64,000 nt of DNA, taken from positions 142,529 to 206,528 of the IMG/VR virus record IMGVR_UViG_3300025364_000003, one strand, 5' to 3'. Positions 1-64,000 of the stretch are shown one piece after another (position 1 is the first letter of the stretch; the number at the start of each line of letters is the position of its first letter). The position numbers were made by a program, and so were the translations under genes. The notes beneath the pieces are model-generated. The model ran no database searches. It saw only the letters and a list, made by a program, of their open reading frames with translations, and had not been told where the DNA came from.

Positions 1-406
1 CAGTAAATTCTTCACGCTTGTGAGAGGGGCTTGCGTCAATGTGCACCTCCGGCGAAACAGAAATTGCTTCCTGCATTGCCAAGCCAATCATGCATGATCG
101 AGTAACCTCGTCAAACATTCTCATCTTTTGCACACCAACAGGAAACTTTGCACGAGGCACAAATTCCTTAGTATAAAAGTACAAACCACCCTTACCGACT
201 CTGTGAACAGAGATTACGGAAATGAATTGGAATGCATGGCCAATCATCTGAGAGTCGGTACCAACGGCAACAACATAATCGTATCCCTTGTGATTTGGAT
301 CACGCATGAAGGAGCCAATGTGCTTAAACACTTCTTCAGTGCTTCGCTTTTCCTTGGAACCAGGCTCGTTCCATTGGACTGTCATTACTTGCTCTTGGTC
401 ATACAT
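1..406 (-). CDS. RNase H-like YkuK-family protein, runs off the left edge (not in ORF track)
   Basis: Manual translation from ATG at 406: MYDQEQV...YVVAVGTDSQ...FISVISVHRVGKGGLYFY...PEVHIDASP. VGTDSQ, HRxGKGG and EVHID are YkuK-type motifs. Confidence 0.75.
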   Translation of the reverse strand, partial: MYDQEQVMTVQWNEPGSKEKRSTEEVFKHIGSFMRDPNHKGYDYVVAVGTDSQMIGHAFQFISVISVHRVGKGGLYFYTKEFVPRAKFPVGVQKMRMFDEVTRSCMIGLAMQEAISVSPEVHIDASPSHKREEFT

Positions 407-417
407 TTTAGAGTTAC

Positions 418-1197
418 CTATTCCTTTTCTAGGTCAGTGCGCAATGCGCCACAACGATTACAATTTTTTGAGCTTTTGCGGTTACGTGCTCCGCACTCTG
501 CACAATCCCACCTTTGATCATCCAACTGCTTATATGTGTTGGGAGACTCCTTGGTTCTCACCAAAAAATTCTTTTTTACGTACTGACAATAATAACCCCT
601 GCACATGTCAGGTCGCTTCTCATAAATTCCGCACATTCCATTGTCCGGATTTAAAAATTTACAACCAAATCTAGGACCCATCGCCTGAATCCTCATCATT
701 GGATACGAGGTAGGTTTTTGAAAAATGGGGTGACCATTGAAAAATTTTTCCCCAATAAGCTTACCTTCCTCGTAATCTATAACTACGTCGCTACGCTTGT
801 AGTTCCACCCCTTCTTCTTAGCATATCTCAGAAAAGATTTAACCCATTTCTCCTTAACGGGACCAAGAACATGTTCTAAGTCGTCCGGATCAAGCCTGCA
901 ACATGCTGAAAATACTCCGGGAACTCCACAACAATTGGAAAGACAGGTTTCTGTTGCTACCTCATCTGTAAATAACTTTCGTTCACTTTTTGGTTTTGAT
1001 TGCCACATATCGGCATGATTTAGCGACAACACAGGAAGGTAGTATTTATTTTCTTTTCTTGCTTGTGATAATTCTTCTTTTGTGTGTTTAATAGGCTTAT
1101 CTTCATCTAATTCAGAAAATGGGTTAAGATCGATACGATCTTTGTCCATCGAAATAAGCTCATCCAAGCTCAAAGTTTTTCTATTTTGTTCTGACAC
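418..1197 (-). CDS. YkgJ/UPF0153-like Cys-cluster (Fe-S/Zn) protein with C-terminal zinc ribbon
   Basis: CLSNCCGVPGVFSACC and CKFLNPDNGMCGIYEKRPDMCRGYYC; C-terminal WDCAECGARNRKSSKNCNRCG. Confidence 0.7.
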   Translation of the reverse strand: MSEQNRKTLSLDELISMDKDRIDLNPFSELDEDKPIKHTKEELSQARKENKYYLPVLSLNHADMWQSKPKSERKLFTDEVATETCLSNCCGVPGVFSACCRLDPDDLEHVLGPVKEKWVKSFLRYAKKKGWNYKRSDVVIDYEEGKLIGEKFFNGHPIFQKPTSYPMMRIQAMGPRFGCKFLNPDNGMCGIYEKRPDMCRGYYCQYVKKNFLVRTKESPNTYKQLDDQRWDCAECGARNRKSSKNCNRCGALRTDLEKE

Positions 1198-1247
1198 GAT
1201 TATCTATACTATTTAACTGTGAAATTGCAACTCAGGCCGGAGAAAAT

Positions 1248-2543
1248 ATGTCCTCGCTTAGACAAGAGTATAACAAAAGTAAAACTCGCAAAGAAAAGAT
1301 TGTCTCGGAAGCAGCTATTAATTGGCTGTCAGAAAATGTTATCATTATAAATGAAAAAATTGATAGAACTACTGTTTCTAGATTGATTGACAGCATCCAA
1401 AAGTTTGAAGAAACTTTTGGCAAATTTGCCGCTCGACTTCCGACAATCAACCAATACCTTAGCGCAGCCGAAGCTGGTTTGCAACAGGTTATCACTGGAA
1501 AGGCTAATGATCGTAAAGCCTCAACAATGTTAAAGAAATTGACCATTCTTTATTTCACCTTCAGCGATTTCTTTTCAAGAGATTTGCCAATTCTTCTTAG
1601 GGCAAAGATTTTTGATGCTGCAAAGGAACAGCCGGATGTTCGACTTGATATGCTCAGAAATCGAAATGGCGCAACGTACGATCCACATCTTGTAAGAGAT
1701 GCGCTTGCAAATGCTCTGAAACCAACAAAAGAAGAAAAAAAGCTTCTTGCAAAAATTTATCGTTCATCGCTTCTTCCAAAACTTAATGCCGAAGAAATTG
1801 CTGGACAAATGATGACTCTAACCTTTAACGAACTTCAAGAATTAACACAGGTCGGCAGAGTGCCAATGGCAGCTACTCCAGAAGAAATGACTGGTGGACA
1901 AGCTGGTTTGCCTGGGGAAGAAATCCCGCCAGCCGAAGTTCCCGTACCTGAAGGTGCCGTGGGAAAAGGAGAGGTGCTTACCGAGCAGGCCCTTAGAGAA
2001 GCTGCCGGATTGCTCAGTGAAGCAAAAATTGACGAATTGCGAGGAGCTGTTGCAAGTTTAAAACAACTTGTAGACTCAGCCGGACTCAGCAAATTATCGC
2101 CAAAGGTAGATAAGCTACAGTCAGATTTGCTTAGGGCAATGAATTCTGATGCATTCGTTAGTTATTGGGAAACTGTTAAGCAAGCAGGTAGCGCAGGCGG
2201 CGCCAGGGGCCTGGCATCACAGCTTGGTGCTTTGTTTAAGCAAAGCCCTCAAGCCCAAGAAATTGCTAAATTAATTGGCAGAACGAACGCAACGGTAGAA
2301 ATTTTTAAGTCTATCGCCCAAGCATGGCCTTCTATTGAGAAAGCAATTGCGAACAAAGAATCTTTAAATGCTGCGGATGTTGCCAACATCAGAAAGATAC
2401 TCATTGGTGCAGCACCAAAGCAAAAGGCAGGATTGGTTGGCATGGTTGGCAATGCTCTCAATAGGCTCGTTGGCAAAGACGCAACTGAACCATATATTAG
2501 CGTCGAAGAAATTGTTGAAGCACTCGTTGGAGAATTGCAATGA
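1248..2543 (+). CDS. Hypothetical helical protein (possible virion/internal protein)
   Basis: 431-aa ORF with GGAG SD and an upstream CTATTTA motif; internal P/E-rich linker. Confidence 0.6.
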   Translation: MSSLRQEYNKSKTRKEKIVSEAAINWLSENVIIINEKIDRTTVSRLIDSIQKFEETFGKFAARLPTINQYLSAAEAGLQQVITGKANDRKASTMLKKLTILYFTFSDFFSRDLPILLRAKIFDAAKEQPDVRLDMLRNRNGATYDPHLVRDALANALKPTKEEKKLLAKIYRSSLLPKLNAEEIAGQMMTLTFNELQELTQVGRVPMAATPEEMTGGQAGLPGEEIPPAEVPVPEGAVGKGEVLTEQALREAAGLLSEAKIDELRGAVASLKQLVDSAGLSKLSPKVDKLQSDLLRAMNSDAFVSYWETVKQAGSAGGARGLASQLGALFKQSPQAQEIAKLIGRTNATVEIFKSIAQAWPSIEKAIANKESLNAADVANIRKILIGAAPKQKAGLVGMVGNALNRLVGKDATEPYISVEEIVEALVGELQ

Positions 2544-3028
2544 CGAAAAATAAAAGACTCTCTGTGCAAGAACAAGACCAAACTGGAGTTGACGCTGCGG
2601 TCGCCCGTGGACAAAATCAAGTTCCTGATGATAAGTTTGAAGAGTTCAAAACCACGATGTCGAGGTTGTACCAGGCGACACAACAAATTGGTGGAGGCAC
2701 TGCCGGCTCGGCGCCGACAGCGGCGGCTGGACAGACACAACCACCAAGACAAACTGGCGCTCCGTCAGCAACAGGTACGCCTGGTCAGACCCAAAGGGGT
2801 GGTTCACAACCTCAAGGTCGTCAAACACCTTTGGAACAACAAATACAACAAAGTATTAGCCAGCCTGCCAACGTTCAAGGATTTGTCGAAATAAAAAGAG
2901 ACGCATCTGATGCGGCATTGACCCATATAGCAAGGCAATTAGGCGTAGAAGAAGATCGGCTCAAGAAACTTGCAATTGATGCAGACGTTAGGTTGTTAAT
3001 CAATCCTGATCTTCTTAGGGTCCAGTGA
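2540..3028 (+). CDS. Hypothetical protein with Q/G/T/P-rich linker
   Basis: 162-aa ORF with ATGA overlap to the previous stop. Confidence 0.55.
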   Translation: MTKNKRLSVQEQDQTGVDAAVARGQNQVPDDKFEEFKTTMSRLYQATQQIGGGTAGSAPTAAAGQTQPPRQTGAPSATGTPGQTQRGGSQPQGRQTPLEQQIQQSISQPANVQGFVEIKRDASDAALTHIARQLGVEEDRLKKLAIDADVRLLINPDLLRVQ

Positions 3029-4496
3029 ATTTTACAAAGCCTGAACTTGTCATAAGGAGCATAATAGCTTTGCCGGCGAGCATTATACCACCGATGCTGC
3101 TAATTGCAGGAACTTTTTGAACCTTTTCTTGTTTGAGCCTCTCGCTAAAGTTTGCGAACACCTTTTTAAAGAAATGTTCAATTTCTTCATCGTTAATGGG
3201 TGCCGTTGTGAATTCCTCACAAAAATATTTTAATTCATTAACTAAATTTACTGTACCATAATGAAGCATTGTTTTGATCTGTCTCAAAGCAATATCAATT
3301 TTAACTCTTTGTTCATCATTTTTTGTAGATGATAAATTTGGCAAGTGAACCAAAACAGAATTTGATACCAGTGAACGGAGTCGTTTGTCAAACAACTCTT
3401 GCACTTCTTCGTGCAAAAAATAATTCTGCCTTTTTTGAAGGATAGATTGAGCTTGGGAAGCAACTGCTGCTCTCGTGCTTCCGTTTTCGATTGTGCATTC
3501 GTTCGAATCTAATCTCACTCGTTCTACCAAGGGCAGTTCATCATATTTTGTAAAAACAACAAGGTCACCTTTCATGGATGAAACAGGTAAAGAACCACAA
3601 ACTACCGCAATATCATTGACAATGTTTAGCGAATCAATATCGGAAGGCACTCGCACAGGTTGCACGTCAAGTAATCCTCGCTCCTGGTTTGCTTTTAAAG
3701 TTGCGACGACCTCTTCAGAAAAACCATGAGCAATTATTACCATTGGTATTTTTGTTTCCAAACACTTTGTTAGTAGATGATCGATTTCTGAAACTTTCTC
3801 GACTAATCCATCTACAACTAAAAGCTTACAATTACGGCGTTCCCAGGTATTTTTTTCGAGCATAAATTTGAATGGCTTCAATTGAAAAGTGTAGCCTTCT
3901 TTTAGTTCAATAAAAAAGTTATCTTGCCGACCATTTTCTACGAAAATGCGACCTTCAAGACCAGCAAGATTTAAAGCTTCCCAAATGGCTTGAGCCAGAA
4001 CTTTGTCGGACCCGCAAATTTTATCAACAACATCACGAATGTTGTTAGGGCTAGGAATCGAGGAGTTTTTTTCAACCTGATTTTTAAATTGATCTACAAC
4101 TTTATCGAATTGCTGTAGCAAAATTTGGGCATTGGTTTTTTCCATTGAAGTTTTGATCATTTCATTGACAAGCGTCACTCCGAACAAATAAGCTATATTC
4201 GCTCCACCGGCCGAAAGAAGTTCAGACTGGTAACATGACTTGAAAAGTGTAGAAGCCAATGCACGGGTTGTTCTGTCCGCTGGAGCGAGCTTTTTAAGAA
4301 GCTTTCCAATGAAATGGTAGCTGTCCTTTTCAAGAGGGTACAAGTCTTCATGGAGAATTAAATTTATTTTTGAGTATAACGAATCAATATTGTTGATTCC
4401 TGAAAATAACTCTCTGTGAACTTGTTCCTGTGGAATAAATGTGGTTGCTGTCTTCATATTTAATAAATGTAAACTCTTTAGAGTAGAAGGTATCAA
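3015..4496 (-). CDS. groEL: Divergent GroEL/Cpn60-like chaperonin
   Basis: ALNLAGLEGRIFVENG..IELKEGYTF, KIPMVIIAHGFSEEVVATLKANQERGLLDVQPVRVP and IVNDIAVVCGS align with GroEL intermediate/apical segments. GDGTTT motif not present. Start codon uncertain (4496 or 4457). Confidence 0.8.
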   Translation of the reverse strand: MIPSTLKSLHLLNMKTATTFIPQEQVHRELFSGINNIDSLYSKINLILHEDLYPLEKDSYHFIGKLLKKLAPADRTTRALASTLFKSCYQSELLSAGGANIAYLFGVTLVNEMIKTSMEKTNAQILLQQFDKVVDQFKNQVEKNSSIPSPNNIRDVVDKICGSDKVLAQAIWEALNLAGLEGRIFVENGRQDNFFIELKEGYTFQLKPFKFMLEKNTWERRNCKLLVVDGLVEKVSEIDHLLTKCLETKIPMVIIAHGFSEEVVATLKANQERGLLDVQPVRVPSDIDSLNIVNDIAVVCGSLPVSSMKGDLVVFTKYDELPLVERVRLDSNECTIENGSTRAAVASQAQSILQKRQNYFLHEEVQELFDKRLRSLVSNSVLVHLPNLSSTKNDEQRVKIDIALRQIKTMLHYGTVNLVNELKYFCEEFTTAPINDEEIEHFFKKVFANFSERLKQEKVQKVPAISSIGGIMLAGKAIMLLMTSSGFVKFTGP

Positions 4497-4502
4497 AAAT
4501 AA

Positions 4503-5024
4503 ATGTCTGACTCAGAACGTGATGAAAAAATTGATAAACTTTTAGAGTTGCTTATAGAAGCTCCAGCGCTAAATGGCGGATTCGCCAAATTATCTGATGC
4601 TGTTAAAAATATAAAAGATACCAACACTAAAGTTTTATATGAATTGCAATTGGTAAAAACAAACCAAAACGTTCACACGAAAAAAATTGAAGATATGCAT
4701 GAATCACTTTATGATCCAGACAATGGTCTTTTTTCAAGAGTTACTGCCGCAATTAAAGACAATAAAGCACAGGAAGCTGGCATTGAATTTATTAAACAAA
4801 AAACAGAACACCTAGAAACGGCTCATACTGATTTTGCGAAAAAAATTGCCTTGCTTGAAGAAAAGCATGATGCAATAGAAAGAATTGCCGGAAAAGATTT
4901 ACAAGAGCTTCATTCGACCATATCTATCAGAAAGAACATGTTGCGAGCGTTTTGGATATTTATAACAGGAACGATTGCAGGACTGGCAAAATTTTTATGG
5001 GACATATTCCCAGTATTGTTTTGA
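4503..5024 (+). CDS. Coiled-coil protein with one C-terminal transmembrane helix (possible holin/XhlA-like)
   Basis: Heptad-rich body, then AFWIFITGTIAGLAKFLWDIFPVLF. Confidence 0.45.
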   Translation: MSDSERDEKIDKLLELLIEAPALNGGFAKLSDAVKNIKDTNTKVLYELQLVKTNQNVHTKKIEDMHESLYDPDNGLFSRVTAAIKDNKAQEAGIEFIKQKTEHLETAHTDFAKKIALLEEKHDAIERIAGKDLQELHSTISIRKNMLRAFWIFITGTIAGLAKFLWDIFPVLF

Positions 5025-5089
5025 TTTTTAGACACTTGTTTGATGAAAGAAAATAATTCAAGAATCAGGTGTTATAAAAGGAGATAAAG

Positions 5090-5302
5090 ATGAGTGATGT
5101 AAAAACAGCTGAAGAACTCAAGGAGCTTTGGGCAGACCTTTGTCATTGTGTGGAGTCCATGGAAAAGGACTTAGAAAAAAATCTAAACAAAGGAAATTCT
5201 GCTGCGGGCCGACGAGTACGAGCACAGCTTAGAGATCTTAAGAAGAAGTCCGCAGAGTTGATCAGGGAGCTTGTAAAGCTCGATAAATCATCAAAGGACT
5301 GA
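5090..5302 (+). CDS. Histone H1-like Hc1-family nucleoid-associated protein
   Basis: KGNSAAGRRVRAQLRDLKK matches the KGNxAAGxRxRKxLxxLK core of Hc1-like proteins; strong AAGGAG SD. Confidence 0.7.
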   Translation: MSDVKTAEELKELWADLCHCVESMEKDLEKNLNKGNSAAGRRVRAQLRDLKKKSAELIRELVKLDKSSKD

Positions 5303-5303
5303 T

Positions 5304-5741
5304 ATGGGTTTCAGAAAAGCAATTTATGATGTTGAGGAAAAGGGACTGGATCCTACCGTTCCTCATAACCAAATTGGTGATGATGGAAGATTGTTGTCTG
5401 ACGTTGAACCAAGCGAACCTGCTGCTGCGAGTTCTCCAAAAAAAGAATCGCCAAAGGAGAAGTCCACCCAGAAACCATCTAAGGGAGTAGCAGCAAAAAG
5501 TCGTAAAAGGAAAGAGGTGGAGACTCCCGACAGCAAGGTTTCTGTAGAAATCGAGTTCAAGGATGAACCTCTTCAGGCGGCAGAGGAATTATCGGACAAC
5601 GAACCAAAAATTGAAACCAAAAAGAGGAATAAGAAAACTTCAGCAAAAACCAAATCCAGAACAAGAGCCAAAAAAAAGACCTCTTCGCCCACCAAGAAGA
5701 AGATAAGCAAAGAAAGGGCTGGAGGTAAGAAGGAATCCTAA
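5304..5741 (+). CDS. Low-complexity protein with Lys-rich basic C-terminal tail
   Basis: 145 aa; KKRNKKTSAKTKSRTRAKKKTSSPTKKKISKE. Confidence 0.6.
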   Translation: MGFRKAIYDVEEKGLDPTVPHNQIGDDGRLLSDVEPSEPAAASSPKKESPKEKSTQKPSKGVAAKSRKRKEVETPDSKVSVEIEFKDEPLQAAEELSDNEPKIETKKRNKKTSAKTKSRTRAKKKTSSPTKKKISKERAGGKKES

Positions 5742-5744
5742 TAG

Positions 5745-7082
5745 ATGGCCAAGAAAACATTCGTACTTGACACAAACATTCTTTTAGCCGACCCAAACGC
5801 AATTTTTTCTTTTGAAGAAAACGAAGTTATTTTACCTTTTGTTGTTCTGGAGGAACTTGATAAGCATAAGTCCAACCAAGGAGAGATTGGCCTCAGCGCA
5901 CGTGAAGTAAGTCGTCAATTGCATGACTTATTAAAGGTTGCCGATAGACAAACTATGAAACGTGGCATTTCGCTACCTAATGGTGGCAAGTTGAAAGTTG
6001 TTTCTTCCTCAGGACAATCCGATCTTTTTGACAAAGAGCTTGCAGCAGATAAAGCAGACAATCATATTCTAGCGGTTTGTCTTGGACTGAAAAACAAAAA
6101 AGTTATTTTAGTCACGAACGACATGCTTCTTAGGGTAAAGGCAGATGCCTATGGCATTGCCAATGAAAATTATAGAAAAAATGTCATAGCCAAAAACATT
6201 GAAAGCATGTATTCAGGCATCAGAGAACTGAATGTCACGAAATCTGTATTGCATGAACTTTGGCAAAAATATAGAGACAAGGACAGTTTAACGAATTTTA
6301 TCAATGATAAAATTGATAACTTAAAACCAAATGAATTTGTTCATATAACAAACGGTGGATCAAATAAGCCATTTTTAATTCGAAAGCAAAACGATTCAAT
6401 CAGGTTCGTACCCGAAGGCTTTGAATTGTCGAAAGTGAAACCTCGCAATCTAGAACAGAGACTTGCTTTTGATCTTCTTATGGACAATTCTGTCAACCTT
6501 GTTTCTATCGTAGGAAGCGCAGGAACAGGCAAGACATTAATTACTCTTGCGGCAGGACTCGAACAAGTTGTAGACAAAAAGAAATACAAATCATTGCTTG
6601 TGTGTCGGCCAGTTCAACCTCTTGGAAAAGACATTGGTTATCTTCCAGGAAGCAAAGAAGAAAAGATGGAGCCATGGATTGCCCCCATAAAAGACAATCT
6701 TCGTTTTCTTCTTACAAGTGATGGAAGAAAGTCTAGGAATAGCGAGAACAGTCTAAATTACTACTTCGATATGGGAATCATCGAGGTTGAGGCAATGACC
6801 TACATTCGAGGTCGCTCTATTGCCAATGCATATATGATCATTGATGAAGCACAGAATTTGTCAGCTCATGAATTGAAAACAATCATTACACGAGTGGGCG
6901 AAGGTACCAAGATTGTACTAACTGGCGACATTGAACAGATTGACAACATGTACGTTGATTCTGTTTCAAACGGACTTGCTGTTGCCGTTGAGAGGTTCAA
7001 GGAACATGACATAGCTGGTCATATTACCTTGAAGAAGGGCGAACGAAGCAAGTTGGCAACTTTAGGTTCAAAAATATTGTGA
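5745..7082 (+). CDS. phoH: PIN-domain PhoH-family ATPase (YlaK/PhoH2 type)
   Basis: N-terminal PIN (FVLDTNILL, LEELD, ADNHIL, LVTND); Walker A GSAGTGKT; IRGRS; IIDEAQN; LTGDIEQID. Confidence 0.93.
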   Translation: MAKKTFVLDTNILLADPNAIFSFEENEVILPFVVLEELDKHKSNQGEIGLSAREVSRQLHDLLKVADRQTMKRGISLPNGGKLKVVSSSGQSDLFDKELAADKADNHILAVCLGLKNKKVILVTNDMLLRVKADAYGIANENYRKNVIAKNIESMYSGIRELNVTKSVLHELWQKYRDKDSLTNFINDKIDNLKPNEFVHITNGGSNKPFLIRKQNDSIRFVPEGFELSKVKPRNLEQRLAFDLLMDNSVNLVSIVGSAGTGKTLITLAAGLEQVVDKKKYKSLLVCRPVQPLGKDIGYLPGSKEEKMEPWIAPIKDNLRFLLTSDGRKSRNSENSLNYYFDMGIIEVEAMTYIRGRSIANAYMIIDEAQNLSAHELKTIITRVGEGTKIVLTGDIEQIDNMYVDSVSNGLAVAVERFKEHDIAGHITLKKGERSKLATLGSKIL

Positions 7083-7133
7083 ATCGTCAAAACGAGTCCT
7101 CTGATTTATACTAACTTTGATTGAAAGTTGTGT

Positions 7134-7615
7134 ATGAAAAGGAAATTTAATGGCAATTCTGACAAAGGTAGAATTTATCGGATTGCCAATACTAAAAACG
7201 GTAAATTTATATTGGTTCTACAATTCTGCAAAAACTTTAAAAGCGTGCTTATCAACACGTTTTTTCTTTGAAAAACAACAAACACCAAAAAATGAAGCAT
7301 GCATGGAAGGTAATGCTGCCGAAAAAAGAAAGCAACGTTCTCAAAAAATTTCCAAAGCATTGTCCGGAATCAAACGTTCACCACAAGAACATAAAAGAAA
7401 AATAAGTTATTCCTTGAAAGGAAATATAAAGGAGATAAAAGTCCACTTCTCAGGTGATGCGAAAACATTAGACTTGTTTCTCCAAGAGGTGAACAATTCG
7501 ACTACATTGTCAATCTAAATAAGTTCTGTATTCAGAATGACTTGAATTATAAATGTATGTGGAAATTCCTCAACAGGAAGATGAAAAGTTATAAAGGTTG
7601 GCATCTTGAATAAAT
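7134..7615 (+). pseudogene. Degraded GIY-YIG homing endonuclease
   Basis: MKRKFNGNSDKGRIYRIANTKNGKF, then frameshifted fragments YIGST, KRAYQH and RKMKSYKGW. These parallel the intact enzyme at 50646 (RGIYKITNTKNGRYYYGS..KERAYSH..KGKTKSSGGW). Confidence 0.7.
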
Positions 7616-7663
7616 GTTAGTGATGATAAGACTAAAAGAAGCCTTGAATGGTAATTACCGAGT

Positions 7664-8395
7664 GTGATAGACGATAGCAACAAATACGGTCGAAATAGGA
7701 ATCTATGGCGCAGGGTTTATAGTTTTAGGAGACGCAAACCTGTCAACACTCAATTGGTTGATGCTGAAACAGGTGTGACTTTCTCCTATGATCTTCAGCA
7801 AATCTTGCGGCATAGAGATTATTTTATTATTAAGACCACTGCCACTGCTTCAGCTGTTATTCCGCCCATACCACCTCCGTTACTCCTGGGAGAATACGAT
7901 GAGGGTTTGGTGTTCTTCAACAATACAGATTCGGCAGTTGCTTCGTTTGATACTTGTTTTTCTGACACCCCCGATGCGGTTGTTCTTTCGGTAGAGCCAA
8001 GCCCTAATAATGATGATTTTATAATTCCGTATGGTATTACTTTTAATTCATGTTCAATGAGTATTGGGTTGTCGGCGCCTTATAGTGGTGCGGTTAGATA
8101 TCGAGCAGTTTATTCTTCAACAGGTTACCCCATCAATGTCACCAGTTCGCTTGTGCCAGCCTCGGGTACATTTCAAGTTTCAGCTGGACACATTACAGCT
8201 TCGCAGGCAACGGAATTTACGGCAAGTCATCCTTCGGGCGGAAGCTTGGACTTTTTTGCCAAAACAGCCTGGGACTTTTTTGGCAACTTTGACAATAACG
8301 TATTTATATCAGAAGACAATGCAACCAGCACATCAACTTCAGGATCAATATCAGCGCCACTTAGCAATCCAATATATTTCATAGCATTCTTTTGA
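7664..8395 (+). CDS. Putative virion structural protein
   Basis: 243 aa; basic N-terminus (RRVYSFRRRKP) and S/T/G-rich beta-type body; head of the structural operon. Confidence 0.55.
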   Translation: MIDDSNKYGRNRNLWRRVYSFRRRKPVNTQLVDAETGVTFSYDLQQILRHRDYFIIKTTATASAVIPPIPPPLLLGEYDEGLVFFNNTDSAVASFDTCFSDTPDAVVLSVEPSPNNDDFIIPYGITFNSCSMSIGLSAPYSGAVRYRAVYSSTGYPINVTSSLVPASGTFQVSAGHITASQATEFTASHPSGGSLDFFAKTAWDFFGNFDNNVFISEDNATSTSTSGSISAPLSNPIYFIAFF

Positions 8396-8427
8396 AGAAC
8401 TATTTACCCTAGTCAAGGAACGTAATA

Positions 8428-11400
8428 ATGGCAAAAGACTTTCGAGCCAGTCAAGTACAAACAACCCAAATAATCTCTTCGGGATCTTCCGGCACAAATG
8501 CAAGAATTGTTGTCTACCCCGTGGAGAAGCAGTCGGGTGCTAGCCCAAATCAGGGCATAATCGATCCTGACAAGTTTTCAACTGGTTCTATTGGAGTAGA
8601 TACATTTATTTTTGTTTCTGGCGGCATCGGCGAGCGGAACACAATCAATAATTCTATTGCTGTATTCGGTGGTGACGTTCATATTTCTGGTAATCTTACT
8701 TCAGATCAACAAATTTTTGGCGAAGGAGAGAGCCTTTTTAGGTTGGGTGTTGTTGATTATGCTACAACTGAAAACACCTCTTCGAATCCGTTAGTTGCTG
8801 GACAAGTTGCATTTCCTGGTAATGAATTTTCCGGGTCTTCATTAACTCTTAGAGCAATCCTTGCCAATACAACTGGTTCTGGCATTGCAGCTGTAAAACT
8901 TTTTAACCTTGATTCACTAACTTTTGTTGATATTAATGGACCTTCCCAGCAAGAGCTTGCGGTAACTGGTACTACGCCAACTCTTGTTGAATCTGTCAAT
9001 CTATTGAGTGCCTCAGGATTTACGACCGGGTCGTTGGCTCTTTACGAACTTCAGCTGTTTTCAAACAGCAGTACAAACACTGCGCAAGTGGGTGGAGGTG
9101 AACTTCGTCCTTCGGGCTCATTTACCGCCAACACAATTATAACAAGCAGCGTAACCGTCATATCTGGAAATTGGATAGATGACAATAGTCGTTTGAGAAC
9201 CACTGCTTCCGTAGCTATTGATAGTGATGGAAATTTTGCCAATGAGAAAGGTTCCGATAATTATTTTTATGTTTCAGGAACTATAAATTCTTGGACTACA
9301 GCTTCGCTGTTTGGCAATCGCAGCATTTCTGTTTTTGGGGGAGATGTAAGAATCTCTGGTTCTGTAATCGGAGGTTCGGGTTCAGTAATACAAGACAATT
9401 TCCCCGGAGGGACAACTGGAAGTAATTCACCGTTCAACTTTATAGGCGGTGGTGTCAACCACACAATCACTCCGTTCTCAAACGGCCAGGAGACTAGCAC
9501 AGCTGGGACAACTGCAAGAAACTTCATTGGTGCAGGTACGGCAAATACTATCACTCAATCTAGCGATTCCGCTATTGTGGGTGGAAAAAGAAACCAAATT
9601 TCCGAAGGGGTTCTTTCGGGTGCATTTATTGGTGCCGGCAGTTCCAACAGTGTTAACGGCAATGATGCTACACAAGTAGCCGGTTTTGACAATTCAGTTG
9701 GTGGCGATAGAGCATTTGGTGGCGCCGGCGACTCAAATGTTTCAAGTGCTGACGATGGTTTTGTAGGTGCGGGCGCAAACAACGTTGTCGCACTTGGAGC
9801 TAACCGCTCAGCAATCGTAGGCGGAAGCACTAACAATATTCAAAATGGTGATACCGATTCCTTCATTGGGGCAGGTACTTTTAACACTATTGATGCAAAA
9901 AACTCGGCTATTGTAGCTGGCACAAACAACATTGTTGATTTTGATGCAAACCATTCTTTCATTGGCGCAGGTCAAAATAACCGAATTGATACTCTCGGTG
10001 CTACATTATGGGAGGCGATCCTTGTTGGCTCTGGGAACAGAATCCAAGGATTTAGCGCAAATGCTACAAATTACTCTGTTATTCTTGGCGGTCAAAGCAA
10101 TTTGATTGTCAACAGCGCTTCCCTTCTTTATGGATTTGATCTTACAAGTAGTTTTTCTGAGGGGAACACAATCCAGTTTGGTAGCCGAATTTCAGGCAAA
10201 CGCCCATATAGATTTGTAGTTTCGGCTTCCAAAGGTTCCGTTTTTCACGGTGGATTGTCAGGTTCGCTTACAACACTAACCGATGGCAGCCCTTATCTTA
10301 TTGCTGGAACCAATATTACACTCTCAACTGGTTCCAGTGGAGCCGTAACTATCAATTCTACCGGTGGTGGAGGCGGCGCCGACTCAGATTGGACTTTAAC
10401 AGGTTCAACACTCTATACAACTTCATCAATTGTAGTTGGTCAACAAACCACTACCAATCCAATTGGAGAAGATGTATTTTTCTTTGTTTCAGGCACCTTT
10501 GGATCTGGTTCTGCTGTCGATGCAGTTTCCGTATTCGGCGGCGATGTTAGGATTTCTGGTACGTTAGCAGTTGGAACTGGTTCTGTTTTCATTAAGGATG
10601 ACTCCATTTTCTTTGGTTCGGCCTCCATTAGAAATGTTGGAGGTCAACTCCAATTCTTTGATGATAATAATTTAGCTGGACAAACCTTGCAGCAGCTCGC
10701 AACTGGTAGTGGGGGAGGAGAAACATCATCTCTACAACAAGCTTATAATCTAAACAATGTTGTTACTACAAGTGTAGCAAGTGGTTCATTTACATTGTTC
10801 GCAAATGACGACACTCATTCTCCATTTGTGATTAGTGCCAGCGCACACTCCACTGGCGATCCTCCGATTATTGATATAAGAACTGGCACAGGAAGTCCAG
10901 AATTTTTCCGAGTCATCGATACGGCCAATAAAGAATTCATGACCATTGAAAAGGCTGGAAATTTTGATAGCCGTATTAATATGAGGTCAGAGGGTTCTTT
11001 TGGTATTTCATATGGCTGGCTCAACAACACAAACGCTGGAATCGGTCTTAACACAGACAATATACGGTTCCAGGTTAGCTCTGGCGATTCTTTTGAATTC
11101 GTTTCCACTGAAGGCGTCGTCGCCTTTACAATTAGTGCTGGAGGCAGCATTGCTGCATCTTCGATTGTTGCTGGAGTAAGTGTAGCTGTTTCAAGCACGC
11201 TCGGTGTTACAGATACCATTCGTGCCAGAGGCGGGCTTGCGGTTGATCCAGGCGCAAACATTAGCGAAACTACATATGGCACAGATGCTATCATGGTTGT
11301 TTCTGGAGTTGTTGGCGGCAAGGATTCTACTGCAAATTCCACTGCTTTGTTTCTTGGTGATGTTCATATTTCTGGCAACCTTACTGTAGATGGTACAGCA

Positions 11401-12819
11401 CCTGGTGGTGGCGGAAGTTCTTTCTTCTATTCAGATACGGCTAACGTTATTGAACAATCAGGCTCGCTTGAAATGTCAGGCTCTGGGCTTTTCAAGTCTG
11501 GCCTAACTGGTGCCTTAAACGTGCTTCCAGACGGTTCACCGTTTATTGTTGGGGGTGGAGATGTTTCGGTATCTTCGGCTTCCAATGGAAGAATTACAGT
11601 AAGTGCAAATCTGTCAACATCAAGCAGCCTAATCCAGCTTTCTGTTGTCGATTACACAACTACGACTGCCACATCAAGCAATCCAGCAGCTCTTGGACAA
11701 ATCATTTTTGACCCAAGTGATTATACGGGTAACATTATTCTAAAATCAGTTCTTTCAGCAGCTTCTTCATCAGTCACTGCTTCTGTCAGACTTTTCAATG
11801 TAACCTCTGGTGCTCTTGTTCACATTGGAGGAGCAGGTCAGACCGAAATTACCTCGGTTGGCACAACTCCAACAATCGTTGAATCAGTCAACTTGCGTAA
11901 TGCAACCAACTTCTCTGCCGGGGCGGCCATTTACGAATTCCAAGCATTCACCTCGGATGAGTCTCAGCTTGTTACAGTTGGTGGTGGCGAAATCAGGACC
12001 AATGGTTTGGTTGATAAGAGCATTCCTATTACTGGTAGCTTGTTGTCATTTGGTATTGCCGACTATGCTACTACCAATAGCACTTCCTCCAACCCAGAGG
12101 CCGTAGGACAGCTTGTATTTGATCCATCGGAATACACCGGCCCAATTAAACTTAGAGCGGTTCTAGCGTCAACCACAGGCTCTGTGACAGCTTCTATGCG
12201 ACTGTTTAACGTAACTTCGGGCTCGTTGGTTCATATTGGTGGTTCAGGCGTTACAGTGTTGGAAACAACAAGCGTGACACCGGAGTTAGTTGAATCTGTT
12301 AATTTGCGTGACGCCACAAACTTTTCAACAAACCAGGCCATTTATGAACTTCAGCTTTACACAACAACTGGTTCGCAATCTGCCATTGTTGGTAGTGCTG
12401 AGTTTAGAGTGACCGGCTCAGTTACTGCGCCTCCAACAAGACTTAGCCTTGGAAGCTATACTACTACAACAGCAACTTCATCAAATCCACAAGCTGTTGG
12501 TGGTGGTTACTTCGTACCTTCAGAGCATAATACCAACTTGTGTGTTTTCCGAGCTGTTCTTTCTACTACAACAGCTTCAAATACCGCATTTGCACAGCTT
12601 TATAATATAACATCAGGGGCGTTGGTTCATGTGGGCGGACCAGGAATAACAGAACTTTCTTCGTCGGCCAATTCGCCAACCAATGTTGAATCCGTGAACC
12701 TGTTTAACGCAACAAACTTTAACCCAGACACAAGCTCTGTATATGAGGTTCGTGTTTATGGAAGTGGCTCGTCGTCGCCAACAACGACGCTAGTAAATTC
12801 AGAACTGGTGTGTTCTTAA
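8428..12819 (+). CDS. Long repeat-rich tail fibre/adhesin-like virion protein
   Basis: 1463 aa, S/G/T-rich. Four copies of a ~120-aa domain (DY.TT..TSSNP...LFN...VESVNL), four FVSG...FGGDVxISG motifs and YadA-like FIGAG..N.I repeats. Confidence 0.75.
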   Translation: MAKDFRASQVQTTQIISSGSSGTNARIVVYPVEKQSGASPNQGIIDPDKFSTGSIGVDTFIFVSGGIGERNTINNSIAVFGGDVHISGNLTSDQQIFGEGESLFRLGVVDYATTENTSSNPLVAGQVAFPGNEFSGSSLTLRAILANTTGSGIAAVKLFNLDSLTFVDINGPSQQELAVTGTTPTLVESVNLLSASGFTTGSLALYELQLFSNSSTNTAQVGGGELRPSGSFTANTIITSSVTVISGNWIDDNSRLRTTASVAIDSDGNFANEKGSDNYFYVSGTINSWTTASLFGNRSISVFGGDVRISGSVIGGSGSVIQDNFPGGTTGSNSPFNFIGGGVNHTITPFSNGQETSTAGTTARNFIGAGTANTITQSSDSAIVGGKRNQISEGVLSGAFIGAGSSNSVNGNDATQVAGFDNSVGGDRAFGGAGDSNVSSADDGFVGAGANNVVALGANRSAIVGGSTNNIQNGDTDSFIGAGTFNTIDAKNSAIVAGTNNIVDFDANHSFIGAGQNNRIDTLGATLWEAILVGSGNRIQGFSANATNYSVILGGQSNLIVNSASLLYGFDLTSSFSEGNTIQFGSRISGKRPYRFVVSASKGSVFHGGLSGSLTTLTDGSPYLIAGTNITLSTGSSGAVTINSTGGGGGADSDWTLTGSTLYTTSSIVVGQQTTTNPIGEDVFFFVSGTFGSGSAVDAVSVFGGDVRISGTLAVGTGSVFIKDDSIFFGSASIRNVGGQLQFFDDNNLAGQTLQQLATGSGGGETSSLQQAYNLNNVVTTSVASGSFTLFANDDTHSPFVISASAHSTGDPPIIDIRTGTGSPEFFRVIDTANKEFMTIEKAGNFDSRINMRSEGSFGISYGWLNNTNAGIGLNTDNIRFQVSSGDSFEFVSTEGVVAFTISAGGSIAASSIVAGVSVAVSSTLGVTDTIRARGGLAVDPGANISETTYGTDAIMVVSGVVGGKDSTANSTALFLGDVHISGNLTVDGTAPGGGGSSFFYSDTANVIEQSGSLEMSGSGLFKSGLTGALNVLPDGSPFIVGGGDVSVSSASNGRITVSANLSTSSSLIQLSVVDYTTTTATSSNPAALGQIIFDPSDYTGNIILKSVLSAASSSVTASVRLFNVTSGALVHIGGAGQTEITSVGTTPTIVESVNLRNATNFSAGAAIYEFQAFTSDESQLVTVGGGEIRTNGLVDKSIPITGSLLSFGIADYATTNSTSSNPEAVGQLVFDPSEYTGPIKLRAVLASTTGSVTASMRLFNVTSGSLVHIGGSGVTVLETTSVTPELVESVNLRDATNFSTNQAIYELQLYTTTGSQSAIVGSAEFRVTGSVTAPPTRLSLGSYTTTTATSSNPQAVGGGYFVPSEHNTNLCVFRAVLSTTTASNTAFAQLYNITSGALVHVGGPGITELSSSANSPTNVESVNLFNATNFNPDTSSVYEVRVYGSGSSSPTTTLVNSELVCS

Positions 12820-14099
12820 TGGCTGGTAATAAAATCATAGTTCCTGACATTTTTGTATCTTCAAGAACTGAAGACACAAATTCAAATGCTTATAGCACCT
12901 TTCAAGGCGCCTTTAAAGCATGTTGGGATCACCTAAAATACCTCGAAACTTTAGGAATAACTACGGAAATTGCACGAAATCATGGGACTGCTGTAAATGG
13001 TCGTGGACCAGGAACCGGCTGGTGGGACGAACCAACACGTTTTGGTAACAACGGGTGGTCATGTTTTAGATGGAATTCAAACACTAATAGAAGCTGGGAA
13101 TGGTACATGTTTATTCAAAATTGCGATACCGTTGGTCCGACTGGCCCTGGATTACCTGGCTATAGTATTCCTGGAGCTGGTAGTACTCGTGGATTTCATG
13201 TAGCAGCCGCTATTACAATTTCTGGTTCTGTTACATCTAACCCTTGGGGTGGAACCACTGGTTCTCTTGGTTCTGATGCCAAAGGCAGCCCAGTTTGGAT
13301 ATCTGGTTCAAATAATCACAAGCTTTTTGTTTTTCCTGAAGCCAATGGCGTTAGTGGTGTTTTGGGAGATGGAAGAACCAGCACCGATCGTGAAGGACTC
13401 GCTGTGGATAGCGACGCAGGTGGAAATGCCTCACATCGTAGAATAAGCTTTATTACAGATGATGATTCGTTTTTATATATCAGAAACAACGGTCAGGCTG
13501 ATTATTCGATTGGATATTTGGGACTCTACGAGGCTTTTAATCGACAAAATGCTGAAGGAGTTGAGGATACTACAACGCCAAACTTTGTTTGTTATTGGGA
13601 TTTCTCTCCGTCAGACCCATGGGAAGCGTCTAAAGACATTGGAAGTTTGACAGTTGAACCAGGCGACAATGAACAAGGGGCTTGTATTTTGCCGCACGAG
13701 CAAGATAGCCAAATGAGAGGAATACGACTTTTGACTATACCAGATAGTACAGTTGATGGTGTTCATGTTTTGAAATACGGACAAAGGCTGACCAAGCCAA
13801 CGGTTGCATTGCACGATGCAACATTTTCTCTGCGGTCCGCTGGGGTTTTTGAGGCTTCGACACTATATCAAGGAACAGTCGGTAGGTTTGATCCGACTAT
13901 GTTACAGGTTTCGAAAGGAATACCAAATTTTGCTCGTATTACAAATACAAGCATACCCAAAATGGCAATAAACCCACTTCAAAATAGTTCAAATCTTGCA
14001 ACATCTTGGATAATTCCATGGCATCCAGATGCTCCATATCTGGAGAGGCGTGATCGATTTGGTGATAGAAGAAGATACGTTATAACGAGTAGCGGTTAA
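12819..14099 (+). CDS. Putative virion protein, paralog 1 of 3
   Basis: TAATG-coupled start at 12819; motifs WNSNTNRSWEWY and NPWGGTTGSLGSDAKGSPVW shared with 14101 and 15596. Confidence 0.7.
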   Translation: MAGNKIIVPDIFVSSRTEDTNSNAYSTFQGAFKACWDHLKYLETLGITTEIARNHGTAVNGRGPGTGWWDEPTRFGNNGWSCFRWNSNTNRSWEWYMFIQNCDTVGPTGPGLPGYSIPGAGSTRGFHVAAAITISGSVTSNPWGGTTGSLGSDAKGSPVWISGSNNHKLFVFPEANGVSGVLGDGRTSTDREGLAVDSDAGGNASHRRISFITDDDSFLYIRNNGQADYSIGYLGLYEAFNRQNAEGVEDTTTPNFVCYWDFSPSDPWEASKDIGSLTVEPGDNEQGACILPHEQDSQMRGIRLLTIPDSTVDGVHVLKYGQRLTKPTVALHDATFSLRSAGVFEASTLYQGTVGRFDPTMLQVSKGIPNFARITNTSIPKMAINPLQNSSNLATSWIIPWHPDAPYLERRDRFGDRRRYVITSSG

Positions 14100-14100
14100 A

Positions 14101-15339
14101 ATGGCAGGAACAATTAGAGCAAAACTTGACGGATATTTCTTTGGCGAATCCGACGACAACAATGCTAAAGCTGCGTTTAAGTTTGTTTGGGACCATCTAA
14201 AGGAGCTTGAAACACTAGGCATTGTGACCGAAGTCGCTAGAAACAATGGAACTAGCGCAGGCGTAGGCGATACTGGCTGGTGGAACGATAGCAATTCATT
14301 TGGCAACGATTGCTGGGCCGTATTTCGATGGAACGCAAGTTCCAATCGTTCATGGGAATGGTACTTCTATATGCAAGCTGCTGTTAGCTATACAGCGGGA
14401 GTGGGTGCACCAGCGTTAGTTCAAGGTGGTACAAGCATTGATGGTTTAGTGATGGCTGCGGCAATTTCTGCCAATACCGCATCGGGTGTCACGTCTAACC
14501 CCTGGGGCGGAACCACTGGTTCTCTTGGTTCTGATACCAAAGGTGATCCCGTCTGGACTACAGGTTCTGTTGGCGATGGTCTTTTTGTTTTTCCTCGTTC
14601 GAATAATTTAAGTGGTTCGCACAATACAAGCAAGCAAAATTTATGGCTAGCTTCTTCTGAAGCTAGCCATATGCGGGCTCATGTTATTACTGACGAAGAT
14701 AGTTTTCTTGGCATTTTTGGCAACCCGGACGCAGAATCTGACTACTCTTCATATTCTATGAGCTTTATCGGACCATACAAGCCAAACCAAATTATATCTT
14801 CAAGCGTAACCACGCCATTAACTGTTGTACAGGCAACAGAAGATACGCTTGGCATGTTTAATCCAGGCGTAGAACATGGCGGCACAGCGGGATCTGCTGT
14901 TAATTGTGGCGGAGGTATAATTGCAGCAGATAAAATTTCAGTACGAAGTCTTAGAGTTGATTTTCCAAGACCTAATATAGGCAGTGCATTTTTACCCACT
15001 GATCAGTGGGGTTCAGAGATACAAGGACACGTTTCTGGTTCCGATGATGCGAAATGGATTCCTTTAGACCCATTTTTATTTGTTCATAATAATGAACCTG
15101 ATTATCAGGGTTACGTTGGTCAACTTAACAATCAACTAATTAAACTGGTTCGGTATGCACACCTAACACATCGCTCATCAGATGGAACTAAAATAACCTT
15201 TTCTACAAACAGAAACTGGTTTGTTGATTCCATTGGAACTGTTGCAGATAATGTTGTTCTTGTTCCTTGGACTGGCTCTGTTGATGTAGGAAAAAATCTT
15301 GGGATTCGTGATGGTGTATTTAGTGGGAGCATTGGCTAA
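14101..15339 (+). CDS. Putative virion protein, paralog 2 of 3
   Basis: WNASSNRSWEWY; NPWGGTTGSLGSDTKGDPVW. Confidence 0.7.
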   Translation: MAGTIRAKLDGYFFGESDDNNAKAAFKFVWDHLKELETLGIVTEVARNNGTSAGVGDTGWWNDSNSFGNDCWAVFRWNASSNRSWEWYFYMQAAVSYTAGVGAPALVQGGTSIDGLVMAAAISANTASGVTSNPWGGTTGSLGSDTKGDPVWTTGSVGDGLFVFPRSNNLSGSHNTSKQNLWLASSEASHMRAHVITDEDSFLGIFGNPDAESDYSSYSMSFIGPYKPNQIISSSVTTPLTVVQATEDTLGMFNPGVEHGGTAGSAVNCGGGIIAADKISVRSLRVDFPRPNIGSAFLPTDQWGSEIQGHVSGSDDAKWIPLDPFLFVHNNEPDYQGYVGQLNNQLIKLVRYAHLTHRSSDGTKITFSTNRNWFVDSIGTVADNVVLVPWTGSVDVGKNLGIRDGVFSGSIG

Positions 15340-15593
15340 TGGCTGACTACGAAGGTATAGACACAACTGATTATGAAGCTGAAGTATTTCAAGCTTATTC
15401 TTCGCAACCAGTTAGCTTAAGAAAACGTGACATTTGGGTGGCCGCAGAAACAGCAAGGCAGCCAACTACTACGACAGGTGCTAACGTTGTTAGACTATTT
15501 CGTGGGATAGTCGGAGGACAATTTGTATTTAGCACAGGTAGTCCTCCGACAGGGGCAACAGACGTCGTTGTAATTACTGAGGTTATAGAATAA
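15339..15593 (+). CDS. Small hypothetical protein between paralogs 2 and 3
   Basis: 84 aa, TAATG-coupled. Confidence 0.6.
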   Translation: MADYEGIDTTDYEAEVFQAYSSQPVSLRKRDIWVAAETARQPTTTTGANVVRLFRGIVGGQFVFSTGSPPTGATDVVVITEVIE

Positions 15594-15595
15594 AC

Positions 15596-16858
15596 ATGGC
15601 CGGAACAATCAAAGGAAGGTTGCTTGTATCTTTGTCTAGTAGCGGAGCTGGCGCTGATCAGAAAAACATCGCCTTATTTTACCGCTCTGTTTATGATTTT
15701 CTTAAGGTTCAAGTTGAAACAGAAGGCTATGTTACAGAAATAGCCAATGGCGGAAGCAGCGGAAGTAATATTAGCCCAGGAGCCTTTTCTGTTTGGCGTT
15801 GGAATACCAGTTCTAACAGAAATTGGGAATGGTACATGCTTATTCAGTTTACTTCTGGAAGCACTGTACCTTCAAGTCGTTTGCCAGTTAATATTGAAGG
15901 TTTCGGTAGCACATTTAACAACATGGGTTTTGGCGCCGCTGTTGGCATAAATCACATATCTGGTAGTTATACATTCTTTAATCCATGGAATGGAACTACT
16001 GGTTCTTTTGGCTCTGACAGTAAAGGCAACCCTGTTTGGGGTACGACCGCTTCAAATCCTTTGGCAGACGTACATCTTTCTGTTATGCCGAGGAGCAATA
16101 TTAGTGGTAGTAGGATTATCAGTAACGCAGGAGCAACTACCTTTTGGGACGAACGTTCTGATTTAGCTGGATTTGCGAGTGGCTTTACGGGTCAGTACAA
16201 CAATGGACTGATGTTAAACATGTTTGCTGACGAAGACAGCATCATGGTTTTGGTAAAAGATGATGATTCAAACGATCACGGTCATATATACATTGGCCCA
16301 TATGATCCGCTACCAAGTTTGTCTGCTTCAGTTCCCGCCCCACTGATGATGTATAGGAAACTTTGGGCAGAGTCTAGTGACTTATTTGACAACAGTGACA
16401 CTATTTGGAGCAATATAAGAGCTGGAACAGCATGTACTGTTTTCCCAATGAGCAACACTCTATCAAGCTCAGAGCTTTTCCTCCCAACTTGTGGGATAAT
16501 GCCCACCTTTGCCCCCTTGTTTGGAACTATTCAGCCGAACAAGCAAGCTCAAATTGCTTTGAATACCACTTCAAGCTTTTATGAGTCAACACCAATTTTT
16601 ATTCATAGACTCGAACGTCCATTTGGAATGGTTGGTATGTTTAGAAGTCAATTGTTGCGCCTTATTTCTGGGGTGGGAGGGGATACTTTTCGGTATGCCA
16701 CTAGTAATAGTGGTTCCAGTGCGCTAAGAAGAGCATTTTTTCCCGTTGATAACATAAGTGAGGAAGCTGGCACATATTCGACACCTTGGTCGGGCTCATT
16801 GTTGCCCAACACTGGGTCAGGTGTTTTTACAACCATTTCTGGCGGATTCATATTTTAG
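15596..16858 (+). CDS. Putative virion protein, paralog 3 of 3
   Basis: WNTSSNRNWEWY; NPWNGTTGSFGSDSKGNPVW. Confidence 0.7.
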   Translation: MAGTIKGRLLVSLSSSGAGADQKNIALFYRSVYDFLKVQVETEGYVTEIANGGSSGSNISPGAFSVWRWNTSSNRNWEWYMLIQFTSGSTVPSSRLPVNIEGFGSTFNNMGFGAAVGINHISGSYTFFNPWNGTTGSFGSDSKGNPVWGTTASNPLADVHLSVMPRSNISGSRIISNAGATTFWDERSDLAGFASGFTGQYNNGLMLNMFADEDSIMVLVKDDDSNDHGHIYIGPYDPLPSLSASVPAPLMMYRKLWAESSDLFDNSDTIWSNIRAGTACTVFPMSNTLSSSELFLPTCGIMPTFAPLFGTIQPNKQAQIALNTTSSFYESTPIFIHRLERPFGMVGMFRSQLLRLISGVGGDTFRYATSNSGSSALRRAFFPVDNISEEAGTYSTPWSGSLLPNTGSGVFTTISGGFIF

Positions 16859-16859
16859 T

Positions 16860-17519
16860 TTATAAATTGAAAATAATGAACGGTTCTGGCCTGGGTCCTA
16901 GCACCATCATTCTTACATGTTCTATGTCTTCTTCAGTAATTGAACCTCTTCGTCCATTGTTGTGAGGATACATCACTGACTGAATTTCTCTATCATGATG
17001 CAGTCCAAGTGCATGACCAAATTCATGTATAGCGGTACTTAAAACCCTGTCGTCGGGTATTCCAACGTGTAGTTGAATTTTGCTTCTTGCAATTGACATT
17101 TTTATTCCAAAAAAATCATGTCGAAAATAACGATGAGCCAAACCAAAAAGTTGGTAACCACATTCATTTTGCGGTAGCGGTTCTTCATTTATCCAAATTG
17201 TATTTTCTTCCATTGTTTCCATTGGAACACTTTCTTCATACGAAAATATATTTAATTCGGTTTCTCGATTCCAGGTTGCAATGGCCTGTTGCACAACTCT
17301 TTTTCGTTTTTCTCTCATAGAATAATCAACAATGACTCGTATTGGGAAAGCTTCTTGATTCCATAAAACTGGTTGTCCGAAGTCGTTTTCAATGACATTG
17401 GCAAAATCAGCAGATGGCACATTATGATTTTCATTGCAGTGCGAAGGTGTCGTTTCGGCATGTGTCGGAACGCAACCAGATGCTAAAGCAATAAATAAAA
17501 ATGCAAAGTTTTTCAACAT
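16860..17519 (-). CDS. Matrixin/M10-like zinc metallopeptidase, probable lipoprotein
   Basis: HEFGHALGLHH (HExxHxxGxxH) plus Met-turn SVMYP. From ATG 17519: MLKNFAFLFIALASGC, a signal peptide with lipobox. Confidence 0.85.
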   Translation of the reverse strand: MLKNFAFLFIALASGCVPTHAETTPSHCNENHNVPSADFANVIENDFGQPVLWNQEAFPIRVIVDYSMREKRKRVVQQAIATWNRETELNIFSYEESVPMETMEENTIWINEEPLPQNECGYQLFGLAHRYFRHDFFGIKMSIARSKIQLHVGIPDDRVLSTAIHEFGHALGLHHDREIQSVMYPHNNGRRGSITEEDIEHVRMMVLGPRPEPFIIFNL

Positions 17520-17545
17520 GTTCTTAAATATATAAAACCTACTTA

Positions 17546-20089
17546 ATGAAAGCAATGTCTTCCAAGAACAAAAATAATAATTGGGAAAAGCAATTCCGTG
17601 AACTTGAAAAAAGGGCGGTTAGACATGAACAAATTTTACAAGAGGCTGGTTATGCTGGAGGCCCGAGTTCCGTTGATGGGTCTGCAACTTTCAGGGGAGG
17701 CCCATACGGTTTTGGAGGCGTAAATCAACTGGCTGCTGGTTTGTCTGAGCCGGTAAAGAAGTTGAAAAAACAAAGAGATGAGGAAGCGGTTTATAACATT
17801 GCAAGCCAACAAAGAATAAATCGTGGGTACCCGGCACCACAATCCGTCACAGGATTTCCCGGTGGTGAATCTAATTCCGGCATTCGCTCTGGACAGCATT
17901 TCCCCACAGAAATTGAACCAATAGCAGTTTCTTCCGACGACCTTTCAAAAATGGCTGCTGACGAAGATCCAACAGATGACTATTTTGGCTTTGATGATGA
18001 TGAATTAGAAGACATGAAAGATAGGTCAGACAGAGGGCTGAAAGAATTTGGAGTATCAGGTGCTCAAGGAGCTATGAGAGGTGTTCCTTCAGACAAGAAT
18101 TATCGTGACCTTCCTGGGTGGCCACGTCACAATTCGCTTGAGAAACCCGGCAACTTCGTTCCAGAAATTGAAGGAGACGAAGATGGGGATGGCGAAGAAG
18201 ATGACTACTTGACCGATGAGGAATACGTCAATGACGTGCTGCGTTTGAATGGCATGGGGGTTAAACCCGGTCATCTCAAAAAATTGTTTGGTCAGGGTGG
18301 GCTTGAGGAATCAGCTCTCTATGAGCGCACGCTTTATCATGGAACTGTGATTGATCACAAGGACAGCATAGAGCAGTATGGCCTCACGGGTGAACTTGGA
18401 GACTGGGTAAAAGATGCTTACGGTTTGGAACTGGATGAAGAAGACTGGGAAGAACAACTTGGTGGTATAACTTTCGCTGCTCAAAAGAGCGACATGAGCA
18501 TGGCTGTTGGAGCGATGCGTTTTCACATTGGCAAGAAGCTGGGAAAGTCACTGAGGGATGTAACAATTGAAGATATTCGTCGCTGGGGTATGTTGGTTGT
18601 CATAAAAGATGTCGAAGAAGAAGACGATTCATATGGCGACGGGTGGAAACAGCGTCCACCACATGGGCAAGAAGGCTATTATGATGAATATCCTGTTTCT
18701 GTAGAGCCTGGTGATTGGTTTACTAAAGAACAAGTGTACATCGATCATGTTCTTACAGGTGGTAAACTAATTGACTTCCTTCGTCGACATGGAGCACTCA
18801 GACATGTTACTTCGCAAGTAAAAGAAGACAAAGAAGCAGCTGCACGAAGAGAGTTGATCAAACTTGCAGTTGCTTATCATGATCCCAAGTATCGGGATGA
18901 TATTGTAAATAAAGTAAAGCAGCTGTCTGGGAAAATGCTGCAAAAGCAACTTGAAAACTACAGAGATATTGAAGAAGCACATGAAACCATTGCTCAAAAG
19001 AGAGCGCAAAGATACGGCGGGACTGCGCAAAAGCAGCGAGGACAACAGCTAAAATTTGATTTTGGGGAAGCGCTAAGTTTGAAAAATGTATTTCTAGAAA
19101 CGTATGTTGCTCCCCCCTATGGTCCAGAACCCGACAAAGGAACAGAGCATTACAAGCGTGGGAATTGGGAAGAAACTCCAATAGGAGATGATTGGCTTAT
19201 TAATCCAGTCGATCATTCTGGTGGTCATGCTGAAATGCCAGCAGCAAAACATAGTCCTGGCAGACAAGCTTATGGACAAATAGGTTCTCCTAAAGACTTT
19301 GTACCTGAAGACTGGGAGCAGAGACATTCCAAAACAAAAGAGGAACCAATGGATCCAGAAGAACTGAAAAAATTTATCGAATCTGTTGTTAAGGAAGCAA
19401 TCAGAGAAGAAAGAGTGAACGAAGAAGACTTGGTTGAAGGTTCGAAAAATGAACCAACCAATCCAGAACTTTGGTCTAGGGCAAAAGTAGCAGCAAAGCG
19501 TAAGTATGATGTATATCCGAGCGCTTATGCTAACGCTTACGCTAGTAAATGGTATAAAGACAAAGGTGGTGGCTGGCGCAAAAAGAAAAAACCCAAGAAA
19601 GAATCTCTTGAGAATATCATTCGAAATCTCGTTAAAGAAGAAATGGGCGTTCAAGAAAAAGTTCACAAAGATAGCGGTCTTGGAAAATGGTTTGGAGAAA
19701 AGTGGGTTGATATCTCCAGAAAGAAAAAAAGCGGTGGACATCCTGAATGTGGCGCCTCGGCTGACAAGGGTAAAAGAAAAAGTGATAGTTCAAAAGCATA
19801 CCCAAAGTGCGTGAAGAAGTCAAAGGCGCAATCCATGACCAAAAAGGAAAAAGAAAGTGCTACTCGCCGTAAAAGAGCAAAGCCTAACAAACCTGGAAAG
19901 CCTGACAACACAGCCACAGACAAGACAAAAAAAGAAGCATACACTGGCATTGACGACAAAACAGGTCGTGGAGAACCAAAAGGTGGCAGTAAGGCTTTTC
20001 AAAAAAGTCGTAAAAAAGTTTTTGACTACGATGAAGAACACAAACCCAAGGGAATTGAGGATTTGAAAAATTATCACATGGATGATTAA
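17546..20089 (+). CDS. Large modular protein with an ART-like YHGT domain and conserved basic phage modules
   Basis: 847 aa. RTLYHGTVIDHKDSIEQYGL; internal LKKFIESVVKEAIREE and LENIIRNLVKEE helices; NPELWSRAK..KYDVYPSAYAN and GLGKWFGEKWVDIS..CG..YPKCV modules. Confidence 0.6.
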   Translation: MKAMSSKNKNNNWEKQFRELEKRAVRHEQILQEAGYAGGPSSVDGSATFRGGPYGFGGVNQLAAGLSEPVKKLKKQRDEEAVYNIASQQRINRGYPAPQSVTGFPGGESNSGIRSGQHFPTEIEPIAVSSDDLSKMAADEDPTDDYFGFDDDELEDMKDRSDRGLKEFGVSGAQGAMRGVPSDKNYRDLPGWPRHNSLEKPGNFVPEIEGDEDGDGEEDDYLTDEEYVNDVLRLNGMGVKPGHLKKLFGQGGLEESALYERTLYHGTVIDHKDSIEQYGLTGELGDWVKDAYGLELDEEDWEEQLGGITFAAQKSDMSMAVGAMRFHIGKKLGKSLRDVTIEDIRRWGMLVVIKDVEEEDDSYGDGWKQRPPHGQEGYYDEYPVSVEPGDWFTKEQVYIDHVLTGGKLIDFLRRHGALRHVTSQVKEDKEAAARRELIKLAVAYHDPKYRDDIVNKVKQLSGKMLQKQLENYRDIEEAHETIAQKRAQRYGGTAQKQRGQQLKFDFGEALSLKNVFLETYVAPPYGPEPDKGTEHYKRGNWEETPIGDDWLINPVDHSGGHAEMPAAKHSPGRQAYGQIGSPKDFVPEDWEQRHSKTKEEPMDPEELKKFIESVVKEAIREERVNEEDLVEGSKNEPTNPELWSRAKVAAKRKYDVYPSAYANAYASKWYKDKGGGWRKKKKPKKESLENIIRNLVKEEMGVQEKVHKDSGLGKWFGEKWVDISRKKKSGGHPECGASADKGKRKSDSSKAYPKCVKKSKAQSMTKKEKESATRRKRAKPNKPGKPDNTATDKTKKEAYTGIDDKTGRGEPKGGSKAFQKSRKKVFDYDEEHKPKGIEDLKNYHMDD

Positions 20090-20107
20090 AAAGTTAATCG
20101 CAAGATG

Positions 20108-20135
20108 TTGACAGTCTTCACTGAGTGTTTACCTT
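20108..20135 (+). promoter_or_regulatory. Sigma70-like promoter upstream of HSP20
   Basis: TTGACA (20108-20113), 16 nt, TACCTT (20130-20135). Confidence 0.45.
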
Positions 20136-20177
20136 ACAGCTGTCACAAGAGTGACAACATTTTTAGGAGGAAACATT

Positions 20178-20606
20178 ATGGGACTTTTAGCAAGAAAAAA
20201 CCTTAATTCTGTTAACCCAATTTTTAATGATAGCTTTTTTGATGATTTCTTTAGAGATCCTTGGGGTGTTTCCCTTGCTCGCCCCAACTATTCAAACGTT
20301 GCTCGATACCCAATTAGGCGTCTAAGAACTGACAATGGAACGTTTAAAGTAGAATTTGATGTTCCAGGCGCCGGAAAAGATGACATCGAAATTCATTATG
20401 ATGAAGAAACTGGTATTCTCACCGTCTCCTCTAAGACAGAGGAAAATTCCAAAGAGTTGGAAACGAGTCGCACATTTAGCTACCAAGTTTCGGCCTATGA
20501 TCTAGATACCGAAACCATAGAAGCTACCTGCGACAAAGGAATATTGACTATAATAGGCAAGCCTATAACAAAGCAGCTGACCCGAAAGCGAATTGAGATC
20601 AAGTAA
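20178..20606 (+). CDS. Small heat-shock protein (HSP20/alpha-crystallin)
   Basis: AGGAGG SD before ATG 20178; FDVPGAGKDDIEI, GILTV, TFSY, ATCDKGILTI. Confidence 0.88.
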   Translation: MGLLARKNLNSVNPIFNDSFFDDFFRDPWGVSLARPNYSNVARYPIRRLRTDNGTFKVEFDVPGAGKDDIEIHYDEETGILTVSSKTEENSKELETSRTFSYQVSAYDLDTETIEATCDKGILTIIGKPITKQLTRKRIEIK

Positions 20607-20637
20607 AAAAAAGCCCCCGATTACGGGGGCTTTTTTT
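20605..20637. terminator. Bidirectional intrinsic terminator
   Basis: A-run, GCCCCCG-ATTA-CGGGGGC, T7; lies between convergent genes. Confidence 0.85.
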
Positions 20638-20662
20638 ATTTATACACCTGTCTCTGTTGTGA

Positions 20663-21163
20663 TTACCAGTTGATTTTGAAAGACTGCCAACCTCTGTTAG
20701 GAACACGAGCTGGCTTTGACTTTTCATTTAAGCCAAGAACTGCCTTCTCTTCCTCGGTTAGCTTTGCAAGGGCATTTTTCCTGAGCTTTTCTTTTCTTTC
20801 TTTTTCGGCTCTAATCTTAGCCTGGCGTTCTTTTTCAGCTTTCTCTTTTGCTCTCTTTTCGGCTGTAGTGTCAAGTTCAGCTAGCTTTATGATCCGAAAC
20901 CCAAACTTTCCTTCTTTTTTCAATTTTTTCAGACGGTTGTAAACCCCTTTTTCAACATCTTTGACAAAAGGGTCGCCATATGGTCGAGAATAACATTCGG
21001 GAGTTACACCAGAAGGGTTTCTCCTTCTCACTTCTGCCCAGTAATTTTCGACGAAAGTTTTAGAATCATCAACTGAAAGATGAACGGTATAGCCATCAGG
21101 GCGCTGCCCCCATCCACTTTCAGACTCAAGCCATTCTTGAAGAACAACGGGGAAAGTAGTCAT
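20663..21163 (-). CDS. Hypothetical protein
   Basis: 166-aa ORF with GGAGG SD (ESESGWGQRPDG motif, K/E/A-rich helix). Confidence 0.7.
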   Translation of the reverse strand: MTTFPVVLQEWLESESGWGQRPDGYTVHLSVDDSKTFVENYWAEVRRRNPSGVTPECYSRPYGDPFVKDVEKGVYNRLKKLKKEGKFGFRIIKLAELDTTAEKRAKEKAEKERQAKIRAEKERKEKLRKNALAKLTEEEKAVLGLNEKSKPARVPNRGWQSFKINW

Positions 21164-21183
21164 ATCTGCCTCCTAATTTTAGT

Positions 21184-21567
21184 TTAGCTGCACCAGACAG
21201 GTCTGTAAACTACTCGAAACCATTTCTTAAATTCTTTTAGCGTTGCTTCAACATAAATGTACTCTTCTTTAAGAATTTTGAATCTGAAATGATCACGTCC
21301 ACGTCGTGACGGCTGAACATCCAAATACATAAACAACTCCCCCTTTAAAAGGGCCGCTTCTTTTCCAGAACCAAGCTCTACTCCAATTAGGTCGTTTTCT
21401 ATTTGAATCAACGCACCTGGACTTAATAGCAACGGGTCACGCACTGGCAAAAGAAAACAATCCACAAATATAACTATTTCTTTAGATGTGAACCAATTAT
21501 ATATCAACATAAGTGATAAATTGAGATGATTGTTTCTCAAGCTATTACAAACTAACATTAGGAGCAA
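21184..21567 (-). CDS. Hypothetical protein (start uncertain)
   Basis: 127-aa ORF filling the gap on the minus strand. Confidence 0.45.
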   Translation of the reverse strand: MLLMLVCNSLRNNHLNLSLMLIYNWFTSKEIVIFVDCFLLPVRDPLLLSPGALIQIENDLIGVELGSGKEAALLKGELFMYLDVQPSRRGRDHFRFKILKEEYIYVEATLKEFKKWFRVVYRPVWCS

Positions 21568-21570
21568 TTA

Positions 21571-22089
21571 ATGGAAGATTGGGAAAAAAAATATTGGGCA
21601 CAAAAAATGCAACAGCTCCAAAAAAATCCTCAGGAACTACCACATCATGAGCCGGCACACATAGCTCAAGATAGACAAAGGGCGCAACAAGCTGGAAATC
21701 ATTGGAGAGAAATTGATCCTCTTACGGCCATGTATGCTAATCAACAGGGCATGACGTCTAGGGGAATGGGTCCTCAGGTGCAAGTTGTTCATTTACGTGA
21801 AGGGGTAGTCTACTACAAGAAAGTAGATGTAGAAGGATTTGGCACTACAATGCCAATGGTTCGCTCATGTGGACCAGCAGTAGGCGTTGTTGGAAGGGAA
21901 TTTGAAATGCGCCAAGAATGTCATTGTTATCTTATTGACAATCTTGAAGTTGTTGATCTTGGAAATGTAAACCCACAAAAGATGTTAAAATTAGTTGAGG
22001 TTCGGGCACCATTCATTGGAACTATTTTGGTTGAAAGTAGTGCAGTTGTTGCACCTGGAGACAGGGGACCAAAAATTCTCAAAGGATAA
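21571..22089 (+). CDS. Hypothetical protein
   Basis: 172-aa ORF with AGGAG SD. Confidence 0.65.
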   Translation: MEDWEKKYWAQKMQQLQKNPQELPHHEPAHIAQDRQRAQQAGNHWREIDPLTAMYANQQGMTSRGMGPQVQVVHLREGVVYYKKVDVEGFGTTMPMVRSCGPAVGVVGREFEMRQECHCYLIDNLEVVDLGNVNPQKMLKLVEVRAPFIGTILVESSAVVAPGDRGPKILKG

Positions 22090-22395
22090 CAAGGATTATG
22101 TCTATCTTTCGTATCTGATGTGAAGTCAAGCTCCGGAAACATCATTATAGAGTAAAAGAAGCACTGTTCCTTGCGAGTGAAATTCGTTGGGAGAATATAG
22201 AACGTTGGTCAATTTGAAGTTGTATGTATTTGCAAATACAAATAAGTGATGTCTTTTAATAAAAATCCCGGATTGTCTCTATAGAATACAAGATCCATTT
22301 TTGGCTGTAAACCAAATAATATCAAGAAAGACCGACAATAATCCTGCAAAATTTGAGATTACTACTTATGCTTAAGTTTACCAGGACCGGAACCA

Positions 22396-24366
22396 ATGAC
22401 ATCAAATTTTCCAATTTTATTAGATGATTTTCCAAATCCGTCAGGCAGTACATTTTTGTCTGCTACGGGTGCATTGGGTCACGCTGCACAACATACCAAT
22501 ATGAATGATGCCATTGAGGCCATTCAAACACGTATTGGTGTAACGGGTTCAACGGTAAACACGAGTCTTGACTATGAAGTTCACAATGTCGATCACGGTC
22601 ATGATCATGATGGTATCAACTCAAGACCAATTGCTTTAGGCACCAGCGGTTCAGGTTGTACATTTGAAGATGGTTTGTTTGATTTTACAGTTTTCACACG
22701 AGCCGGTGAGGCAATTTGTAAAATAAACGAAATTCTAAAATCACTTGCGCCATCACCAGCACCCAATCTTGATGATCTTGGAGTTGTGGATACGGGCACG
22801 GCTGGCATTTTATCGTTTGGCAATACCCAAGGGGTGTCTGGATATGCGAATGTAACTGGAACTGGTTCTTTGCCAGCTGTCGATATCAACGATTTATATT
22901 CCGTGTCTTCTTTTTCGGGTGATCTTAGACGTGGATTGTTCAACAATTCTACGACGATAAATGGAATTTTGAATGATGACGTCGCCGCCGATCTTCCAAA
23001 CTATCCTGGCAATGCTTTTGGAAACGCCGACCAAGGGATACTTCGGCTTGTTCTAAACGGAGCAACCTTGGTAACCATGAGTCTAACCTCTACTTCTTCA
23101 TCCATAACATCCTCTACAGCCGATGGAAGTTTTTTAGCCGTCTCTTCATTGCAGACAGGAAGTTTTTCCAATGGTGACCCTTTTACACTATTCAAACATA
23201 GAACAGGTGTGTGGTCAGTTGATCCTGGCGACCAAAGAAACGGATGGAATGTTGCTCGTGTTTTTCATGAAATTGGTGGGACCTCTACCGAAACAAACAG
23301 GGTGGCCTGGGTTGTTGACGACAATCCTGCTGCTCCCACTGCACCGTCAGGTTCCTTACATACGTTGAACCTTACAGGGTTAAAATATCTCACAGGGGTA
23401 AAATACTTTACTGGTGGATCAGCTCTTTACAACACAGCTATTTCTGGAGCGTATAGAAATGCATACTCTTCAGGAAACGCTGTTACTTTTACCAATTCTA
23501 CCAATATATCTTTTAGTTCACAACCTTTGTCTTCTATTGTTGTCGGTCTCGAAGATGAAAACAAAGTAGAGGTAATCACAAACAAGGCTGGCACAATCAC
23601 AGCAGCCAAACTCTTACCAGGAACCATTACTGCGAGAGTTAACTGCACCAAGCCTATTGGTCCAAATCTCACAAACGGGGGAGTTTCGAGCATAGGTGAA
23701 ATATTCTTAAACAGTCAAGCTGCAAACAGCACCGTTTTAAGAGATAGATTTAGAGATGAAAATTTTAGACTTGAGGTTGCTGATTACGATCTTCAAGCAG
23801 ATATTCCAGCTTCTGGTTGGGATAGCACCACCAATCGTTCTGGTTCTTCAGCTCTTCCGTTAGTCGTTTTCGATGAGTGCTTAAGAGCACTTCCCGGTCT
23901 TCCGGACAGTGGCGGAGGGAATGGAGATTTCAGTGGGTTTGCCAATGGCCCATCGGCCAATGTGGACTATAGTGATTTCTCTGGTTCCCTAACATATTAC
24001 CGTGAGTTTATAAACAACACTGGTGGTTCAAGATCAAATTTTGATTTACAAATAACTGGCTCTGGCACTTGGAGCACTGGAAGTGCAGTTTTGGGTGCTA
24101 ATAATAGATTTTTGGTGGAGGTAAAATTACCAGAGAAAACAGGTTGGAACGTCTATACTCCGTTTCAAAAGGTTGGTGATCCGCAGATTCCAAATGATGG
24201 AGCAGGAATTTTAAATGGATCGTTTGATGAAACACTTCCTGCTGCAAACAAAGGAACGTTTGGCACCATATTTGTAGCGGACGGCAACTACATCGTTGTA
24301 AGAATAACCGCCAATGCACAGTGGTCTGGAGAAATCTGTGACATGAGATTGGTGTGGACGTCATAA
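22396..24366 (+). CDS. Putative tail/fibre-associated structural protein
   Basis: 656 aa, S/G/T-rich. N-terminal NFP..LD..NP...HAAQHTNMNDAIEAIQTRIG is typical of phage fibre attachment segments. Confidence 0.65.
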   Translation: MTSNFPILLDDFPNPSGSTFLSATGALGHAAQHTNMNDAIEAIQTRIGVTGSTVNTSLDYEVHNVDHGHDHDGINSRPIALGTSGSGCTFEDGLFDFTVFTRAGEAICKINEILKSLAPSPAPNLDDLGVVDTGTAGILSFGNTQGVSGYANVTGTGSLPAVDINDLYSVSSFSGDLRRGLFNNSTTINGILNDDVAADLPNYPGNAFGNADQGILRLVLNGATLVTMSLTSTSSSITSSTADGSFLAVSSLQTGSFSNGDPFTLFKHRTGVWSVDPGDQRNGWNVARVFHEIGGTSTETNRVAWVVDDNPAAPTAPSGSLHTLNLTGLKYLTGVKYFTGGSALYNTAISGAYRNAYSSGNAVTFTNSTNISFSSQPLSSIVVGLEDENKVEVITNKAGTITAAKLLPGTITARVNCTKPIGPNLTNGGVSSIGEIFLNSQAANSTVLRDRFRDENFRLEVADYDLQADIPASGWDSTTNRSGSSALPLVVFDECLRALPGLPDSGGGNGDFSGFANGPSANVDYSDFSGSLTYYREFINNTGGSRSNFDLQITGSGTWSTGSAVLGANNRFLVEVKLPEKTGWNVYTPFQKVGDPQIPNDGAGILNGSFDETLPAANKGTFGTIFVADGNYIVVRITANAQWSGEICDMRLVWTS

Positions 24367-24382
24367 AAGGTAAGGTATCTAA

Positions 24383-25447
24383 ATGTCTCTAAACCAGGCA
24401 CTGATTGCTTTCAAGAAGCTCTTCAATAGGCCACATACGTCCAATGATAAACAATTGCTGGCTAACGAAGGTTATTTTGTAGGCTTTCAACAAGACACTT
24501 CTACCATTTTTGCAGAGCGACCTCCGGCAAACCCGCCGGGTAGTCCTTTCCAAGTAAACACAGGTTCGTTTTATGCTAATGATGGCACCACTGAAAAGGT
24601 TAGACTAACTTTAGAATTTGTTTCGGGAACTGACACTTCTAATGGTAGACACGGTTTCCAGGCAAAATTACCTTCCGACTATGAAACCAGTTCTTCCAAT
24701 CCAAAAGCTGGAACCGGTTTTTTTGTTAATAATCAAGTTCTACAGTTCACAACCGGTTCTGTGCAAATTGTTACAGAATTTGTTGGTGGTTCAGGGTACC
24801 AGGCACTTCTACGAAATAAAAATTTGCAACAAATTCCGTTGCTTGATCCCAGAGAATGGATTCTTTATGAGTTTGGTGGTTTAATTTATCAAGAAACGCC
24901 GCCAGCCGTTGGTCCGACAAATGAAAACCCAGGGTTTTTAGATTGTTGGATTTATATCGGCGACATGGCTTCAGATGTAACCAGTTCGGTTTCTGCATCT
25001 GGAATTACAACTAGAATTAATGGCACGAACCTCACTACCAATACGCAAGTTATTAATATAAGCGGCTCAATTGTTTCTGCATCGGTCACAGGCGGAACTG
25101 ATGTAACTTATGCTTTTGATGCTCTAAAAGCTGATGACAGAGTTCACATACTTTTGTCTGACGGTGGACCTTTTGAAAAGTATCTTTCCGGTTCCTTCAG
25201 GGAGGCAATTTATATTAATAAAATTTTCCCTTCAGCTTCTGTTTGGTATGAGGATAGCTCTAAAACAAAAAAAATTGTTGAGAAGATTTGGTCATATAAT
25301 TCAAACAAAACTGTGAATACGATAGTCAGGAACGTATATGCTACTGATGGTACAACAATTCTAACAACCGCTACCGACGCAATTACCTATGGCAGTGGCT
25401 CTGTTCCACCTATTGCAGAAGTAAGTCGCATAAGAAATATTACATAG
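24383..25447 (+). CDS. Putative virion structural protein
   Basis: 354 aa in the same operon; beta-rich composition. Confidence 0.55.
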   Translation: MSLNQALIAFKKLFNRPHTSNDKQLLANEGYFVGFQQDTSTIFAERPPANPPGSPFQVNTGSFYANDGTTEKVRLTLEFVSGTDTSNGRHGFQAKLPSDYETSSSNPKAGTGFFVNNQVLQFTTGSVQIVTEFVGGSGYQALLRNKNLQQIPLLDPREWILYEFGGLIYQETPPAVGPTNENPGFLDCWIYIGDMASDVTSSVSASGITTRINGTNLTTNTQVINISGSIVSASVTGGTDVTYAFDALKADDRVHILLSDGGPFEKYLSGSFREAIYINKIFPSASVWYEDSSKTKKIVEKIWSYNSNKTVNTIVRNVYATDGTTILTTATDAITYGSGSVPPIAEVSRIRNIT

Positions 25448-25485
25448 AACAATATACTTAAGACCAACGCAGTAAAGGTAAAAAC

Positions 25486-26343
25486 ATGAGTCTAGAATCA
25501 CCATTTTCAGTTTTGTTTGATTCCGAAGGAACAGAGCTTGCGGTAACCGCAAGTCAGTCTGGTTCATTCTTGGACGGCACACAGCCAGGATTTTTGGTTA
25601 TGGGTTCTGGTTCCAATGGAGCACAGTTCCTCAGACTGGCAAGCGATGGTGCTCTTTTTATTACTGGTCAAGTAACTGACACAGTCGATATTACAGGTGC
25701 GTTGCTTATTACAGGTGCAGTTGCACAGGGCGACGCCGGCTCTATACCTGAATCGTGGTACGTTAGAATCACTGACGGCACTCAGGTTATTGGCGATAGT
25801 TTTTCTACTCCGATTTTTGTTACCGGATCTGTTCTTGCTGAATTGGATGGAGCTACTTTTGACGGAGGCGCTCTTCTTGTTACTGGTAATCTTGCACTGG
25901 ATCCAAATTCTGTCGTTGTTGTTTCTGGTAACAACTATGATGCAGATGGCAATCTTCTTGTTGCTCTTTCAGGCGTTGCAGTTTTCAATGAACATCTACA
26001 GGTCACAGGTACTGTAAATGTCGTAGAACCTGTAACAGTTACCGGCTCCGTTTCCACAACACCTGTAAAGTGTCCCAACACGACAGTTACAGGATTTGAT
26101 GCTAATACTACATCAGTTACAGTTCTTGCAACAAATACTGCCCGCTGTGGTGCAACATTCTTCATGGATGGAAACTCTCGGGCATTTATCAAGCTCGGCA
26201 CAGGCGCCTCTACAACCGATTTCTCGATTCTGCTAAGAAATAATGGTTATTTTGAACTTCCAGCGAGTTACACCGGAGAAGTTTCAGCAGTTTTCAACAA
26301 TAACGCAAACAACACATTGAGGATTACAGAAATCACAGAATGA
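25486..26343 (+). CDS. Putative virion structural protein with V.VTGS-type repeats
   Basis: 285 aa; repeated ITG/VTG strands. Confidence 0.55.
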   Translation: MSLESPFSVLFDSEGTELAVTASQSGSFLDGTQPGFLVMGSGSNGAQFLRLASDGALFITGQVTDTVDITGALLITGAVAQGDAGSIPESWYVRITDGTQVIGDSFSTPIFVTGSVLAELDGATFDGGALLVTGNLALDPNSVVVVSGNNYDADGNLLVALSGVAVFNEHLQVTGTVNVVEPVTVTGSVSTTPVKCPNTTVTGFDANTTSVTVLATNTARCGATFFMDGNSRAFIKLGTGASTTDFSILLRNNGYFELPASYTGEVSAVFNNNANNTLRITEITE

Positions 26344-26363
26344 TAGCACTATAAGTTTGAAAC

Positions 26364-26391
26364 AAAAAGCCACGTCTAACGTGGCTTTTTT
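26364..26391. terminator. Bidirectional intrinsic terminator
   Basis: AAAAAGCCACG-TCTAA-CGTGGCTTTTT between convergent genes. Confidence 0.8.
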
Positions 26392-26989
26392 ATTTAACTA
26401 ATTCAATTTCTATTTGAACCTCTGGAAATTCTTCCACAAGTTTTTCCGCAGCTTGTACATTAAACAGATTGTCATCGAAGAATCGTAGAATTTTTATATT
26501 TCCTTGTTGAAGCTTACCCCTCAGATATGCTTGTTTTCTTGCAGCGTTTAGCTCACCAACATCACCCGTAGGCGTGAAATCTCCAACTGCTACAACTTCA
26601 ACGTCCGGCATTCCTTGTTGGGATATGAATTCAATAATTTCATTGGCCGCTGGTCGTGCAGTACAAATAGAAACCCCGTAAGGTCCTAGACGCTTGTAGT
26701 CGGCTTTCATTCGATCAAAATGAGGTAAAGTAACAGGATTTAAAATAACTCCAAAGTCTGATAAATCAAATTCTTCATCATCCTTAAGATGATATTCATG
26801 AAATTCGTGCGGCGATAGTTCTCTTGTTTTACCAGTTGTCTTATTTATTAAGTGAACAGTGCCTTCTGTACTGCAAAGTGTATCGTCAAAATCATAAACA
26901 TTTAGCTCATTTGGTGCGTTATCAAATATTTCTCTCAATATTTTACTTGCATATTCTTTGATCAATATTTCTAATCTGGGCTTTGACAT
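26390..26989 (-). CDS. HAD-superfamily phosphatase with N-terminal leader helix
   Basis: Motif I YDFDDTL (DxDxT), motif II CTAR, motif IV FFDDN; leader LEILIKEYASKILRE. Confidence 0.8.
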   Translation of the reverse strand: MSKPRLEILIKEYASKILREIFDNAPNELNVYDFDDTLCSTEGTVHLINKTTGKTRELSPHEFHEYHLKDDEEFDLSDFGVILNPVTLPHFDRMKADYKRLGPYGVSICTARPAANEIIEFISQQGMPDVEVVAVGDFTPTGDVGELNAARKQAYLRGKLQQGNIKILRFFDDNLFNVQAAEKLVEEFPEVQIEIELVK

Positions 26990-27016
26990 ATTTTCATCCT
27001 AATTATCTCTGATGCT

Positions 27017-28300
27017 ATGTCCACTTTCACAACAATAATCAGACCAACACCTTTCGGCTTTTACGACTCAGATCCAATTTATCAATTGGATGCTGATAAA
27101 ATCATTTTTTATGTGCTGAGGAAACTGGGTGAGGATGTTCTTTCGGTTGAGCTCACCAAGAAGATGATATGGGCTTGTTTCGAGGAGGCCACATTAGCTT
27201 TTAACGCTCACATTATAGAATACCAAGCTAAGTCAAATCTTTCAAGTCTATTAGGACAAGCCACAGGTTCTGTTGATCCTAATAATCCTACAAATAACAC
27301 AGCAGAACTAAACATCAACCTTACGGACAATTACGTTCGTCCAAATCTTGATTTCCTTGTTCGCCAAGCGGAGCCATACGCCGCTGAAATAGGCTATGGA
27401 CAATCTTTAGATACTTTCAGCGGGTCTATCGATCTTCAAACTGGCAGACAAGACTATGATCTTTATACGGAATTAAAAAGCACCGCTGGGACACCACTTC
27501 TTCAGCTTATGCCAACAGGTTCTCGTGGAAGAATGAAAGTAGTCGAAGTTTTCCATTTTGGTCCTATCCAGTTTGTATATAACTCCAATCTTGCTTCCAA
27601 TTTCATTGCTTCTGGACTTCCGGTGGAGTCCTATGTTCCAGATACACGTTTTTATGTTCTTCCCTTGTTTGAAGATATTCTCAGAGCAGGCATGCTTGAA
27701 ACAGCTCAGAGAGTTAGACGTTCTCACTATCGTTACAGAATTGATGGTAGAAATCTCAGAATCTTCCCAGCACCAAGTCACCTCATACCCGGATTTAGCG
27801 ATAAGCTTTGGGTCCGTGTAGCATTTCCTCCATCAGTAGCGCCAGGCATTGTTCCCGGAGGCGGTGTTTCAAGTTCAATAGGTGGTGACGTAAACGGTGA
27901 ACTATTGCCTCCGCTTCCTGATGATACACTTTTTGGCGTTTCTCACCCAGCTAACGTACCATTTGGATTGATCAAATATCGTTCTCTAAACCCTTGGGCC
28001 AAACATTGGATTTTCCAATACACTCTTGCTCTTTGCAAAGAGTTACTTGGCTTGATCAGAGACAAATTCAAAAACTTCCCTATCCCAAATGCCGAACTTA
28101 CTTTGAATGGTGCCGATCTCATTCAGCAAGCACGTGAGGACAAACAAAACCTCCTTACTGGTGATGGTGGGTTGCTAAGTGTTCTCGACGGTCTCACCTA
28201 TGACAAGTTGGCTGAAATGAAAGCAAACACAGCAGAATTTGAAATGAAACAATTGCAAATGTTACCATTTCCGCCCAAATATGTTATTAGCTTCGGGTAG
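27017..28300 (+). CDS. Neck protein, T4 gp13-like
   Basis: LRKLGEDVLSVELT..ACFEEA, WIFQYTLALCKELLGLIR.KF..PIP.AELTLNG, ending VISFG. Confidence 0.75.
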   Translation: MSTFTTIIRPTPFGFYDSDPIYQLDADKIIFYVLRKLGEDVLSVELTKKMIWACFEEATLAFNAHIIEYQAKSNLSSLLGQATGSVDPNNPTNNTAELNINLTDNYVRPNLDFLVRQAEPYAAEIGYGQSLDTFSGSIDLQTGRQDYDLYTELKSTAGTPLLQLMPTGSRGRMKVVEVFHFGPIQFVYNSNLASNFIASGLPVESYVPDTRFYVLPLFEDILRAGMLETAQRVRRSHYRYRIDGRNLRIFPAPSHLIPGFSDKLWVRVAFPPSVAPGIVPGGGVSSSIGGDVNGELLPPLPDDTLFGVSHPANVPFGLIKYRSLNPWAKHWIFQYTLALCKELLGLIRDKFKNFPIPNAELTLNGADLIQQAREDKQNLLTGDGGLLSVLDGLTYDKLAEMKANTAEFEMKQLQMLPFPPKYVISFG

Positions 28301-28454
28301 GGGACAAACGTATCCTTTCATATAACCTATGAGTGCAAAGCTCAAAAATATAAAGGGTTACAAAGTTGATTTGGAAGGCAAGAATTAATTTCTTGCATTG
28401 GGTTAGTAGCTCTACTTATCAGTAGTTTATTATGATTAATGTTTGGATTAATAA

Positions 28455-28916
28455 ATGAAAATTTCCAAGAAACAAATAAGAACCTTGGTTCGTGAAGCAG
28501 TACGAGTGCAGCTTGATGAAATTTATGGCATTTCACAGTATGAACGTATGCTTGAGCTAAAACATCAATATGAAGACGACATTAAAGTTCTTGATAAGAT
28601 TGGTCCCGAATTATATCAAAAGATCATTGATTTTAGAGAACAGGCAAGTGATTTCAATGAATTCAAAAGGCTTGTGAGGGGCATGCCCGTTCACATGGCA
28701 AAGAAGTTTTGGGATCGCCAAATGGGCAAAGTTTCAACAGAGCGACTTGTGGAACTGCGTGATGAATGGGAAGAACTTAAAGATCGTTTCAAAGAGATAG
28801 ATGCAACAACAGAAGCTGACCGAGCTTATGGACGCAAGCGAACAAAAATTATTGATACAGAAACTGGTGAGGTCATTGGGACCGAAACGGACAAACGAGG
28901 CAGTCTGGGTTCCTGA
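28455..28916 (+). CDS. Hypothetical protein with KISKxQIR leader (putative internal head protein)
   Basis: MKISKKQIRTLVREAVRVQLDE. Confidence 0.65.
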   Translation: MKISKKQIRTLVREAVRVQLDEIYGISQYERMLELKHQYEDDIKVLDKIGPELYQKIIDFREQASDFNEFKRLVRGMPVHMAKKFWDRQMGKVSTERLVELRDEWEELKDRFKEIDATTEADRAYGRKRTKIIDTETGEVIGTETDKRGSLGS

Positions 28917-28925
28917 GGAGTTTCA

Positions 28926-29513
28926 ATGAATGCTCAGCTCGAAAAGCTTATTTGCGATATTCTAATTTTAGAATTTGCAGATCATATAAATGAAATAAAA
29001 GCAACAATCAACAGCGAACCTCCCACGTTTGAGCGTTGGTTGCAACATGTCGGCGGACTTGATTTTCTCGAAGATGAATTTCATGAATTTCGCAATGTAG
29101 ATGAATTGGAAGACTCGGAAGCATATGAAGACGCTTTAAGATTTGCCGAGGAGGAGTATGAACATCTTTTTGATAAATTTATCAACTTCTCCAATCCAGA
29201 AACACTATACCGTTGCATTAGTGCTCCAACCATATAGGATATAAATTTGTCAAAATTAGGAGAGTATTGGTCAGTTTTTCCTTCGCATCAAAGTTGTTAT
29301 CTTAGTAAAAATAAAAAGCACCCAAAATGGGTGGTAGCTGCAAATGTTCCATTGAATGGGATAAATTGGTATGAAACCATGACAGCTAACATGGGAACAT
29401 TTGCCGCCGAACAGGAAGTGACTTTATACAAGCATGCAGAAGTAGAGGTGCTTTACATCCTTGACAATAATGGCAAAAAACATAAGCCAAAACAAAAAAT
29501 TGGAATAATCTAA
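28926..29513 (+). pseudogene. ADP-ribosyltransferase-like protein interrupted by an in-frame TAG (29235-29237)
   Basis: ORFs 28926 and 29247 are in the same frame: LYRCISAPTI*DINLSKLGEYWSV...AAEQEVTL. R, S and ExE spacing resembles R-S-E ARTs. Confidence 0.55.
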
Positions 29514-29914
29514 TGACCTACCACAGCAAAAAGCATATTCAACAAATTATTGAAAGTGTTTTAGAAGAACAGTGGGGAGCAATTACATCCAATAGAATTT
29601 ATGGACGACAAAGGAATGGCGGGAATGTTAATCCACCAGAATGGAATGACAGTACGCCCAAGGTTGTTGAATACAGAAACAAACTTCGAGACTTAGAACC
29701 AGTCATTCGTCAAAGTCAACAGTACAAACAATTTCTTGAAGATTTAGGCCACACCAACCCAAATGATCAATCTTCATTGTTTGGCATGTATGAGAACTTC
29801 TTGAGATATTTTGCTATTGATAAGCACGTCTTTCAAGATGGCGATAATGATGATTGGACAGCGGCAAAAGCTGTAGCCGAGTATTTCAAATATCATCCTG
29901 ACCGTCTGAGTTGA
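29513..29914 (+). CDS. Hypothetical protein with leader helix
   Basis: TAATG-coupled; KKHIQQIIESVLEE. Confidence 0.6.
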   Translation: MTYHSKKHIQQIIESVLEEQWGAITSNRIYGRQRNGGNVNPPEWNDSTPKVVEYRNKLRDLEPVIRQSQQYKQFLEDLGHTNPNDQSSLFGMYENFLRYFAIDKHVFQDGDNDDWTAAKAVAEYFKYHPDRLS

Positions 29915-30326
29915 CTGGAATTAGTTTCCAATCAATTTTCATTGGACAGAACACTATTCTTTTATACACCTTGTCACTGACAAGCAAAGTAATAAAATCC
30001 TTTTGATCAAATTCGGTAGACGCATCCTCAAGAAACATAACTGGTTTGTCAAAAGAGTGAACTTCGTACTCTTTAGAAAAGAAAGGTTTCTTTTTCACTT
30101 CTCTAAGGACCAGATAGTGCGCATTCCAATATGAATCCAGATCTTTTTTGGTATCTTTGTTGTTGGACGGACGAATTACGTAGCCTTCGAATATGTCTGA
30201 TGACACATCTTCTATTGACGTGCACTCTTTGGGGATAACCCAGTACAGTTTTCCCGGAATAAGATTGGGAACATCCAAACTTCGCTGCATCTCAGATAAA
30301 ATGCTGTTGAGTGCATCAATGTTCAT
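29886..30326 (-). CDS. Hypothetical protein
   Basis: 146-aa ORF; 29-nt convergent overlap with the previous gene. Confidence 0.55.
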   Translation of the reverse strand: MNIDALNSILSEMQRSLDVPNLIPGKLYWVIPKECTSIEDVSSDIFEGYVIRPSNNKDTKKDLDSYWNAHYLVLREVKKKPFFSKEYEVHSFDKPVMFLEDASTEFDQKDFITLLVSDKVYKRIVFCPMKIDWKLIPVNSDGQDDI

Positions 30327-30377
30327 ATTCTAAATAACCTCTTGGCCTACCTAATTATTGCTGAGAGGTAGGTCACC

Positions 30378-31082
30378 ATCGCACGCTTATTCATTACGCC
30401 CCGTGAGCAGCAGCTAATCAACGACTGGACTAAAGAGTTCGTGAAAGACGTTGTTGGTCAGTACATTTGGTACTATCCAATTTCAATTCTTAAATCGGAC
30501 GTTCATCCGGTGTATGATGAAGCGATCGTTAAAATATTTGATAATCCCATCAAGATTGATGCTTTGGTCGATCAACCAGACAGGGGGCAATCCATTGGCA
30601 AATGGACAGTGGAAAGCACAACTACTATTTCTGTTTACGTTCAAGTCAGAGATTTGATTGACAAGGGTTTTTCACCAGACATTGGTGATTATTTTGTTTA
30701 TGGTGAAGATGTTTTTGAAATTAATGTCATTATGCAAATGGGTGATGCTTTTGGTCAGGCAGAATATGATGTATATTGGAAAATAGATGGCAAACTTGCT
30801 CGCTCGGGACGATTTGATCTTCCACAATTTAAAAAGCTTCTTGAAGATAGGAAAGTGTTTGAAGAATCGCAAGTTCAGAAAAGATTTGAGCAACAGCGTG
30901 GACTCAAGGAAAACACTGAGGACGGAGCAACTGGTGATGTCCGTCAGGTTAGAGAACGACTTGCTGACGACATGGCACCTATCGCTCTCAATGAAGGCCC
31001 GAGAACTGTAAATCCTGAAGATGAAGAAGATACCTCCGATACTACTGGTAAGAAGGCTTCATCTTCTTTTTATAATGAATAG
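30378..31082 (+). CDS. Neck protein, T4 gp14-like, probable ATC start
   Basis: Frame is open from ATC 30378 (IARLFITPREQQLINDWTKEFVKDVVGQYIWYY); GAGG SD upstream; in-frame TAG at 30369. Body: YDEAIVKIFDNPIKIDALV, GDYFVYG. Confidence 0.7.
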   Translation: MARLFITPREQQLINDWTKEFVKDVVGQYIWYYPISILKSDVHPVYDEAIVKIFDNPIKIDALVDQPDRGQSIGKWTVESTTTISVYVQVRDLIDKGFSPDIGDYFVYGEDVFEINVIMQMGDAFGQAEYDVYWKIDGKLARSGRFDLPQFKKLLEDRKVFEESQVQKRFEQQRGLKENTEDGATGDVRQVRERLADDMAPIALNEGPRTVNPEDEEDTSDTTGKKASSSFYNE

Positions 31083-31106
31083 TGTTCATTCACTATAAAT
31101 TAAATT

Positions 31107-31598
31107 ATGGCACAAAATTCTATAAAGAAGCCGTCTAAGCCTCGACGTCGAAGAAGCAAAAAGAAAAGCGGTGGGAGGGGTCACTACAAAACCGGTTATC
31201 ACACTTCTCCTAAGTGTTCCAATGGCCCAGCAAAATATCGCTCTGGTTGGGAGAAAGTTGTTTGCGAAAGCTTGGATGCAGATCCGGATGTTGTAGAATA
31301 TCAATACGAACCTTTTGAGATCAAATACGTTTCTAATCACAGAACTGGAAGAATAAGAATCTACATTCCTGATTTCTTAATCACATACTCTTCCGGAGAT
31401 AGAAAATTGGTTGAAGTTAAGAGAGAGAAGCATCTTGAACGACCAACAGTCAAAAAGAAAGCGTTGGTTGCAAGAGCTTATGCAAGCCGTAACGGTATGG
31501 AGTATCAGTTTTGGACAGAAAAGAAAATCAAGGAACTCCAGAAGATGCTAAAGAGTTCGAAGACCTCTTTGACGAAAGCGAAGACGAACGAGAAATAG
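31107..31598 (+). CDS. Head-completion nuclease, T4 gp4-like (TnsA N-terminal-type endonuclease)
   Basis: YKTG, YRSGWE, YEPFEIKY, YIPDFL, LVEVK. Confidence 0.82.
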   Translation: MAQNSIKKPSKPRRRRSKKKSGGRGHYKTGYHTSPKCSNGPAKYRSGWEKVVCESLDADPDVVEYQYEPFEIKYVSNHRTGRIRIYIPDFLITYSSGDRKLVEVKREKHLERPTVKKKALVARAYASRNGMEYQFWTEKKIKELQKMLKSSKTSLTKAKTNEK

Positions 31599-32179
31599 TA
31601 GACATAGGTCTCGATATTTCCACAAGTATTGTTGGTCTTGTAGTTTTGAATGCAACCACCAACGATCTTATCAAGATGGATGCAATTAAGCTCACCAGCA
31701 AAAAGTATTCAGATACCTGGGACAAGGGGACTCGTGTTGAAAAGGAACTTGCTAGGATTGTTGATCTAGAAAAGTATGTTGTCAACCACATTTTTGTGGA
31801 AGAAGCTCATATGAAGTTTACGCCAGGATTTTCTAGTGCAAAGACTTTGTTTTCCCTTGCATGCTTCAACGGTATTGTTTCATTTACAGCTTATAAGTTG
31901 TTTGGTGTGAAACCAAAAATGATCAATGTAAGAACTGCTCGTAAAAACCTTGGGATTAAGATCAACTATAAGGACAAGTCCAAGGACACTAAAACAAAGA
32001 TATTTGAAGCGGTCAAAAAAATGAACCCGCATTTCCCGTGGGCTAAACATGTAGCTAAAGGTGGAAAGAAAAAAGGTCAAACTGTGTGGAGTAAACACAA
32101 TTTTGATATGGCAGATGCTTGGATTATATGCGAAGGCGGTCGTCGAACAATAAACCCTTCTGGTAAAAAGAAACGCTAA
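31511..32179 (+). CDS. RuvC-like Holliday junction resolvase
   Basis: IGLDISTSIVG, IFVEE, FDMADAW; TTG start with GGAG SD inside the upstream gene. Confidence 0.78.
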   Translation: MDRKENQGTPEDAKEFEDLFDESEDEREIVDIGLDISTSIVGLVVLNATTNDLIKMDAIKLTSKKYSDTWDKGTRVEKELARIVDLEKYVVNHIFVEEAHMKFTPGFSSAKTLFSLACFNGIVSFTAYKLFGVKPKMINVRTARKNLGIKINYKDKSKDTKTKIFEAVKKMNPHFPWAKHVAKGGKKKGQTVWSKHNFDMADAWIICEGGRRTINPSGKKKR

Positions 32180-32180
32180 T

Positions 32181-32563
32181 ATGGAACCTGGTGATATCGT
32201 TGTAGCAAAACGGTTAATATACCATGAAGGAATCAATATCAAAGGTGTTTGGTCATCTCCTAGTAGTCATGAATCAAATCTTGTTTTGGCGATAAAATTT
32301 CTGTTTATTCTCATAAAGAAGCTTATTTGTTTACCGTATTGAGTGAAGGGCGTACGTTAGAAAAACATTATTCGGGTTATGAAGAATTTTCTAAAGAAGT
32401 TCTTCATGTTTCTAAAATTAAAGGGATGGTAATTGACTTCGATCCATTGGGTTCAAAAAGACCCCATATTGAAGGAATAGCAGCAGTTTTAATTGAAGAC
32501 AAGGTTTGGTGGATAGTTGCTGGCGATCTTCAAGTAGTAAAGTTAGGCAAGGGTAAGCAATGA
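32181..32563 (+). pseudogene. Hypothetical protein split by a -1 frameshift at T4 (32284-32287)
   Basis: ATG 32181 gives MEPGDIVVAK...ESNLV; continues in the -1 frame as GDKISVYSHKEAYLFTVLSEG (ORF 32327). Confidence 0.5.
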
Positions 32564-33207
32564 GTGCAACCGGAAGAAAAAAACACAACTCTAAAGGGAA
32601 GGCCGAAGAACGTGATCCTTTCGATTATTATCCTACGCCAAATTGGTGCATAAAACGCTTTGTAGAAAAAGCATCGCACAGGTTGCCAGTTGGTAATTGG
32701 ATTGAACCAGCAGCTGGCGATGGCGCAATCATACGTTCTATCACCTCTTATGGTAAGGGATATGAGAAAGTTCAATGGACTTCGGTTGAAATTCAAGATA
32801 GATTTAAAGAATCGCTTGAGGAAGTATCTGATAAAGTTTGTATTGGAAATTTTGCGTCTTATTTACATCCAGGCTCAAAAGCCGACGTGTGCATTACCAA
32901 TCCTCCATACAAACTTGCTGAGTCAATGATTAAACATGCACAGACTCAGGCTAAATCCGTTGTTATGTTGTTGCGAATTAACTTTTTGGCAAGTGAAAAA
33001 AGACGTGATTGGATGGAACAAGATACTCCTGACATTTATGTTATTCCAAATCGTCCTTCGTTTCGTGGTAAAGGTTCTGACGCTACTGAATATGCTTGGT
33101 TTGTGTGGGACGATAAATCGTGTGGTAGAATTTTCATACTCGATTCAACGCCTCGGGGCGTGCGACAAGCAGAAAAGAAGGCTTTGAGACAAAAGCAAAC
33201 TATTTAA
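32560..33207 (+). CDS. Phage DNA N6-adenine methyltransferase
   Basis: DYYPTP, IEPAAGDGAI (SAM-binding), ITNPPY (catalytic), SDATEYAWFVW. Confidence 0.85.
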   Translation: MSATGRKKHNSKGKAEERDPFDYYPTPNWCIKRFVEKASHRLPVGNWIEPAAGDGAIIRSITSYGKGYEKVQWTSVEIQDRFKESLEEVSDKVCIGNFASYLHPGSKADVCITNPPYKLAESMIKHAQTQAKSVVMLLRINFLASEKRRDWMEQDTPDIYVIPNRPSFRGKGSDATEYAWFVWDDKSCGRIFILDSTPRGVRQAEKKALRQKQTI

Positions 33208-33214
33208 TGTTGCT

Positions 33215-33961
33215 GTGTTACTCAAAGAATATATAAACTATCAAGTTGCTAGTGTCTTGCTCGAAATCAGAGGCACGTTCAAGTGGAATGAATTTAAGGC
33301 ACTTAGTACCCTAGACCAAAAACTTCAATACGCTCAACAACATCTCAAGGAGCTTGGAAGAGGTAGCAGCAGGGCTGCCTTCCTACTAAGCAATCGATAT
33401 GTTTTAAAGATTGCCCTTCCTCAAGCGGCAGAAAAGGGAATGGGGCAGAACAAAGGCGAGCTTCAGGTCTTTGCTAATACGGCAAGCAAGAATTATGTAA
33501 CCGCTATTCATGACGCTGGCGAAGATGGCCATTGGCTCGTTTCAGAAATTGCACGACCACTTGCAAGCACAGAAGAATTTCAGAAGCTCACAGGGGTTCC
33601 CTGGGAACAGTTTGTTTCTATACTGAAAAATCATGAAGATATCAAGAGTGAATTTAGCGAGATCGAACAGGGCATTCAAATGTGGTCTCGTCGTCTCAAA
33701 AATGCTCAATCGCAGGGTAATGAAGCGGGTATTGACAAGTTTACAAAGAACGTTCAAAACCTTCAGCAAAGAAAAACAAACCTTCAAAAAATGTTAAATT
33801 CACCAGTGGTACAAGGTGCTCTTGCTTTGATGAATCAAGCTGGTGTTATGCGTGGTGATATTCTTGAAGTGGATCATTGGGGCAAAACCGCTGATGGTCG
33901 TGTAGTTCTATTAGACTACGGCTTTACAGAGGACTTGGTTGACCTTTACCGAGCTGCATGA
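33215..33961 (+). CDS. Protein-kinase-like fold protein, paralog 1
   Basis: Gly loop LGRGSSRAAF, VLKIA lysine, QNKGE helix-C Glu, GDILEVDHWG catalytic loop, VLLDYG. Confidence 0.8.
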   Translation: MLLKEYINYQVASVLLEIRGTFKWNEFKALSTLDQKLQYAQQHLKELGRGSSRAAFLLSNRYVLKIALPQAAEKGMGQNKGELQVFANTASKNYVTAIHDAGEDGHWLVSEIARPLASTEEFQKLTGVPWEQFVSILKNHEDIKSEFSEIEQGIQMWSRRLKNAQSQGNEAGIDKFTKNVQNLQQRKTNLQKMLNSPVVQGALALMNQAGVMRGDILEVDHWGKTADGRVVLLDYGFTEDLVDLYRAA

Positions 33962-34755
33962 TGAGACTGAAAGAACAAATACGCTTCATGGTTTTTCAAA
34001 CACTTCATGAAATTAGGAGTAATTTCAAGTGGTCTGAATTTAAAAAGATAGATGATCACTTTGACAGGGCCTTGTACCTTATAAACACTGGTACTCAAGT
34101 ATTAGGGGAGGGAACTTCACGTCTTGTATTTTTGTTAAGCAATAGGTTTGTGCTCAAACTAGCCCAACTAGCCCAACCTCTTCCACGTTCTCCTCGTAGT
34201 TTTGAGAGAGGGAAGGCGCAAAACAAATATGAAGTAGATTTGTCTACCGATCCAGATGTAAAACCAATTGTGGCCGAAGTCTATGATGCGGCCGATGATT
34301 ACTCGTGGATTGTTTCGGAGTTGGTTCGACCAATAAAAAATATAAATGAATTTAAAGATTTAACTGGGTTTTCGTTCACTGATTTTCGCCAGGTTCTTAA
34401 ACTTGTTTTTGAGGGCGAACTTGAAAATACCATTGAGAAACATCGCAAATTGCGACAGAGGTATATCGAAGAGATCAATCGACTTGACTCTGAAGATACG
34501 GCCGATAAAACAAATATTGAATACTACAAAAGCCAACTTGAGGCTATTGAAAAAGTTATTGAATATCAAACTGAATTACCCGAACACCCAATGGTACAAG
34601 CTGCTATTGAATTAATTTCTGATAAGGGTGCAATGGCTGCCGATATGATCGTGTTAGACCACTGGGGCAAAACTGCCGATGGCCGTGTAGTTTTGTTGGA
34701 TTATGGTTATTCGAGAGATGTAGCTAGAAAACATTATGATGTTACGTGGATCTGA
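33958..34755 (+). CDS. Protein-kinase-like fold protein, paralog 2
   Basis: LGEGTSRLVF, VLKLA, QNKYE, ADMIVLDHWG, VLLDYG. Confidence 0.8.
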   Translation: MMRLKEQIRFMVFQTLHEIRSNFKWSEFKKIDDHFDRALYLINTGTQVLGEGTSRLVFLLSNRFVLKLAQLAQPLPRSPRSFERGKAQNKYEVDLSTDPDVKPIVAEVYDAADDYSWIVSELVRPIKNINEFKDLTGFSFTDFRQVLKLVFEGELENTIEKHRKLRQRYIEEINRLDSEDTADKTNIEYYKSQLEAIEKVIEYQTELPEHPMVQAAIELISDKGAMAADMIVLDHWGKTADGRVVLLDYGYSRDVARKHYDVTWI

Positions 34756-34779
34756 ACAAACAAAATCATATATATTGTT

Positions 34780-35489
34780 ATGTTAGTTGCAAATCTTAAA
34801 GAACAAATACATTTCATGGTGTCGCAAACTCTTTTAGAAATTAGGAGTAATTTCAAGTGGTCGGAGTTTAAAGAACTTGAAACTCCTAAGGGAATGGCAT
34901 ATTACCTAGAAAAAACAGGCACCGAAAAACTAGGCAGCGGGTCTTCTAGATGGGTTTACTTATTGAGCAACCGCTATGTCTTAAAATTAGCTGATCCTTT
35001 AAATCCTCGTAGGGGACTGGCCCAAAATCATGCAGAACTTGAAGTTGCAACCGACTCAGTGTAGCTCCATTCGTGTCGCAAATTTTTGATTATGATCCTG
35101 ATGGTTTCTGGTTGGTATCTCAACTTGTTAGACCATTGAATAGCGATGAAGATTTTGAAAAACTAACTGGTGGAATCGACTGGGAAGCATTTCAGTATGC
35201 CGTACAAACTTTTTTGTATGAAGCTAGGGGGGATTTTAAAAAAGCTGCTGATGAACTTGAGTTTAGGGCATCAAGGAGAAATTCTGATCATTATGCAGAA
35301 GTATTACTCAAGGCTCTTTCATATCTTAAGACAAACAAGTGGGTGAGAAATTTTCTAAAAATGGCAAAAAAATACGATTTGCTTCCAGAAGATTTAACAT
35401 TTTTAGATCATTGGGGCAAAACCGCTGATGGACGTGTAGTGCTTCTTGACTATGGTTATACGGCATTAGTTCATGATCTACACTACTGA
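34780..35489 (+). pseudogene. Protein-kinase-like paralog 3, split by a -1 frameshift near 35059
   Basis: LGSGSSRWVY, VLKLA, QNHAELEVATDS; continues as VAPFVSQIFDY...EDLTFLDHWGKTADGRVVLLDYG. Paralog 2 has TDPDVKPIVAEVYD at the junction. Confidence 0.75.
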
Positions 35490-35558
35490 CAATTCTCTAT
35501 TGTCTAAACAATTATTTCTAAAATGCGTTCGACGTGGGTTTACTTACTATTTACCCAT

Positions 35559-36776
35559 ATGTCCGGCAATGAAACTCGACAGAATATCCCAAGAGATCCA
35601 AGGAATCCTGAACCACATGTAGATTCTGGATATGAGGGTGACGATACCTCGGATACGTTTTTGATTCCGCCAGTTGGAATTGAAGATGCGGACATGACTC
35701 TGTTCAGACTTTTTGACAAAGATATTGGATTTACTGTTCGATTAGTAGAGACGGCAAACAAAGATATCCAGATTAAAAAGCCTTTTGTAATTTTCGCTAC
35801 TGGTGAACGATTTGTGCTTGCAAAGCGATTGCGTCCACCAAGAGATAGAAACGACAAATTGATGCTTCCGGCCATTTCTATCCGAAGAACATCTATTGAA
35901 CAAACATCGCTGGACATTACTGGCAGAGGTATCAATCAGTTTACTGGCAATCTTGTCATTAAGCGACGTCTTGAAAAGGGAGACAGGGATTACCAAAACT
36001 TTATTAATAAGCTGGGGTTTAAAAACTTAAAAAATTCTTATTCTACCGAAAGAGAAACAGGCGAACTGAAAAACGACGTTTCGGTGCAGCAAGGCGGGCT
36101 TTTAGAACAGAGAACCAGTTTGAATAACATGTGGGAAATTATCACAGTACCACAGCCACAGTTTTTTACTGCAACATACGAAGTAACTTTTTGGACTTCG
36201 TTTACCCAACACATGAATTATATGATAGAAACGTTTATCTCATCGTTTCTACCAAACGATAGAATACACAAGTTGGTAACCGACAAGGGTTACTGGTTTC
36301 TTGCTTACACGCAAGAACAGTTTGCGAATCAAGAAAATATTGATGATTTCACTGAAGATGAAAGAATTTTGAGGTACTCTTTCAATGTTCAGGTTAAAGG
36401 TTATATTTTCGCACCACAGCATCCAACTAATGCTGTTCCAGTGAGAAGATGGATTTCATCGCCAACGGTAGTTTTCGACGTAAGTTCATATTCTACCGAA
36501 GTGTTGGAGAAGGAACATCTAAATCGTCCACCGCAAAAAAACAAGGACAATCCGGAAAATTTCACATTGACAGACATTGAACTGGATCCCCAAACAAAAC
36601 AGACTCCAACAACAAATGAAAGATTCGCTGTTCGAAAAGATATAATCGACCCGATCACAGGAAAGAGGAAGCGTCGTTACGTATCTATTTTAGAGTCCAA
36701 TGAAAAAAAGGGAGAGACAGTTTACAGGGCATCCGACGTTGAAACATTGGAAGAGTTTATCAAGACACTCAAATAA
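35559..36776 (+). CDS. Tail terminator/sheath stabiliser, T4 gp15-like
   Basis: PPVGIEDAD..LF, ATGERF, LPAISIRR, PQPQFFTATYEV.FWT; directly upstream of the sheaths. ATG 35559 preferred as start. Confidence 0.65.
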   Translation: MSGNETRQNIPRDPRNPEPHVDSGYEGDDTSDTFLIPPVGIEDADMTLFRLFDKDIGFTVRLVETANKDIQIKKPFVIFATGERFVLAKRLRPPRDRNDKLMLPAISIRRTSIEQTSLDITGRGINQFTGNLVIKRRLEKGDRDYQNFINKLGFKNLKNSYSTERETGELKNDVSVQQGGLLEQRTSLNNMWEIITVPQPQFFTATYEVTFWTSFTQHMNYMIETFISSFLPNDRIHKLVTDKGYWFLAYTQEQFANQENIDDFTEDERILRYSFNVQVKGYIFAPQHPTNAVPVRRWISSPTVVFDVSSYSTEVLEKEHLNRPPQKNKDNPENFTLTDIELDPQTKQTPTTNERFAVRKDIIDPITGKRKRRYVSILESNEKKGETVYRASDVETLEEFIKTLK

Positions 36777-36857
36777 GAAGATTTCTCCTCAGGTGGTGTC
36801 TAATTAGTTAGGAGTATACTGACAAATTGCCTCAGGTAATGGTAAAAGGAACGGAAC

Positions 36858-39800
36858 ATGGTTAGCCAAATTTTTAACTTTCCAGGCTTCTTCGATAGAG
36901 AAATCGATCTAACAGCCCAGATTCAGGAGCCAGTAGGCGTTCCAGCTGGTGTAATTGGTGGTGCCGAACGTGGTCCGGCATTCGTCCCATTCACTGTTGG
37001 ATCATTTGCTGATTTCCGAACTCGCTTCGGCGATCTAAATCCAAGATATGCTGCGCCATACGCAGTCGATAGATTCCTGGAAAACAGGACAGCACTTACC
37101 TTCATCAGAATTCTTGGTGCGGGTGCCAATGAGACGTCAAGTGATATCGAGACAACTCGTTTGCAAGGAACAGTCAAAAATGCTGGATTCCGTCTAAGTG
37201 GAACTCTCAGTTCCGTTAACCCAGCTACTACTAATGGTGCTGTTCAATTCCTCGTCGCTCGCCACGTTGTTACTGCTTCAGAAGCACTCGGAATGCCGAT
37301 GTTTTCTGACAATAATTCACTTCTTACCTCGGGTTCGAACGACGAGGTTTACCTTACTCGTGGTGTTATTTTCGCTGCGTCAGGTACTCGAATTCAAATT
37401 CTAAATGGAGATGACAGCAACGAGCAGTACAGCAGCTTTGTTGATGACGTTGCAACTGTAAACTCTGCAAGCAGAGAATTCAAAATTGTTATTTCTTCAT
37501 CGGCTGGTGCGTCGTTTGGCAATGACGACGGATTCCCTGGCGTTAGAATTCTAACCGCTTCTCTGAATCCAAGTTCTGATAACTACTTTGCCAAGCTGAT
37601 GAATACTGATCCAGAAAGGTTCAGCGACGAAAAACATGTGGTCTATGCTGATTATGCAGTCGATGCCGAACTCGCAAATGTTGGCACTGGAAGCGGCGAT
37701 GTTGCTATTGCAAGCGGTAGCATTAACACTTCTTCTACTTCTGGCAACACCTCTCTTCCATTCCTAGAGGCGTTCGGTCGTTTTGACACCAGATTCACAA
37801 CTCCAAAAACACCTTGGTTTATCTCGCAACCATATGGCAAAACTGAGTATGACCTCTTTTACATTGAAGCTGTTGATGATGGCGCATACGCAAATCAGCG
37901 TTTCAAGATTTCTATCACCAATCTTCTCAAGTCTTCAAATGTTCGTGATAAACACGGAACTTTCACACTTGTTGTAAGAACATTTGATGATACAGATGCC
38001 GAACCACAGATTCTTGAGCAGTTCAACAACCTTTCTCTTGATCCGGATTCGGACAACTACATTGCTAAGGTTATTGGAGATAAGCGTGCTCGCTTCAACT
38101 TTGACGCTGAAGCTGAAGAAGATCGTCGCCTTCTCACCACTGGCAAGTTTGAAAACAGAAGCCGATACATTCGAGTATTTGTTTCTGACCAGGTAGCACA
38201 AAAGAAGATTCCTGAAGATGCTGTTCCATTCGGCTTCCGAGGAACTGCTCCATTGAGCACCAACTCACTTCTTTCTGATACTGCTGGGTCGGCGGCCCTA
38301 GCAAGACTTGCTTTGTCGGGTGCAACTGATCCACGTCTTGCGTGGTCTATAGTACCTCCTCTTCCATACCGTTATAAGGTAACAAGAGGAAATGCAGCAA
38401 CCAATCCGGGTTTCGAAGGTGCTCCAGGAGCAACCGAATTAACTGATGCACGTTATTTTTGGGGGGTCAAGACTTCTAGAAACACCAACGCACTGAATCC
38501 AAACATTGTCAATCTTCCAAACCAGTTGGTCAACAGCTACACTAAGTTTGCAGGTATTGAAAAACTTGATGTACTTGTTACAGGTTCAGCTAAAGATGAT
38601 TTCAACAACAATAAGTTTACGCTTGCTCGTGTTGCGCTAGGAAATGCATCACTCAATGATGTTACATCATCAGCCGCAATCCACATGAAAGAAGCTGCTT
38701 ATCTTCGTAACAGAACGCCAGATGGGTTCGAATACAAGATAACTGATGAAATTTCTGGTCTGGATAGAATTACATTTGCCACCCTTTACCAAAAGGGCAC
38801 GTCTGCTGCCGACTTCAACAAGTTCACCAACTTTGCAAAGTTTACCTCTATTCTATATGGTGGTTTCGATGGCGTCAACATTCTTGATAAGAATGCAGCT
38901 ACATTTAATGACCGTTCCACTTCAACAGAAACTGCTGGAAGCGAGGTTGGAAATGCAGCATCTACTTTCACTTCACCTGGACTTAACGAGAACGTAAACG
39001 GATTTGGTACTTCAAACCAGACTGTTTTCGCTTATCGAAGAGCTTCAGAGATTATCACTGATGCAATCGCATCTAACATCAATCTGCTTACTATTCCAGG
39101 TCAGCGTGATCCGTTGGTCACAGACTTTGCTGCTGATGAAGTTCGTGACTTTGGTCTTGCTTTCTATGCCATGGATTTACCAGCATATGACTCTGATGGT
39201 AACAGAATTTGGGACAATCAAACTTCAAGATTTATCGACATCGAACAGACTGCAAATAACTTTGAGCAGCGTGCTCTTGACAATGAGTTTGCAGGTGCTT
39301 ACTTCCCAGATTTCGTACTTGAGGATGATGTAAACAGGCGCAGAGTAACCGTTCCAGCTTCTGTTGGAGCACTTGCAGCACTTGGATTCAATGACCGTGT
39401 TGCTTATCCTTGGTTCGCACCAGCAGGCTTCAACAGAGCAGCTCTTGATTTTGTACAGCTTACAAAGACAAGAATTAAGCAACCAGAACGTGAACGTCTT
39501 TTTGACATTCACATTAACCCAATCGTCAAATTCCCTGGCGAATCTGGTTTCGTAATCTTCGCACAAAACACGCTTGAACAAGCCGAGTCTGCGCTCGGCA
39601 GTATCAATGTTGTTCGAATGTTGAATGAACTCAAGCGCAGGATAATCGAGATTGGCAACCGAGCAATCTTCGAACAGATTACTCCGGAAATTTACACTGA
39701 ACTTGATAGGAGATTCCGCAGCGTTCTTAACCTCATTTCGGCTCGTGCTGGTATTGAGAGATTTGATGTCATCGTTGATGGCAGAAACAATACAAACCTT

Positions 39801-39917
39801 GATCGTGAGAACAATAGAGTCAATGCTCGAATTGTGCTCGTTCCAACGAGGGCGGTTGAGTTCATTGCAATTGACTTCATCATTACTAGAAGCGGCGTGT
39901 CGTTCGATGCCGTATAA
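36858..39917 (+). CDS. gp18: Contractile tail sheath protein 1
   Basis: FPGFFDREIDL, GAERGPAFVP, WFAPAGFNR, INPIVKFPG..VIFAQ.TL, INVVRML, PTRAVEFIAIDF. Confidence 0.92.
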   Translation: MVSQIFNFPGFFDREIDLTAQIQEPVGVPAGVIGGAERGPAFVPFTVGSFADFRTRFGDLNPRYAAPYAVDRFLENRTALTFIRILGAGANETSSDIETTRLQGTVKNAGFRLSGTLSSVNPATTNGAVQFLVARHVVTASEALGMPMFSDNNSLLTSGSNDEVYLTRGVIFAASGTRIQILNGDDSNEQYSSFVDDVATVNSASREFKIVISSSAGASFGNDDGFPGVRILTASLNPSSDNYFAKLMNTDPERFSDEKHVVYADYAVDAELANVGTGSGDVAIASGSINTSSTSGNTSLPFLEAFGRFDTRFTTPKTPWFISQPYGKTEYDLFYIEAVDDGAYANQRFKISITNLLKSSNVRDKHGTFTLVVRTFDDTDAEPQILEQFNNLSLDPDSDNYIAKVIGDKRARFNFDAEAEEDRRLLTTGKFENRSRYIRVFVSDQVAQKKIPEDAVPFGFRGTAPLSTNSLLSDTAGSAALARLALSGATDPRLAWSIVPPLPYRYKVTRGNAATNPGFEGAPGATELTDARYFWGVKTSRNTNALNPNIVNLPNQLVNSYTKFAGIEKLDVLVTGSAKDDFNNNKFTLARVALGNASLNDVTSSAAIHMKEAAYLRNRTPDGFEYKITDEISGLDRITFATLYQKGTSAADFNKFTNFAKFTSILYGGFDGVNILDKNAATFNDRSTSTETAGSEVGNAASTFTSPGLNENVNGFGTSNQTVFAYRRASEIITDAIASNINLLTIPGQRDPLVTDFAADEVRDFGLAFYAMDLPAYDSDGNRIWDNQTSRFIDIEQTANNFEQRALDNEFAGAYFPDFVLEDDVNRRRVTVPASVGALAALGFNDRVAYPWFAPAGFNRAALDFVQLTKTRIKQPERERLFDIHINPIVKFPGESGFVIFAQNTLEQAESALGSINVVRMLNELKRRIIEIGNRAIFEQITPEIYTELDRRFRSVLNLISARAGIERFDVIVDGRNNTNLDRENNRVNARIVLVPTRAVEFIAIDFIITRSGVSFDAV

Positions 39918-39973
39918 GATGAGCCAGGCAAATAGTTACATAGAAAGATTAGTCGACTAATCGGAGAGAATTC

Positions 39974-42900
39974 ATGACTCAAATTAATTTCAAAAGTGCA
40001 GGAGTTTCAGCCAGGGTTATCAACCTTACTGGCCCAACAGCAATTCAACCTGTTGGAATCCCAGCTGGTGTGATCGGAACTGCTGTAAAGGGACCTGCAT
40101 TTGTTCCTGTAACTTTTGCAACAACGCAGGACTTTACGGTTGTATTCGGACTTCCAGAAGACAACAAGGCAAATGGACCACTTGCTGTGGGCGAGTGGCT
40201 TCGTAATAGACAAGCAGCAACTTACCTTAGGGTTCTTGGTGCTGGTCAAGCCAAGAGAAGAGAACAATCTGGAGAGAATCAGGGTAAAGTTCAGGGTGCA
40301 GGTTTTGTTGTTGGTGACGAACAGCCACAAGCTGGTGGAGCATTGGATAACAACATGTACGCCAATGAAGGGGGACCTCTAGGGCGTTTGTATTTCCTAA
40401 ACACCTTTATGTCAGAAGCAAACGGTTCGGGTTTTCTTACTGACGCTGGTCTCCCTGGTGAGGGAACGCCAATCGTTAGGGCAGTTCTTTTAGCTGCTTC
40501 CGGTGTTATCATCACCCTTTCTTCGTCACTTTCTGCATCGACAATGGTTCCAGGAGCAGCTCCAGCGTCAAACCTTGTTGCCACAGAAGAAAATAAGAGC
40601 GGTTCATTCCTAGGCTCCGTCAACCTCTCCGGCGGCAGACAGGAATTTGTGATGTTCTTGAATGGTCACAAGGGAACTGATCCTCTATTTCCCAATGTCA
40701 TTACTGCATCTTTTGATGTTGACGCACCAAATTACCTTGGCAGTGCCCTTAACACCGATCCTTTCAACCTTGAAAAGGCAGGTTACTTGCTTTATGCCGA
40801 TTACTCGGTTCATCCAAACCTTGCAACCGTTACTGGTTCTTCTGTGGTCGATACCACTACTGATGAAGTTGTAGGTGGAGGTTTGGCAGCTGGATTTGAA
40901 CCAATCGCATTCTTGGCAACTGGTTCATTGTCTCGAAACTCCGGCTCAACCGTAGTACCAAGTTATGAAAACTGGGAAGATAGATACACTACGCCAAAAT
41001 CACCTTGGATTGTTTCACAGAGGCTTGGCGGCAAGCCAAGAAATCTCTTCAGAATTCATCTTTTGGATGACGGTGCTTGGGGCAACGATCAGGTCAAATG
41101 GTCTGTTGAAAACATTGTTCCGGCAATCAATGATGTAAACCCTTATGGAACTTTCGACCTTCTCATCCGTCGTTTCAACGACATCGATAAGAAACGTGAG
41201 GCAACTGAGGCTTGGAGAGGGCTTTCACTCAATCCAAGCTCCGACAATTACATTGCTAGAGTGATTGGTGACCTCAACACCTTCTACAACTTTGATGCTG
41301 CCGAAGGTAACCAGAAGATTCAAACTACTGGCGAGTATCCAAACCAGTCCAAGGTTATCAGAGTAGAAGTCTCGCCAGACGTTGAAAACGTTGAGTTGGA
41401 TGCTTCGGCTCTTCCGCTTGGTTTCAGAGGAATTCCACACTTGGTAACCTCGGGAACTGCACCATTGGCTCCATTAGGCGAAGCACTTGCAGACAGCGTT
41501 CTTATTACTGGCTCTTCTGATCCAGCTCACAATGTCGTACAGATGCCAGTTCAGTTCCGCAGAAGCCTTAACCTTGGTTCGGTTACCAGCCGTCGTGTAG
41601 ACAAGGGCCTCTATTGGGGTATTCAGTTTACTCGTCAGCTTTCAGTTGAAGAGCCAAACTCAACAACCGAGCCAGAAAGAACTATTGCCAACTTCACCAA
41701 GTTCTTCCCTAAGCATCAGACTGATTGGTTGAATGTTGTCGTCAGCGACAATGAAGGAGTGGCAGATGCGGCAGAAACCGGTATTCTTGATGCGGATAGG
41801 TTCAATAACAACCTATTCTCTCTTGAGAACATCAGGATCGTAAGAGATCCGATCACGAATCTTGCTGACACTACCCAGCTTGTAAGTTGGAGTTATGTAA
41901 GAGCCGGAAACGTAGCTACCTCTGGTTCGGTTAGAGCATTGACAGCTGACGATTTGTCGGATTCATCTGTAAGGCAGGTTGCTAAGTTCAGCGGAATTAT
42001 CCAGGGCGGATTTGATGGTGTTAGAATCTTTGATGAAGACACTGCCAATCTTACCAACCTCGCAATTATCGAAGAAATGGACAACACAAACAGGGGAGTG
42101 TCGAATGGTCCTACCGTAAAGGCTTATGATACCGCTTTGGATATCATTGCCGACGACACCGAAACTGATATCCAACTTCTTACCATCCCAGGAATTAGAC
42201 ATCCACAGATCACCGATGACGCTCTACAGCTTATCGAGGAAAGATTTGATGCAATGTACATCATGGATCTTCCAGAGTATGACACCACAAATCAACTCGT
42301 TACTGCTTCCTCACAGGATTTGAGCGTTAGATTTACCGCAAATCAGCACCGTGATCGAGGTTTGAACACTTCCTTCGGAGCAGCTTACTTCCCAGACGTA
42401 ATCTTGAGGGATACACTCAACAACACTATTCGACAGGTTCCGCCTTCGGTTGCTGTTCTTGGTGCATTCGGTCTCAATGATGCAGTCGGATTCCCATGGT
42501 TTGCCCCAGCAGGTTTTGCACGTGGCGCCCTACAGACAACTGAAGAATCTACGCTTCCATTGTCCCGTGACAACATGGATGCGCTTCAAGATGTCAAGAT
42601 TAACCCACTTGTATCCTTTGCAGGATCGGATGGTGTTGTAGTCTGGGGTCAGCGTACTCTACTTGCTCGTGATTCTGCACTTGAGAGAGTCAATGTACGT
42701 AGACTTCTCATTCAACTTAGAAGAGATGTTCGCCGTGTTGCTCGACGCTTCGTATTCGAACCTGGTCGTGCCGAAACGCTTGCAAGATTTTCTCAGTTGG
42801 TAAACCCAATCTTGAAGAGGGTGCAGGACCAGAGAGGCGTGGAGAGATTCCTTGTAAGAATTGACACCACAACTACTACACAAGCCGACATTGAAAACAG

Positions 42901-43003
42901 AACGGTTCGTGGAAAGATTTTCCTTGTTCCAACCAGAACTTTGGAATTCTTGTCCATCGACTTCGTCGTTACCAATCAAGGCAATTTCGTTTCATCGCAA
43001 TAA
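39974..43003 (+). CDS. gp18: Contractile tail sheath protein 2
   Basis: SAGVSARVINL, GTAVKGPAFVP, WFAPAGFARG, INPLVSF..GVVVWGQRTL, VNVRRLL, PTRTLEFLSIDF. Confidence 0.92.
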   Translation: MTQINFKSAGVSARVINLTGPTAIQPVGIPAGVIGTAVKGPAFVPVTFATTQDFTVVFGLPEDNKANGPLAVGEWLRNRQAATYLRVLGAGQAKRREQSGENQGKVQGAGFVVGDEQPQAGGALDNNMYANEGGPLGRLYFLNTFMSEANGSGFLTDAGLPGEGTPIVRAVLLAASGVIITLSSSLSASTMVPGAAPASNLVATEENKSGSFLGSVNLSGGRQEFVMFLNGHKGTDPLFPNVITASFDVDAPNYLGSALNTDPFNLEKAGYLLYADYSVHPNLATVTGSSVVDTTTDEVVGGGLAAGFEPIAFLATGSLSRNSGSTVVPSYENWEDRYTTPKSPWIVSQRLGGKPRNLFRIHLLDDGAWGNDQVKWSVENIVPAINDVNPYGTFDLLIRRFNDIDKKREATEAWRGLSLNPSSDNYIARVIGDLNTFYNFDAAEGNQKIQTTGEYPNQSKVIRVEVSPDVENVELDASALPLGFRGIPHLVTSGTAPLAPLGEALADSVLITGSSDPAHNVVQMPVQFRRSLNLGSVTSRRVDKGLYWGIQFTRQLSVEEPNSTTEPERTIANFTKFFPKHQTDWLNVVVSDNEGVADAAETGILDADRFNNNLFSLENIRIVRDPITNLADTTQLVSWSYVRAGNVATSGSVRALTADDLSDSSVRQVAKFSGIIQGGFDGVRIFDEDTANLTNLAIIEEMDNTNRGVSNGPTVKAYDTALDIIADDTETDIQLLTIPGIRHPQITDDALQLIEERFDAMYIMDLPEYDTTNQLVTASSQDLSVRFTANQHRDRGLNTSFGAAYFPDVILRDTLNNTIRQVPPSVAVLGAFGLNDAVGFPWFAPAGFARGALQTTEESTLPLSRDNMDALQDVKINPLVSFAGSDGVVVWGQRTLLARDSALERVNVRRLLIQLRRDVRRVARRFVFEPGRAETLARFSQLVNPILKRVQDQRGVERFLVRIDTTTTTQADIENRTVRGKIFLVPTRTLEFLSIDFVVTNQGNFVSSQ

Positions 43004-43035
43004 TTGAATAAATTTCCCCATAAGAGAGGTAAATA

Positions 43036-43140
43036 ATGAAGGGTCTACTCCACCGTTTAATAAATCTTTTCAACTCTGAGCACTGTTGCTGCTGTTGTGG
43101 CTGCTGTCAGTGCCGGAACTGCAAGGGCAGCTGTAAGTGA
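43036..43140 (+). CDS. 34-aa Cys-rich peptide (metallothionein-like composition), not in ORF track
   Basis: AGAGAGGT SD; MKGLLHRLINLFNSEHCCCCCGCCQCRNCKGSCK; TGA stop overlaps the GTG start of the next gene. Confidence 0.7.
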   Translation: MKGLLHRLINLFNSEHCCCCCGCCQCRNCKGSCK

Positions 43141-43991
43141 ATGATAGGGATAGAATACAAGGATTCATTTCTGACTTAGTCAAAGAAGAATTGACTGAGG
43201 TATCTCCTGTATTTTATCCCACAATCAAAAAGGGAATAGAAGCTGGCCGTGAGGCTTCTCGTAGACAGGCTTCGGCCTACAGGGGAAGGCACGGCCAAAC
43301 CTTTTCTGATGAACTTGCTCAAATACGTCGAGATTCCAAGCGTAAAAGGGATAGGCATCATAAGATGCTGTCGCTTTCCAAGCATCTGAAAAAAGTTTTC
43401 GGAAATAATGCATATGGTGGCTCTGCACTTGCCACTGTAGAAATTTCTAACGATTTTAAAGCTGATGTTAAAGCTGAATTTGTGAGCGTTATGGGAATTG
43501 ATAATGTCAAGTTTGTAGTTTCAATAAAGAAAAACGGCAAAGAAATTCTTACCAAAGAATTTGTTGCTGGATTAGGGGCAAAACAAAGTGTAGCAAGGTT
43601 CATTAAGAAATTTCAGGAAAAATTGCAAGAGGATGCAGCAATGAAGGTTACGAAAGCGCAACTAAAAGAAATGGTCCGCAAGATCATTAGAAAAAAATTA
43701 ACAGAAATGGATCTTGGTGAAAAAAGTCGATCTACTACAGGGGCTGACAGGAGGATGAGTCCATCTCAACTTGAAAAGCATCTTGAAAAGGAAAGAGAAA
43801 GATCAAAACAAGCCAAGGTTGTTAAAAAACGACAAGCAATGAAGCAATCGGCTCGTGGTATGGAATTAGAGAGTCGCATAGATATTGATCGAGATGTTGA
43901 CAACGAAGAAATGGTTGATGCTAAAGAAGAAGAATATCTTACCAAGCTCGAAAAGTTAATTCTTCAAAGTGAAAAGGAAGGGCTTTGCTAA
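43137..43991 (+). CDS. Hypothetical protein with two leader-like helices (putative internal head protein)
   Basis: IQGFISDLVKEELTE at the N-terminus; MKVTKAQLKEMVRKIIRKKLTE from 43641. Confidence 0.65.
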   Translation: MNDRDRIQGFISDLVKEELTEVSPVFYPTIKKGIEAGREASRRQASAYRGRHGQTFSDELAQIRRDSKRKRDRHHKMLSLSKHLKKVFGNNAYGGSALATVEISNDFKADVKAEFVSVMGIDNVKFVVSIKKNGKEILTKEFVAGLGAKQSVARFIKKFQEKLQEDAAMKVTKAQLKEMVRKIIRKKLTEMDLGEKSRSTTGADRRMSPSQLEKHLEKERERSKQAKVVKKRQAMKQSARGMELESRIDIDRDVDNEEMVDAKEEEYLTKLEKLILQSEKEGLC

Positions 43992-43992
43992 A

Positions 43993-44550
43993 ATGACTAC
44001 TATAAAACAAATAATTGAAGAAGCTGTCAAGGAAGCACTTGACCCAGTTGGGAAAACTGAAACGGGGAAAAAGGTAGGGGTCGGTCAAATTCGTGACATC
44101 GACAACGATGGTGATATTGATAGTTCTGATGCGTATCTTGCATATCGTCGAAAAAAAATTACACAGGCAATGAAAAAAGAAGATCGTGAACTCAATGAAA
44201 AAACAATGACTTGGGGTGATCTTCCATCGGAAGATGTTTTTGAAGATTTAATGGATGGCAAAGCTTTCAACATGAAACTTCAGGGTGCCGACTCTCTTGC
44301 GTTTGAATATGCCATGACTCTATCTGATAATCCAGGAGCGGGAAGTACAGCATCTGCGGGCAGTCTTAGAGCTACCATAGAAGCCCTTATCAACGCTCCA
44401 GAGCCAGACGAACTTTCTGATGACCAATACGAAGAGGTTGAAAATGTTCTTGACGAATGGAACGACAGATACGGGGATGTGAGCATTGAAGAAACTGCGT
44501 GGTCTTTGGCTTCTGGTATTATGGAAGTCCTTGGAATTGAATGGATTTGA
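43993..44550 (+). CDS. Hypothetical protein with DxDxDG EF-hand-like loop
   Basis: MTTIKQIIEEAVKEAL leader; DIDNDGDIDSSDAYL. Confidence 0.65.
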   Translation: MTTIKQIIEEAVKEALDPVGKTETGKKVGVGQIRDIDNDGDIDSSDAYLAYRRKKITQAMKKEDRELNEKTMTWGDLPSEDVFEDLMDGKAFNMKLQGADSLAFEYAMTLSDNPGAGSTASAGSLRATIEALINAPEPDELSDDQYEEVENVLDEWNDRYGDVSIEETAWSLASGIMEVLGIEWI

Positions 44551-44559
44551 TAGAGTAAA

Positions 44560-45054
44560 ATGCCAAAGAGTAAATATCCAAAAAGCGTACAAGATCTACC
44601 AGAAGACGACTACAGTCAGTGGACGGCAGTTTATCACAGTGCACGTGACGGGGGCGACAGCAAAGAAACCGCAGCAAAAAAAGCTTGGGGTGCTGTTAAG
44701 GAATCCGGCTTGCAAGAAAGTGGTGAAGATAATCCATGCTGGGATGGTTACGAAATGGTCGGTATGAAAACCCAAAACGGGAAAGAAGTACCTAACTGCG
44801 TTCCGAAAAATGAATCAAAAAAACCTGTACGTATTTCAAAAACGCAGCTTAAAGAAATGGTAAAGCGGGCCGTTAGAAATCAATTACAAGAGGCTTCCAC
44901 TGTTCGAAAGCGTCAAATGATACTTGATCGGTTTAGAACCGAAGCAAACCTTTCAACTTATGAATTGCTAGAAGACGTCCTTGAATTCATTGATGAAAAG
45001 ACTTGGCAGAAAGTATTGCAGGGCATTGGTAACAAATATGGTTATCGACTTTAA
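44560..45054 (+). CDS. ChaB-like domain fused to a PCWxGY..VPNCVP module
   Basis: YPKSVQDLPE...YHSA...ETAAKKAWGAVK; PCWDGYEMVGMK..GKEVPNCVP; RISKTQLKEMVKRAVRNQLQE. Confidence 0.65.
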   Translation: MPKSKYPKSVQDLPEDDYSQWTAVYHSARDGGDSKETAAKKAWGAVKESGLQESGEDNPCWDGYEMVGMKTQNGKEVPNCVPKNESKKPVRISKTQLKEMVKRAVRNQLQEASTVRKRQMILDRFRTEANLSTYELLEDVLEFIDEKTWQKVLQGIGNKYGYRL

Positions 45055-45126
45055 CAGAATAAAACAAAGACATAATAAATGAGCAGAATAATTTACCTAT
45101 AGAGCCTTTATACGGGAACAGGTAAA

Positions 45127-45618
45127 ATGAAGCTTAATAGAACACAATTCAAGAAAATTTTAAAAGAGTGCATCAGAGAATTAATAACAGAAGGTGCATT
45201 TGACAATGTAATCAAAGAAAATGTTCAACCAGTTGCTGCAACAGCTAGGGTTGCTCCAAATGATTTTGTAGGACAGGTTACTAAAAATTCTACCACGGCG
45301 CAACCACCATTCTCTTCTGTTGGTCATATGACACCAAATGAAAGACTTAGGGAACTTTCTCGTATTGCAGCTATGCAGACCGCTCAAGGTGACCCAAAAC
45401 AAGCTGCAATGATGGAAAGTATTTTTGCAGACACGGCAATGACGACCCTACAATCGCAACTTGGAACAGAAATGGGCGGCGGAGGTGGTGTTTATCTCGG
45501 CGAACAAGCAAGTCCAGAGGTAGAACAGATTGATCAGGCCCAACTAAATGCTCTTAGTGGCGACCGTCCAAAAAATCATTGGGCAGCTTTAGCATTCGGA
45601 AAGTATGAGAATAAGTAA
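45127..45618 (+). CDS. Hypothetical head-associated protein
   Basis: MKLNRTQFKKILKECIRELITE leader; upstream of the scaffold gene. Confidence 0.65.
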   Translation: MKLNRTQFKKILKECIRELITEGAFDNVIKENVQPVAATARVAPNDFVGQVTKNSTTAQPPFSSVGHMTPNERLRELSRIAAMQTAQGDPKQAAMMESIFADTAMTTLQSQLGTEMGGGGGVYLGEQASPEVEQIDQAQLNALSGDRPKNHWAALAFGKYENK

Positions 45619-45672
45619 AAGTTTTTAGTGACGTAATATTTAGTAAGCAGATAGTAAGCAAGGAAACAAGCA

Positions 45673-46203
45673 ATGCCATTCGAACAATTCAAAGTTGATG
45701 TCCCATCCACTACCCGTGGAAACGGTTCTTCTGATACCGAATCACTACAAACTGCACACCCAGGTTCTCCAATTTACCGTAATGAAATTAACGATGCTCT
45801 ATTGGAGGAACAGGCTAATTCAGTTTTGATTGGTCCGCTTGATGCTTCAGACCCGATCGATTCTGGAAGAGGTACCGATGTTCAGGCAATTGCTTACTGG
45901 GATCTCCCAACAAACTATGGCAGAGATTATGAGCTTGCACCAAATCTCGATGAGGTTGTGGTTGGCGGTGGTGGTCTACCAGGTTCGCCGTATGCTCCAA
46001 ACATCGCAGTTCCAGCCGAAGGTCAAAACCCAGCTGATATTCCAGCAGAAGGCGTTGGTGTAACTCAAGCTGCCCAAGGCGGCGGCGGGCCCTTTGGTGG
46101 AGATGGATTAGCTTCTCCATCCGACACAAGAGAAAACGTTGGTCGTCAAACCATTGGCTCTCTTGGTCTTGGCACCTCGACTCCTTCTGGTGGTGGCGCC
46201 TAA
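45673..46203 (+). CDS. Hypothetical G/P-rich protein
   Basis: 176 aa, directly upstream of the scaffold gene. Confidence 0.6.
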   Translation: MPFEQFKVDVPSTTRGNGSSDTESLQTAHPGSPIYRNEINDALLEEQANSVLIGPLDASDPIDSGRGTDVQAIAYWDLPTNYGRDYELAPNLDEVVVGGGGLPGSPYAPNIAVPAEGQNPADIPAEGVGVTQAAQGGGGPFGGDGLASPSDTRENVGRQTIGSLGLGTSTPSGGGA

Positions 46204-46221
46204 TTCACTTAAGGAAATAGA

Positions 46222-48483
46222 ATGACAGATCTTTTTACAGAAGCAGTAAGGGACGCTGAAAAGCTTAAGGAAATCGCAGAGGCCGATGCGAAGAAAGCCT
46301 TAATTGAAGAACTCACCCCTTACATTAAAAAAGTAATTGCGAAGGAAGCTATGGGTTCCTCGGACTTCTTCTTTGAACAGGAAGATGAAGAGGAGGTTTC
46401 GCCTCAACTACCACCAGACCCTCAGGGTATGGGTGGTACACAACCAACCACTGCTCCAGCCGGCACAACTGATCCGACTCAAACGGTTGCAGGAGAGCTT
46501 GGCGATCAAACAGTGGACGCCCCAGTTCCTGCACCTGGCGGTGAGGATTTGGTTGGTGCTTCTATGCCAGATGAAGATGGAAAGATCGTTGTTGATTTCG
46601 AAGATCTTTTTGTAGACGCTGACTCGGATCAGGTTACAATTACGCCTGGAGAGGCACCACTCCAAGCAGCAGGTGCTCCAGCAGGTGCACAGCCAACTCA
46701 GCCGACAGAGCCAGCTGCTGTGCCAGCTCCAGAAACTGCTGGTCCAGCAGCACCAGTTCAACCAGCTGCTGGTGAGCCAACTGAAGAAGAAGAGGAAGTT
46801 GCACCGCTTCCAACAGAGGCGGTTTCTTATAAAGAATACAATAGGGTCCTTAGTAATATTTCTGAACGGATTGATCGAGCTTATTTCTCAGGACGAGTTT
46901 CTGACATCACGAGAAGTTCTCTTAAAAAGAGACTTTTTGATTTAGTCGAAGCTTTGGATGGAATGCGAGATCGGGGCCTAATTACTAACAAACAAGCTCG
47001 TCTCAACGAAAACAAGTTAGAATTTTTATTCTTAAAGCTGAAAGAGGCAGGTTTGGATAATAGTTACTTGAAGAAAGAACAAGGTAAAGGTACCGATATG
47101 ACAAGTCTCAAAGAATTTGCAGCAAAACTTTTCGAGGAAGATGAAAACCTCGCTAAGGATTCTGCTCACACTGGCGAGTCCGGTTTGAAAGTTGATGACG
47201 AATATTCACGTCACGCAGCTGATGTATCTGGTGTTGATCCACATCTTGGTGGTCCCGAAGACGTTGAAGTCGCTCAGGAGGGCAAGCTTGCCGAAGAGAT
47301 GAAGGGTGGAACCGCTGGCTCTGTTGATGCAGATGCAATTAGTGGCGATGTGCACGATCGTCCTTGGGATGAGGCCGAGCCTGTTGTTGATGAGGAAGAT
47401 CAGGATCAAACCGTTACTCGTTCAATGAATGAGAACAGCGCAGACGCAAACACTGATGCAAATGATGACGTTGCAGAAGGTGCAGCTGGCTTTGGTGACA
47501 CTAACGAAGAACCAGTCGCAGAGTTTGAAGTTGATGACGCCGAACTTGCAGAGGCAGTAAGGGCAATCCGCAAGGAAAATATCAAACGTAAGCTTGATGC
47601 TCTTAGAGAAGCTTCCGACGGCAAAGAAGCAGAGTCATGGGAAGATGCCGAACCAGAAGGTGGTGATGACGGTTCCCATGAGAACCTTGAGGACAGGAAA
47701 CATAAGAGCAATCTTAAAATGAAAGAAAGCATGTACGAAATGGATATGATGGAAGATGATGACCTTGGTGTTGATGATGCCGCAGATCTTGTTCTTTCGG
47801 TAGACCTTCCGCCAGAGGTTGAAGAAGAGTTGGCAGCACTTGGTGTTGATGATCTTGACGTAGACGTTGATCTCAATGTAGGTGCTGAGGATGAGGAAGT
47901 TGAAATCGTTGATGACGAGGATGACGAAATGGATGTTGACCTTGGTGGCGACGTAGACGATATGGAATCCGCAGAAGAAGACATGGTTCTTGCAGATGAG
48001 ATGGAAGAGGCAATGCACATGGAATCCCGTAAGTTCAAACACCTCGCACGTAAGAACAGACTTCTTGAAAAGAAGCTCGCAAAGGCTGTCAAGCTTCTTG
48101 AAGCAAGAGGCAAGCAGGTTGAAGGATTGAACAGACAGCTCGCAGAGACCAACTTGTTCACTTCAAAGACAGTTTACTACAGCAAATTCCTTCAGAGAGC
48201 ACTCTCTGAAAAAGCACTCACCAAGAAGGCTCTACAGCAAATTGTCGAGCACCTTGACAAGGGTGCATCCGTAGCCGAGACAAAGGCTATTTACACAAAA
48301 ATTAAGCGCAGGCTCGACGAGCATGCATCAGCTTCCCGCAAATTGGGTGGTTCTTCCTCTAAGGTGACCAAACCAGGGAGCGCAAACCTCACTGAGGCCG
48401 CTCAGCCACAGGCAGGTCATGATTCCAATGGCCAATCCGCAAATCGCTGGCAGGTACTTGCCGGGATCAAAAAGGTTGACTAA
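46222..48483 (+). CDS. Prohead scaffold/core protein, T4 gp22-like
   Basis: Very acidic; coiled-coil C-terminal region (QLAETNLFTSK..Y, QIVEHLDKGASVAETKAIY); ends RWQVLAGIKKVD; immediately upstream of the capsid gene. Confidence 0.8.
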   Translation: MTDLFTEAVRDAEKLKEIAEADAKKALIEELTPYIKKVIAKEAMGSSDFFFEQEDEEEVSPQLPPDPQGMGGTQPTTAPAGTTDPTQTVAGELGDQTVDAPVPAPGGEDLVGASMPDEDGKIVVDFEDLFVDADSDQVTITPGEAPLQAAGAPAGAQPTQPTEPAAVPAPETAGPAAPVQPAAGEPTEEEEEVAPLPTEAVSYKEYNRVLSNISERIDRAYFSGRVSDITRSSLKKRLFDLVEALDGMRDRGLITNKQARLNENKLEFLFLKLKEAGLDNSYLKKEQGKGTDMTSLKEFAAKLFEEDENLAKDSAHTGESGLKVDDEYSRHAADVSGVDPHLGGPEDVEVAQEGKLAEEMKGGTAGSVDADAISGDVHDRPWDEAEPVVDEEDQDQTVTRSMNENSADANTDANDDVAEGAAGFGDTNEEPVAEFEVDDAELAEAVRAIRKENIKRKLDALREASDGKEAESWEDAEPEGGDDGSHENLEDRKHKSNLKMKESMYEMDMMEDDDLGVDDAADLVLSVDLPPEVEEELAALGVDDLDVDVDLNVGAEDEEVEIVDDEDDEMDVDLGGDVDDMESAEEDMVLADEMEEAMHMESRKFKHLARKNRLLEKKLAKAVKLLEARGKQVEGLNRQLAETNLFTSKTVYYSKFLQRALSEKALTKKALQQIVEHLDKGASVAETKAIYTKIKRRLDEHASASRKLGGSSSKVTKPGSANLTEAAQPQAGHDSNGQSANRWQVLAGIKKVD

Positions 48484-48538
48484 CGGAAAATAGATATTTT
48501 AACACATACTTAGAAACAGGAGATTTGAGGAGAATACC

Positions 48539-50461
48539 ATGAAGACTTTCACTTTAGAGCAACTCGCAGAAGGCGTACACCGTCGCTCGCTTGGTGCAGA
48601 CTCACCACGACTCGTAAAGAAGTGGGGAGCAACTGGTCTTCTTGAGGGCCTAAAAGGCATGAACCGAGATGGCATGGCACGTCTTCTTGAGAACCAGGCA
48701 GCTGAGCTTCTCAAGGAAACCAACGCTTTGTCCCTTGGTGGTGCTTCTTTGACCTCAAGCGGGAAGATTGCAGGTTTCACAAACGTTGCATTCCCAATCG
48801 TTCGCCGTGTTTTCGCAGGTTTGATTTCAAACGAGATCGTGTCGGTTCAGCCAATGAGCCTTCCAACCGGTCTTCTTTTCTACCTCGATTACACTTACGG
48901 CAGCTCGGTTGGTGGTGACGCAGGAACCGCAGCTAACCAGTTTGCAACAACTAGCGTTGTAGATCCATCAACTTACACCAGCCAGGATTCCGTATACAAC
49001 AACCCACGTGGTGTTGGCGTACGTTCTGGTTCTCTTGCAACCGGTGGACAGTATGACCTTGTAGGTCATGGTTACTCCAAGGTTCACAAGCAGAGCCGTT
49101 TCCTTTCTGGTTCAACCGACTCTGTTGGTTACTGGGCATCTGGCTCCATTTGGACCCCAGGTGGCACAGTAGACACCGCTGATGACTTCGAAGGTCTCAA
49201 CGCACGTTTCGTCATGTACGATACTCGTGTTGAAAACGACCTTACCGATGGCGTACTTGATTACTGCTTCGTGTTTGTCAGCGCATCTGAGTTTACCGAC
49301 AAGATCAACGGTGCTGACCTCAACAACCTCAACCAGATTGCACTCACCGGTTTCGGTGCAGCAACCAACTCTGCTGTTGAGTGGGGAGAGAAGTATCAAG
49401 GTGGTCGAGGCGTGCTTAACCTTCGTCAGATGAACCAGCGTGGTAACTGGAACTCAGCAACTGGTATCTTCACACCAGATCCGCTTAACGGTTCACACGT
49501 GCTTCACGTAGTTCGTCTTGCAAATGCAGGTACCGCACCAGCACCTGATGGAGCTGTCGGTAATGCAGTAACTGCTTCGGCAGCTATCGCAGACGCACTC
49601 AGCGTAAACTCTGACGGTTCAACTCTTACGATTCCAAGCTTCGAGTCTGACTTCGCAGTCGACGCAAGCCCACGTATCCCAGAGGTTGACATCCGCATTG
49701 AGTCCACCAGCGTTACGGCACAAACCCGTAAGCTCAGGGCTCGTTGGTCGCCAGAAATGGCTCAGGATCTCACAGCATTCTACTCAATCGATGTAGAAGT
49801 TGAGCTTACAAACATTCTCTCCGAGATGATTACGCTTGACATTGACCGTGAAATCTTGAACGACCTTCTCACCCAGGCAGGAGCAGCAAACCTCTACTGG
49901 TCCCGAGCACCAGGTAAGCTTGTCAACAAGTTCACCGGCGCAGAGGCTCTCCAGAGCAGCACGCTTTCTCCAGGCCCAATGGCATTCGTAAACATTCAAG
50001 AGTGGTACCAGACCCTCCTTGAGACTGTTACGGACGCAGCAAACACCATTCACCGTAAGACACTCCGTGGTTCCGGTAACTTCATTGTTACTTCCCCAGA
50101 TGTCTGCACCATCCTTGAGCACCTTGTTGCCTACAAGCCTTCCTACAGAGTAGATGCTGACGGTCAGGTTCGTGACAACATGGTAATCGGAGCAGAGGCA
50201 GTTGGTACTTTGAACAACCGTTACACGGTCTACAAAGACCCATATTTCCCAAGCAACAAGCTCTTGATCGGATTGAAGGGTAACACCTTCCTTGAGTCAG
50301 GATTCATCTACGCACCATACGTGCCACTTATCCTTACTCCAGTTATCTACGCTCAGGAAGACTTTACTCCACGTAAGGGCGTCATGACCCGATACGGTAA
50401 GAAGATGGTCAGAAATGACTTCTACGCAACCGTAACTGTTCTTGACATGGGTATAATTTAA
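48539..50461 (+). CDS. gp23: Major capsid protein, T4 gp23-like
   Basis: KKWGATGLLEGL, FPIVRRVF, SVQPMSLPTGLLFYLD, TRKLRARWSPE.AQDL, EITLDIDREIL, YAPYVPL, FTPRKGVMTRYGK. Confidence 0.96.
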   Translation: MKTFTLEQLAEGVHRRSLGADSPRLVKKWGATGLLEGLKGMNRDGMARLLENQAAELLKETNALSLGGASLTSSGKIAGFTNVAFPIVRRVFAGLISNEIVSVQPMSLPTGLLFYLDYTYGSSVGGDAGTAANQFATTSVVDPSTYTSQDSVYNNPRGVGVRSGSLATGGQYDLVGHGYSKVHKQSRFLSGSTDSVGYWASGSIWTPGGTVDTADDFEGLNARFVMYDTRVENDLTDGVLDYCFVFVSASEFTDKINGADLNNLNQIALTGFGAATNSAVEWGEKYQGGRGVLNLRQMNQRGNWNSATGIFTPDPLNGSHVLHVVRLANAGTAPAPDGAVGNAVTASAAIADALSVNSDGSTLTIPSFESDFAVDASPRIPEVDIRIESTSVTAQTRKLRARWSPEMAQDLTAFYSIDVEVELTNILSEMITLDIDREILNDLLTQAGAANLYWSRAPGKLVNKFTGAEALQSSTLSPGPMAFVNIQEWYQTLLETVTDAANTIHRKTLRGSGNFIVTSPDVCTILEHLVAYKPSYRVDADGQVRDNMVIGAEAVGTLNNRYTVYKDPYFPSNKLLIGLKGNTFLESGFIYAPYVPLILTPVIYAQEDFTPRKGVMTRYGKKMVRNDFYATVTVLDMGII

Positions 50462-50491
50462 ATTATTCCTGCCCTCGCCGGCAAAAAAACG

Positions 50492-50521
50492 AAAAAGCGA
50501 CCACTTGTTGGTCGCTTTTTT
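50492..50521 (+). terminator. Intrinsic terminator after the capsid gene
   Basis: AAAAAGCGACCA-CTTGT-TGGTCGCTTTTTT. Confidence 0.85.
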
Positions 50522-50571
50522 CTTTTAAAATTCCCTTGTGTTTTCAAGGCCCACCCGCTATTTTTGATATT

Positions 50572-50608
50572 GTTACTGTGTTAGATATGGGGGTATATAT
50601 CCTGCCCT
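50572..50608 (+). repeat. Diverged second copy of the capsid-gene 3' end
   Basis: GTTACTGTGTTAGATATGGGG encodes VTVLDMG, as does 50432-50452; TCCTGCCCT follows both copies. Confidence 0.6.
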
Positions 50609-50645
50609 ATGCGCCCTATTCTATAGTATAGAGTGGAAGGCAGTA

Positions 50646-51539
50646 ATGAAAATATTTTTACACGGATATGCAAATAAGCGTGGTATTTATAAAATTACTA
50701 ATACAAAAAATGGACGTTATTATTATGGATCCGCTTCTCGTTTAAAAGAACGAGCTTATTCTCATCGGGACGATTTGCGCAGAAATAGGCATGCGAATTT
50801 GTTTTTACAAAGAGATTATAACAAATGTGGCGAAGATGCATTTATATTTGAAGCAATAGAAACAGTAGATGGAGCCAGGGAAGAACAACTCGCTAAAGAA
50901 CAGGCTTACCTTGATAAATTTTTTGATGGAGGAAACGAATGTTACAACCTTTGTCCAAAAGCAGAAAGTAGAGAAGGTAGCAAAAATGTTCGTCCATTTA
51001 ACCCAGAAACAGACGGGCGAGTAACATCACGAACGCCAGAAGTGTGTGCTATTGTAAGCAAGAAAAACAAAAAGACGTGGAACACACCAAAGAAAAAAGA
51101 AGAAGCTCTCAAGAACGCTCAAAAGCGTTGGGATAACCATTCTGCTGATGTAACCGTCACCAATAAAAAGACTGGTGAAACTGTTACCATTGAAGGTTCT
51201 GTCAGGTCTTGGTGCCAAGAAAGAAATCTCTCTTATAAGTCATTTCATTTAATGCTCAAAGGCAAGACTAAATCTTCAGGCGGTTGGTTTCTTGGCACGG
51301 AAGAACCGACTTACGTGGAACGCAAGGGTGAAAAAAGAAAACCTTTGTCGGATGAACATAGAGCCAAGATAGCGGGTGGTAAATATGCTGGTGTTGTCTT
51401 GAAGAACAAGGTGTCTGGTGAGATGTTTGTGGTTGGTGAGAATGCCAAAGCTGATTGCCGTGAGCGTGGCATTTCATATTCAAGCTTTGCAAAAATGATG
51501 AGTGGTAAGTGTAAAAGTGCTTCTGGTTGGATAGTCTAA
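50646..51539 (+). CDS. Free-standing GIY-YIG homing endonuclease
   Basis: GIYKITNTKNGRYYYGSA..R, HAN..LQRDYNK.GEDAF, EQAYLD, YNL; two C-terminal SYxSF..M..GK.KS..GW repeats. Confidence 0.9.
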   Translation: MKIFLHGYANKRGIYKITNTKNGRYYYGSASRLKERAYSHRDDLRRNRHANLFLQRDYNKCGEDAFIFEAIETVDGAREEQLAKEQAYLDKFFDGGNECYNLCPKAESREGSKNVRPFNPETDGRVTSRTPEVCAIVSKKNKKTWNTPKKKEEALKNAQKRWDNHSADVTVTNKKTGETVTIEGSVRSWCQERNLSYKSFHLMLKGKTKSSGGWFLGTEEPTYVERKGEKRKPLSDEHRAKIAGGKYAGVVLKNKVSGEMFVVGENAKADCRERGISYSSFAKMMSGKCKSASGWIV

Positions 51540-51561
51540 GTTTTTACTAACAAGATTTTAG

Positions 51562-51585
51562 AGCCTCGTCAAAGACGAGGCTTTC
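51562..51585 (+). terminator. Probable terminator hairpin
   Basis: AGCCTCGTC-AAA-GACGAGGCT followed by a short T tract. Confidence 0.55.
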
Positions 51586-51610
51586 GTTGTTAAAGTCACT
51601 ATTTATACTA

Positions 51611-52225
51611 GTGAACAGTAACCTAAAATCGTTATTAACCTTTCTTGAATCCAGTGCTCAACATGAGGCACTCGAATACGGAACGGAACCAAAAGATGAG
51701 GTTGCTTATCCACCATTTATAAAAAAGCTCGCCAAAGAAGTGGAATTGTTGGATAGAAAAGTTCAAAAGGCATATGAAGAGGGGGATCCCAATGCTACAG
51801 AACTTGATGTGTTGTTTGCAATGAAGCAAGAACAGTTGGAAACTGCCTTATCAGAGTTAGAAGACGAGCCGAAAGAAACTGACTTCGAGGATGAATTTCA
51901 AAGTGGCGGGCAAGAAGAAATGATGAGGCAATTTGCTTCAATCTACCGACATTGGCATGAAAAGATTCCTTATCAGGGTGTCATGTTGGACAAACAACAA
52001 CTTCTTGAGTTTCTTCGTGCTTGGGCTAGAGATTACGGCTTTAGACTTGGTGGATTCAAGGAAGAGACAACTGACGAGCAGCTTTTAGATGCAGCCAAAG
52101 ATTCATATGAGCGCATGAAATATCTAATCAACAAAAAGCAAGTTGTTGAACACAAAGCGTTGAATCTCGAATCTCTCTTGTCGGTCCTTGAACAAGCCGA
52201 ACTTGAAGCGTGTTTGGACGAATAA
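51611..52225 (+). CDS. Hypothetical acidic protein
   Basis: GTG start after CTATTTA; LKSLLTFLES and LESLLSVLEQ motifs. Confidence 0.6.
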   Translation: MNSNLKSLLTFLESSAQHEALEYGTEPKDEVAYPPFIKKLAKEVELLDRKVQKAYEEGDPNATELDVLFAMKQEQLETALSELEDEPKETDFEDEFQSGGQEEMMRQFASIYRHWHEKIPYQGVMLDKQQLLEFLRAWARDYGFRLGGFKEETTDEQLLDAAKDSYERMKYLINKKQVVEHKALNLESLLSVLEQAELEACLDE

Positions 52226-52319
52226 CGAAGCTTGAATTCAATAATTGTTGTGTCACATTGCTCAAGAGAGCATACAAAAACTTCATACTAAAAAAGTATG
52301 ATGATTACTTGGAGTAGAA

Positions 52320-52691
52320 ATGTTAACAGAAAGACGTCTTAAGAAACTCGCTGGGCTTATAAAAGAATATGAAGAGGGTCTAATGGTCGGGGAAACGTAT
52401 CAAAGCTGGCTTGACGAACATGGCAAATTACCATCCTTGCCATCTAAGGCAGCAGACAAAATCGTGTACTCGCTTCATGACCTTGAAACGGAAACCGATA
52501 CAGAAGGATACGACGAACTTCAGATAAGCGTTGGTCGCTTACCTAAAGATCTTAAGTTAAAGATTGGTGATGAAATCCTGGTAGTTCCATCAGGATGGTA
52601 TTATTCAACTGAGTCAGAATGGGGCGGACCTAATGTACATGGCCCGTTTGATTCAAAAAAAGAAGCTAGAAACGCAGCAGTGTTTGGCTAA
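52320..52691 (+). CDS. Hypothetical protein with R.KKLAGL leader
   Basis: MLTERRLKKLAGLIKE. Confidence 0.65.
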   Translation: MLTERRLKKLAGLIKEYEEGLMVGETYQSWLDEHGKLPSLPSKAADKIVYSLHDLETETDTEGYDELQISVGRLPKDLKLKIGDEILVVPSGWYYSTESEWGGPNVHGPFDSKKEARNAAVFG

Positions 52692-52695
52692 TTGA

Positions 52696-53520
52696 TTACT
52701 GATCAAACAGGTACTCTAGGAGTCCTTCAACTACTGATTTTGGTTTCTTTTTATTTATCTTCTTTTTCTTCGTTGGATATTTGCCATGAATGTTTGGTGG
52801 ATTCTTTACGGCTTTCCAGATAAACCAAGTAACAGCTTGAAGTTCTTGTGGAGTCAATCCAACTAGGTCTGCTACTTTTCTGTAATCATGAATGATAGCT
52901 TCTCTTTCAGCCTTTGTTGGTTGTCTTAGATCTTGGAGACGTGTTTTAATTCCTCTCCACACATTGATTGCATGTCCATCAAGAACCAACTCTCTTTCGA
53001 CTCTGTCGGGATTCAACAAAGAATGAAAAAACACGGAAACCTTTGGACCTGCAACAAGACCAACATCTCCGGTGTCGAGGATCTTCAAAGCTTTATAAAC
53101 GTTCGATTTGTATGCAGGAACTTTTTCAAGTGGCCCCAAATCACGTTCGCCTTCAAGCATCAACCAGTTTTCTATTAGCCTCTGTGCGGCCAAGAGATTG
53201 ACTTTCCAGCCAAGGTTCGGACTGAGAACGGCAACAACGGCAGCGGTAACTGGCAACGGCAGCTCATATCTTTCTGCTAATTCTCTTACGTGTTGATGAG
53301 CATGTTGATACCAGTTGCTCCAGTAGTCGATTTCATCTTTGGTTGCTTTTTTCAGTACAGAAAGAATATTATGATAACTTTCGTTTTTTTGAAGATTCAT
53401 TTTTTCATGAGGGATTTTTTTCCTACTTGGTTCATTTAGAACGAAGTCTAAGCCGAATCTTTCCCTCTCATCATAATCGGCTTCAAGGAGCCATTTTAAT
53501 AGTCGTTCAACGTTTCCCAT
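52696..53520 (-). CDS. Conserved phage protein, possible HhH-glycosylase-like fold
   Basis: WYQHAH, AAVVAVLSPNLGW..N, GPKV..F, VLDGHA, ELQAVTW. Confidence 0.55.
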   Translation of the reverse strand: MGNVERLLKWLLEADYDERERFGLDFVLNEPSRKKIPHEKMNLQKNESYHNILSVLKKATKDEIDYWSNWYQHAHQHVRELAERYELPLPVTAAVVAVLSPNLGWKVNLLAAQRLIENWLMLEGERDLGPLEKVPAYKSNVYKALKILDTGDVGLVAGPKVSVFFHSLLNPDRVERELVLDGHAINVWRGIKTRLQDLRQPTKAEREAIIHDYRKVADLVGLTPQELQAVTWFIWKAVKNPPNIHGKYPTKKKKINKKKPKSVVEGLLEYLFDQ

Positions 53521-53528
53521 GGAGATAA

Positions 53529-53798
53529 CTATTTCTTTTCTATTCTAAAAACCAGTGGTCTCTTGCAATTTGGACCTTTAATAACCCTGTGCCATGTCTT
53601 GGATTTAATAAACAATGTTCCTTCCATTAGCTTGGGTATTTCATTGTCGTATTGGAACCACCAGTCATCAGCTTGCATTACTTCAACAATTCGGTCTTCT
53701 TTATCTCGGTGCCAAACCAACTCTTCCGAATCGACATTTGGGTCGAACTCACGGATTACAACATTAGTTGATAACGTCTTTTCTTTGAACGGAAACAT
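53529..53798 (-). CDS. Small cupin-like conserved phage protein
   Basis: ELVWHRDKEDRIVEV...WHRVIKG; TAATG-coupled start at 53798. Confidence 0.7.
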   Translation of the reverse strand: MFPFKEKTLSTNVVIREFDPNVDSEELVWHRDKEDRIVEVMQADDWWFQYDNEIPKLMEGTLFIKSKTWHRVIKGPNCKRPLVFRIEKK

Positions 53799-54403
53799 TA
53801 CCACCAACGATACGATTTAGATGCGCCTGTCAATGACGGATAACGACCAATTCTACATGACCAGTAACCTGCGGTACAACGATCGTTTTTATCCTCACAA
53901 TTGTGTCTAGCGGCAAAAGATTTTCGGCGTTCAGGATCTGATACTTTCACACTCATATCTGGTGAACCAAAGGAGATTTTCTTGACTTTATCCCCGCATT
54001 TTTGATAAACATAAAACTTTTTGGATCCACCACGCTTTGGTTTGCCAAGTTCAACATCTTTTCCTTGATACTCGGCCTCATCAAGCATTTCGCTTCCTTC
54101 GATCATCGGAATGCCGAGAGGAACTTTTTTGTTTTCGTAGATGGCAAACTCACCAACGCCTTGTTCGATCAATTCTTTTTCTTGTTCAGAGAGTTGAATT
54201 TTGCCTTCGGTGTAAAGTTCTTTCATTTCCCTCATTAGGGAAAAGAACGCTTTCGACTTTACACGATAAATGTTGTCATAAAAACTGATACCATTTTCAA
54301 GATGAAATCGCATTCCCTCTGACAAGACACGCCCATACTTGTTCTTTTCAATCTCTTCTTTGACAAGCTTGTTAATTTCTTCTTCCAGTGTTTGTTTTGC
54401 CAC
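53798..54403 (-). CDS. Conserved phage protein with leader helix
   Basis: LEEEINKLVKEEIE; KKFYVY..VKKISFG...ERRKSFAARHNC...AGYWSCR. Confidence 0.7.
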   Translation of the reverse strand: MAKQTLEEEINKLVKEEIEKNKYGRVLSEGMRFHLENGISFYDNIYRVKSKAFFSLMREMKELYTEGKIQLSEQEKELIEQGVGEFAIYENKKVPLGIPMIEGSEMLDEAEYQGKDVELGKPKRGGSKKFYVYQKCGDKVKKISFGSPDMSVKVSDPERRKSFAARHNCEDKNDRCTAGYWSCRIGRYPSLTGASKSYRWW

Positions 54404-54451
54404 ATTTATGCTCCTGATTGCTAATTATTCGGGTAAAACTAGTTGGACCAA

Positions 54452-55696
54452 ATGAATCTAATAAAACCAAATGTTAACATCTGGTATCATGGGACGGAAA
54501 AGGGAATTAGTGGACCTTTGCGTTCAATATATCTAACACCAAGCAAAAATTTGGCTAAGCTGCATGGCGATGTTTACGCATTTAGAATTGATCCTAACGC
54601 TAGGTGGCTTGATATTGGCGAACTTTCTTGGGGCGTTCCAAGTATGGATACTATGGGATACGCTGAAGGGATGGATGAAAGATTTCGTTCTAAAGGCTTT
54701 GATGTGGTTTGGGATCGTTCTGATTATCGAAGAGGCCACCAACAAATCTACGTAGTTAACCCTGAGGTACTGTCAATGGTTGATAATATAAACGAATCCA
54801 TTAAGCTCAATAAGCTTTTGATGTTTCTTGAGGCCATATCTCCAGAACAAGTGGAAAAAATCGCATCAGCAGAACCAAATGATGTAATCACGGTATATCA
54901 TGGGACCCCTAAGTTCAGACTTCCTCTTTTGCTAAGTGGATTTGATGCAACCCAAGACATACCAAGAGATTATGGCGGGCCTGTTCATAGGGGCTTGTTT
55001 GTTACTCCAGATTTTGAAGTTGCTAAGAACTTTGGTGGTGGTGCCATTATAGAAATAAAGGTTCCAGCGAAGTTCATCCATGGAACTAACTACAGTGGTT
55101 TTATTGGCCGTAAACAGCAAAAGGAAAAAGGTAAAGAAATATTCGACTGGATTAAAGAAAAGTTTCCTAACTCATTTCGTCCGTACATGAGTCACACAAT
55201 GTTGTCGTCGGGCGCAGAGCCTCAAGGTTTGTTGATAGGAGTTGTAAAGCCAACCCAAATTACAAAGGTCTGGATTTACGAACATGAAAGTAACCAATGG
55301 GTTGAGTACGATCGTAAGGAATATTTGAAAAAACGTGATGTTTATAATCGACGTAGAGTTTTAGATCGATACGAAGAAGAAACTTTCTTTGATCCAGAGA
55401 TACACATGGCTGACCCAAATTTAGATCTTCAAGATTTTGTGAAAGCCTTAGCTAGGTTTGAAAACCGAGAAGGAATGGAAGAGAAATACTTGAAGTTTCT
55501 AAAAATGATGGGTAGCGTAGGAAGAGATAGGCTTGAAGAAAAACTAAGCATGATGGAAATAGGCGGTGCTAAGCTTGGCAAGCTGGCCATGAAAAACATT
55601 ATCGATCAAGTGATGGAATTAGTGGAAAAGGAAAAGAAACCTAAGATTGAGTCAACATTATCAATTGATAAGCTTTTGCACTACTTAGAAGGGTGA
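54452..55696 (+). CDS. Protein with two tandem ADP-ribosyltransferase-like (HGT) domains
   Basis: WYHGTEK..IYLTPSKNLAKLHG and VYHGTPK..GLFVTPDFEVAKNFG..IIEIKVP..EPQG; joined by LNKLLMFLEA. Confidence 0.6.
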   Translation: MNLIKPNVNIWYHGTEKGISGPLRSIYLTPSKNLAKLHGDVYAFRIDPNARWLDIGELSWGVPSMDTMGYAEGMDERFRSKGFDVVWDRSDYRRGHQQIYVVNPEVLSMVDNINESIKLNKLLMFLEAISPEQVEKIASAEPNDVITVYHGTPKFRLPLLLSGFDATQDIPRDYGGPVHRGLFVTPDFEVAKNFGGGAIIEIKVPAKFIHGTNYSGFIGRKQQKEKGKEIFDWIKEKFPNSFRPYMSHTMLSSGAEPQGLLIGVVKPTQITKVWIYEHESNQWVEYDRKEYLKKRDVYNRRRVLDRYEEETFFDPEIHMADPNLDLQDFVKALARFENREGMEEKYLKFLKMMGSVGRDRLEEKLSMMEIGGAKLGKLAMKNIIDQVMELVEKEKKPKIESTLSIDKLLHYLEG

Positions 55697-55702
55697 GCAC
55701 GT

Positions 55703-56548
55703 ATGAGCAATAAACTAAGATGGAAAAAATTAGCAGGACTTCTTACTGAAGGATATGAAGATCGCTGGCCTTCCCGTGAAGACGAAGAAGAAGAATTGGC
55801 CGATCTAAAATCAAAAGCAGAACCAAGACTTCCTCGAACTGTTGTTGTTGATGATGAAGAATATATTGGTGGTCGTCGGGCACCAGCCTGGATGCGTTCG
55901 GACTACGATCCAAAGAGTGATTCATATGCTTTTGATCTTGACTACAACCCGTATAAAGAATTAGATGAGCAAGTTGACATGGTTGCAGATATGAATGCGC
56001 CAGTTGAACCAGTAATTTCTGGACTTGCTCCTATCTCAAGTTTGGAGCAACAAAGAGATGATGTCAGAGATGAAATCGATGATGTCAAGAACTGGCTCGC
56101 TGGATACGTTTCTTATCTTAGAGCAATTCATCTTTGGTTTCACGCAGCTCATCATCTTACCAAAGGCACTGGATTCGCTGGTGACCATGAAGACCTTTAT
56201 GGAAGGATATATACTGAAGTCCAAGATGAGATTGATGGCGCCATAGAAAAAGCTGTCGGTGTTACCAACGATGAATTGCTTGCTTGCCCTCTGATGATTA
56301 CAAGCAACGCTGTTGAAATAATGGAAGAAGCAGGTTGTAAGGTAAGCGACAGTGCTCACAATATCGCAAAAGCCGGACTTCGTCTTGAAAAAGCTTATAT
56401 AAAATTTGTTGAGGAAATGTTTGCAACTTTGGAAGAAATGGATGCCATGACGCTTGGTTTGAATGATCAACTTGCATCATCAGCCAACACTCACGAGACG
56501 TATGTTTATCTTCTTCAGCAAAGAGTTAAGGATAGCAAAAAATTGTGA
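55703..56548 (+). CDS. Dps/ferritin-like domain protein with RWKKLAGL leader
   Basis: HLWFHAAHHLTKGTGFAGDHEDLYGRIY...IDGAIEK...HETYVYLL. Confidence 0.7.
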   Translation: MSNKLRWKKLAGLLTEGYEDRWPSREDEEEELADLKSKAEPRLPRTVVVDDEEYIGGRRAPAWMRSDYDPKSDSYAFDLDYNPYKELDEQVDMVADMNAPVEPVISGLAPISSLEQQRDDVRDEIDDVKNWLAGYVSYLRAIHLWFHAAHHLTKGTGFAGDHEDLYGRIYTEVQDEIDGAIEKAVGVTNDELLACPLMITSNAVEIMEEAGCKVSDSAHNIAKAGLRLEKAYIKFVEEMFATLEEMDAMTLGLNDQLASSANTHETYVYLLQQRVKDSKKL

Positions 56549-56551
56549 TAA

Positions 56552-56941
56552 TTAAACTACTTTTTTAACTCTCAAAGCACATCTTTCTGGTTTCAAACCA
56601 TTTAACCAGCCTCTTGATGTTTCTACAACATATTTGACCGGGGGAGTCTTGTAAAGTGTTTGTGTTCCTGATTTCATGGGAATAAAACAAACCAAATGGC
56701 CATTTTTATCAAATCCAAGCAAATCTAAATCAAACATTACATTATTCATGTGAAAATGGCGAGAAGATTCTTCATCAAACAAAAACAATAAGCCTTCGCC
56801 TGGTTTTGGAATGTCTTTTTCGAATTGATATCCGCAGGCTCTTTCGGCATCGGTGCTAAGCACACGCATTTTAATTGGTGCGTCACCAATTCTTCCATGA
56901 CAAAAAACGTGCATAAACGTAATTAGGACAAAGTAAGACAT
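56552..56941 (-). CDS. DUF192 (UPF0127)-like protein
   Basis: EGLLFLF, FHMNNVMFDLDLLGFD, YVVETSRG. Confidence 0.75.
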   Translation of the reverse strand: MSYFVLITFMHVFCHGRIGDAPIKMRVLSTDAERACGYQFEKDIPKPGEGLLFLFDEESSRHFHMNNVMFDLDLLGFDKNGHLVCFIPMKSGTQTLYKTPPVKYVVETSRGWLNGLKPERCALRVKKVV

Positions 56942-57022
56942 GGAGTTCGATGATAAACTTTTTTATTTGACTATTTATATCTACAGGATTTCATACGAAT
57001 CTTCAAAAAACCGTTGCAACCA

Positions 57023-57029
57023 CTATTTA
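57023..57029 (+). promoter_or_regulatory. Candidate late-promoter element CTATTTA (representative copy, upstream of tail tube)
   Basis: CTA(A/C/T)TTA recurs within ~7-60 nt upstream of many virion genes (see findings). Confidence 0.5.
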
Positions 57030-57056
57030 AGCAAAGGAACAGTCGGAGAATAAACA

Positions 57057-57548
57057 ATGGCAGAGACACTTACAGTAACAGATATGCTTCCTACTAAGTT
57101 TGAACCACTTGCAAAACGTAGGTTCTTGCTTGCTATTGAAGGCATTGACTCCTTTATCGTAAAAACCGCAGCTAGACCAACATACACCACAGAGGAAATT
57201 ACAGTCAACTGGATCAACCACACTCGTTACCTCGCAGGTAAGACAACCTTCAGTACAATTTCAGTAACTCTTCACGATCCAATCGCACCTGCTGGTGCGC
57301 AGCAAGTTATGGAGTGGGTGCGTCTTTGCTTTGAATCTGTTTCTGGCCGTGGTGGTTACGCTGATTTCTACAAGCGTGACATCCAACTCAAGATGCTTGA
57401 CCCAGTTGGTACCGTAGTTCAACTTTGGGACATCAAGGGTGCATTCATTACAGAAGCAAACTTCAACGACGTTTCCTATGATTCAACTGCTGACCTTGCA
57501 GAAATCTCATTGACCATTCGCTTCGATAACGCAGTTTTGCAGTTTTAA
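57057..57548 (+). CDS. gp19: Tail tube protein, T4 gp19-like
   Basis: FEPLAKRRF, TLHDPIAPAGAQQVMEW, YKRDIQLKMLDPVG.VV..W.IKGAF, LTIRFD. Confidence 0.9.
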   Translation: MAETLTVTDMLPTKFEPLAKRRFLLAIEGIDSFIVKTAARPTYTTEEITVNWINHTRYLAGKTTFSTISVTLHDPIAPAGAQQVMEWVRLCFESVSGRGGYADFYKRDIQLKMLDPVGTVVQLWDIKGAFITEANFNDVSYDSTADLAEISLTIRFDNAVLQF

Positions 57549-57589
57549 AATATATTTGTTCGCAGTACACAAATATCAAACAACATGGT

Positions 57590-57623
57590 AAACTCTCCTT
57601 AGAAGACAGTTCAAGGAGAGTTT
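57590..57623 (+). promoter_or_regulatory. Hairpin sequestering the SD of the downstream HNH gene
   Basis: AAACTCTCCTT (57590-57600) pairs with AAGGAGAGTTT (57613-57623); GTG start at 57625. Confidence 0.7.
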
Positions 57624-57624
57624 T

Positions 57625-58470
57625 GTGTTTAAGTGCCCTTTGTGCAAAAACCAATATGAAAAACTTATTTCTTTGTCTGTCCATTACAGAAAAGGGCACA
57701 AGAAAAAGTCAAAAGATTTAATTGTTGACTTGTATTACAATGGCAGAGAGCCCACGTGTGCTTGTGGTTGTGGCGGGGAAGTAAAATTTCTTGATATAAC
57801 TCGTGGGTTTCGTGAATTTATTCATGGACACGCAGCACGCATACCAGAAAAAAATAATTTTGTTTCAAACAAAGCCCAACAAAACAGCGCTAAAACACGT
57901 AAAAAGATGATTGAAAGTGGAGGCTGGAAACCATTTCACCTAAAAGAAACTAGTGAACATTGGGGCAAAGGTTTATCAAAAGAAACCGACGACCGCATAG
58001 CCAAAATGGCTAACTCCATTAAAACAAATAAAGTTGAAATTGAAAAACGTTCAAAACGTATGCGCAAAGGACGTTTAGATGGAACAATACCGACACTTCA
58101 CAAAGAGAACCATAGCCAATGGAAAGGTGGTATCAGCCCACTAAATCAATATTGTCGTAGTAGTATTAAACTTTATTCAAATTGGAAATATCCTTTGCTT
58201 AAAGCGGCAAAATTTCAATGTGTCATGTGTAAAAAACCTGGTCCTGGCTTGGAAATACATCACAACAAAGAAACAATGTCTTCCATAATTCGTAAATTTG
58301 CTAAAAAATTTAAATGGGATCATTATTACAACAGCAATGCACCAGCAAATGATCAAAATTTGATTAATATCAAAGATCAAATTGCAGAAGCCGTTGCTGA
58401 CTACCACATTCAAAACAATGTGTCCGGCGTTGTCCTGTGTTCCAAATGTCACAGTAAAGAACATAACTAA
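57625..58470 (+). CDS. Free-standing HNH-type homing endonuclease with N-terminal zinc finger
   Basis: CPLC..HYRKGH, CACGCG..FIHGHA, SQWKGG, CVMC...EIHHNKE...VVLCSKCHSKEH. Confidence 0.8.
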   Translation: MFKCPLCKNQYEKLISLSVHYRKGHKKKSKDLIVDLYYNGREPTCACGCGGEVKFLDITRGFREFIHGHAARIPEKNNFVSNKAQQNSAKTRKKMIESGGWKPFHLKETSEHWGKGLSKETDDRIAKMANSIKTNKVEIEKRSKRMRKGRLDGTIPTLHKENHSQWKGGISPLNQYCRSSIKLYSNWKYPLLKAAKFQCVMCKKPGPGLEIHHNKETMSSIIRKFAKKFKWDHYYNSNAPANDQNLINIKDQIAEAVADYHIQNNVSGVVLCSKCHSKEHN

Positions 58471-58489
58471 TTTCAGCTTTGCAACCCAG

Positions 58490-58520
58490 AAAAGACCTGG
58501 CCAAAAGCCAGGTCTTTTCT
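58490..58520 (+). terminator. Intrinsic terminator
   Basis: AAAAGACCTGGC-CAAAA-GCCAGGTCTTTT. Confidence 0.8.
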
Positions 58521-58543
58521 ATTTAAGCTTGTCGGAGTATGAA

Positions 58544-58849
58544 ATGAAAATAACCAAGTCACAACTTAGAGAAATGATCCGAGAAGCCATCAATGAACAG
58601 GTTGGCGGAAACGATATTCTACAACAAGACTTAGGAGGAGAAGGAAAAGAGCTTCTCGATACTTTTATTCAATCTATGGATGAAGCAGTACAAGCTTGGT
58701 ACGCATTACACTATTGGCTTGAACCGTCTGAAGAAGCAGATGTAGCAATGTTACAAGAGTTAGGTAAGGAAGTCGGGAATTTTATTGTTGATGAGAACTT
58801 GACTGCATGGCTTAACAGCCTTGCAGAAAAAGCAAAAGCTGACAAGTAA
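58544..58849 (+). CDS. Hypothetical protein with KITKSQLRE leader
   Basis: ATG 58544 with GGAG SD: MKITKSQLREMIREAINEQ. Confidence 0.7.
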   Translation: MKITKSQLREMIREAINEQVGGNDILQQDLGGEGKELLDTFIQSMDEAVQAWYALHYWLEPSEEADVAMLQELGKEVGNFIVDENLTAWLNSLAEKAKADK

Positions 58850-58874
58850 GACATTTTGAATCTAATTGATGTTT

Positions 58875-58903
58875 GCCATACTCATAGTATGGCTTTTTCT
58901 TTT
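58875..58903 (+). terminator. Probable intrinsic terminator
   Basis: GCCATAC-TCATA-GTATGGC followed by TTTTTCTTTT. Confidence 0.6.
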
Positions 58904-58925
58904 AAAAATTCCTGGAATATTTTTA

Positions 58926-59317
58926 ATGTTTAGTTCTGAAGGTGTGCTCAAGTATTTCATAATTGACGAAAGCAATTATAAGCTAACGCTTTTGGTCGAT
59001 ACGGAGATTGCTCGTTATTATCGTAATTTCGTTCCAAAGTCTCAGAAGTGTCGGCCTGGTCGTTATGCACCTCATATTACAGTTGTTAGAAATGAACGAC
59101 CTTTGAATATGAAAAAGTGGGGCTTGTATGAGAACAAAGTGATTAGCTTTGAGTATGAACCCTACATTTGGTATGATGAAACTTATTGGTGGCTTAATTG
59201 CCACTCTTCCTTCTTGAAAAAACAAGAGAAGAACTTGGATTACCAAAATGGGCAAAGTGGAACATGCCTCCAAGTGGAAAAGCTTGTTTTCATATGACAA
59301 TAGGCAATTCAAAATAG
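58926..59317 (+). pseudogene. 2H-phosphoesterase-family protein split by a -1 frameshift at A6 (59217-59222)
   Basis: First motif APHITVV; the -1 frame continues TREELGLP...CFHMTIGNSK*, supplying the second HxT. Confidence 0.7.
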
Positions 59318-59360
59318 GAACAACCATTCAGTATCCGCTAGTTAAGCTTATAGGATTATC

Positions 59361-59573
59361 GTGGCCAAAATCTTAAAAGAGCGATGGATGAAATTGGCTG
59401 GCTTACTCAAGGAAGCTGATGATTTGGAAATTGATATACAGGATTCAGATGATTCATCTTCTGAGTGGCAGAGAGACAAAAAACGCTCTGATGAAGAAGA
59501 GCCTGGTTGGGATCCTGCTGATGAAGATGAATGGCTTGCAGAAGAATTAGGTTCTTGGCATTCGGAAGGTTGA
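59361..59573 (+). CDS. Small acidic protein with RWMKLAGL leader
   Basis: MAKILKERWMKLAGLLKE followed by a D/E-rich tail. Confidence 0.7.
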   Translation: MAKILKERWMKLAGLLKEADDLEIDIQDSDDSSSEWQRDKKRSDEEEPGWDPADEDEWLAEELGSWHSEG

Positions 59574-59574
59574 T

Positions 59575-60033
59575 ATGAATAAAATAAACAAAAACAGATG
59601 GCAACAGCTCGCTGGACTCAAGGAGTCTTCTGTAGGAACAGAAGAAAGAGAACGGCTTAATGAAGGTTTTATGAATCTTGGAATGGCAAGTCCAGCACCA
59701 ATGGGTAATCCATTCGGCAATCGTCCTAAACAACCGGAATACAATTTTGAGGGAATTTTAGAAGAGATGGCTCCAGAATTGGATCCTGATAAAATTGAAG
59801 TTGAGCCTGATGAAGACCACGAGGGTTCTATGGCCAGAGGTCAACTTGAAAAAATCCGCAAATATTCCAAAGAATTGCTTTTAAAGCTTCCAGAAGATGC
59901 GCAACTTGAAGCTTGGGTGCAAAGCAAGCTTACTCTCGCAGCAGAAATGATGGACGTTGTAGCACACTATCTTCAAGATGAAGCTGGCGATGATCAGGAT
60001 GATGAGCACGGCCTCGAAAAAGATGTCAAATAA
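59575..60033 (+). CDS. Conserved phage protein with RWQQLAGL leader
   Basis: MNKINKNRWQQLAGLKE; DHEGSMARGQL...EAWVQSKLTLA. Confidence 0.7.
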   Translation: MNKINKNRWQQLAGLKESSVGTEERERLNEGFMNLGMASPAPMGNPFGNRPKQPEYNFEGILEEMAPELDPDKIEVEPDEDHEGSMARGQLEKIRKYSKELLLKLPEDAQLEAWVQSKLTLAAEMMDVVAHYLQDEAGDDQDDEHGLEKDVK

Positions 60034-60720
60034 AATAATAAAAGAGAGATGGCAGCGGCTTGCTGGTATTGTTAAAGAATCGTCTTATCACATGGCCAAA
60101 CATGACCATGTTGCAAGTGTTGTTAATAAACATGTGGCTGGCCTAATCAAAGACCTTGAGCTTGATCCAGTAGATGCCCCAGAAGTCTTCGATGATCTTA
60201 CTCATAACATTAAACGATATCTCTCTTCCGTACTAGGAGAATCAACATCTTCGATAGCTGAAAGAACATCACCTGAAGCGGCCCAGGACGTCGCTGCTTA
60301 CTTTGGAACTAATGATTCGGTAGATGGGCCATATAAAAAAGTTTCGGCTTTACAGCCCTTCCAAGACGCCAAACATCGTAAGAAATTTTTAAAAGCCATA
60401 CATGCAGAAGGTGCCTTGGGGAAAGCAAGTATCCGGAGACTGCATCGGAATATGCCGAGCTTCTTAACAAGCAGTCAAAAGGACCATTTAAACTAGTTGT
60501 CGATCCTTCTCATTGGGAACAATATGACGTAAGAACCGGTGAAGATTTAGCAAAATATTTGGCAATTGAGACTTATAGGGATGTATACAAGGATGTTTAC
60601 GGAATTCGTCCTCGGCGTAGTCTGGAAGACAAGTCTGTTGAAGAGATCGAAGCTATGATTGATTCTTTGTCGGAAGATTTTGAAGAAGACGACGATTCAT
60701 GGCTGCGCAATATAGACTAA
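60023..60720 (+). pseudogene. Leader-bearing protein split by a -1 frameshift at G4 (60418-60421)
   Basis: MSNKIIKERWQRLAGIVKE...AEGALG; continues in the -1 frame as GESKYPETASEYAELL...VVDPSHWEQY...YKDVYGIRPR...D/E tail to TAA 60720. Confidence 0.65.
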
Positions 60721-60770
60721 ATCAAGAACTCATCGTATGCTAATCGGTAATTAGCAAACAAAGGCAAGCC

Positions 60771-61433
60771 GTGCAAGATACGAAACAAACCTTTTTTAAA
60801 CAGATTGATAGATACTTTAATCGTTCACTTGATGAAGTTGCCTCTAATTTAGAAAAAATTGGCAGCAAACGAACCGATCCAAATTTGAATCAACATGCAT
60901 TTAGAGGGGAAGTAACTTTAGAAGAAGTAGTTCATATAAAACCAAAAGTTTCTAAATTCGTTCCAGGTACTTTGCTTACATCTCCAGAGGGTATTGACAA
61001 CTACGAAGAAAACGATTTTGGCGTTGGTAACTTAACGTGTGCCAGTTCAGAAGAAATGGAAGCAAATATTGTTTTGGGTCCCACGAAAGAGATTTCTGAA
61101 ATTGGGAAAACCAAAAGATTTCTTGTTCCAGAAACTATCATGATTACAGATGAGTTCATACAAATTCGCAAGCACACAACGGTAAAAGCAGCAGAAAATT
61201 TTGAAAAGTCTTGTCATAAAAACATCGTTTTTTATACCGTTAAACATGTTTTACATGTTTTAGACAATAAAAACAAGCTTACTATACCGACTAATATGTT
61301 TAAAGAAGACAATGGACAATTCAGCTCAGATTTGGTAATGTTTGATACATTTGATTATGATCTTGTAATGCATTTATATGACACTGCCAAGCCTGAGGAA
61401 ATTGTGAAACCGTTGTCCATATTCAACAAATAG
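60771..61433 (+). CDS. Hypothetical protein
   Basis: 220-aa ORF followed by a terminator. Confidence 0.6.
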   Translation: MQDTKQTFFKQIDRYFNRSLDEVASNLEKIGSKRTDPNLNQHAFRGEVTLEEVVHIKPKVSKFVPGTLLTSPEGIDNYEENDFGVGNLTCASSEEMEANIVLGPTKEISEIGKTKRFLVPETIMITDEFIQIRKHTTVKAAENFEKSCHKNIVFYTVKHVLHVLDNKNKLTIPTNMFKEDNGQFSSDLVMFDTFDYDLVMHLYDTAKPEEIVKPLSIFNK

Positions 61434-61437
61434 ACAC

Positions 61438-61460
61438 GGCGGCCGAATGGCCGCCTTTTT
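61438..61460 (+). terminator. Intrinsic terminator
   Basis: GGCGGCC-GAAT-GGCCGCC followed by TTTTT. Confidence 0.8.
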
Positions 61461-61472
61461 CTATTTAAATGC

Positions 61473-61721
61473 ATGCTTCAGAAACTTTCAAAACTTTTCA
61501 CCGAACATCCAGGAGAACAGGGAGAAACTTATTGGCAGCACGCTAAATTTGCCCTCGGTGTTTCTTTTCATTTTTTTATTTCTGCTATTTTTTTGATTTT
61601 GCATGCTTTATTTCCTTTTGTTTGCCCACCAAAACCATTTGAATTATCATCGACAATAAACTACTTAACCAAGAAATGCGATAATCGCAAGGCCGATAAA
61701 AGTGGGCCGCCGTATCCATAG
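61473..61721 (+). CDS. DUF6356-like small membrane protein
   Basis: LFTEHP...GETYWQHAKFA, then hydrophobic LILHALFPF. Confidence 0.65.
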   Translation: MLQKLSKLFTEHPGEQGETYWQHAKFALGVSFHFFISAIFLILHALFPFVCPPKPFELSSTINYLTKKCDNRKADKSGPPYP

Positions 61722-61755
61722 TATGGATTTACCAGATTGGTTCGAGGGAAAAAAA

Positions 61756-62571
61756 ATGACAAAAATTCTTAAAGAACGTTGGATGAGATTGGCCGGAGTG
61801 TTACAAGAAAAGACCGAGCCTAATCCAGGCGAAGACCGCCTTAAGGATGCTAAGCATTATGTAAGAAATGCTATGGAAGCACTTCAAACTGCCATCGAAA
61901 AAGGCTTGGATGAAGATCAAGAGATGGCAAAGGAAATTGAGGGCCAGCTTTCAACTGCTTACAAAAAGCTTACTGGTGCCGAAGAAAGCGACCGAAAAAA
62001 CATTGGCGAAGCACAGTTTGCAAAAGATGCGTTAGAAGACATTGAAACACTTTGGCAGCCTAAGCCAGGTGAAGATTATGAACTCGGCGTAGATTATCAG
62101 CAACCTCCAACAATGATTGGTTCGGTTCAAGATGAAGAGTTTTCTTTAGATGATTTTGATCCAGAAGATGAAGGGCTTACCATCAGAGAACCAGGTTACG
62201 AGACTGATCCAGAGTATGATGAGGATCAACTAGGCGATCTTTATGGTTCTACGTGGGAAGAAGAAGAGGAACGTACCCATTGGGGGGAACCGGTATTTAG
62301 AGATACAGATATTGGCAGAAAAAGCGACTTCATTAAGAGAAAAAGCGACTTCATTAAGTCAGAAGATGCCACACAGGCCGAGGATAAGCAATGGAGCAAG
62401 TCGGATTTGCAATACGCTGCGCAATATTTTTGGACAAGCGTTAATCGAAGAGGGAATGATTACGAAGACGCACTAAACTTTGCAAGTAACAATTTCGACA
62501 TTCCAAAAGATGTGCTTGAAAAGGCATATGACGATTTTGAAAAGGAATATGACACGATGTACATCTTTTGA
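61756..62571 (+). CDS. Acidic protein with RWMRLAGV leader
   Basis: ATG 61756: MTKILKERWMRLAGVLQE. Confidence 0.7.
   Translation: MTKILKERWMRLAGVLQEKTEPNPGEDRLKDAKHYVRNAMEALQTAIEKGLDEDQEMAKEIEGQLSTAYKKLTGAEESDRKNIGEAQFAKDALEDIETLWQPKPGEDYELGVDYQQPPTMIGSVQDEEFSLDDFDPEDEGLTIREPGYETDPEYDEDQLGDLYGSTWEEEEERTHWGEPVFRDTDIGRKSDFIKRKSDFIKSEDATQAEDKQWSKSDLQYAAQYFWTSVNRRGNDYEDALNFASNNFDIPKDVLEKAYDDFEKEYDTMYIF
62317..62358 (+). repeat. Perfect 21-nt tandem duplication (RKSDFIK x2)
   Basis: AGAAAAAGCGACTTCATTAAG at 62317-62337 and 62338-62358. Confidence 0.9.
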
Positions 62572-62595
62572 TAGATTAGCGTGCAAATCCCTTTT

Positions 62596-62630
62596 GGCTG
62601 CCCATGTTGTTCATGGGCAGCCTTTTTTTT
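62596..62630 (+). terminator. Intrinsic terminator
   Basis: GGCTGCCCATG-TTGTT-CATGGGCAGCC followed by T8. Confidence 0.88.
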
Positions 62631-62685
62631 GCAGGTTTGTCCTCTTTTAGTGGCTGAGTTTCAAAGGCTCCCTCAACCCACCCTT

Positions 62686-63411
62686 CTAAAAAATTTCTGC
62701 TGCAACAAGCTTTTCTTTGAGTTTTTTGTTTTCAATTTTTAATTTTCTTAACTCCAGGAGGAGTTTTCTGTGTTCACCAGAATGTTCATTTCTATTGAGA
62801 AGCTCAAGATTTTCTATCCTATTATCATCTTTAACTCCATTGATATGATGAACAACCTCATTTGATAAAAGAGGTCTTTTGAGGCTTAGTGCCATAATAG
62901 CTCTATGTTCAAGTATTTCAGGATTTCTTTTTCCATTATGTGTTACTGACATTGGTTTAAGAATTTTTTGTTCTTTTTCTGAAAAGAAGTCAAGTAGACA
63001 TACAATGTACCCAGAACTGTTATAGTGTTTTCCTACCATACCTGTTTTACTTTGACCGCTCCTTATAATTTTCGAACATAACAAACAGATTGACATTTTT
63101 CCTTGTCTGATTTTTCCTATATTTACTGTCCTAACCATTCTCCATTGTTTGCAAATACCACACCTCAGACAGAAAATTCGCCTAATTGAGTTCCCATCTT
63201 TAAATCTTTTAGTTTTATCCCAATTTATGGCTGCTCCATTAGGCAAGTTTTCAATACCTGAATTTATTTTCTTAGTCGATGAAGCAAGTCCTAAATTTTT
63301 TCGTTTCGACCAAACACTTGAAGTGTCAACATTTAATTCTCTTGCTATTTCAGCATTGTTTTTAGACCAGTCAACTTTAGACCAGTCTACTGTCCAAGAT
63401 TTTTTACCCAT
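62686..63411 (-). CDS. HNH homing endonuclease with N-terminal HTH and zinc fingers
   Basis: NAEIARELNV, CLRCGIC, CLLC, EHRAIM..L.RPL..NEVVHHINGVKDDNRIENLEL. Confidence 0.88.
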   Translation of the reverse strand: MGKKSWTVDWSKVDWSKNNAEIARELNVDTSSVWSKRKNLGLASSTKKINSGIENLPNGAAINWDKTKRFKDGNSIRRIFCLRCGICKQWRMVRTVNIGKIRQGKMSICLLCSKIIRSGQSKTGMVGKHYNSSGYIVCLLDFFSEKEQKILKPMSVTHNGKRNPEILEHRAIMALSLKRPLLSNEVVHHINGVKDDNRIENLELLNRNEHSGEHRKLLLELRKLKIENKKLKEKLVAAEIF

Positions 63412-63558
63412 ACAATTAAATATGATCCACTGGATAAAACATTCGACGTGTTAATTCGCAACTGTTATTAACATCTAAATCCCTTTTTTCCAATATGATT
63501 TAGATTTTTTGGCTGTTTTTGGTTGTTTTTTGCGTCCCTGGGTTTAAGCCCAGGTGAA

Positions 63559-64000
63559 CTAAAACAATTCACTAGCAATTAAACATCCACGAGATACTGC
63601 ACGAAGAGGATCTTCTGCATGGCGAACCTCTTTTAGCTCAACAGGGAAATTGTTTTCTTTAAGTTTCTTCTCAAGCATGTCGACAAATCCCTTTGCTTTT
63701 GAAGTGCCACCAGCCACAACAACTGGAAGTGGGTCTTTGAACTTTGGAAGTGCTGAAGAAACTGACAAATGTGCAGCTAACTGTTTTGTAGTGTAATCAA
63801 TCAAACGAACGTAGCTTGCAGCTACAGCCTCAAGAACCTGATTTTCGTTAGCTTGACCAATAGTAAACTCGCCGTTTTCTTTTTCGGCCTGCACGATAGA
63901 ATCTGGCTCTCCGGTTGCAACTGCTGCCATACGATCAATCCAGTCACCAGAACGGGTTGTTGAGAAGGTAAGCACTGGTTCGCCATTCAACATTACGCAG
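63559..64000 (-). CDS. Actin-like ATPase (MreB/ParM/FtsA/Hsp70 fold), C-terminal part; frame is open past the right edge
   Basis: RSGDWID, VVVAGGTS (adenosine motif), EDPLRAVSRGCL (connect-2); no stop between 63993 and 64000. Confidence 0.75.
   Translation of the reverse strand, partial: CVMLNGEPVLTFSTTRSGDWIDRMAAVATGEPDSIVQAEKENGEFTIGQANENQVLEAVAASYVRLIDYTTKQLAAHLSVSSALPKFKDPLPVVVAGGTSKAKGFVDMLEKKLKENNFPVELKEVRHAEDPLRAVSRGCLIASELF

Follow-up and report, generated by a model that had tools for sequence, protein, structure and literature searches.

A helix with a T4-type protease site recurs on small, fast-diverging proteins of a huge phage and is not shared by its kinase-like and phosphatase-like genes

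Whether proteins encoded around the head genes of an uncultured, huge phage carry a common leader peptide, and whether that leader also sits on enzymes, is the question raised by the 64-kb window studied here (the whole stretch of DNA analysed; positions are counted from its first letter). A preliminary description had proposed that an amphipathic, head-targeting propeptide was grafted onto three kinases, a HAD phosphatase and ADP-ribosyltransferase (ART)-like enzymes. The leader helix with its T4-type protease site is real and has not been described before; the leader set does not include the kinase-like, HAD and ART-like genes.

The leader is an amphipathic helix of about 22 residues with consensus M-K-[ILV]-[ST]-K-x-Q-L-[KR]-E-[MIL]-[IV]-[KR]-x-[AC]-[IV]-x-x-x-[LI]-x-E. 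The full motif occurs five times in the window, always within coding sequence, three times N-terminally and twice internally (a slash marks a cleavage site, putative in the leader):

28455..28520, + strand: leader copy 1, MKISKKQIRTLVREAVRVQLDE, opening the 153-aa ORF 28455-28916 (42.2 bits, p<0.0005 against shuffled N-termini)
43641..43706, + strand: leader copy 2, MKVTKAQLKEMVRKIIRKKLTE, inside the basic 284-aa ORF 43137-43991 (residue 169)
44827..44892, + strand: leader copy 3, VRISKTQLKEMVKRAVRNQLQE, inside ORF 44560-45054 (residue 90)
45127..45618, + strand: archetype gene, a small conserved head-module protein, with the leader MKLNRTQFKKILKECIRELITE/G at 45127-45192
58544..58609, + strand: leader copy 5, MKITKSQLREMIREAINEQV, opening the acidic 101-aa ORF 58544-58849 (47.3 bits)

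A strict pattern, [KR][ILVM][STN][KR].Q[ILFM][KR], matches the six-frame translation of the window exactly five times, always on the + strand and in long ORFs (K positions 28458, 43644, 44830, 45130 and 58547). A seed HMM searched against 18,864 ORF segments recovered the five full leaders with E-values of 3.6e-12 to 3.5e-10, and three rounds of iteration over 2 Mb of DNA from related phages left the same five as the sole window matches at E<1. When 72 N-termini were compared all-against-all, 16 pairs scored at least 36 versus 0.25 expected from shuffles; the clusters obtained were the leader family, a second leader family (RWxxLAGL), the kinase paralogs and two sheath paralogs. The expectation of a motif above shuffled N-termini was borne out for the leader family and not for the enzymes. 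Seven leader DNA copies vary freely at synonymous sites and therefore selection acts on the peptide. Every copy lies on the structural-gene strand, inside or adjoining head and tail genes, where sigma-70-like sites show no enrichment (20 found, 32.6 expected). Three of the five belong to the head module, with the sheath genes on one side and the scaffold and capsid genes on the other; three more N-terminal copies are found just beyond the window. All five window leaders finish in [LI]-x-E (LDE, LTE, LQE, ITE and INE), the type of site cut by T4 gp21.

The sequences that follow the leader are unrelated to each other. Carriers are small and hypervariable, with at least eight such proteins in this huge-phage lineage, and even phages with an 87-89% identical capsid protein lack a homolog of their cargo. 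The cargo of ORF 28455-28916 has no Pfam, PHROG or Atlas family; neither it nor that of ORF 58544-58849, which is directly preceded by a hairpin and CTATTTAAG, has a homolog in any of 80 related loci, and the remaining cargo proteins share the leader only. Both internal copies mark a junction between modules. At 43641 an internal start is possible because AGAGGA sits 7 nt 5' of its ATG, and in related locus L002 the homolog of the C-terminal half of ORF 43137-43991 is a separate gene, leader first. The copy at 44827 follows a ChaB-like and then a Cys-rich part and is not a start because its first codon is GTA; in L001 and L002 the C-terminal 75 aa of ORF 44560-45054 form an independent gene that begins with the leader.

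A short core, h..hh[KR]E[EA]h, found seven times versus 0.13 expected, ties further N-termini (43137, 43993 and 54403 on the minus strand) to 28455 and 58544:

43155..43199, + strand: short-core leader IQGFISDLVKEELTE, N-terminus of ORF 43137-43991
43993..44034, + strand: truncated leader MTTIKQIIEEAVKE, N-terminus of ORF 43993-44550 (7.9 bits, exceeding all 2,160 shuffles)
53798..54403, - strand: 201-aa ORF with N-terminus LEEEINKLVKEEIE, short core only; matches phrog_7595, function unknown
17546..20089, + strand: 847-aa mosaic protein, outside the leader finding, with leader-like helices at residues 14-35 (KQFRELEKRAVRHEQILQEAG), 611-626 and 692-705

The short core of ORF 43137-43991 stands where the L001 homolog has a full leader, and the acidic product of ORF 43993-44550 contains a DxDxDG-type module. 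Against the full-leader HMM, ORF 53798-54403 reaches p=0.009, which is not significant after 72 tests; the mosaic protein reaches 6.4 bits (p=0.0005) and contains the short core twice. Of the N-termini at which the preliminary description had placed the family, 28455, 58544 and 45127 carry it in full and 43137, 43993 and 54403 as a short core or truncated, while the HAD protein, the kinases, 28926 and 29513 drop out.

World-wide, 291 cluster representatives match the leader at E<=1e-3. Among the best 150 of these, [LIVM]xE is phase-locked: register 20 has 119 and register 16 has 69, while neighbouring registers have at most 5 each. The triplet [LI]xE as such arises by composition in any K/E/L/I-rich helix, an observation that counts against a capsid-leader reading. 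In the same best 150 of 291, 124 of 189 leader copies are N-terminal and 65 internal; 53 of the 65 internal copies start with M, I, V or L, and 41 of the 150 proteins have more than one copy.

Orthologs of the archetype gene at 45127 are present in 28 of the first 80 related loci, and in 153 of 198 loci with a PF03420 prohead protease an ortholog lies no more than 1.5 kb downstream of the protease gene. Among 107 orthologs, position 20 is L, I or V in 104, E22 is kept in 101 and G23 in 88. The predicted model of the 45127 product has a helix at 5-22, ending at the putative cleavage site, and little fold beyond. Two neighbouring genes bear on the argument:

46222..48483, + strand: acidic 753-aa protein in scaffold position, C-terminus NRWQVLAGIKKVD at 48445-48480
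48539..50461, + strand: T4-type major capsid protein (PF07068, E 2.5e-78)

Neither the window nor a total of ~14 kb of flanking sequence contains a PF03420 prohead protease. On the 460,987-bp JGI contig to which the window belongs, a gp21-family protease, P0420, follows the portal gene. It shares 32% identity with T4 gp21 (E 8e-18) and retains the catalytic His and Ser motifs GELDH and GISSR. Its gene is not adjacent to 45127 here and lies ~370 kb from the window end (record coordinates), a point against a capsid-leader reading. The predicted capsid maturation site ELLKE/T (E60, 48716-48718) aligns with FLTE/A of T4 gp23 (E65), and E60 is invariant in eight aligned sequences, T4 among them.

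RWxxLAGL, the other leader family, has its prototype at the C-terminus of the scaffold-position protein. This terminus is conserved in nearly all relatives, including cultured Flavobacterium phage immuto, the nearest cultured relative together with Microcystis phage Mel-JY01; the literature searched holds no virion proteomics of any cultured relative. In accessory proteins RWxxLAGL is N-terminal, not C-terminal. The 45127 product itself ends in HWAALAFG (45577-45600), a W..LAF terminus related to that of the scaffold. The copying of the scaffold C-terminus in RWxxLAGL, and the W..LAF end of 45127, suggest prohead-core contact peptides as the origin of both leader families.

From these sequences we put at about even chances an explanation in which the leader is a capsid-targeting, protease-removable peptide like the CTS of T4 internal proteins, its oldest and most conserved instance being the N-terminus of 45127. 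The helix would have been copied onto at least eight small, fast-diverging proteins, either N-terminally or between two modules. During prohead building it may dock its carrier onto the scaffolding core; the prohead protease would then cleave the phase-locked [LI]-x-E motifs (registers 8-10, 12-14, 16-18 and 20-22), freeing the cargo within the head and breaking the leader into small peptides. The freed cargo might be retained and ejected with the DNA, as T4 internal proteins are, or expelled, as scaffold is. The head-targeting, cleavable propeptide of the preliminary description fits the true members, given head-module position, the protease neighbourhood of 45127 in relatives, [LI]-x-E, a gp21-family protease and the capsid Glu, and does not extend to the enzymes.

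A clearly less probable explanation, which nevertheless deserves serious weight, is that the helix serves as an all-purpose N-terminal module, perhaps one that forms coiled-coil oligomers or binds nucleic acid, in a large superfamily of small, rapidly evolving phage proteins, with the capsid unrelated and the head-module position of some copies incidental. The high share of internal and multi-copy leaders world-wide speaks for it, as do the heptad-like spacing of the hydrophobic residues and the location of many carriers in tiny-gene arrays resembling typical accessory regions. Three of ten leaders also align to positions 4-23 or 4-29 of the 43 in PF25734 (RelB_like_antitoxin) at 13.6-17 bits, and 2 of the 150 world-wide representatives match this profile, up to E 1.2e-5. 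A RelB-like or ribbon-helix-helix antitoxin was rejected as the identity of the leader, since all these scores are below the cut-off of 27 bits, the rest of the profile is unmatched and there is no conserved second ribbon-helix-helix helix; the leader genes show no toxin partner or antitoxin context. The weak matches hint at another possible role of the leader. A general module leaves unexplained, however, the fixed place of the best-conserved copy by the prohead protease and scaffold genes, the near-invariant L-x-E-G at the helix end and the copying of the scaffold C-terminus by the second leader family.

The proposal that the leader sits on enzymes, which would be packaged, injected and modify host proteins as T4 Alt does, concerns these genes:

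33215-33961, 33958-34755 and 34780-35489, + strand: three tandem protein-kinase-like paralogs, the third frameshifted near 35058 (34780/35073)
26390..26989, - strand: HAD-type phosphatase-like protein, DFDDT at residues 33-37 within VYDFDDTL 31-38 (DxDxT)
28926..29513, + strand: ORF earlier called ART-like, frame broken by TAG at 29235-29237

As annotations, the first two hold. The kinase paralogs keep a Gly-rich loop LGEGSSR, VLK, DHWGK and LLDYG; the AlphaFold model has a pLDDT of 85.7, and its top 50 PDB fold matches are almost all of kinase fold (APH, MTR kinase, PRPK and PknB), the best at E 4.5e-3 and TM ~0.3, while an Atlas search gave TM 0.44-0.46 to Pkinase and RIO clusters. The HAD protein has a genuine DxDxT motif and matches phrog_415 (polynucleotide kinase/phosphatase) at E 2.7e-6; Pfam has no match to it or to the kinase-like genes. 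The ART-like assignment finds no support: TAG is an ordinary stop in this genome, the pieces of 28926-29513 have no Pfam or PHROG match, and their best Atlas score is 0.76, to no named family.

Membership of the leader set is a separate matter, and we consider the grafting of the leader onto enzymes improbable. In its favour, the kinase N-helices contain L-x-E, the HAD protein has a 30-residue N-terminal helix extension, shared by its homolog in L003 and lacking from that in L010, and the enzyme genes share their strand with the surrounding structural genes. Against the leader profile with shuffled N-termini, however, the kinases gave p=0.0065, 0.06 and 0.2, the HAD protein p=0.2 (chance level), 28926 p=0.02 and 29513 p=0.012, none of which survives 72 tests, and the iterated leader HMM never recruited the kinases or the HAD protein. 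The kinase N-helix is hydrophobic, not amphipathic (muH 0.10-0.13, against 0.55-0.66 in the true members), and is conserved within its own family, phrog_4301, whose profile covers it. True cargo has no enzyme domain in the window proteins or in ten relatives examined, the exception among relatives being L007:14245-15264, with an HD-domain part upstream of an internal leader; nor did the 150 world-wide leader-bearing representatives show any enzyme family apart from single marginal matches. Finally, that the likeness is a mere by-product of composition or of first-codon selection for translation (A-rich MKITK starts), with no functional peptide, is barely credible: phage proteins often begin with MK, their early codons are often A-rich, and K/E/I/L-rich helices resemble one another, but the leader scores far exceed composition-preserving shuffles, which already contradict it, and conservation is position-specific across 22 residues, includes internal copies and leaves synonymous sites free.

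Among known systems the closest is the gp21-removed CTS of T4 IPI, IPII, IPIII and Alt. It is conserved on diverse cargo (PMC3012670), its first 10 residues are required for targeting and residues 8 and 10 govern processing (PMC9026906). IPIII and IPII start MKTYQEFIAE/A, matching the leader at M1, K2, [IL]8 and E10, a pattern too short for a statistical test. In both systems cargo that is unrelated and evolves fast shares a conserved leader, and the phage has a gp23-type capsid protein, a gp21-family protease and a capsid maturation Glu at the homologous position. Unlike the 10-residue CTS, to which it has no demonstrable sequence homology, the leader here has ~22 residues and several phased [LI]xE sites. 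It is internal in 2 of 5 window copies and internal or repeated in roughly a third of copies world-wide, whereas the classical CTS is not internal; the archetype 45127 is a conserved core gene absent from T4, and much of the putative cargo here is acidic, unlike the basic T4 internal proteins. The internal copies and the acidic cargo count against a capsid-leader reading.

With phiKZ, 201phi2-1 and SPN3US, whose gp21-like proteases cut head and ejection propeptides after Glu, the phage (461 kb) shares its huge size, the occurrence of many head-associated proteins with N-terminal propeptides and multiple post-Glu sites (putative here), and paralogs with near-identical N-termini, such as SPN3US gp53 and gp54 (PMC5694885). 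It belongs to a different clade, and those propeptides mostly exceed 100 residues and use an A/S/G-x-E motif, whereas hundreds of protein clusters carry the present leader as a short, defined module.

A third parallel concerns the second leader family and the end of 45127. Scaffolding proteins of P22 and phi29 type bind coat through a C-terminal peptide. The P22 scaffold is unrelated in sequence, and the peptides found here would presumably contact the capsid protein; the likeness lies in RWxxLAGL copying the C-terminus of the scaffold-position protein and in the W..LAF with which 45127 ends.

A helix of about 22 residues, MK[ILV][ST]KxQL[KR]E...[LI]xE, recurs in the window. The preliminary description held that such a leader had been grafted onto the N-termini of enzymes delivered with the phage DNA. 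The motif observation is borne out in part. In a six-frame search of the window the strict pattern [KR][ILVM][STN][KR].Q[ILFM][KR] has exactly five matches, all in plus-strand ORFs:

28455, plus strand: leader copy at an N-terminus
43641, plus strand: internal copy; first codon ATG, with SD-like AGAGGA ahead
44827, plus strand: internal copy; begins with GTA and hence cannot be a start
45127, plus strand: leader copy at the N-terminus of a small head-module protein
58544, plus strand: leader copy at an N-terminus

A HMM built from these copies recovers them at E 1e-10 to 1e-12, plus dozens of copies on related contigs; three iterations over 2 Mb of related DNA gave no further window ORF with E<1. 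When all 72 N-termini were compared with each other, 16 pairs scored at least 36 versus 0.25 expected, which answers in the affirmative whether the motif exceeds shuffled N-termini. The high-scoring pairs correspond to the leader family, a second family with RWxxLAGL, and the kinase and sheath paralogs. Since the seven available leader DNA copies differ at synonymous positions, the leader is not a DNA repeat. Hence the core set of five is real by HMM and N-terminus comparison, but the leader is not strictly N-terminal, as two of the five are internal. More copies occur just beyond the window in two fetched loci (L083:7581, L083:8372 and L257:12137). A literature search for the motif found nothing.

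Looser members were scored with a profile of 16 accessory copies versus composition-preserving shuffles of N-termini. ORF 43993 reached 7.9 bits, exceeding all 2,160 shuffles, and a new candidate within ORF 17546 reached 6.4 bits; the other candidates proposed earlier had p = 0.0065 to 0.2, unremarkable among 72 tests. A short core, h..hh[KR]E[EA]h, is present 7 times where 0.13 would be expected, a strong enrichment, and ties 43137 (N-terminus), 43993 and 54403(-) to 28455 and 58544. These three can be retained as looser members, but not the kinases, the HAD gene, 28926 and 29513, where the core has no match. Amphipathic helices ending in LxE with muH >= 0.5 are found at 7/70 N-termini versus 9/500 internal windows, a threshold set post hoc that is not relied on. 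The short core also stands at the start of two large proteins that this genome encodes, as FFLKKLIKEEV (L257 13213-15297, minus strand, 694 aa) and NIIKKLVKEEV (L258 18752-20437, minus strand, 561 aa), neither with a Pfam hit on record. ORF 17546-20089 encodes an 847-aa mosaic protein in which leader-like helices lie between short conserved modules (SAYANAYA..WYK; GLGKWF...HPECG...YPKCV); these module kinds recur in 43993 and 44560 (phrogs 22379, 4359, 38880, 27331 and 23735).

Three paralogs at 33215-35489 are, to judge from motifs and model, protein-kinase-like, as had been stated: LGEGSSR, VLK, DHWGK and LLDYG are conserved, the model has a pLDDT of 85.7, and kinases of this fold make up nearly all of its PDB neighbours, at modest scores. 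Their N-terminal helix is hydrophobic (muH 0.10-0.13), is kept across the kinase family in other phages and falls within the phrog_4301 profile, so it belongs to the kinase family and is not a graft. The third paralog (34780-35489) is frameshifted near 35058, the downstream frame ...VAPFVSQIFDYD agreeing with its paralogs; a pseudogene, an assembly error and a programmed frameshift are all possible readings. The HAD identity of 26390-26989(-) is upheld by a DxDxT motif and a phrog_415 match. Its N-terminal extension, present in one homolog and missing from another, is suggestive, with no sequence link to the leader. For the supposed ART-like ORF at 28926-29513 no support for ART identity was found, and its reading frame is broken by one TAG at 29235-29237. 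Stop-codon recoding was rejected, TAG being an ordinary stop (14/72 genes) and the window containing no tRNA. The enzyme-effector idea is not supported, and on present evidence no annotation of the kinase-like, HAD or ART-like genes as packaged effectors is warranted.

The source of the window is a large uncultured myovirus, and the analysis covered about 110 kb of the complete 461-kb contig. The window encodes a T4-type major capsid protein (48539-50461; PF07068, E 2.5e-78), two sheath paralogs in tandem, each about 1,010 aa long (36858-39917 and 39974-43003), a gp19-like tube, a gp15-like protein and a neck adaptor. Both sheath paralogs far exceed T4 gp18 in length. GenBank phages were searched for near-identical DNA with no match, no cultured phage being close at the DNA level. 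The closest capsid proteins are from an uncultured 484-kb phage (48%), Flavobacterium phage immuto (45%) and Microcystis phage Mel-JY01; capsid proteins 54-89% identical to the window's occur on at least 598 IMG/VR contigs, and the window end is matched by IMG/VR contigs of 206,528 and 460,987 bp. Directly 3' of the capsid gene lies a GIY-YIG endonuclease gene (50646-51539), with a T4 parallel in segD after gene 23. Genes for a TnsA-like endonuclease, a RuvC-like resolvase and a DNA methyltransferase (31107-33207) separate the neck and tail genes from the kinase cluster.

Among the first 80 related loci, 45 have homologs of T4 gp21 (PF03420), the prohead protease. T4 gp21 phmmer and the family HMM detected no protease in the window, 4 kb beyond or 10 kb before it, and 10-kb walks from both window ends met no protease gene. 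A degenerate DNA pattern for the protease matched 8 other contigs only, and a profile protein search gave >8,000 hits; nor was the protease of this genome among the matches listed in two scans of related loci. The protease of the window's own genome, P0420, was found by a single-sequence search for homologs of a relative's protease. It lies at 404,724-405,344 of JGI contig 3300005974 Ga0081520_100001 (460,987 bp), the same record as the region just beyond the window, downstream of an intein-bearing T4-type portal gene and then a 291-aa gene. It is 32% identical to T4 gp21 (E 8e-18) and retains the motifs around catalytic His85 and Ser140, numbered by our own count on the T4 sequence. The N-terminal region of the capsid protein aligns with T4 gp23, its invariant Glu E60 (ELLKE/T) lying on T4 FLTE/A, the gp23 cleavage site. 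A 65-residue propeptide, consistent with FLTE/A as the cleavage site, has been described (PMC5694885). In locus L258 a GIY-YIG gene adjoins the portal gene with its intein, a thioredoxin gene (10667-10984), instead of the core protein, comes after the protease gene, and a Cpn60/GroEL-like gene (14939-16606) lies 4 kb downstream.

Of 198 protease-bearing loci, 153 have, within 1.5 kb downstream of the protease, the start of a gene whose product opens with M(A)K[LV][ST][KR]xxLKx[IL]VKEC[LI]VE[IL]L[AS]EG; 45127 is its ortholog in the window. Among 107 distinct ortholog sequences position 20 is L, I or V in 104, E22 is present in 101 and G23 in 88, with position 21 variable; this is the pattern that would be expected of a P3-x-P1/P1' protease site. 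The AlphaFold model of 45127 predicts a helix over residues 5-22, ending at Glu22, and a low-confidence remainder that is helical or disordered, as in scaffold-like proteins. The protein ends in [NKH]W[AS]xLAF (45577-45600). A tblastn search of cultured phages with a distant ortholog, and a search of PDB sequences with a profile of the orthologs, gave no match. Between this core protein and the scaffold gene, 45673-46203 encodes a conserved Gly/Pro-rich 176-aa protein, probably disordered, which occurs in at least 16 related loci; its identification as the protease by synteny with T4 was rejected, as it is a Gly/Pro-rich low-complexity protein.

The second leader family, RWxxLAGL...[LIV]xE, occupies six N-termini (52341, 55718, 59382, 59596, 60047 and 61777). 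It is a copy of the C-terminus RWxKLAGI (48445-48480) of the scaffold-position protein, which is acidic, about 700 aa long, and conserved at this terminus in nearly all relatives and cultured immuto. In immuto the scaffold ends in RWQKLAGIIK and a small head-module protein starts MKKSQIVKAVQEVLEE. The C-terminal W..LAF of 45127 is related to the same peptide. With the N-terminus of 45127 and the C-terminus of the scaffold as counterparts, both leader families resemble termini of prohead-core proteins. A GC-rich hairpin and T-run followed by CTATTTAA[GA] lies just upstream of 58544 (58490-58526) and 61473 (61438-61468), and CTATTTAAG at 57023-57030 precedes the tube gene 57057. Hairpin and octamer could form a terminator-promoter cassette; CTATTTAA as a late-promoter motif was rejected (5 matches versus 2.8 expected, not significant).

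For the cargo of 28455 and 58544, the 80 related loci yielded no homolog; in loci L001 and L002 the C-terminal modules of 43137 and 44560 occur as stand-alone genes that start with the leader. Pfam found no enzyme in window cargo and, in cargo proteins of ten relatives, nothing beyond an HD domain, scoring below threshold, that lies ahead of an internal leader in L007. A 30-column leader profile retrieved 291 proteins at E<=1e-3 from 1.84 billion cluster representatives. In the best 150 of these, with a median length of 144 aa, 124/189 leader copies are at residue 1, 53/65 internal copies have M, I, V or L as their first residue, the [LIVM]xE sites are phase-locked, at registers 16 and 20, and Pfam gave no recurrent enzyme family. 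Two world-wide leader proteins examined for context were both on contigs <1 kb.

For five to eight small proteins that are not enzymes, head-targeting is a plausible role. The leader would dock and be cleaved, with the cut predicted after E22 (E18 in 58544), and the cargo may then be retained in the head and ejected. Its main rival, an oligomerisation or binding helix unrelated to the capsid, would fit the weak sub-threshold matches of leaders to Pfam PF25734 but leaves unexplained the fixed protease and scaffold neighbourhood and the invariant L-x-E-G. Literature searches on PF25734 and on immuto virion proteomics found nothing. Extending head-targeting further, we consider it possible, if rather doubtful, that two portable address tags from the two ends of the phage's own prohead core load dozens of hypervariable, protease-released capsid proteins across a T4-like, globally distributed aquatic clade that includes genomes of about 460 kb. 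One tag would be the helix MKITKSQLKEM...LxE that opens the core protein encoded next to the protease, the other the scaffold C-terminal peptide RWxxLAGI. Such a system would constitute a modular, evolvable packaging code, and sequence by itself would suffice to recognise it in hundreds of protein clusters. Were the leader a capsid address tag, proteins inside the virion, and possibly ejected from it, could be predicted from sequence for a large phage clade that is uncultured and globally common; at present they can be found only via proteomics of cultured phages.

In T4, internal proteins IPIII and IPII start with MKTYQEFIAE/A, and a Glu-to-Asp change at the cut site blocks cleavage. Targeting needs only the first ten residues, of which residues 8 and 10 govern processing (PMC9026906), and the internal proteins, diverse in all other respects, are conserved only in this capsid targeting sequence (CTS) (PMC3012670). 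In giant phages, too, there are head-protein paralogs that share identical N-termini and carry several sites after Glu (PMC5694885). The anatomy of the leader appears to match the logic of the CTS, and as a capsid address tag it would carry that principle over to a defined module of 22 residues whose protease sites are in phase, and link its origin to the prohead core itself. Like the CTS, it could be used in the laboratory as a short tag that brings foreign proteins into the capsids of these phages. The present leader exceeds the CTS in length, contains several phased sites, occurs in many cases internally or as repeats, and derives from a core gene missing in T4, which makes it a variant of the CTS kind rather than a member by descent.

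What the first reader, a model, noticed from the sequence alone, without database searches (positions are those of the whole stretch)
43036..43140. Unannotated 34-aa peptide with 10 cysteines, directly after the second sheath gene
Seen: MKGLLHRLINLFNSEHCCCCCGCCQCRNCKGSCK. It has a strong SD (AGAGAGGT), a five-Cys string, 10 Cys in the last 18 residues, and a TGA stop overlapping the next GTG start. Both TGT and TGC codons are used, so it is not a simple repeat expansion. Established: such Cys density typifies metallothioneins. Inference: a phage metallothionein-like metal or redox buffer, or a Cys-rich virion cement peptide, with an amphipathic N-terminal helix ending in Glu.
Basis: partly seen in the sequence, partly recalled or inferred. 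Interest (0 to 1): 0.75.

Follow-up and report, generated by a model that had tools for sequence, protein, structure and literature searches.

The report
Conserved ten-cysteine phage micro-protein
The 34-codon reading frame is a real, strongly conserved and so far unnamed gene found in more than 170 pieces of T4-like phage DNA from seawater and salt lakes; it encodes a short helix followed by exactly ten cysteines, most likely a tiny metal-binding protein, and its position behind the tail-sheath gene is incidental.

Summary
The ORF at 43036-43140 is not chance.

- **Conservation.** The same peptide sits at the same place in the nearest relative (sheath 84% identical). The family occurs in about 90 IMG/VR viral contigs and at least 89 metagenome contigs, giving 148 distinct peptides.
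- **Sequence.** The consensus is M-K-x-x-L-H-[RK]-L-x-N-L-F-N-x-x-H-CCCCC-G-CC-x-C..., and 140 of 148 peptides have exactly 10 Cys.
- **Coding evidence.** Synonymous sites are saturated (pS 0.82) while amino acids are held (pN 0.27). Each Cys column uses TGT and TGC in mixed proportions. A Shine-Dalgarno-like motif precedes 70 of 75 distinct loci.
- **Carriers.** They are T4-like myoviruses: 9 of 9 near-complete carriers have a gp23-type capsid gene.
- **Context.** The neighbours vary. Most often the gene lies between the primase and SbcCD genes. It also follows DNA polymerase, prohead protease, a NifU-like gene, M50 peptidase, baseplate and sheath genes. It is therefore not a sheath accessory.
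- **Databases.** No Pfam, PHROG, NCBIfam or PDB family matches, and gene callers almost never call it.

Best reading: a two-part micro-protein, with a docking helix and a metallothionein-like metal-thiolate cluster. Metal binding is inferred, not shown. The attenuator reading fails its tests. The RiPP reading finds no phage-encoded maturase.

The parts
43023..43030 (+). Shine-Dalgarno-like AGAGAGGT (GAGG core 43026-43029, 6 nt before the ATG)
   Evidence: Read directly. An SD-like motif at the same distance occurs in 70 of 75 distinct family loci.
43036..43140 (+). 34-codon gene for the 10-Cys micro-protein (stop TGA 43138-43140)
   Evidence: Orthologue at the same position in L006. Family of 148 distinct peptides. 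Window versus L006 over the first 27 codons: pS 0.73, pN 0.14.
43036..43083 (+). N-terminal module, residues 1-16 (MKGLLHRLINLFNSEH): amphipathic helix with conserved L5, H6, R/K7, L8, N10, L11, F12, N/D13 and H16
   Evidence: Column counts with synonymous codon variation. Family-wide pS 0.82 versus pN 0.27. AlphaFold2 places a helix at residues 3-11, but at low confidence (pLDDT 63). The motif is never found attached to any other C-terminus (42 of 42).
43081..43134 (+). His16 plus the 10-Cys module (H-CCCCC-G-CC-Q-C-RN-C-KG-S-C): proposed metal-thiolate cluster ligands
   Evidence: Exactly 10 Cys in 140 of 148 distinct family peptides, despite three different C-terminal layouts. Core composition is C 62%, G 13%, with aromatic residues near 0. 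Every Cys column uses both TGT and TGC (TGC 47-78%).
43137..43140 (+). GTGA overlap: the stop of the sORF and the GTG start of the next gene (tight packing, possibly translational coupling)
   Evidence: Overlaps or gaps of at most 3 nt to the next gene recur in about 30 of 75 loci.
43137..43991 (+). Downstream 284-aa Lys/Arg/Glu-rich ORF, a context gene. It carries the 'K-x-T-K-x-Q-L-K-x-[MI]-[VI]-[RK]-K' motif shared by many genes that flank the sORF in other phages
   Evidence: Its homologue in L004 (36% identical) follows sheath-2 directly, with no sORF between them.
39974..43003 (+). Tail sheath paralogue 2 (1009 aa), the upstream context gene
   Evidence: phrog_23, E 1.3e-53. 33% identical to paralogue 1 at 36858-39917.

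Best explanation
The ORF is a real, translated accessory gene of a large clade of T4-like myoviruses from marine and saline waters. It encodes a micro-protein of 31-39 residues, longer in some variants, with two parts.

(1) A 16-residue N-terminal amphipathic helix (M-K-x-x-L-H-[RK]-L-x-N-L-F-N-x-x-H). It has one conserved hydrophobic face and one conserved polar face (His and Asn).

(2) A C-terminal module holding exactly ten cysteines (H-CCCCC-G-CC-x-C..., then either x-x-G-C-C, x-x-C-x-G-x-C or C-C).

Proposed mechanism, inferred rather than shown: in the reducing host cytoplasm the ten thiolates, probably with His16 and possibly His6, wrap one defined polynuclear metal-thiolate cluster. 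The arithmetic resembles a metallothionein domain, for example four divalent ions on about 11 ligands as in SmtA (Zn4Cys9His2), or a larger Cu(I) cluster. The helix docks this small metal module onto a partner protein, or onto copies of itself. In about 7% of family members a C-terminal AT-hook-like tail (RRGRPRKK) additionally tethers the peptide to DNA.

In the window phage the gene lies between sheath gene 2 and the next gene. No promoter-like or terminator-like site separates them, so all three are probably co-transcribed. That position is lineage-specific and says nothing about function.

Shown: the gene is real, conserved and under purifying selection; it is phage-specific; its context is variable; its Cys count is fixed. 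Inferred: metal binding, cluster stoichiometry and the docking role of the helix.

The confidence given (0.5) is for the metal-cluster mechanism. That the ORF is a real conserved gene I put at about 0.95.
For: **Real gene**
- Orthologue at the same site in L006.
- About 84 of 87 viral and about 89 of 120 metagenome pattern hits are the same peptide.
- All 42 hits to the N-terminal-only pattern are family members.
- Conserved residues use varied synonymous codons.
- pS 0.82 versus pN 0.27 in the 14 N-terminal codons, which the Cys pattern did not select.
- SD-like motif in 70 of 75 loci.

**Phage-specific**
- Only 2 of 20 pattern hits in 185,579 prokaryote species genomes are family members. 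Both MAGs concerned also hold a T4 gp23-type capsid gene.
- gp23 is present in 9 of 9 near-complete carriers sampled and in the 3. psbA is absent.

**Metal-cluster reading**
- Exactly 10 Cys in 140 of 148 distinct peptides, although the C-terminal spacing comes in three layouts. The count is conserved, not the spacing.
- The core is 62% Cys and 13% Gly, the rest mostly small or charged residues, with virtually no aromatics.
- CC, CxC and CxxC motifs are the metallothionein hallmark (PMC10119931).
- H16 is invariant and H6 is present in 73 of 76 sequences.
- SmtA is a precedent for a four-metal cluster on 9 Cys plus 2 His (PMC10119931).
- AlphaFold2 gives only an N-terminal helix and no fold for the Cys part, as expected for an apo metal-dependent peptide.
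- A NifU-like Fe-S scaffold gene lies within 2 kb in 4 loci.

**The helix belongs to this protein**
- It is never found on another cargo.
Against: - No metal-binding data exist.
- No sequence match to any metallothionein model, or to any Pfam, NCBIfam, PHROG or PDB entry, even at E up to 1-10.
- Five consecutive Cys cannot all chelate one ion, and no known metallothionein has such a run.
- The conserved Phe and two His are atypical for classical metallothioneins.
- No consistent metal-related neighbour: NifU is near in only 4 of 83 loci.
- No expression data. Only DNA runs from hypersaline-lake samples hold the sequence.
- The gene is not core: two 78-82% complete genomes of the same capsid clade lack it, so its role is dispensable or conditional.
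Confidence: 0.5

Rival explanations
1. Precursor of a ribosomally made, post-translationally modified peptide (RiPP). The conserved 16-residue N-terminus would be a leader recognised by a maturase. The Cys-rich C-terminus would be the core that becomes cross-linked or heterocyclised, as in SCIFF and other ranthipeptides, FibroRumin-type peptides or methanobactin.
For: - Leader-plus-Cys-rich-core architecture and a size typical of such precursors.
- ESM Atlas feature neighbours include SCIFF (PF13165) and FibroRumin-target (PF27848) clusters, but only at scores of 0.65.
- An M50 peptidase gene is the immediate upstream neighbour in 5 loci, and in 6 it lies within 0.5 kb.
Against: - Atlas scores of 0.65-0.70 are below the level that the tool itself calls a lead.
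- No match to the SCIFF or any other precursor model.
- No conserved neighbouring enzyme across 83 loci.
- Radical SAM is absent from 2 of 3 near-complete carrier genomes. MbnB/TglH-type enzymes are absent from 5 of 5.
- Residues between the Cys are variable, and no Ser/Thr or other acceptor residue is conserved.
Confidence: 0.1
2. A packaged or DNA-associated effector peptide. The N-terminal helix would act like the capsid-targeting sequence of T4 internal proteins, or as a docking helix for a replisome or nucleoid protein. The peptide would then travel with, or act on, DNA, whether or not it holds metal.
For: - Carriers are T4-like phages.
- T4 internal proteins share only a short N-terminal targeting sequence ahead of diverse bodies (PMC3012670).
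- The sORF is embedded among many small genes that share only an N-terminal 'MK[IL]TKxQLKQIIKEE' helix.
- In L049 and L099 it lies directly after the prohead protease gene, and in the window it lies in the tail/head module.
- 11 of 148 variants end in an AT-hook-like RRGRPRKK tail.
- Its commonest home is the island between primase and SbcCD.
- Residues 8-12, L-phi-N-L-F, resemble the beta-clamp motif Q-phi-x-[LM]-[FL] (PMC11139829).
Against: - Its helix differs from the neighbours' motif and is never attached to other cargo (42 of 42), so it is not a generic tag.
- No conserved [LI]-x-E protease site follows it.
- Most loci lie in replication modules rather than head modules.
- The Gln that defines the clamp motif is Leu in 71 of 76 sequences.
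- Most members have no basic tail.
Confidence: 0.15
3. A cis-acting cysteine sensor. Ribosomes would stall on the run of Cys codons when Cys-tRNA is scarce, and this would tune translation of the overlapping downstream gene. The precedent is the polycysteine attenuator sORFs of mycobacteria.
For: - Five consecutive Cys codons, 10 in all.
- The stop overlaps the next start (GTGA) in the window.
- Overlaps of 1-28 nt with the next gene occur in many loci.
- Precedent: bioRxiv 10.1101/834739.
Against: - The 14 non-Cys N-terminal codons are under strong amino-acid selection (pN/pS about 0.33) in every context.
- The C-terminal Cys count is fixed at 10.
- Downstream genes are unrelated to one another, are not sulfur genes, and in many loci lie 200-1000 nt away or on the other strand.
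- The sORF has its own SD and sits inside an operon rather than at a leaderless 5' end.
- The RNA fold of 43010-43190 is no more stable than shuffled sequence (z = +0.62).
Confidence: 0.03
4. A chance ORF created by a TGY/CTG-type trinucleotide repeat in an intergenic spacer.
For: - TGYTGYTGY resembles a (CTG)n microsatellite.
- About 30 non-family pattern hits in GC-rich DNA are exactly that kind of sequence.
Against: The frame, start, SD, N-terminal sequence and Cys count are all conserved across 148 distinct sequences, while synonymous sites are saturated.
Confidence: 0.01

Closest known systems
Bacterial metallothioneins (SmtA/BmtA type, Zn4Cys9His2 cluster; also MymT-type Cu(I) metallothioneins)
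   Same: - A very small, Cys-dominated peptide with CC, CxC and CxxC motifs.
- Gly and small polar residues between the Cys, with no aromatics in the Cys region.
- His residues conserved alongside the Cys.
- The ligand count (10 Cys plus 1-2 His) is close to that of a four-metal cluster (PMC10119931).
   Different: - No detectable homology to any metallothionein model.
- About half the length of SmtA.
- An uninterrupted run of five Cys.
- An obligatory, highly conserved N-terminal amphipathic helix with Phe.
- Encoded only by phages.
- Metal binding unproven.
Polycysteine attenuator sORFs of mycobacteria (Ms5788A/Rv0815A; bioRxiv 10.1101/834739)
   Same: A very short ORF with a run of consecutive Cys codons, placed immediately before and overlapping another gene.
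   Different: - Those sORFs are leaderless first ORFs placed upstream of cysteine-metabolism operons. They act through an RNA duplex that hides the next SD.
- Here there is an SD and an internal operon position. Downstream genes are heterogeneous, no significant RNA structure is found, and the whole peptide is under strong amino-acid selection.
Cys-rich RiPP precursors (SCIFF/ranthipeptides, FibroRumin targets, methanobactin MbnA)
   Same: 30-50 residues, with a conserved N-terminal part followed by a Cys-rich C-terminal part.
   Different: - No model match.
- No linked radical SAM/SPASM or MbnB-type maturase.
- Maturase families are absent from most complete carrier genomes.
T4 internal proteins (IPI-III) with an N-terminal capsid-targeting sequence
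   Same: Small, non-core, hypervariable-locus genes of T4-like phages that begin with 'MK' and a short helix. They sit among many other genes built as 'conserved N-terminal helix plus variable body' (PMC3012670).
   Different: - The helix is unique to this family.
- No [LI]-x-E cleavage site.
- The body is not variable but nearly invariant.
- Virion presence is unknown.
AT-hook DNA-binding motif (R-G-R-P core in a basic run)
   Same: 11 of 148 family members end in ...RRGRP[RK]KK.
   Different: The window's peptide and about 93% of the family lack it. It is an add-on to the family, not its defining part.

Membership tests
Metallothionein (operational class) | Low molecular mass (under 10 kDa) and very high Cys content, arranged as CC, CxC and CxxC | tested here: met
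   34 aa with 10 Cys (29%). The motifs CCCCC, CC, CxC and CxxC are read directly and are family-wide.
Metallothionein (operational class) | Few or no aromatic or bulky hydrophobic residues | tested here: inconclusive
   Met for the Cys module (aromatics near 0%). Not met for the N-terminal helix (conserved Phe12 and several Leu).
Metallothionein (operational class) | Binds several metal ions in metal-thiolate clusters | not testable with these tools
   Needs metal titration, native MS or ICP-MS of the peptide.
Bacterial metallothionein sequence families (Pfam models) | Significant match to a family profile | tested here: not met
   No Pfam hit at E up to 10 for five family members. No PDB chain at E up to 10 with the family profile.
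Polycysteine attenuator sORF | First, leaderless ORF of a transcript, lying upstream of cysteine or sulfur metabolism genes | tested here: not met
   An SD is present and there is no promoter-like or terminator-like site between the sheath gene and the sORF. Downstream genes are heterogeneous and not sulfur-related.
Polycysteine attenuator sORF | The Cys-codon tract pairs with the downstream ribosome-binding site in a stable RNA duplex | tested here: not met
   The minimum free energy of 43010-43190 is -40.5 kcal/mol against a shuffle mean of -43.2, z = +0.62.
Polycysteine attenuator sORF | Selection acts on the Cys codons rather than on the rest of the peptide | tested here: not met
   The N-terminal 14 codons have pN 0.27 against pS 0.82, and seven non-Cys positions are at least 80% conserved.
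SCIFF / radical-SAM-modified Cys-rich RiPP precursor | Match to a precursor model (PF13165 / TIGR03973 or similar) | tested here: not met
   No Pfam or NCBIfam hit. There is only an Atlas feature similarity of 0.65.
SCIFF / radical-SAM-modified Cys-rich RiPP precursor | A cognate maturase encoded next to the precursor, or at least in the same genome | tested here: not met
   No conserved neighbour. PF04055 is absent from 2 of 3 near-complete carriers. PF05114 is absent from 5 of 5. A host-encoded maturase cannot be excluded.
T4-type internal protein with a capsid-targeting sequence | An N-terminal targeting helix shared with other packaged proteins, followed by a prohead-protease site ([LI]-x-E) | tested here: not met
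   The N-terminal motif occurs only on this peptide (42 of 42). No conserved Glu lies at the end of the helix.
T4-type internal protein with a capsid-targeting sequence | Present inside the virion | not testable with these tools
   Needs virion proteomics of a carrier phage. No cultured carrier was found.
Beta-clamp binding motif Q-phi-x-[LM]-[FL] | Gln at position 1 of the motif | tested here: not met
   Residues 8-12 are L-phi-N-L-F, and position 8 is Leu in 71 of 76 sequences. Motif definition from PMC11139829.

The most novel reading that the evidence does not exclude
This would be a new class of phage-only micro-metalloprotein that works on the DNA replication and recombination machinery or on DNA itself. 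One version is a zinc (or Fe-S) donor or store that metalates phage zinc proteins, such as the CHC2-finger primase whose gene it so often follows, in metal-poor seawater. Another version is a metal-stiffened helix that plugs a host or phage replisome protein, with the AT-hook-tailed variants delivering it to DNA.
Probability: 0.2. Interest if true: 0.85.

Novelty: new variant of a known kind. Interest (0 to 1): 0.7.

Why it matters
**A blind spot in annotation.** An abundant, nearly invariant gene of ocean and salt-lake T4-like phages is missing from virtually all annotation because it is only 31-39 codons long. DNA scans find about 180 copies. Collections of 15 billion predicted proteins hold about a dozen related calls (9-10 clusters), none of them named. 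This is a concrete example of how much conserved biology sits below gene-caller length limits.

**If it binds metal.** It would be the first metallothionein-like protein family known to me that is specific to phages. Its fixed ten-Cys design is small enough to synthesise and solve. That would open a direct test of whether phages manage trace metals (Zn, Cu, Fe) during infection in metal-limited waters.

**If it does something else.** If it instead targets a host or phage protein or DNA, it is a new minimal effector scaffold.

Tried and rejected
- **tblastn of the peptide against 50,697 phage records:** no match, probably because the low-complexity filter masks the Cys run.
- **blastn of a family member against the same records:** only chance hits with E of about 0.1-3. 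The best, Pelagibacter phage Mosig, is an AT-rich coincidence, and that genome's two CCCC runs are not family members.
- **Closest annotated relatives by capsid and primase** (LR756508.1, Flavobacterium phage immuto, Microcystis phage Mel-JY01): no HCCCC pattern at all. No cultured carrier was therefore found.
- **Profile searches.** The representatives library gave only 8 hits. Four of these are longer ORFs (71-155 aa): three carry the peptide at their C-terminal end and one at its N-terminus, and they look like gene-calling artefacts.
- **ESM Atlas:** scores of at most 0.70, below the level of a usable lead.
- **AlphaFold2:** pLDDT 63, showing only an N-terminal helix, so no fold search was attempted.
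- **Signals around the sORF.** No sigma-70-like promoter or intrinsic terminator. The T4 late-promoter box TATAAATA has no + strand copy in the window. No RNA structure.
- **Sequencing runs:** only DNA runs from hypersaline-lake samples hold the region and no RNA run does.
- **tRNA:** no tRNA-Cys in the 206-kb record.
- **Clamp-binding-motif idea:** rejected as a membership claim because the defining Gln is missing (PMC11139829).
- **DNA polymerase C-termini:** inspected for a shared motif, uninformative.

Full report
**1. The observation.**
The window holds an ATG-to-TGA frame at 43036-43140 that translates to MKGLLHRLINLFNSEHCCCCCGCCQCRNCKGSCK.
- AGAGAGGT lies at 43023-43030, with its GAGG core 6 nt before the ATG.
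- There are five consecutive Cys and ten Cys in the last 18 residues.
- Both TGT and TGC codons are used.
- The stop overlaps the GTG start of the next ORF as GTGA (43137-43140).
- The second of two roughly 1000-aa tail sheath genes (phrog_23) ends 32 nt upstream.

Among all six-frame ORFs of the 206.5-kb virus record that contains the window, this is the lone outlier for Cys density. It has 10 Cys per 18 aa, and the next best has 7, in a frame inside the sheath-2 gene.

**2. Whose genome.**
The window is bases 142529-206528 of an IMG/VR record judged 45% complete. The same phage also occurs as a 460,987-bp contig. Public runs that hold the region are hypersaline-lake metagenomes. The record carries a T4 gp23-type major capsid gene (window 48539-50461) and no psbA. 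The closest annotated relatives are an uncultured 484-kb phage, Flavobacterium phage immuto and Microcystis phage Mel-JY01, at 42-48% capsid identity.

**3. Conservation at the same site.**
An alignment of sheath-2 with its homologue in L004 retrieved eleven related loci.
- The closest non-identical relative, L006 (sheath 84% identical), has MKAFVHRLVNLFNSKHCCCCCGCCNCAKGCCK at exactly this position. Over the first 27 codons the two genes differ at 73% of synonymous sites but only 14% of non-synonymous sites.
- Other relatives (sheath 60-75% identical: L004, L007/L008, L010, L011, L012) have only a short spacer, or a spacer carrying a GC-rich hairpin followed by a T run, after the sheath gene.
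- The gene at this site is therefore a lineage-specific gain, or a repeated loss.

**4. A large family.**
- A degenerate DNA pattern for H-C-C-C-C-C-G-C-C found 87 stretches in IMG/VR. About 84 of them encode the same small peptide.
- To remove the bias of that pattern, I scanned for the N-terminal motif alone (M-K-x-x-L-H-[KR]-L-x-N-L-F-[ND]). It gave 42 stretches, all family members. Of these, 36 carry the exact Cys motif and 6 carry near variants such as HCCCCCKCC, HCCCCCYCC and HCSCCCETC.
- Pooled, there are 148 distinct peptides in 170 loci, with a modal length of 31-34 residues.

**5. It is protein-coding.**
- Conserved residues are written with varied codons: Leu as TTA, CTA, CTT or TTG; His as CAC or CAT; Asn as AAT or AAC; Phe as TTT or TTC. 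Every Cys column uses both TGC and TGT (TGC 47-78%).
- In the 14 N-terminal codons that no Cys pattern selected, mean pS is 0.82 and mean pN is 0.27.
- A GGAG/GAGG/AGGA-type motif sits at ribosome-binding distance in 70 of 75 distinct loci.
- These results exclude a chance ORF or a simple repeat.

**6. It is phage-specific and not sheath-linked.**
- In one genome for each of 185,579 prokaryote species, the pattern gives 20 hits. Eighteen are out-of-frame junk in GC-rich DNA. The other two lie on contigs of two MAGs, each of which also holds a T4 gp23-type gene. One of those contigs (101,404 bp) has the same length as an IMG/VR viral contig that carries the family's N-terminal motif.
- gp23 is found in 27 of 39 sampled carrier contigs and in all 9 that are at least 90% complete.
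- Neighbours differ widely:
  - a DnaG-type primase within 4 kb upstream in 18 loci;
  - an SbcCD-like nuclease within about 5 kb in 21 loci;
  - an M50 peptidase immediately upstream in 5 loci (6 within 0.5 kb);
  - DNA polymerase within 0.6 kb upstream in 4 loci;
  - prohead protease within 0.5 kb in 3 loci;
  - a NifU-like Fe-S scaffold within 2 kb in 4 loci;
  - baseplate wedge in 2 loci;
  - sheath in 2 loci.
- Two 78-82% complete genomes of the same capsid clade lack the gene, so it is accessory.

**7. It is unknown to databases.**
- Pfam, PHROGs and NCBIfam give no hit at permissive thresholds, and a family profile finds no PDB chain.
- HMMER against 1.84 billion representatives finds 8 proteins. 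The word-indexed search of 5.8 billion clusters finds 9. None is named, and the window's own peptide is not among them.
- Full-text searches for the motif and for phage metallothioneins returned nothing relevant.

**8. Anatomy and what it suggests.**
- *N-terminal module.* Residues 1-16 have L5, L8, L11 and F12 on one face, with H6, N10, N/D13 and H16 conserved on another. AlphaFold2 gives a helix at residues 3-11, at low confidence.
- *Cys module.* The C-terminal module comes in three layouts...CxCxxGCC...CxCxxCxGxC and ...CTCCCKEK. Yet 140 of 148 peptides have exactly ten Cys.
  - Conservation of the count rather than the spacing is what a single defined metal-thiolate cluster would impose.
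  - The composition between the Cys is Gly, Ser, Ala, Lys and Glu, with no aromatics. Together with the CC, CxC and CxxC motifs, this is the metallothionein signature (PMC10119931).
  - Ten Cys plus the invariant His16 give 11 ligands. That equals the ligand count of the four-zinc cluster of cyanobacterial SmtA, Zn4Cys9His2 (PMC10119931).
  - This is inference; no tool here can test metal binding.
- *AT-hook tails.* Eleven of the 148 variants add a C-terminal RRGRP[RK]KK tail, an AT-hook-like DNA-binding motif.

**9. Rivals.**
- *Cys-sensing attenuator* (precedent: bioRxiv 10.1101/834739). It fails on four counts: position and SD, unrelated downstream genes, absence of RNA structure (z = +0.62), and strong selection on non-Cys residues.
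- *RiPP precursor.* The architecture fits, and weak Atlas neighbours (0.65) point to SCIFF and FibroRumin. However, no maturase is linked. Radical SAM is missing from 2 of 3 near-complete carriers, and MbnB-type enzymes are missing from 5 of 5.
- *Packaged or DNA-associated effector.* The T4-like setting favours it, as do the surrounding genes built as 'MK-helix plus variable body' (compare T4 internal proteins, PMC3012670), the protease-adjacent loci and the AT-hook tails. Against it, the helix is exclusive to this peptide and no protease site follows it. This reading is compatible with metal binding and cannot be excluded.
- *Clamp-binding motif.* The resemblance (L-phi-N-L-F) lacks the defining Gln (PMC11139829).

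**10. Verdict.**
The proposed tie to the sheath or virion is not supported. The family is new to databases and, as far as the searched literature shows, undescribed.

Noticed in passing
window 43137-43991, 44560-45054, 28455-28916, 58382-58849; L017-L101 flanks: Many small genes around the sORF, in the window and in dozens of related contigs (39 flanking ORFs in one BLAST cluster), share only a helix motif of about 16 residues, M-K-[IL]-T-K-x-Q-L-[KR]-Q-I-I-K-E-E-[LV]. It is N-terminal or internal and is followed by unrelated sequence. Sister motifs such as MKLIMENWKRFLKE and MKELLSEWRKYITE end in [LI]-x-E. This recalls (from memory, untested here) the T4 capsid-targeting sequence with its prohead-protease site, so these may be a large repertoire of packaged internal proteins.
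   Followed up: partly
window 36858-39917 and 39974-43003: Two tandem tail-sheath paralogues of about 1000 aa each. They are only 33% identical to each other, but the pair is conserved in relatives (L004, L006). Both are much longer than the PHROG tail-sheath profile they match (phrog_23, 496 positions). A weak gp15-like (sheath stabiliser) ORF precedes them at 35523-36776.
   Followed up: partly
window 50646-51539: An ORF with a GIY-YIG nuclease domain sits directly downstream of the gp23-type major capsid gene (48539-50461). It is probably a homing endonuclease.
   Followed up: no
window 48539-50461: The major capsid protein is 640 aa. The Pfam Gp23 match is split into two parts (profile positions 1-85 and 106-355), with a large insertion between them. 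The same enlarged form (578-665 aa) is found across the carrier clade, which has at least 598 contigs in IMG/VR.
   Followed up: partly
L063, L067, L074, L085, L248, L266, L269, L271, L305, L308, L335, L345: A sub-family of the Cys peptide carries a C-terminal AT-hook-like tail (...CN-x(1-9)-R-[RK]-G-R-P-[RK]-K-K). Another member, in the Pelagibacter-labelled MAG contig L115, has a Lys-rich insert between its Cys.
   Followed up: partly
L045 (IMGVR_UViG_3300030419_007010): One contig has two copies 140 nt apart. One is intact. The other is shortened (MKKILNKKHCCCCCGCCKWPIPLRYFAHLL), has lost most of the helix and has left the frame after the CC. It is apparently a decaying duplicate.
   Followed up: no
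L111 (PBIO01000025.1) and L115 (NHHP01000006.1): Two MAGs, labelled Halobacteriovorax sp. and Candidatus Pelagibacter sp. TMED166, contain 101-kb and 116-kb contigs that look like T4-like phage contigs. Each contig carries the Cys peptide, and each MAG holds a gp23-type capsid gene. They are probably binning contaminants or host-associated phage DNA.
   Followed up: partly
window 44093-44172 (inside ORF 43969-44550): An 80-nt stretch matches 'hypothetical protein' genes of several Synechococcus cyanophages at 77-80% identity. It encodes ...GQIRDIDNDGDIDSSDAY..., an Asp/Gly-rich loop that from memory resembles a DxDxDG calcium-binding loop, and it matches PHROGs of unknown function.
   Followed up: no
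L026, L065, L047, L031: A NifU-like Fe-S cluster assembly gene (phrog_8429, E 1e-42) lies within 2 kb of the Cys-peptide gene in four carrier contigs. It is the only metal-handling neighbour seen.
   Followed up: partly

Follow-up and report, generated by a model that had tools for sequence, protein, structure and literature searches.

The C-terminal peptide of a putative phage scaffold protein recurs at the N-termini of six unrelated proteins and looks like a capsid-addressing tag

A T4-like phage with a genome of roughly 461 kb carries, on the front of six unrelated proteins, the short peptide that ends its putative head-scaffold protein, and each copy is followed by a likely protease cut site. 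The arrangement looks like a previously undescribed address label for loading proteins into the phage head. The analysis covered a 64-kb stretch of the genome (IMG/VR record IMGVR_UViG_3300025364_000003; hereafter, the window). The motif R-W-x-x-L-A-G-[LIV] occurs seven times in the window, against about 0.1 expected, and all copies are on the + strand. One is at the C-terminus of the acidic protein encoded just upstream of the gp23-like capsid gene, and six lie 5–9 residues after the start codons of unrelated genes. A preliminary description had reported these seven copies, and all of them are where it placed them. It had also inferred that a coat-binding peptide of the scaffold was reused as a portable, cleavable tag that loads cargo into the prohead, and this interpretation is supported only in part. 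Portability, identity with the conserved C-terminus of the scaffold-position protein, a T4-type site between tag and cargo in both orientations, and a capsid propeptide site aligned with that of T4 gp23 are borne out by comparative evidence, while binding to the coat protein, packaging, processing, and a protease encoded by this genome remain inferences.

The putative prohead scaffold (nt 46,222–48,483, +) is a protein of 753 aa with a pI of 4.3 and 20 [LI]-x-E sites, encoded directly upstream of the capsid gene, the same position as T4 gene 22 and the equivalent gene in the cultured phages immuto and Mel-JY01. Its N- and C-terminal regions match the same-position protein of relatives. A profile comparison (hhalign) with gp22 of T4 and P-HM2 was not significant (E 0.06, probability 0.9%), so the assignment rests on synteny and composition. 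The protein ends ...NRWQVLAGIKKVD immediately before the stop codon (nt 48,445–48,483), this terminal copy of the peptide (tag A) being RWQVLAGIKKVD, and it also has an L-T-E site (residues 723–725) 19 residues before the motif. The neighbouring gp23-like major capsid protein (nt 48,539–50,461, +; 640 aa) was identified by tblastn and by a match to phrog_138 (E 3e-72). Its N-terminal propeptide carries LAE, LLE, LLE and LKE sites, and the LKE at residues 58–60 aligns with the LTE at residues 63–65 of T4 gp23, the end of the 65-residue T4 propeptide (PMC5694885).

The six N-terminal copies are in genes starting at nt 52,320, 55,703, 59,361 (GTG), 59,575, 60,023 and 61,756, and the R of the motif is residue 6–9 in each. 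The listed ORFs at nt 59,978 and 61,702 run further upstream, but the internal ATGs at 60,023 and 61,756 give the same Met-to-motif spacing as the other four, and five of the six starts have a Shine-Dalgarno-like sequence. The T4 late promoter sequence TATAAATA is absent from the + strand upstream of the tagged genes. Every copy is followed at once by [LIV]-x-E (IKE, LTE, LKE, LKE, VKE and LQE, respectively), giving leaders of 16–19 residues. In the six-frame translation, [RK][WL]xxLAG[LIV] occurs 7 times, compared with 0.10–0.12 in shuffled sequences, and an HMM built from the seven copies scores them at 21–28 bits while the next best site in the window scores 7.5 bits. Conserved residues use different codons in 79 of 119 identical-residue pairs, so the conservation is at the peptide level, which rules out a recent DNA duplication or a nucleotide-level signal. 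The remainder of the proteins is unrelated, as no BLASTP pair has E < 0.2.

The first tagged gene (nt 52,320–52,691, +; 123 aa) has its tag and IKE site at nt 52,320–52,367, and its body, of unknown function, has no Pfam, PHROG or PDB match. The second (nt 55,703–56,548, +; 281 aa) has its tag and LTE site at nt 55,703–55,750, followed by an acidic linker predicted to be disordered (about aa 17–120) and a domain with a predicted Dps (mini-ferritin) four-helix-bundle fold (aa 121–280). The AlphaFold pLDDT is above 90 across aa 121–280 and all of the top 50 Foldseek matches in the PDB are Dps proteins (target TM-score 0.63–0.81), although profile searching gave only weak Dps hits (E about 0.1). 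H150, H162 and D178 are invariant, and E182 nearly so, across 42 homologues; two His 12 apart together with Asp and Glu 4 apart is the spacing that marks the ferroxidase centre of Dps, as in Listeria Dps. The third gene (nt 59,361–59,573, +) specifies 70 aa, 33% of them Asp or Glu, with the tag and LKE site at nt 59,361–59,414. The fourth (nt 59,575–60,033, +; 152 aa, acidic) has its tag and LKE site at nt 59,575–59,625, then a second L-N-E|G site and the conserved linker GF-x-N-L-G-M-A-x-P...G-N-P-F. The fifth (nt 60,023–60,496, +; 157 aa) is basic (pI 9.3), with the tag and VKE site at nt 60,023–60,079, and the sixth (nt 61,756–62,571, +; 271 aa) is acidic, with the tag and LQE site at nt 61,756–61,809.

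The system is not peculiar to this genome, a point not made in the preliminary description. Tag A is the near-universal C-terminus of the scaffold-position protein in a large clade, with 74 distinct copies in IMG/VR loci whose capsid protein is 54–93% identical to that of the window, each ending 0–8 residues before the stop codon. The same is seen in the cultured phages immuto (gp067, ...SRWQKLAGIIK), Mel-JY01 (...ERMKKLAGIVK) and RM378 (...ERIKRLAGL); in RM378, of which 58 kb were scanned, only the scaffold copy was found. The tail is the most conserved part of a fast-evolving scaffold, as only the N- and C-terminal regions align between the window protein and that of the related IMG/VR locus L035. 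The conservation became visible only by reading C-termini directly: searches of cultured phages with the last 147 residues of the scaffold, or with the tag itself (tblastn with a 22-residue query, which has too little power), returned no match. T4-type and cyanophage gp22 proteins also end in conserved short peptides, with a [VIL]-S-E|S site upstream in cyanophages, so a conserved scaffold C-terminal peptide is general among T4-like phages.

In relatives, tag A also sits at the N- or C-terminus of many unrelated proteins, including two in immuto (gp083 and gp230), and its C-terminal use on non-scaffold proteins was likewise missed in the preliminary description. The position of the [LIV]-x-E site mirrors the orientation of the tag and almost always lies on the cargo side. 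Of 13 N-terminal copies across loci, 11 have the site right after L-A-G, as do 25 of 26 tagged Dps homologues, while 62 of 74 C-terminal copies have it within 16 residues before the motif, mostly as L-N-E|G. Tagged genes occur in runs, like the T4 internal-protein genes, with three adjacent in the window and four and five in the related loci L096 and L107. However, the immuto tagged gene gp230 lies among non-structural genes.

A second leader, also overlooked previously, resembles T4 head-protein propeptides (motif B, MK-x-T-K-x-Q-L-R-E...). It begins the protein of nt 58,544–58,849 (+; MKITKSQLREMIREAINE; the true start is the ATG at 58,544), which lies in the same gene run as tagged genes 3–5, a conserved small head-module protein (nt 45,127–45,618, +; MKLNRTQFKKILKECIRELITE), homologues of which lie between the protease and scaffold genes in relatives, and a protein of 153 aa (nt 28,455–28,916, +; MKISKKQIRTLVREAVRVQLDE). 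Internal copies are found in a basic head-module protein of 284 aa (nt 43,137–43,991, +; motif at 43,641–43,706, ending in LTE) and in a protein with a weak ChaB-like N-terminal domain (nt 44,560–45,054, +; motif at 44,827–44,892, ending in LQE). Three more motif-B genes lie just beyond the right end of the window, and in immuto motif B is carried by gp094. Three independent cargo families, the Dps-like family, the 59,575 family and the C-terminal domain of the 61,756 protein, carry tag A in some genomes and a motif-B-type leader in others, so the leaders are swappable modules; the Dps-like family also has members with no leader. Some proteins of relatives carry motif B at the N-terminus and tag A at the C-terminus (L035, nt 12,014–12,811; L039, nt 7,954–8,931).

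Peptidase_S77 (gp21-type prohead protease) genes are present in 45 related loci and in immuto and Mel-JY01, but an HMM built from the 45 related proteases found none in the window. None was found in two contig walks of about 10 kb beyond each window end (about 18 kb examined), or in 10 kb to either side of the capsid gene in the two closest relatives (L001, L002). The protein in the syntenic slot of the protease (nt 43,969–44,550) is not a protease by BLASTP or Pfam. A scan of related loci with the protease of locus L065 gave no hit on the window's contigs among the top 80 loci, and a profile search of the protein database listed none on a 461-kb contig among the top 120 of about 8,000 hits.

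The best explanation, held with moderate confidence, is that tag A (consensus [KE]-R-W-x-[KR]-L-A-G-[IL]) is a terminal docking peptide whose original home is the extreme C-terminus of the prohead scaffold, where it would anchor the scaffold to a partner inside the assembling head, most likely the inner face or N-arm of the coat protein, with the scaffold core itself as the main alternative. In this view the peptide was copied in this lineage onto the N-terminus of unrelated proteins, and in relatives also onto the C-terminus, usually through a flexible acidic linker, so that these proteins would occupy the same docking site as the scaffold and be enclosed. A T4 gp21-type protease would then cut between tag and cargo, freeing the cargo inside the head, or degrading it if it is an accessory core protein, and the small tag peptide would leave. 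Motif B would do the same job through a probably different contact. What the sequences themselves establish is the motif, its terminal positions and modularity, the geometry of the cut sites and the conservation across the clade; binding and the identity of the partner, packaging, and cleavage are inferred, and in the literature searched no virion proteomics was found for immuto or RM378.

Other readings are possible but less likely. The address may be the same and the receptor different, the peptide binding the scaffold core (by tail-to-tail or tail-to-body association), the portal or the protease, in which case tagged proteins would co-assemble into the core. T4 capsid targeting sequences are described as targeting proteins to the scaffolding core (PMC3012670, PMC5694885), nothing in the present data identifies the receptor, and proteins carrying both motif B and tag A suggest two different contacts. 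On the other hand, it is the scaffold C-terminus that contacts the coat protein in P22 and phi29, and a conserved tail on a fast-evolving scaffold fits a slowly evolving partner such as the capsid protein. It is also possible, though doubtful, that the tagged proteins are not cargo but extra scaffold or core components of a very large head, degraded and expelled like the scaffold. Five of the six are acidic (pI 4.2–5.0) like the scaffold (pI 4.3), most are small, several have [LI]-x-E densities of 2–4 per 100 residues, and a genome of about 461 kb implies a large head. Less consistent with this are the predicted, well-folded Dps-type domain, with the ferroxidase residue spacing conserved and only two [LI]-x-E sites inside it, and the cargos of relatives, which include a WYL_2 barrel, a zinc-finger protein and a P-loop protein and look like functional payloads.

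A quite different kind of signal, such as a membrane- or compartment-targeting amphipathic helix, a degron or a chaperone tag, is very unlikely. The peptide is short, terminal, basic and hydrophobic and is found at either end, as some membrane-targeting helices and degrons are, and the phage encodes a GroEL-like protein and an actin-like Volactin. However, the invariant W and L-A-G argue for a specific protein contact, and the helical hydrophobic moment is no higher than in shuffled peptides, which speaks against a generic amphipathic helix. The universal home of the peptide at the scaffold tail next to the capsid gene, the cargo-side protease-type sites and the alternation with a leader resembling a T4 head-protein propeptide also weigh against this reading.

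The closest known system is the capsid targeting sequence of T4, found on internal proteins IPI–III, Alt and gp24 and removed by the gp21 protease; T4 internal proteins share only this sequence, which loads them into the scaffolding core and is then cleaved off (PMC3012670, PMC5694885). Common to both are a short N-terminal leader on otherwise unrelated proteins, its ending in (L/I)-x-E, clustered and variable genes, and a gp23-type capsid protein with the homologous propeptide site, and the cargo of one relative gives a weak hit to ADP-ribosyltransferase, as Alt is in T4. The R-W-x-x-L-A-G core has no counterpart in the T4 gp24 and gp23 propeptides, the two that were compared, while motif B (MKITKSQLRE...) does resemble the 10-residue gp24 propeptide (MAKINELLRE). 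Tag A differs further in being identical to the scaffold's own C-terminal peptide, in its use at either terminus and in its alternation with a second leader. Like the shell-binding tails of P22 gp8 and phi29 gp7, tag A lies at the extreme C-terminus of a putative scaffold encoded next to the capsid gene, and in most relatives cleavage just upstream would free the scaffold from its tail, as occurs at the maturation site of herpesvirus scaffolds; natural copying of the tail onto many non-scaffold proteins has not, as far as is known, been described in those systems, although it has been done in P22 by engineering. Encapsulin cargo-loading peptides likewise direct unrelated cargo, including ferritin-like proteins, into an HK97-fold shell by means of a short peptide at either terminus and a flexible linker, but their sequence motif differs, the shell here is that of a DNA-packaging phage head and the tag appears to be cleaved off, so the resemblance is an analogy and no homology is claimed. 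In the giant phages phiKZ, 201phi2-1 and SPN3US, which like this one are jumbo phages with many head proteins, the long N-terminal propeptides of ejection proteins are proposed to target proteins to the prohead and are removed by a T4-like protease (PMC5694885), but they are 80–160 residues long, are not a shared short motif and use an S/A/G-x-E-type site, and no scaffold counterpart has been identified in those phages.

A broader and more tentative possibility is that the scaffold's C-terminal peptide is a general, transferable address label for the interior of T4-like heads, such that any protein carrying it at either end competes with the scaffold for one receptor site on the gp23-type shell. 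Phages of this clade would use it, together with the interchangeable second leader, to load a changing set of payloads released by the prohead protease, those seen including a predicted Dps mini-ferritin, an SH3-like barrel, a P-loop protein and a possible ADP-ribosyltransferase. This would identify the receptor logic of capsid targeting sequences and provide a natural viral counterpart of encapsulin cargo loading. What the T4 capsid targeting sequence binds is not known to have been settled, and the identity of the cargo tag with the conserved tail of the putative scaffold yields a concrete, testable hypothesis, that cargo and scaffold share one docking site. The system is also present in a cultured phage–host pair, Flavobacterium phage immuto on Flavobacterium sp. 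LMO8, and so can be tested at the bench. It would offer a way to predict virion-internal, possibly injected, proteins directly from metagenomic sequence, would provide two short natural tags for loading foreign proteins into large phage heads, and is widespread in an abundant, mostly uncultured clade of aquatic T4-like and jumbo phages.

The window has 41.6% G+C and carries seven copies of the motif R-[WL]-x-x-L-A-G-[LIV] (here tag A), all on the + strand between 48.4 and 61.8 kb. One copy ends the 753-residue acidic protein encoded at nt 46,222–48,483, the putative scaffold, which lies directly upstream of the gp23-like capsid gene (nt 48,539–50,461), while the other six lie 5–9 residues after the start codons of genes at nt 52,320, 55,703, 59,361, 59,575, 60,023 and 61,756. 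Shuffled sequences gave about 0.1 copies, and a hidden Markov model (HMM) built from the seven copies scored them at 21–28 bits, with nothing else in the six-frame translation exceeding 7.5 bits. Identical residues use different codons in 79 of 119 pairs, and the remaining parts of the proteins share no similarity, showing that this is a peptide under selection and not a recent DNA repeat. Each N-terminal copy is followed at once by [LIV]-x-E.

The capsid protein is a divergent T4-type protein (phrog_138, E = 3e-72), and its best cultured relatives are Flavobacterium phage immuto (45% identity), Microcystis phage Mel-JY01 and Rhodothermus phage RM378. The same DNA lies on independently assembled contigs of 460,987 and 461,030 bp that are circularly permuted relative to each other, as well as on a 366-kb contig (contigs L312, L313 and L314), so that the window belongs to a jumbo phage of roughly 461 kb. 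Upstream of the putative scaffold gene are several small head-module proteins and two adjacent tail-sheath paralogues of about 1,000 aa each (phrog_23; nt 36,858–39,917 and 39,974–43,003). Downstream of the capsid gene are a GIY-YIG endonuclease gene, the tail tube gene and the tagged genes. The GIY-YIG homing-endonuclease-like gene (nt 50,646–51,539) lies immediately after the capsid gene, the same place as segD after gene 23 in T4, and homologs occupy that position in several related IMG/VR loci (L003, L007, L010, L012–L014 and L016). HNH-type genes lie at nt 57,625–58,470 and 62,686–63,411. Other genes of the window include those for a GroEL-like chaperonin (nt 3,015–4,496, − strand), a small Hc1 histone-like protein (about nt 5,090–5,300, + strand), a PIN-PhoH fusion (nt 5,745–7,082, + strand), and an actin-like Volactin gene that runs off the right end (nt 63,559–63,993, − strand). 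No portal, terminase or prohead protease gene was recognised anywhere in the 64 kb. The sequence CTATTTAA occurs five times in the window (nt 1,209, 33,200, 57,023, 58,519 and 61,461), always on the + strand and 15–40 nt upstream of a gene start. The genes concerned include the tail tube gene and two genes that head runs of leader-bearing genes, and two of the sites follow terminator-like hairpins. It is a possible promoter element, although the count alone is not significant (5 against 2.8 expected).

The C-terminal peptide of the putative scaffold is conserved across a large clade. In 80 IMG/VR loci with capsid proteins 54–93% identical to that of the window, the protein just upstream of the capsid gene almost always ends in this peptide (74 distinct C-terminal copies), the typical form being L-[NST]-E-G-x-E-x-x-R-W-A-[KR]-L-A-G-I-x-K-stop. 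The same holds for three cultured phages, in immuto gp067, the Mel-JY01 protein and RM378 p142, and an uncultured 484-kb phage has a weaker form. Immuto gp067 (NC_055915; nt 10,725–11,966 of the immuto locus, L081) is annotated as a 'DNA polymerase phi-like protein', but it lies in the scaffold position and ends in the tag, and the annotation is probably wrong. T4 gp22 and cyanophage gp22 do not carry this motif, but examination of the gp22 C-termini of T-even-type and cyanophage contigs (L316–L426) showed that they too end in conserved short peptides. In 72 cyanophage loci the ending is [VIL]-S-E|S-M-x-x-Y-V-x-x-L-A-K-R-[LI]-stop, with the [VIL]-S-E|S site 12 residues before the end, while in T-even types it is ...Y-A-K-V-A-S-R-F-stop, among other forms. 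A conserved scaffold C-terminal peptide therefore seems general in T4-like phages, and R-W-x-x-L-A-G-I is the version of this clade.

The peptide is portable. N-terminal copies occur in the closest relatives (loci L001, L002 and L016), in about 15 further IMG/VR contigs, and in two proteins of cultured immuto, gp083 and gp230, both ...R-M-Q-x-L-A-G-I-I-T-E-S. They often come in runs, with four adjacent tagged genes in locus L096 and five in locus L107. C-terminal copies on non-scaffold proteins occur in loci L035/L036, L039, L044 and L001, and an internal copy in L048 is flanked by L-x-E sites on both sides. Of 13 N-terminal copies in the loci, 11 have [LIV]-x-E right after L-A-G, as do 25 of 26 tagged Dps homologs. 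Of 74 C-terminal copies, 62 have [LIV]-x-E within 16 residues upstream, 57 of these being followed by G, A, S or N. In copies with such a site, the predicted cut thus falls between tag and cargo, whichever end the tag is on.

The capsid protein of the window keeps four such sites in its N-terminal 60 residues, the last of which, LKE 58–60, aligns with LTE 63–65 of T4 gp23, the end of the 65-residue T4 propeptide (PMC5694885). A Peptidase_S77 protease is encoded about 4 kb upstream of the capsid gene in 45 related loci and in immuto and Mel-JY01. In relatives, the slot upstream of the scaffold holds a 289-aa protein and this protease (compare L035, nt 5,278–6,748), but in the window (nt 43,137–45,054) and its two closest relatives, L001 and L002, it holds unrelated, highly variable genes, and the protease was not found in the window, in about 18 kb examined beyond its ends, or in the 10 kb to either side of the capsid gene in L001 and L002. 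Its gene probably lies elsewhere in the 461 kb, although this is only presumed.

A second, different N-terminal peptide, motif B (MK-[ILV]-[ST]-K-x-Q-[LI]-[RK]-E-[MI]-[IV]-R..., ending in L-x-E about 20 residues in), occurs five times in the window, at nt 58,544–58,597, 45,127–45,192 and 28,455–28,520, and internally in two proteins at nt 43,641–43,706 and 44,827–44,892. Three more copies lie just beyond the right end of the window (genes at nt 7,656–8,384, 6,892–7,593 and about 5,191–5,457 of contig L312). The first ten residues of motif B resemble the 10-residue propeptide of T4 gp24 (PMC9546572). Three putative cargo families carry tag A in some genomes and a motif-B-type leader in others. 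These are the Dps-like family of the gene at nt 55,703, in which 26 of 120 members have tag A, four have motif B, many have no leader and a group has a third leader; the family of the gene at nt 59,575; and the C-terminal domain of the gene at nt 61,756. Linkers between tag and domain vary in length between orthologs, and include a recurrent element after a second L-x-E|G site (G-F-x-N-L-G-M-A-x-P...G-N-P-F). In the window this element is at nt 59,656–59,715 (aa 28–47 of the gene at nt 59,575), and in the form L-x-E|G-F-x-N-[LF]-G-[ML]-A-x-P...G-N-P-F it follows the tag in several unrelated cargo families (proteins P0012, P0013, P0251, P0253 and P0257, and loci L016 and L096). It may be a second short functional motif. 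The exchange of leaders is the strongest evidence that both peptides are interchangeable addressing modules rather than parts of the folded proteins.

The gene at nt 55,703 encodes the tag followed by an acidic, predicted disordered linker and a predicted Dps-fold domain. The AlphaFold pLDDT is above 90 for residues 121–280, and the top 50 PDB fold matches of the model are all Dps. Residues H150, H162 and D178 are invariant and E182 nearly invariant, with the spacing of the Dps ferroxidase centre. The other five tagged proteins of the window have no recognisable family, four of them being acidic and one basic. In relatives, the putative cargos include a WYL_2 SH3-like barrel, a DnaJ-type zinc-finger protein and a P-loop protein. 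One tagged family (L095, nt 6,037–6,507; also L098, L101, L107 and L110) gives a weak ADP-ribosyltransferase match (PF22546, E = 6e-4, below the Pfam cut-off), which recalls the packaged T4 Alt enzyme. Protein P0252 has a tag-like leader on a P-loop domain, followed by a second internal tag and a domain like that of the gene at nt 61,756.

Most likely, the scaffold tail docks on a site inside the assembling head, and copies of the tail on other proteins use the same site, so that those proteins would be enclosed, after which the prohead protease would separate tag from cargo. The motif, its placement, its exchange with motif B and the position of the predicted cut sites come directly from the sequences, while docking, enclosure, cleavage and the identity of the receptor are inferred. 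The coat protein is favoured as receptor by analogy with other phages, but the scaffold core is the main alternative because T4 targeting sequences are described as targeting the core (PMC3012670). Some of the tagged acidic proteins may be accessory core components rather than delivered payload. A signal unrelated to the capsid, such as a membrane-targeting sequence or a degron, is unlikely given the invariant W and L-A-G, the unremarkable hydrophobic moment of the peptide and the geometry of the protease sites.

The principle of a short, cleavable N-terminal address shared by diverse head proteins is that of the T4 capsid targeting sequence. Full-text searches, which did not extend to subscription journals, found no description of this motif or of packaged Dps in phages. 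What is new here is the identity of the tag with the terminal peptide of the putative scaffold itself, its use at either terminus, the coexistence and exchange of two leaders, a putative cargo with a predicted Dps fold, and the clade-wide distribution of the tag in jumbo and T4-like aquatic phages.
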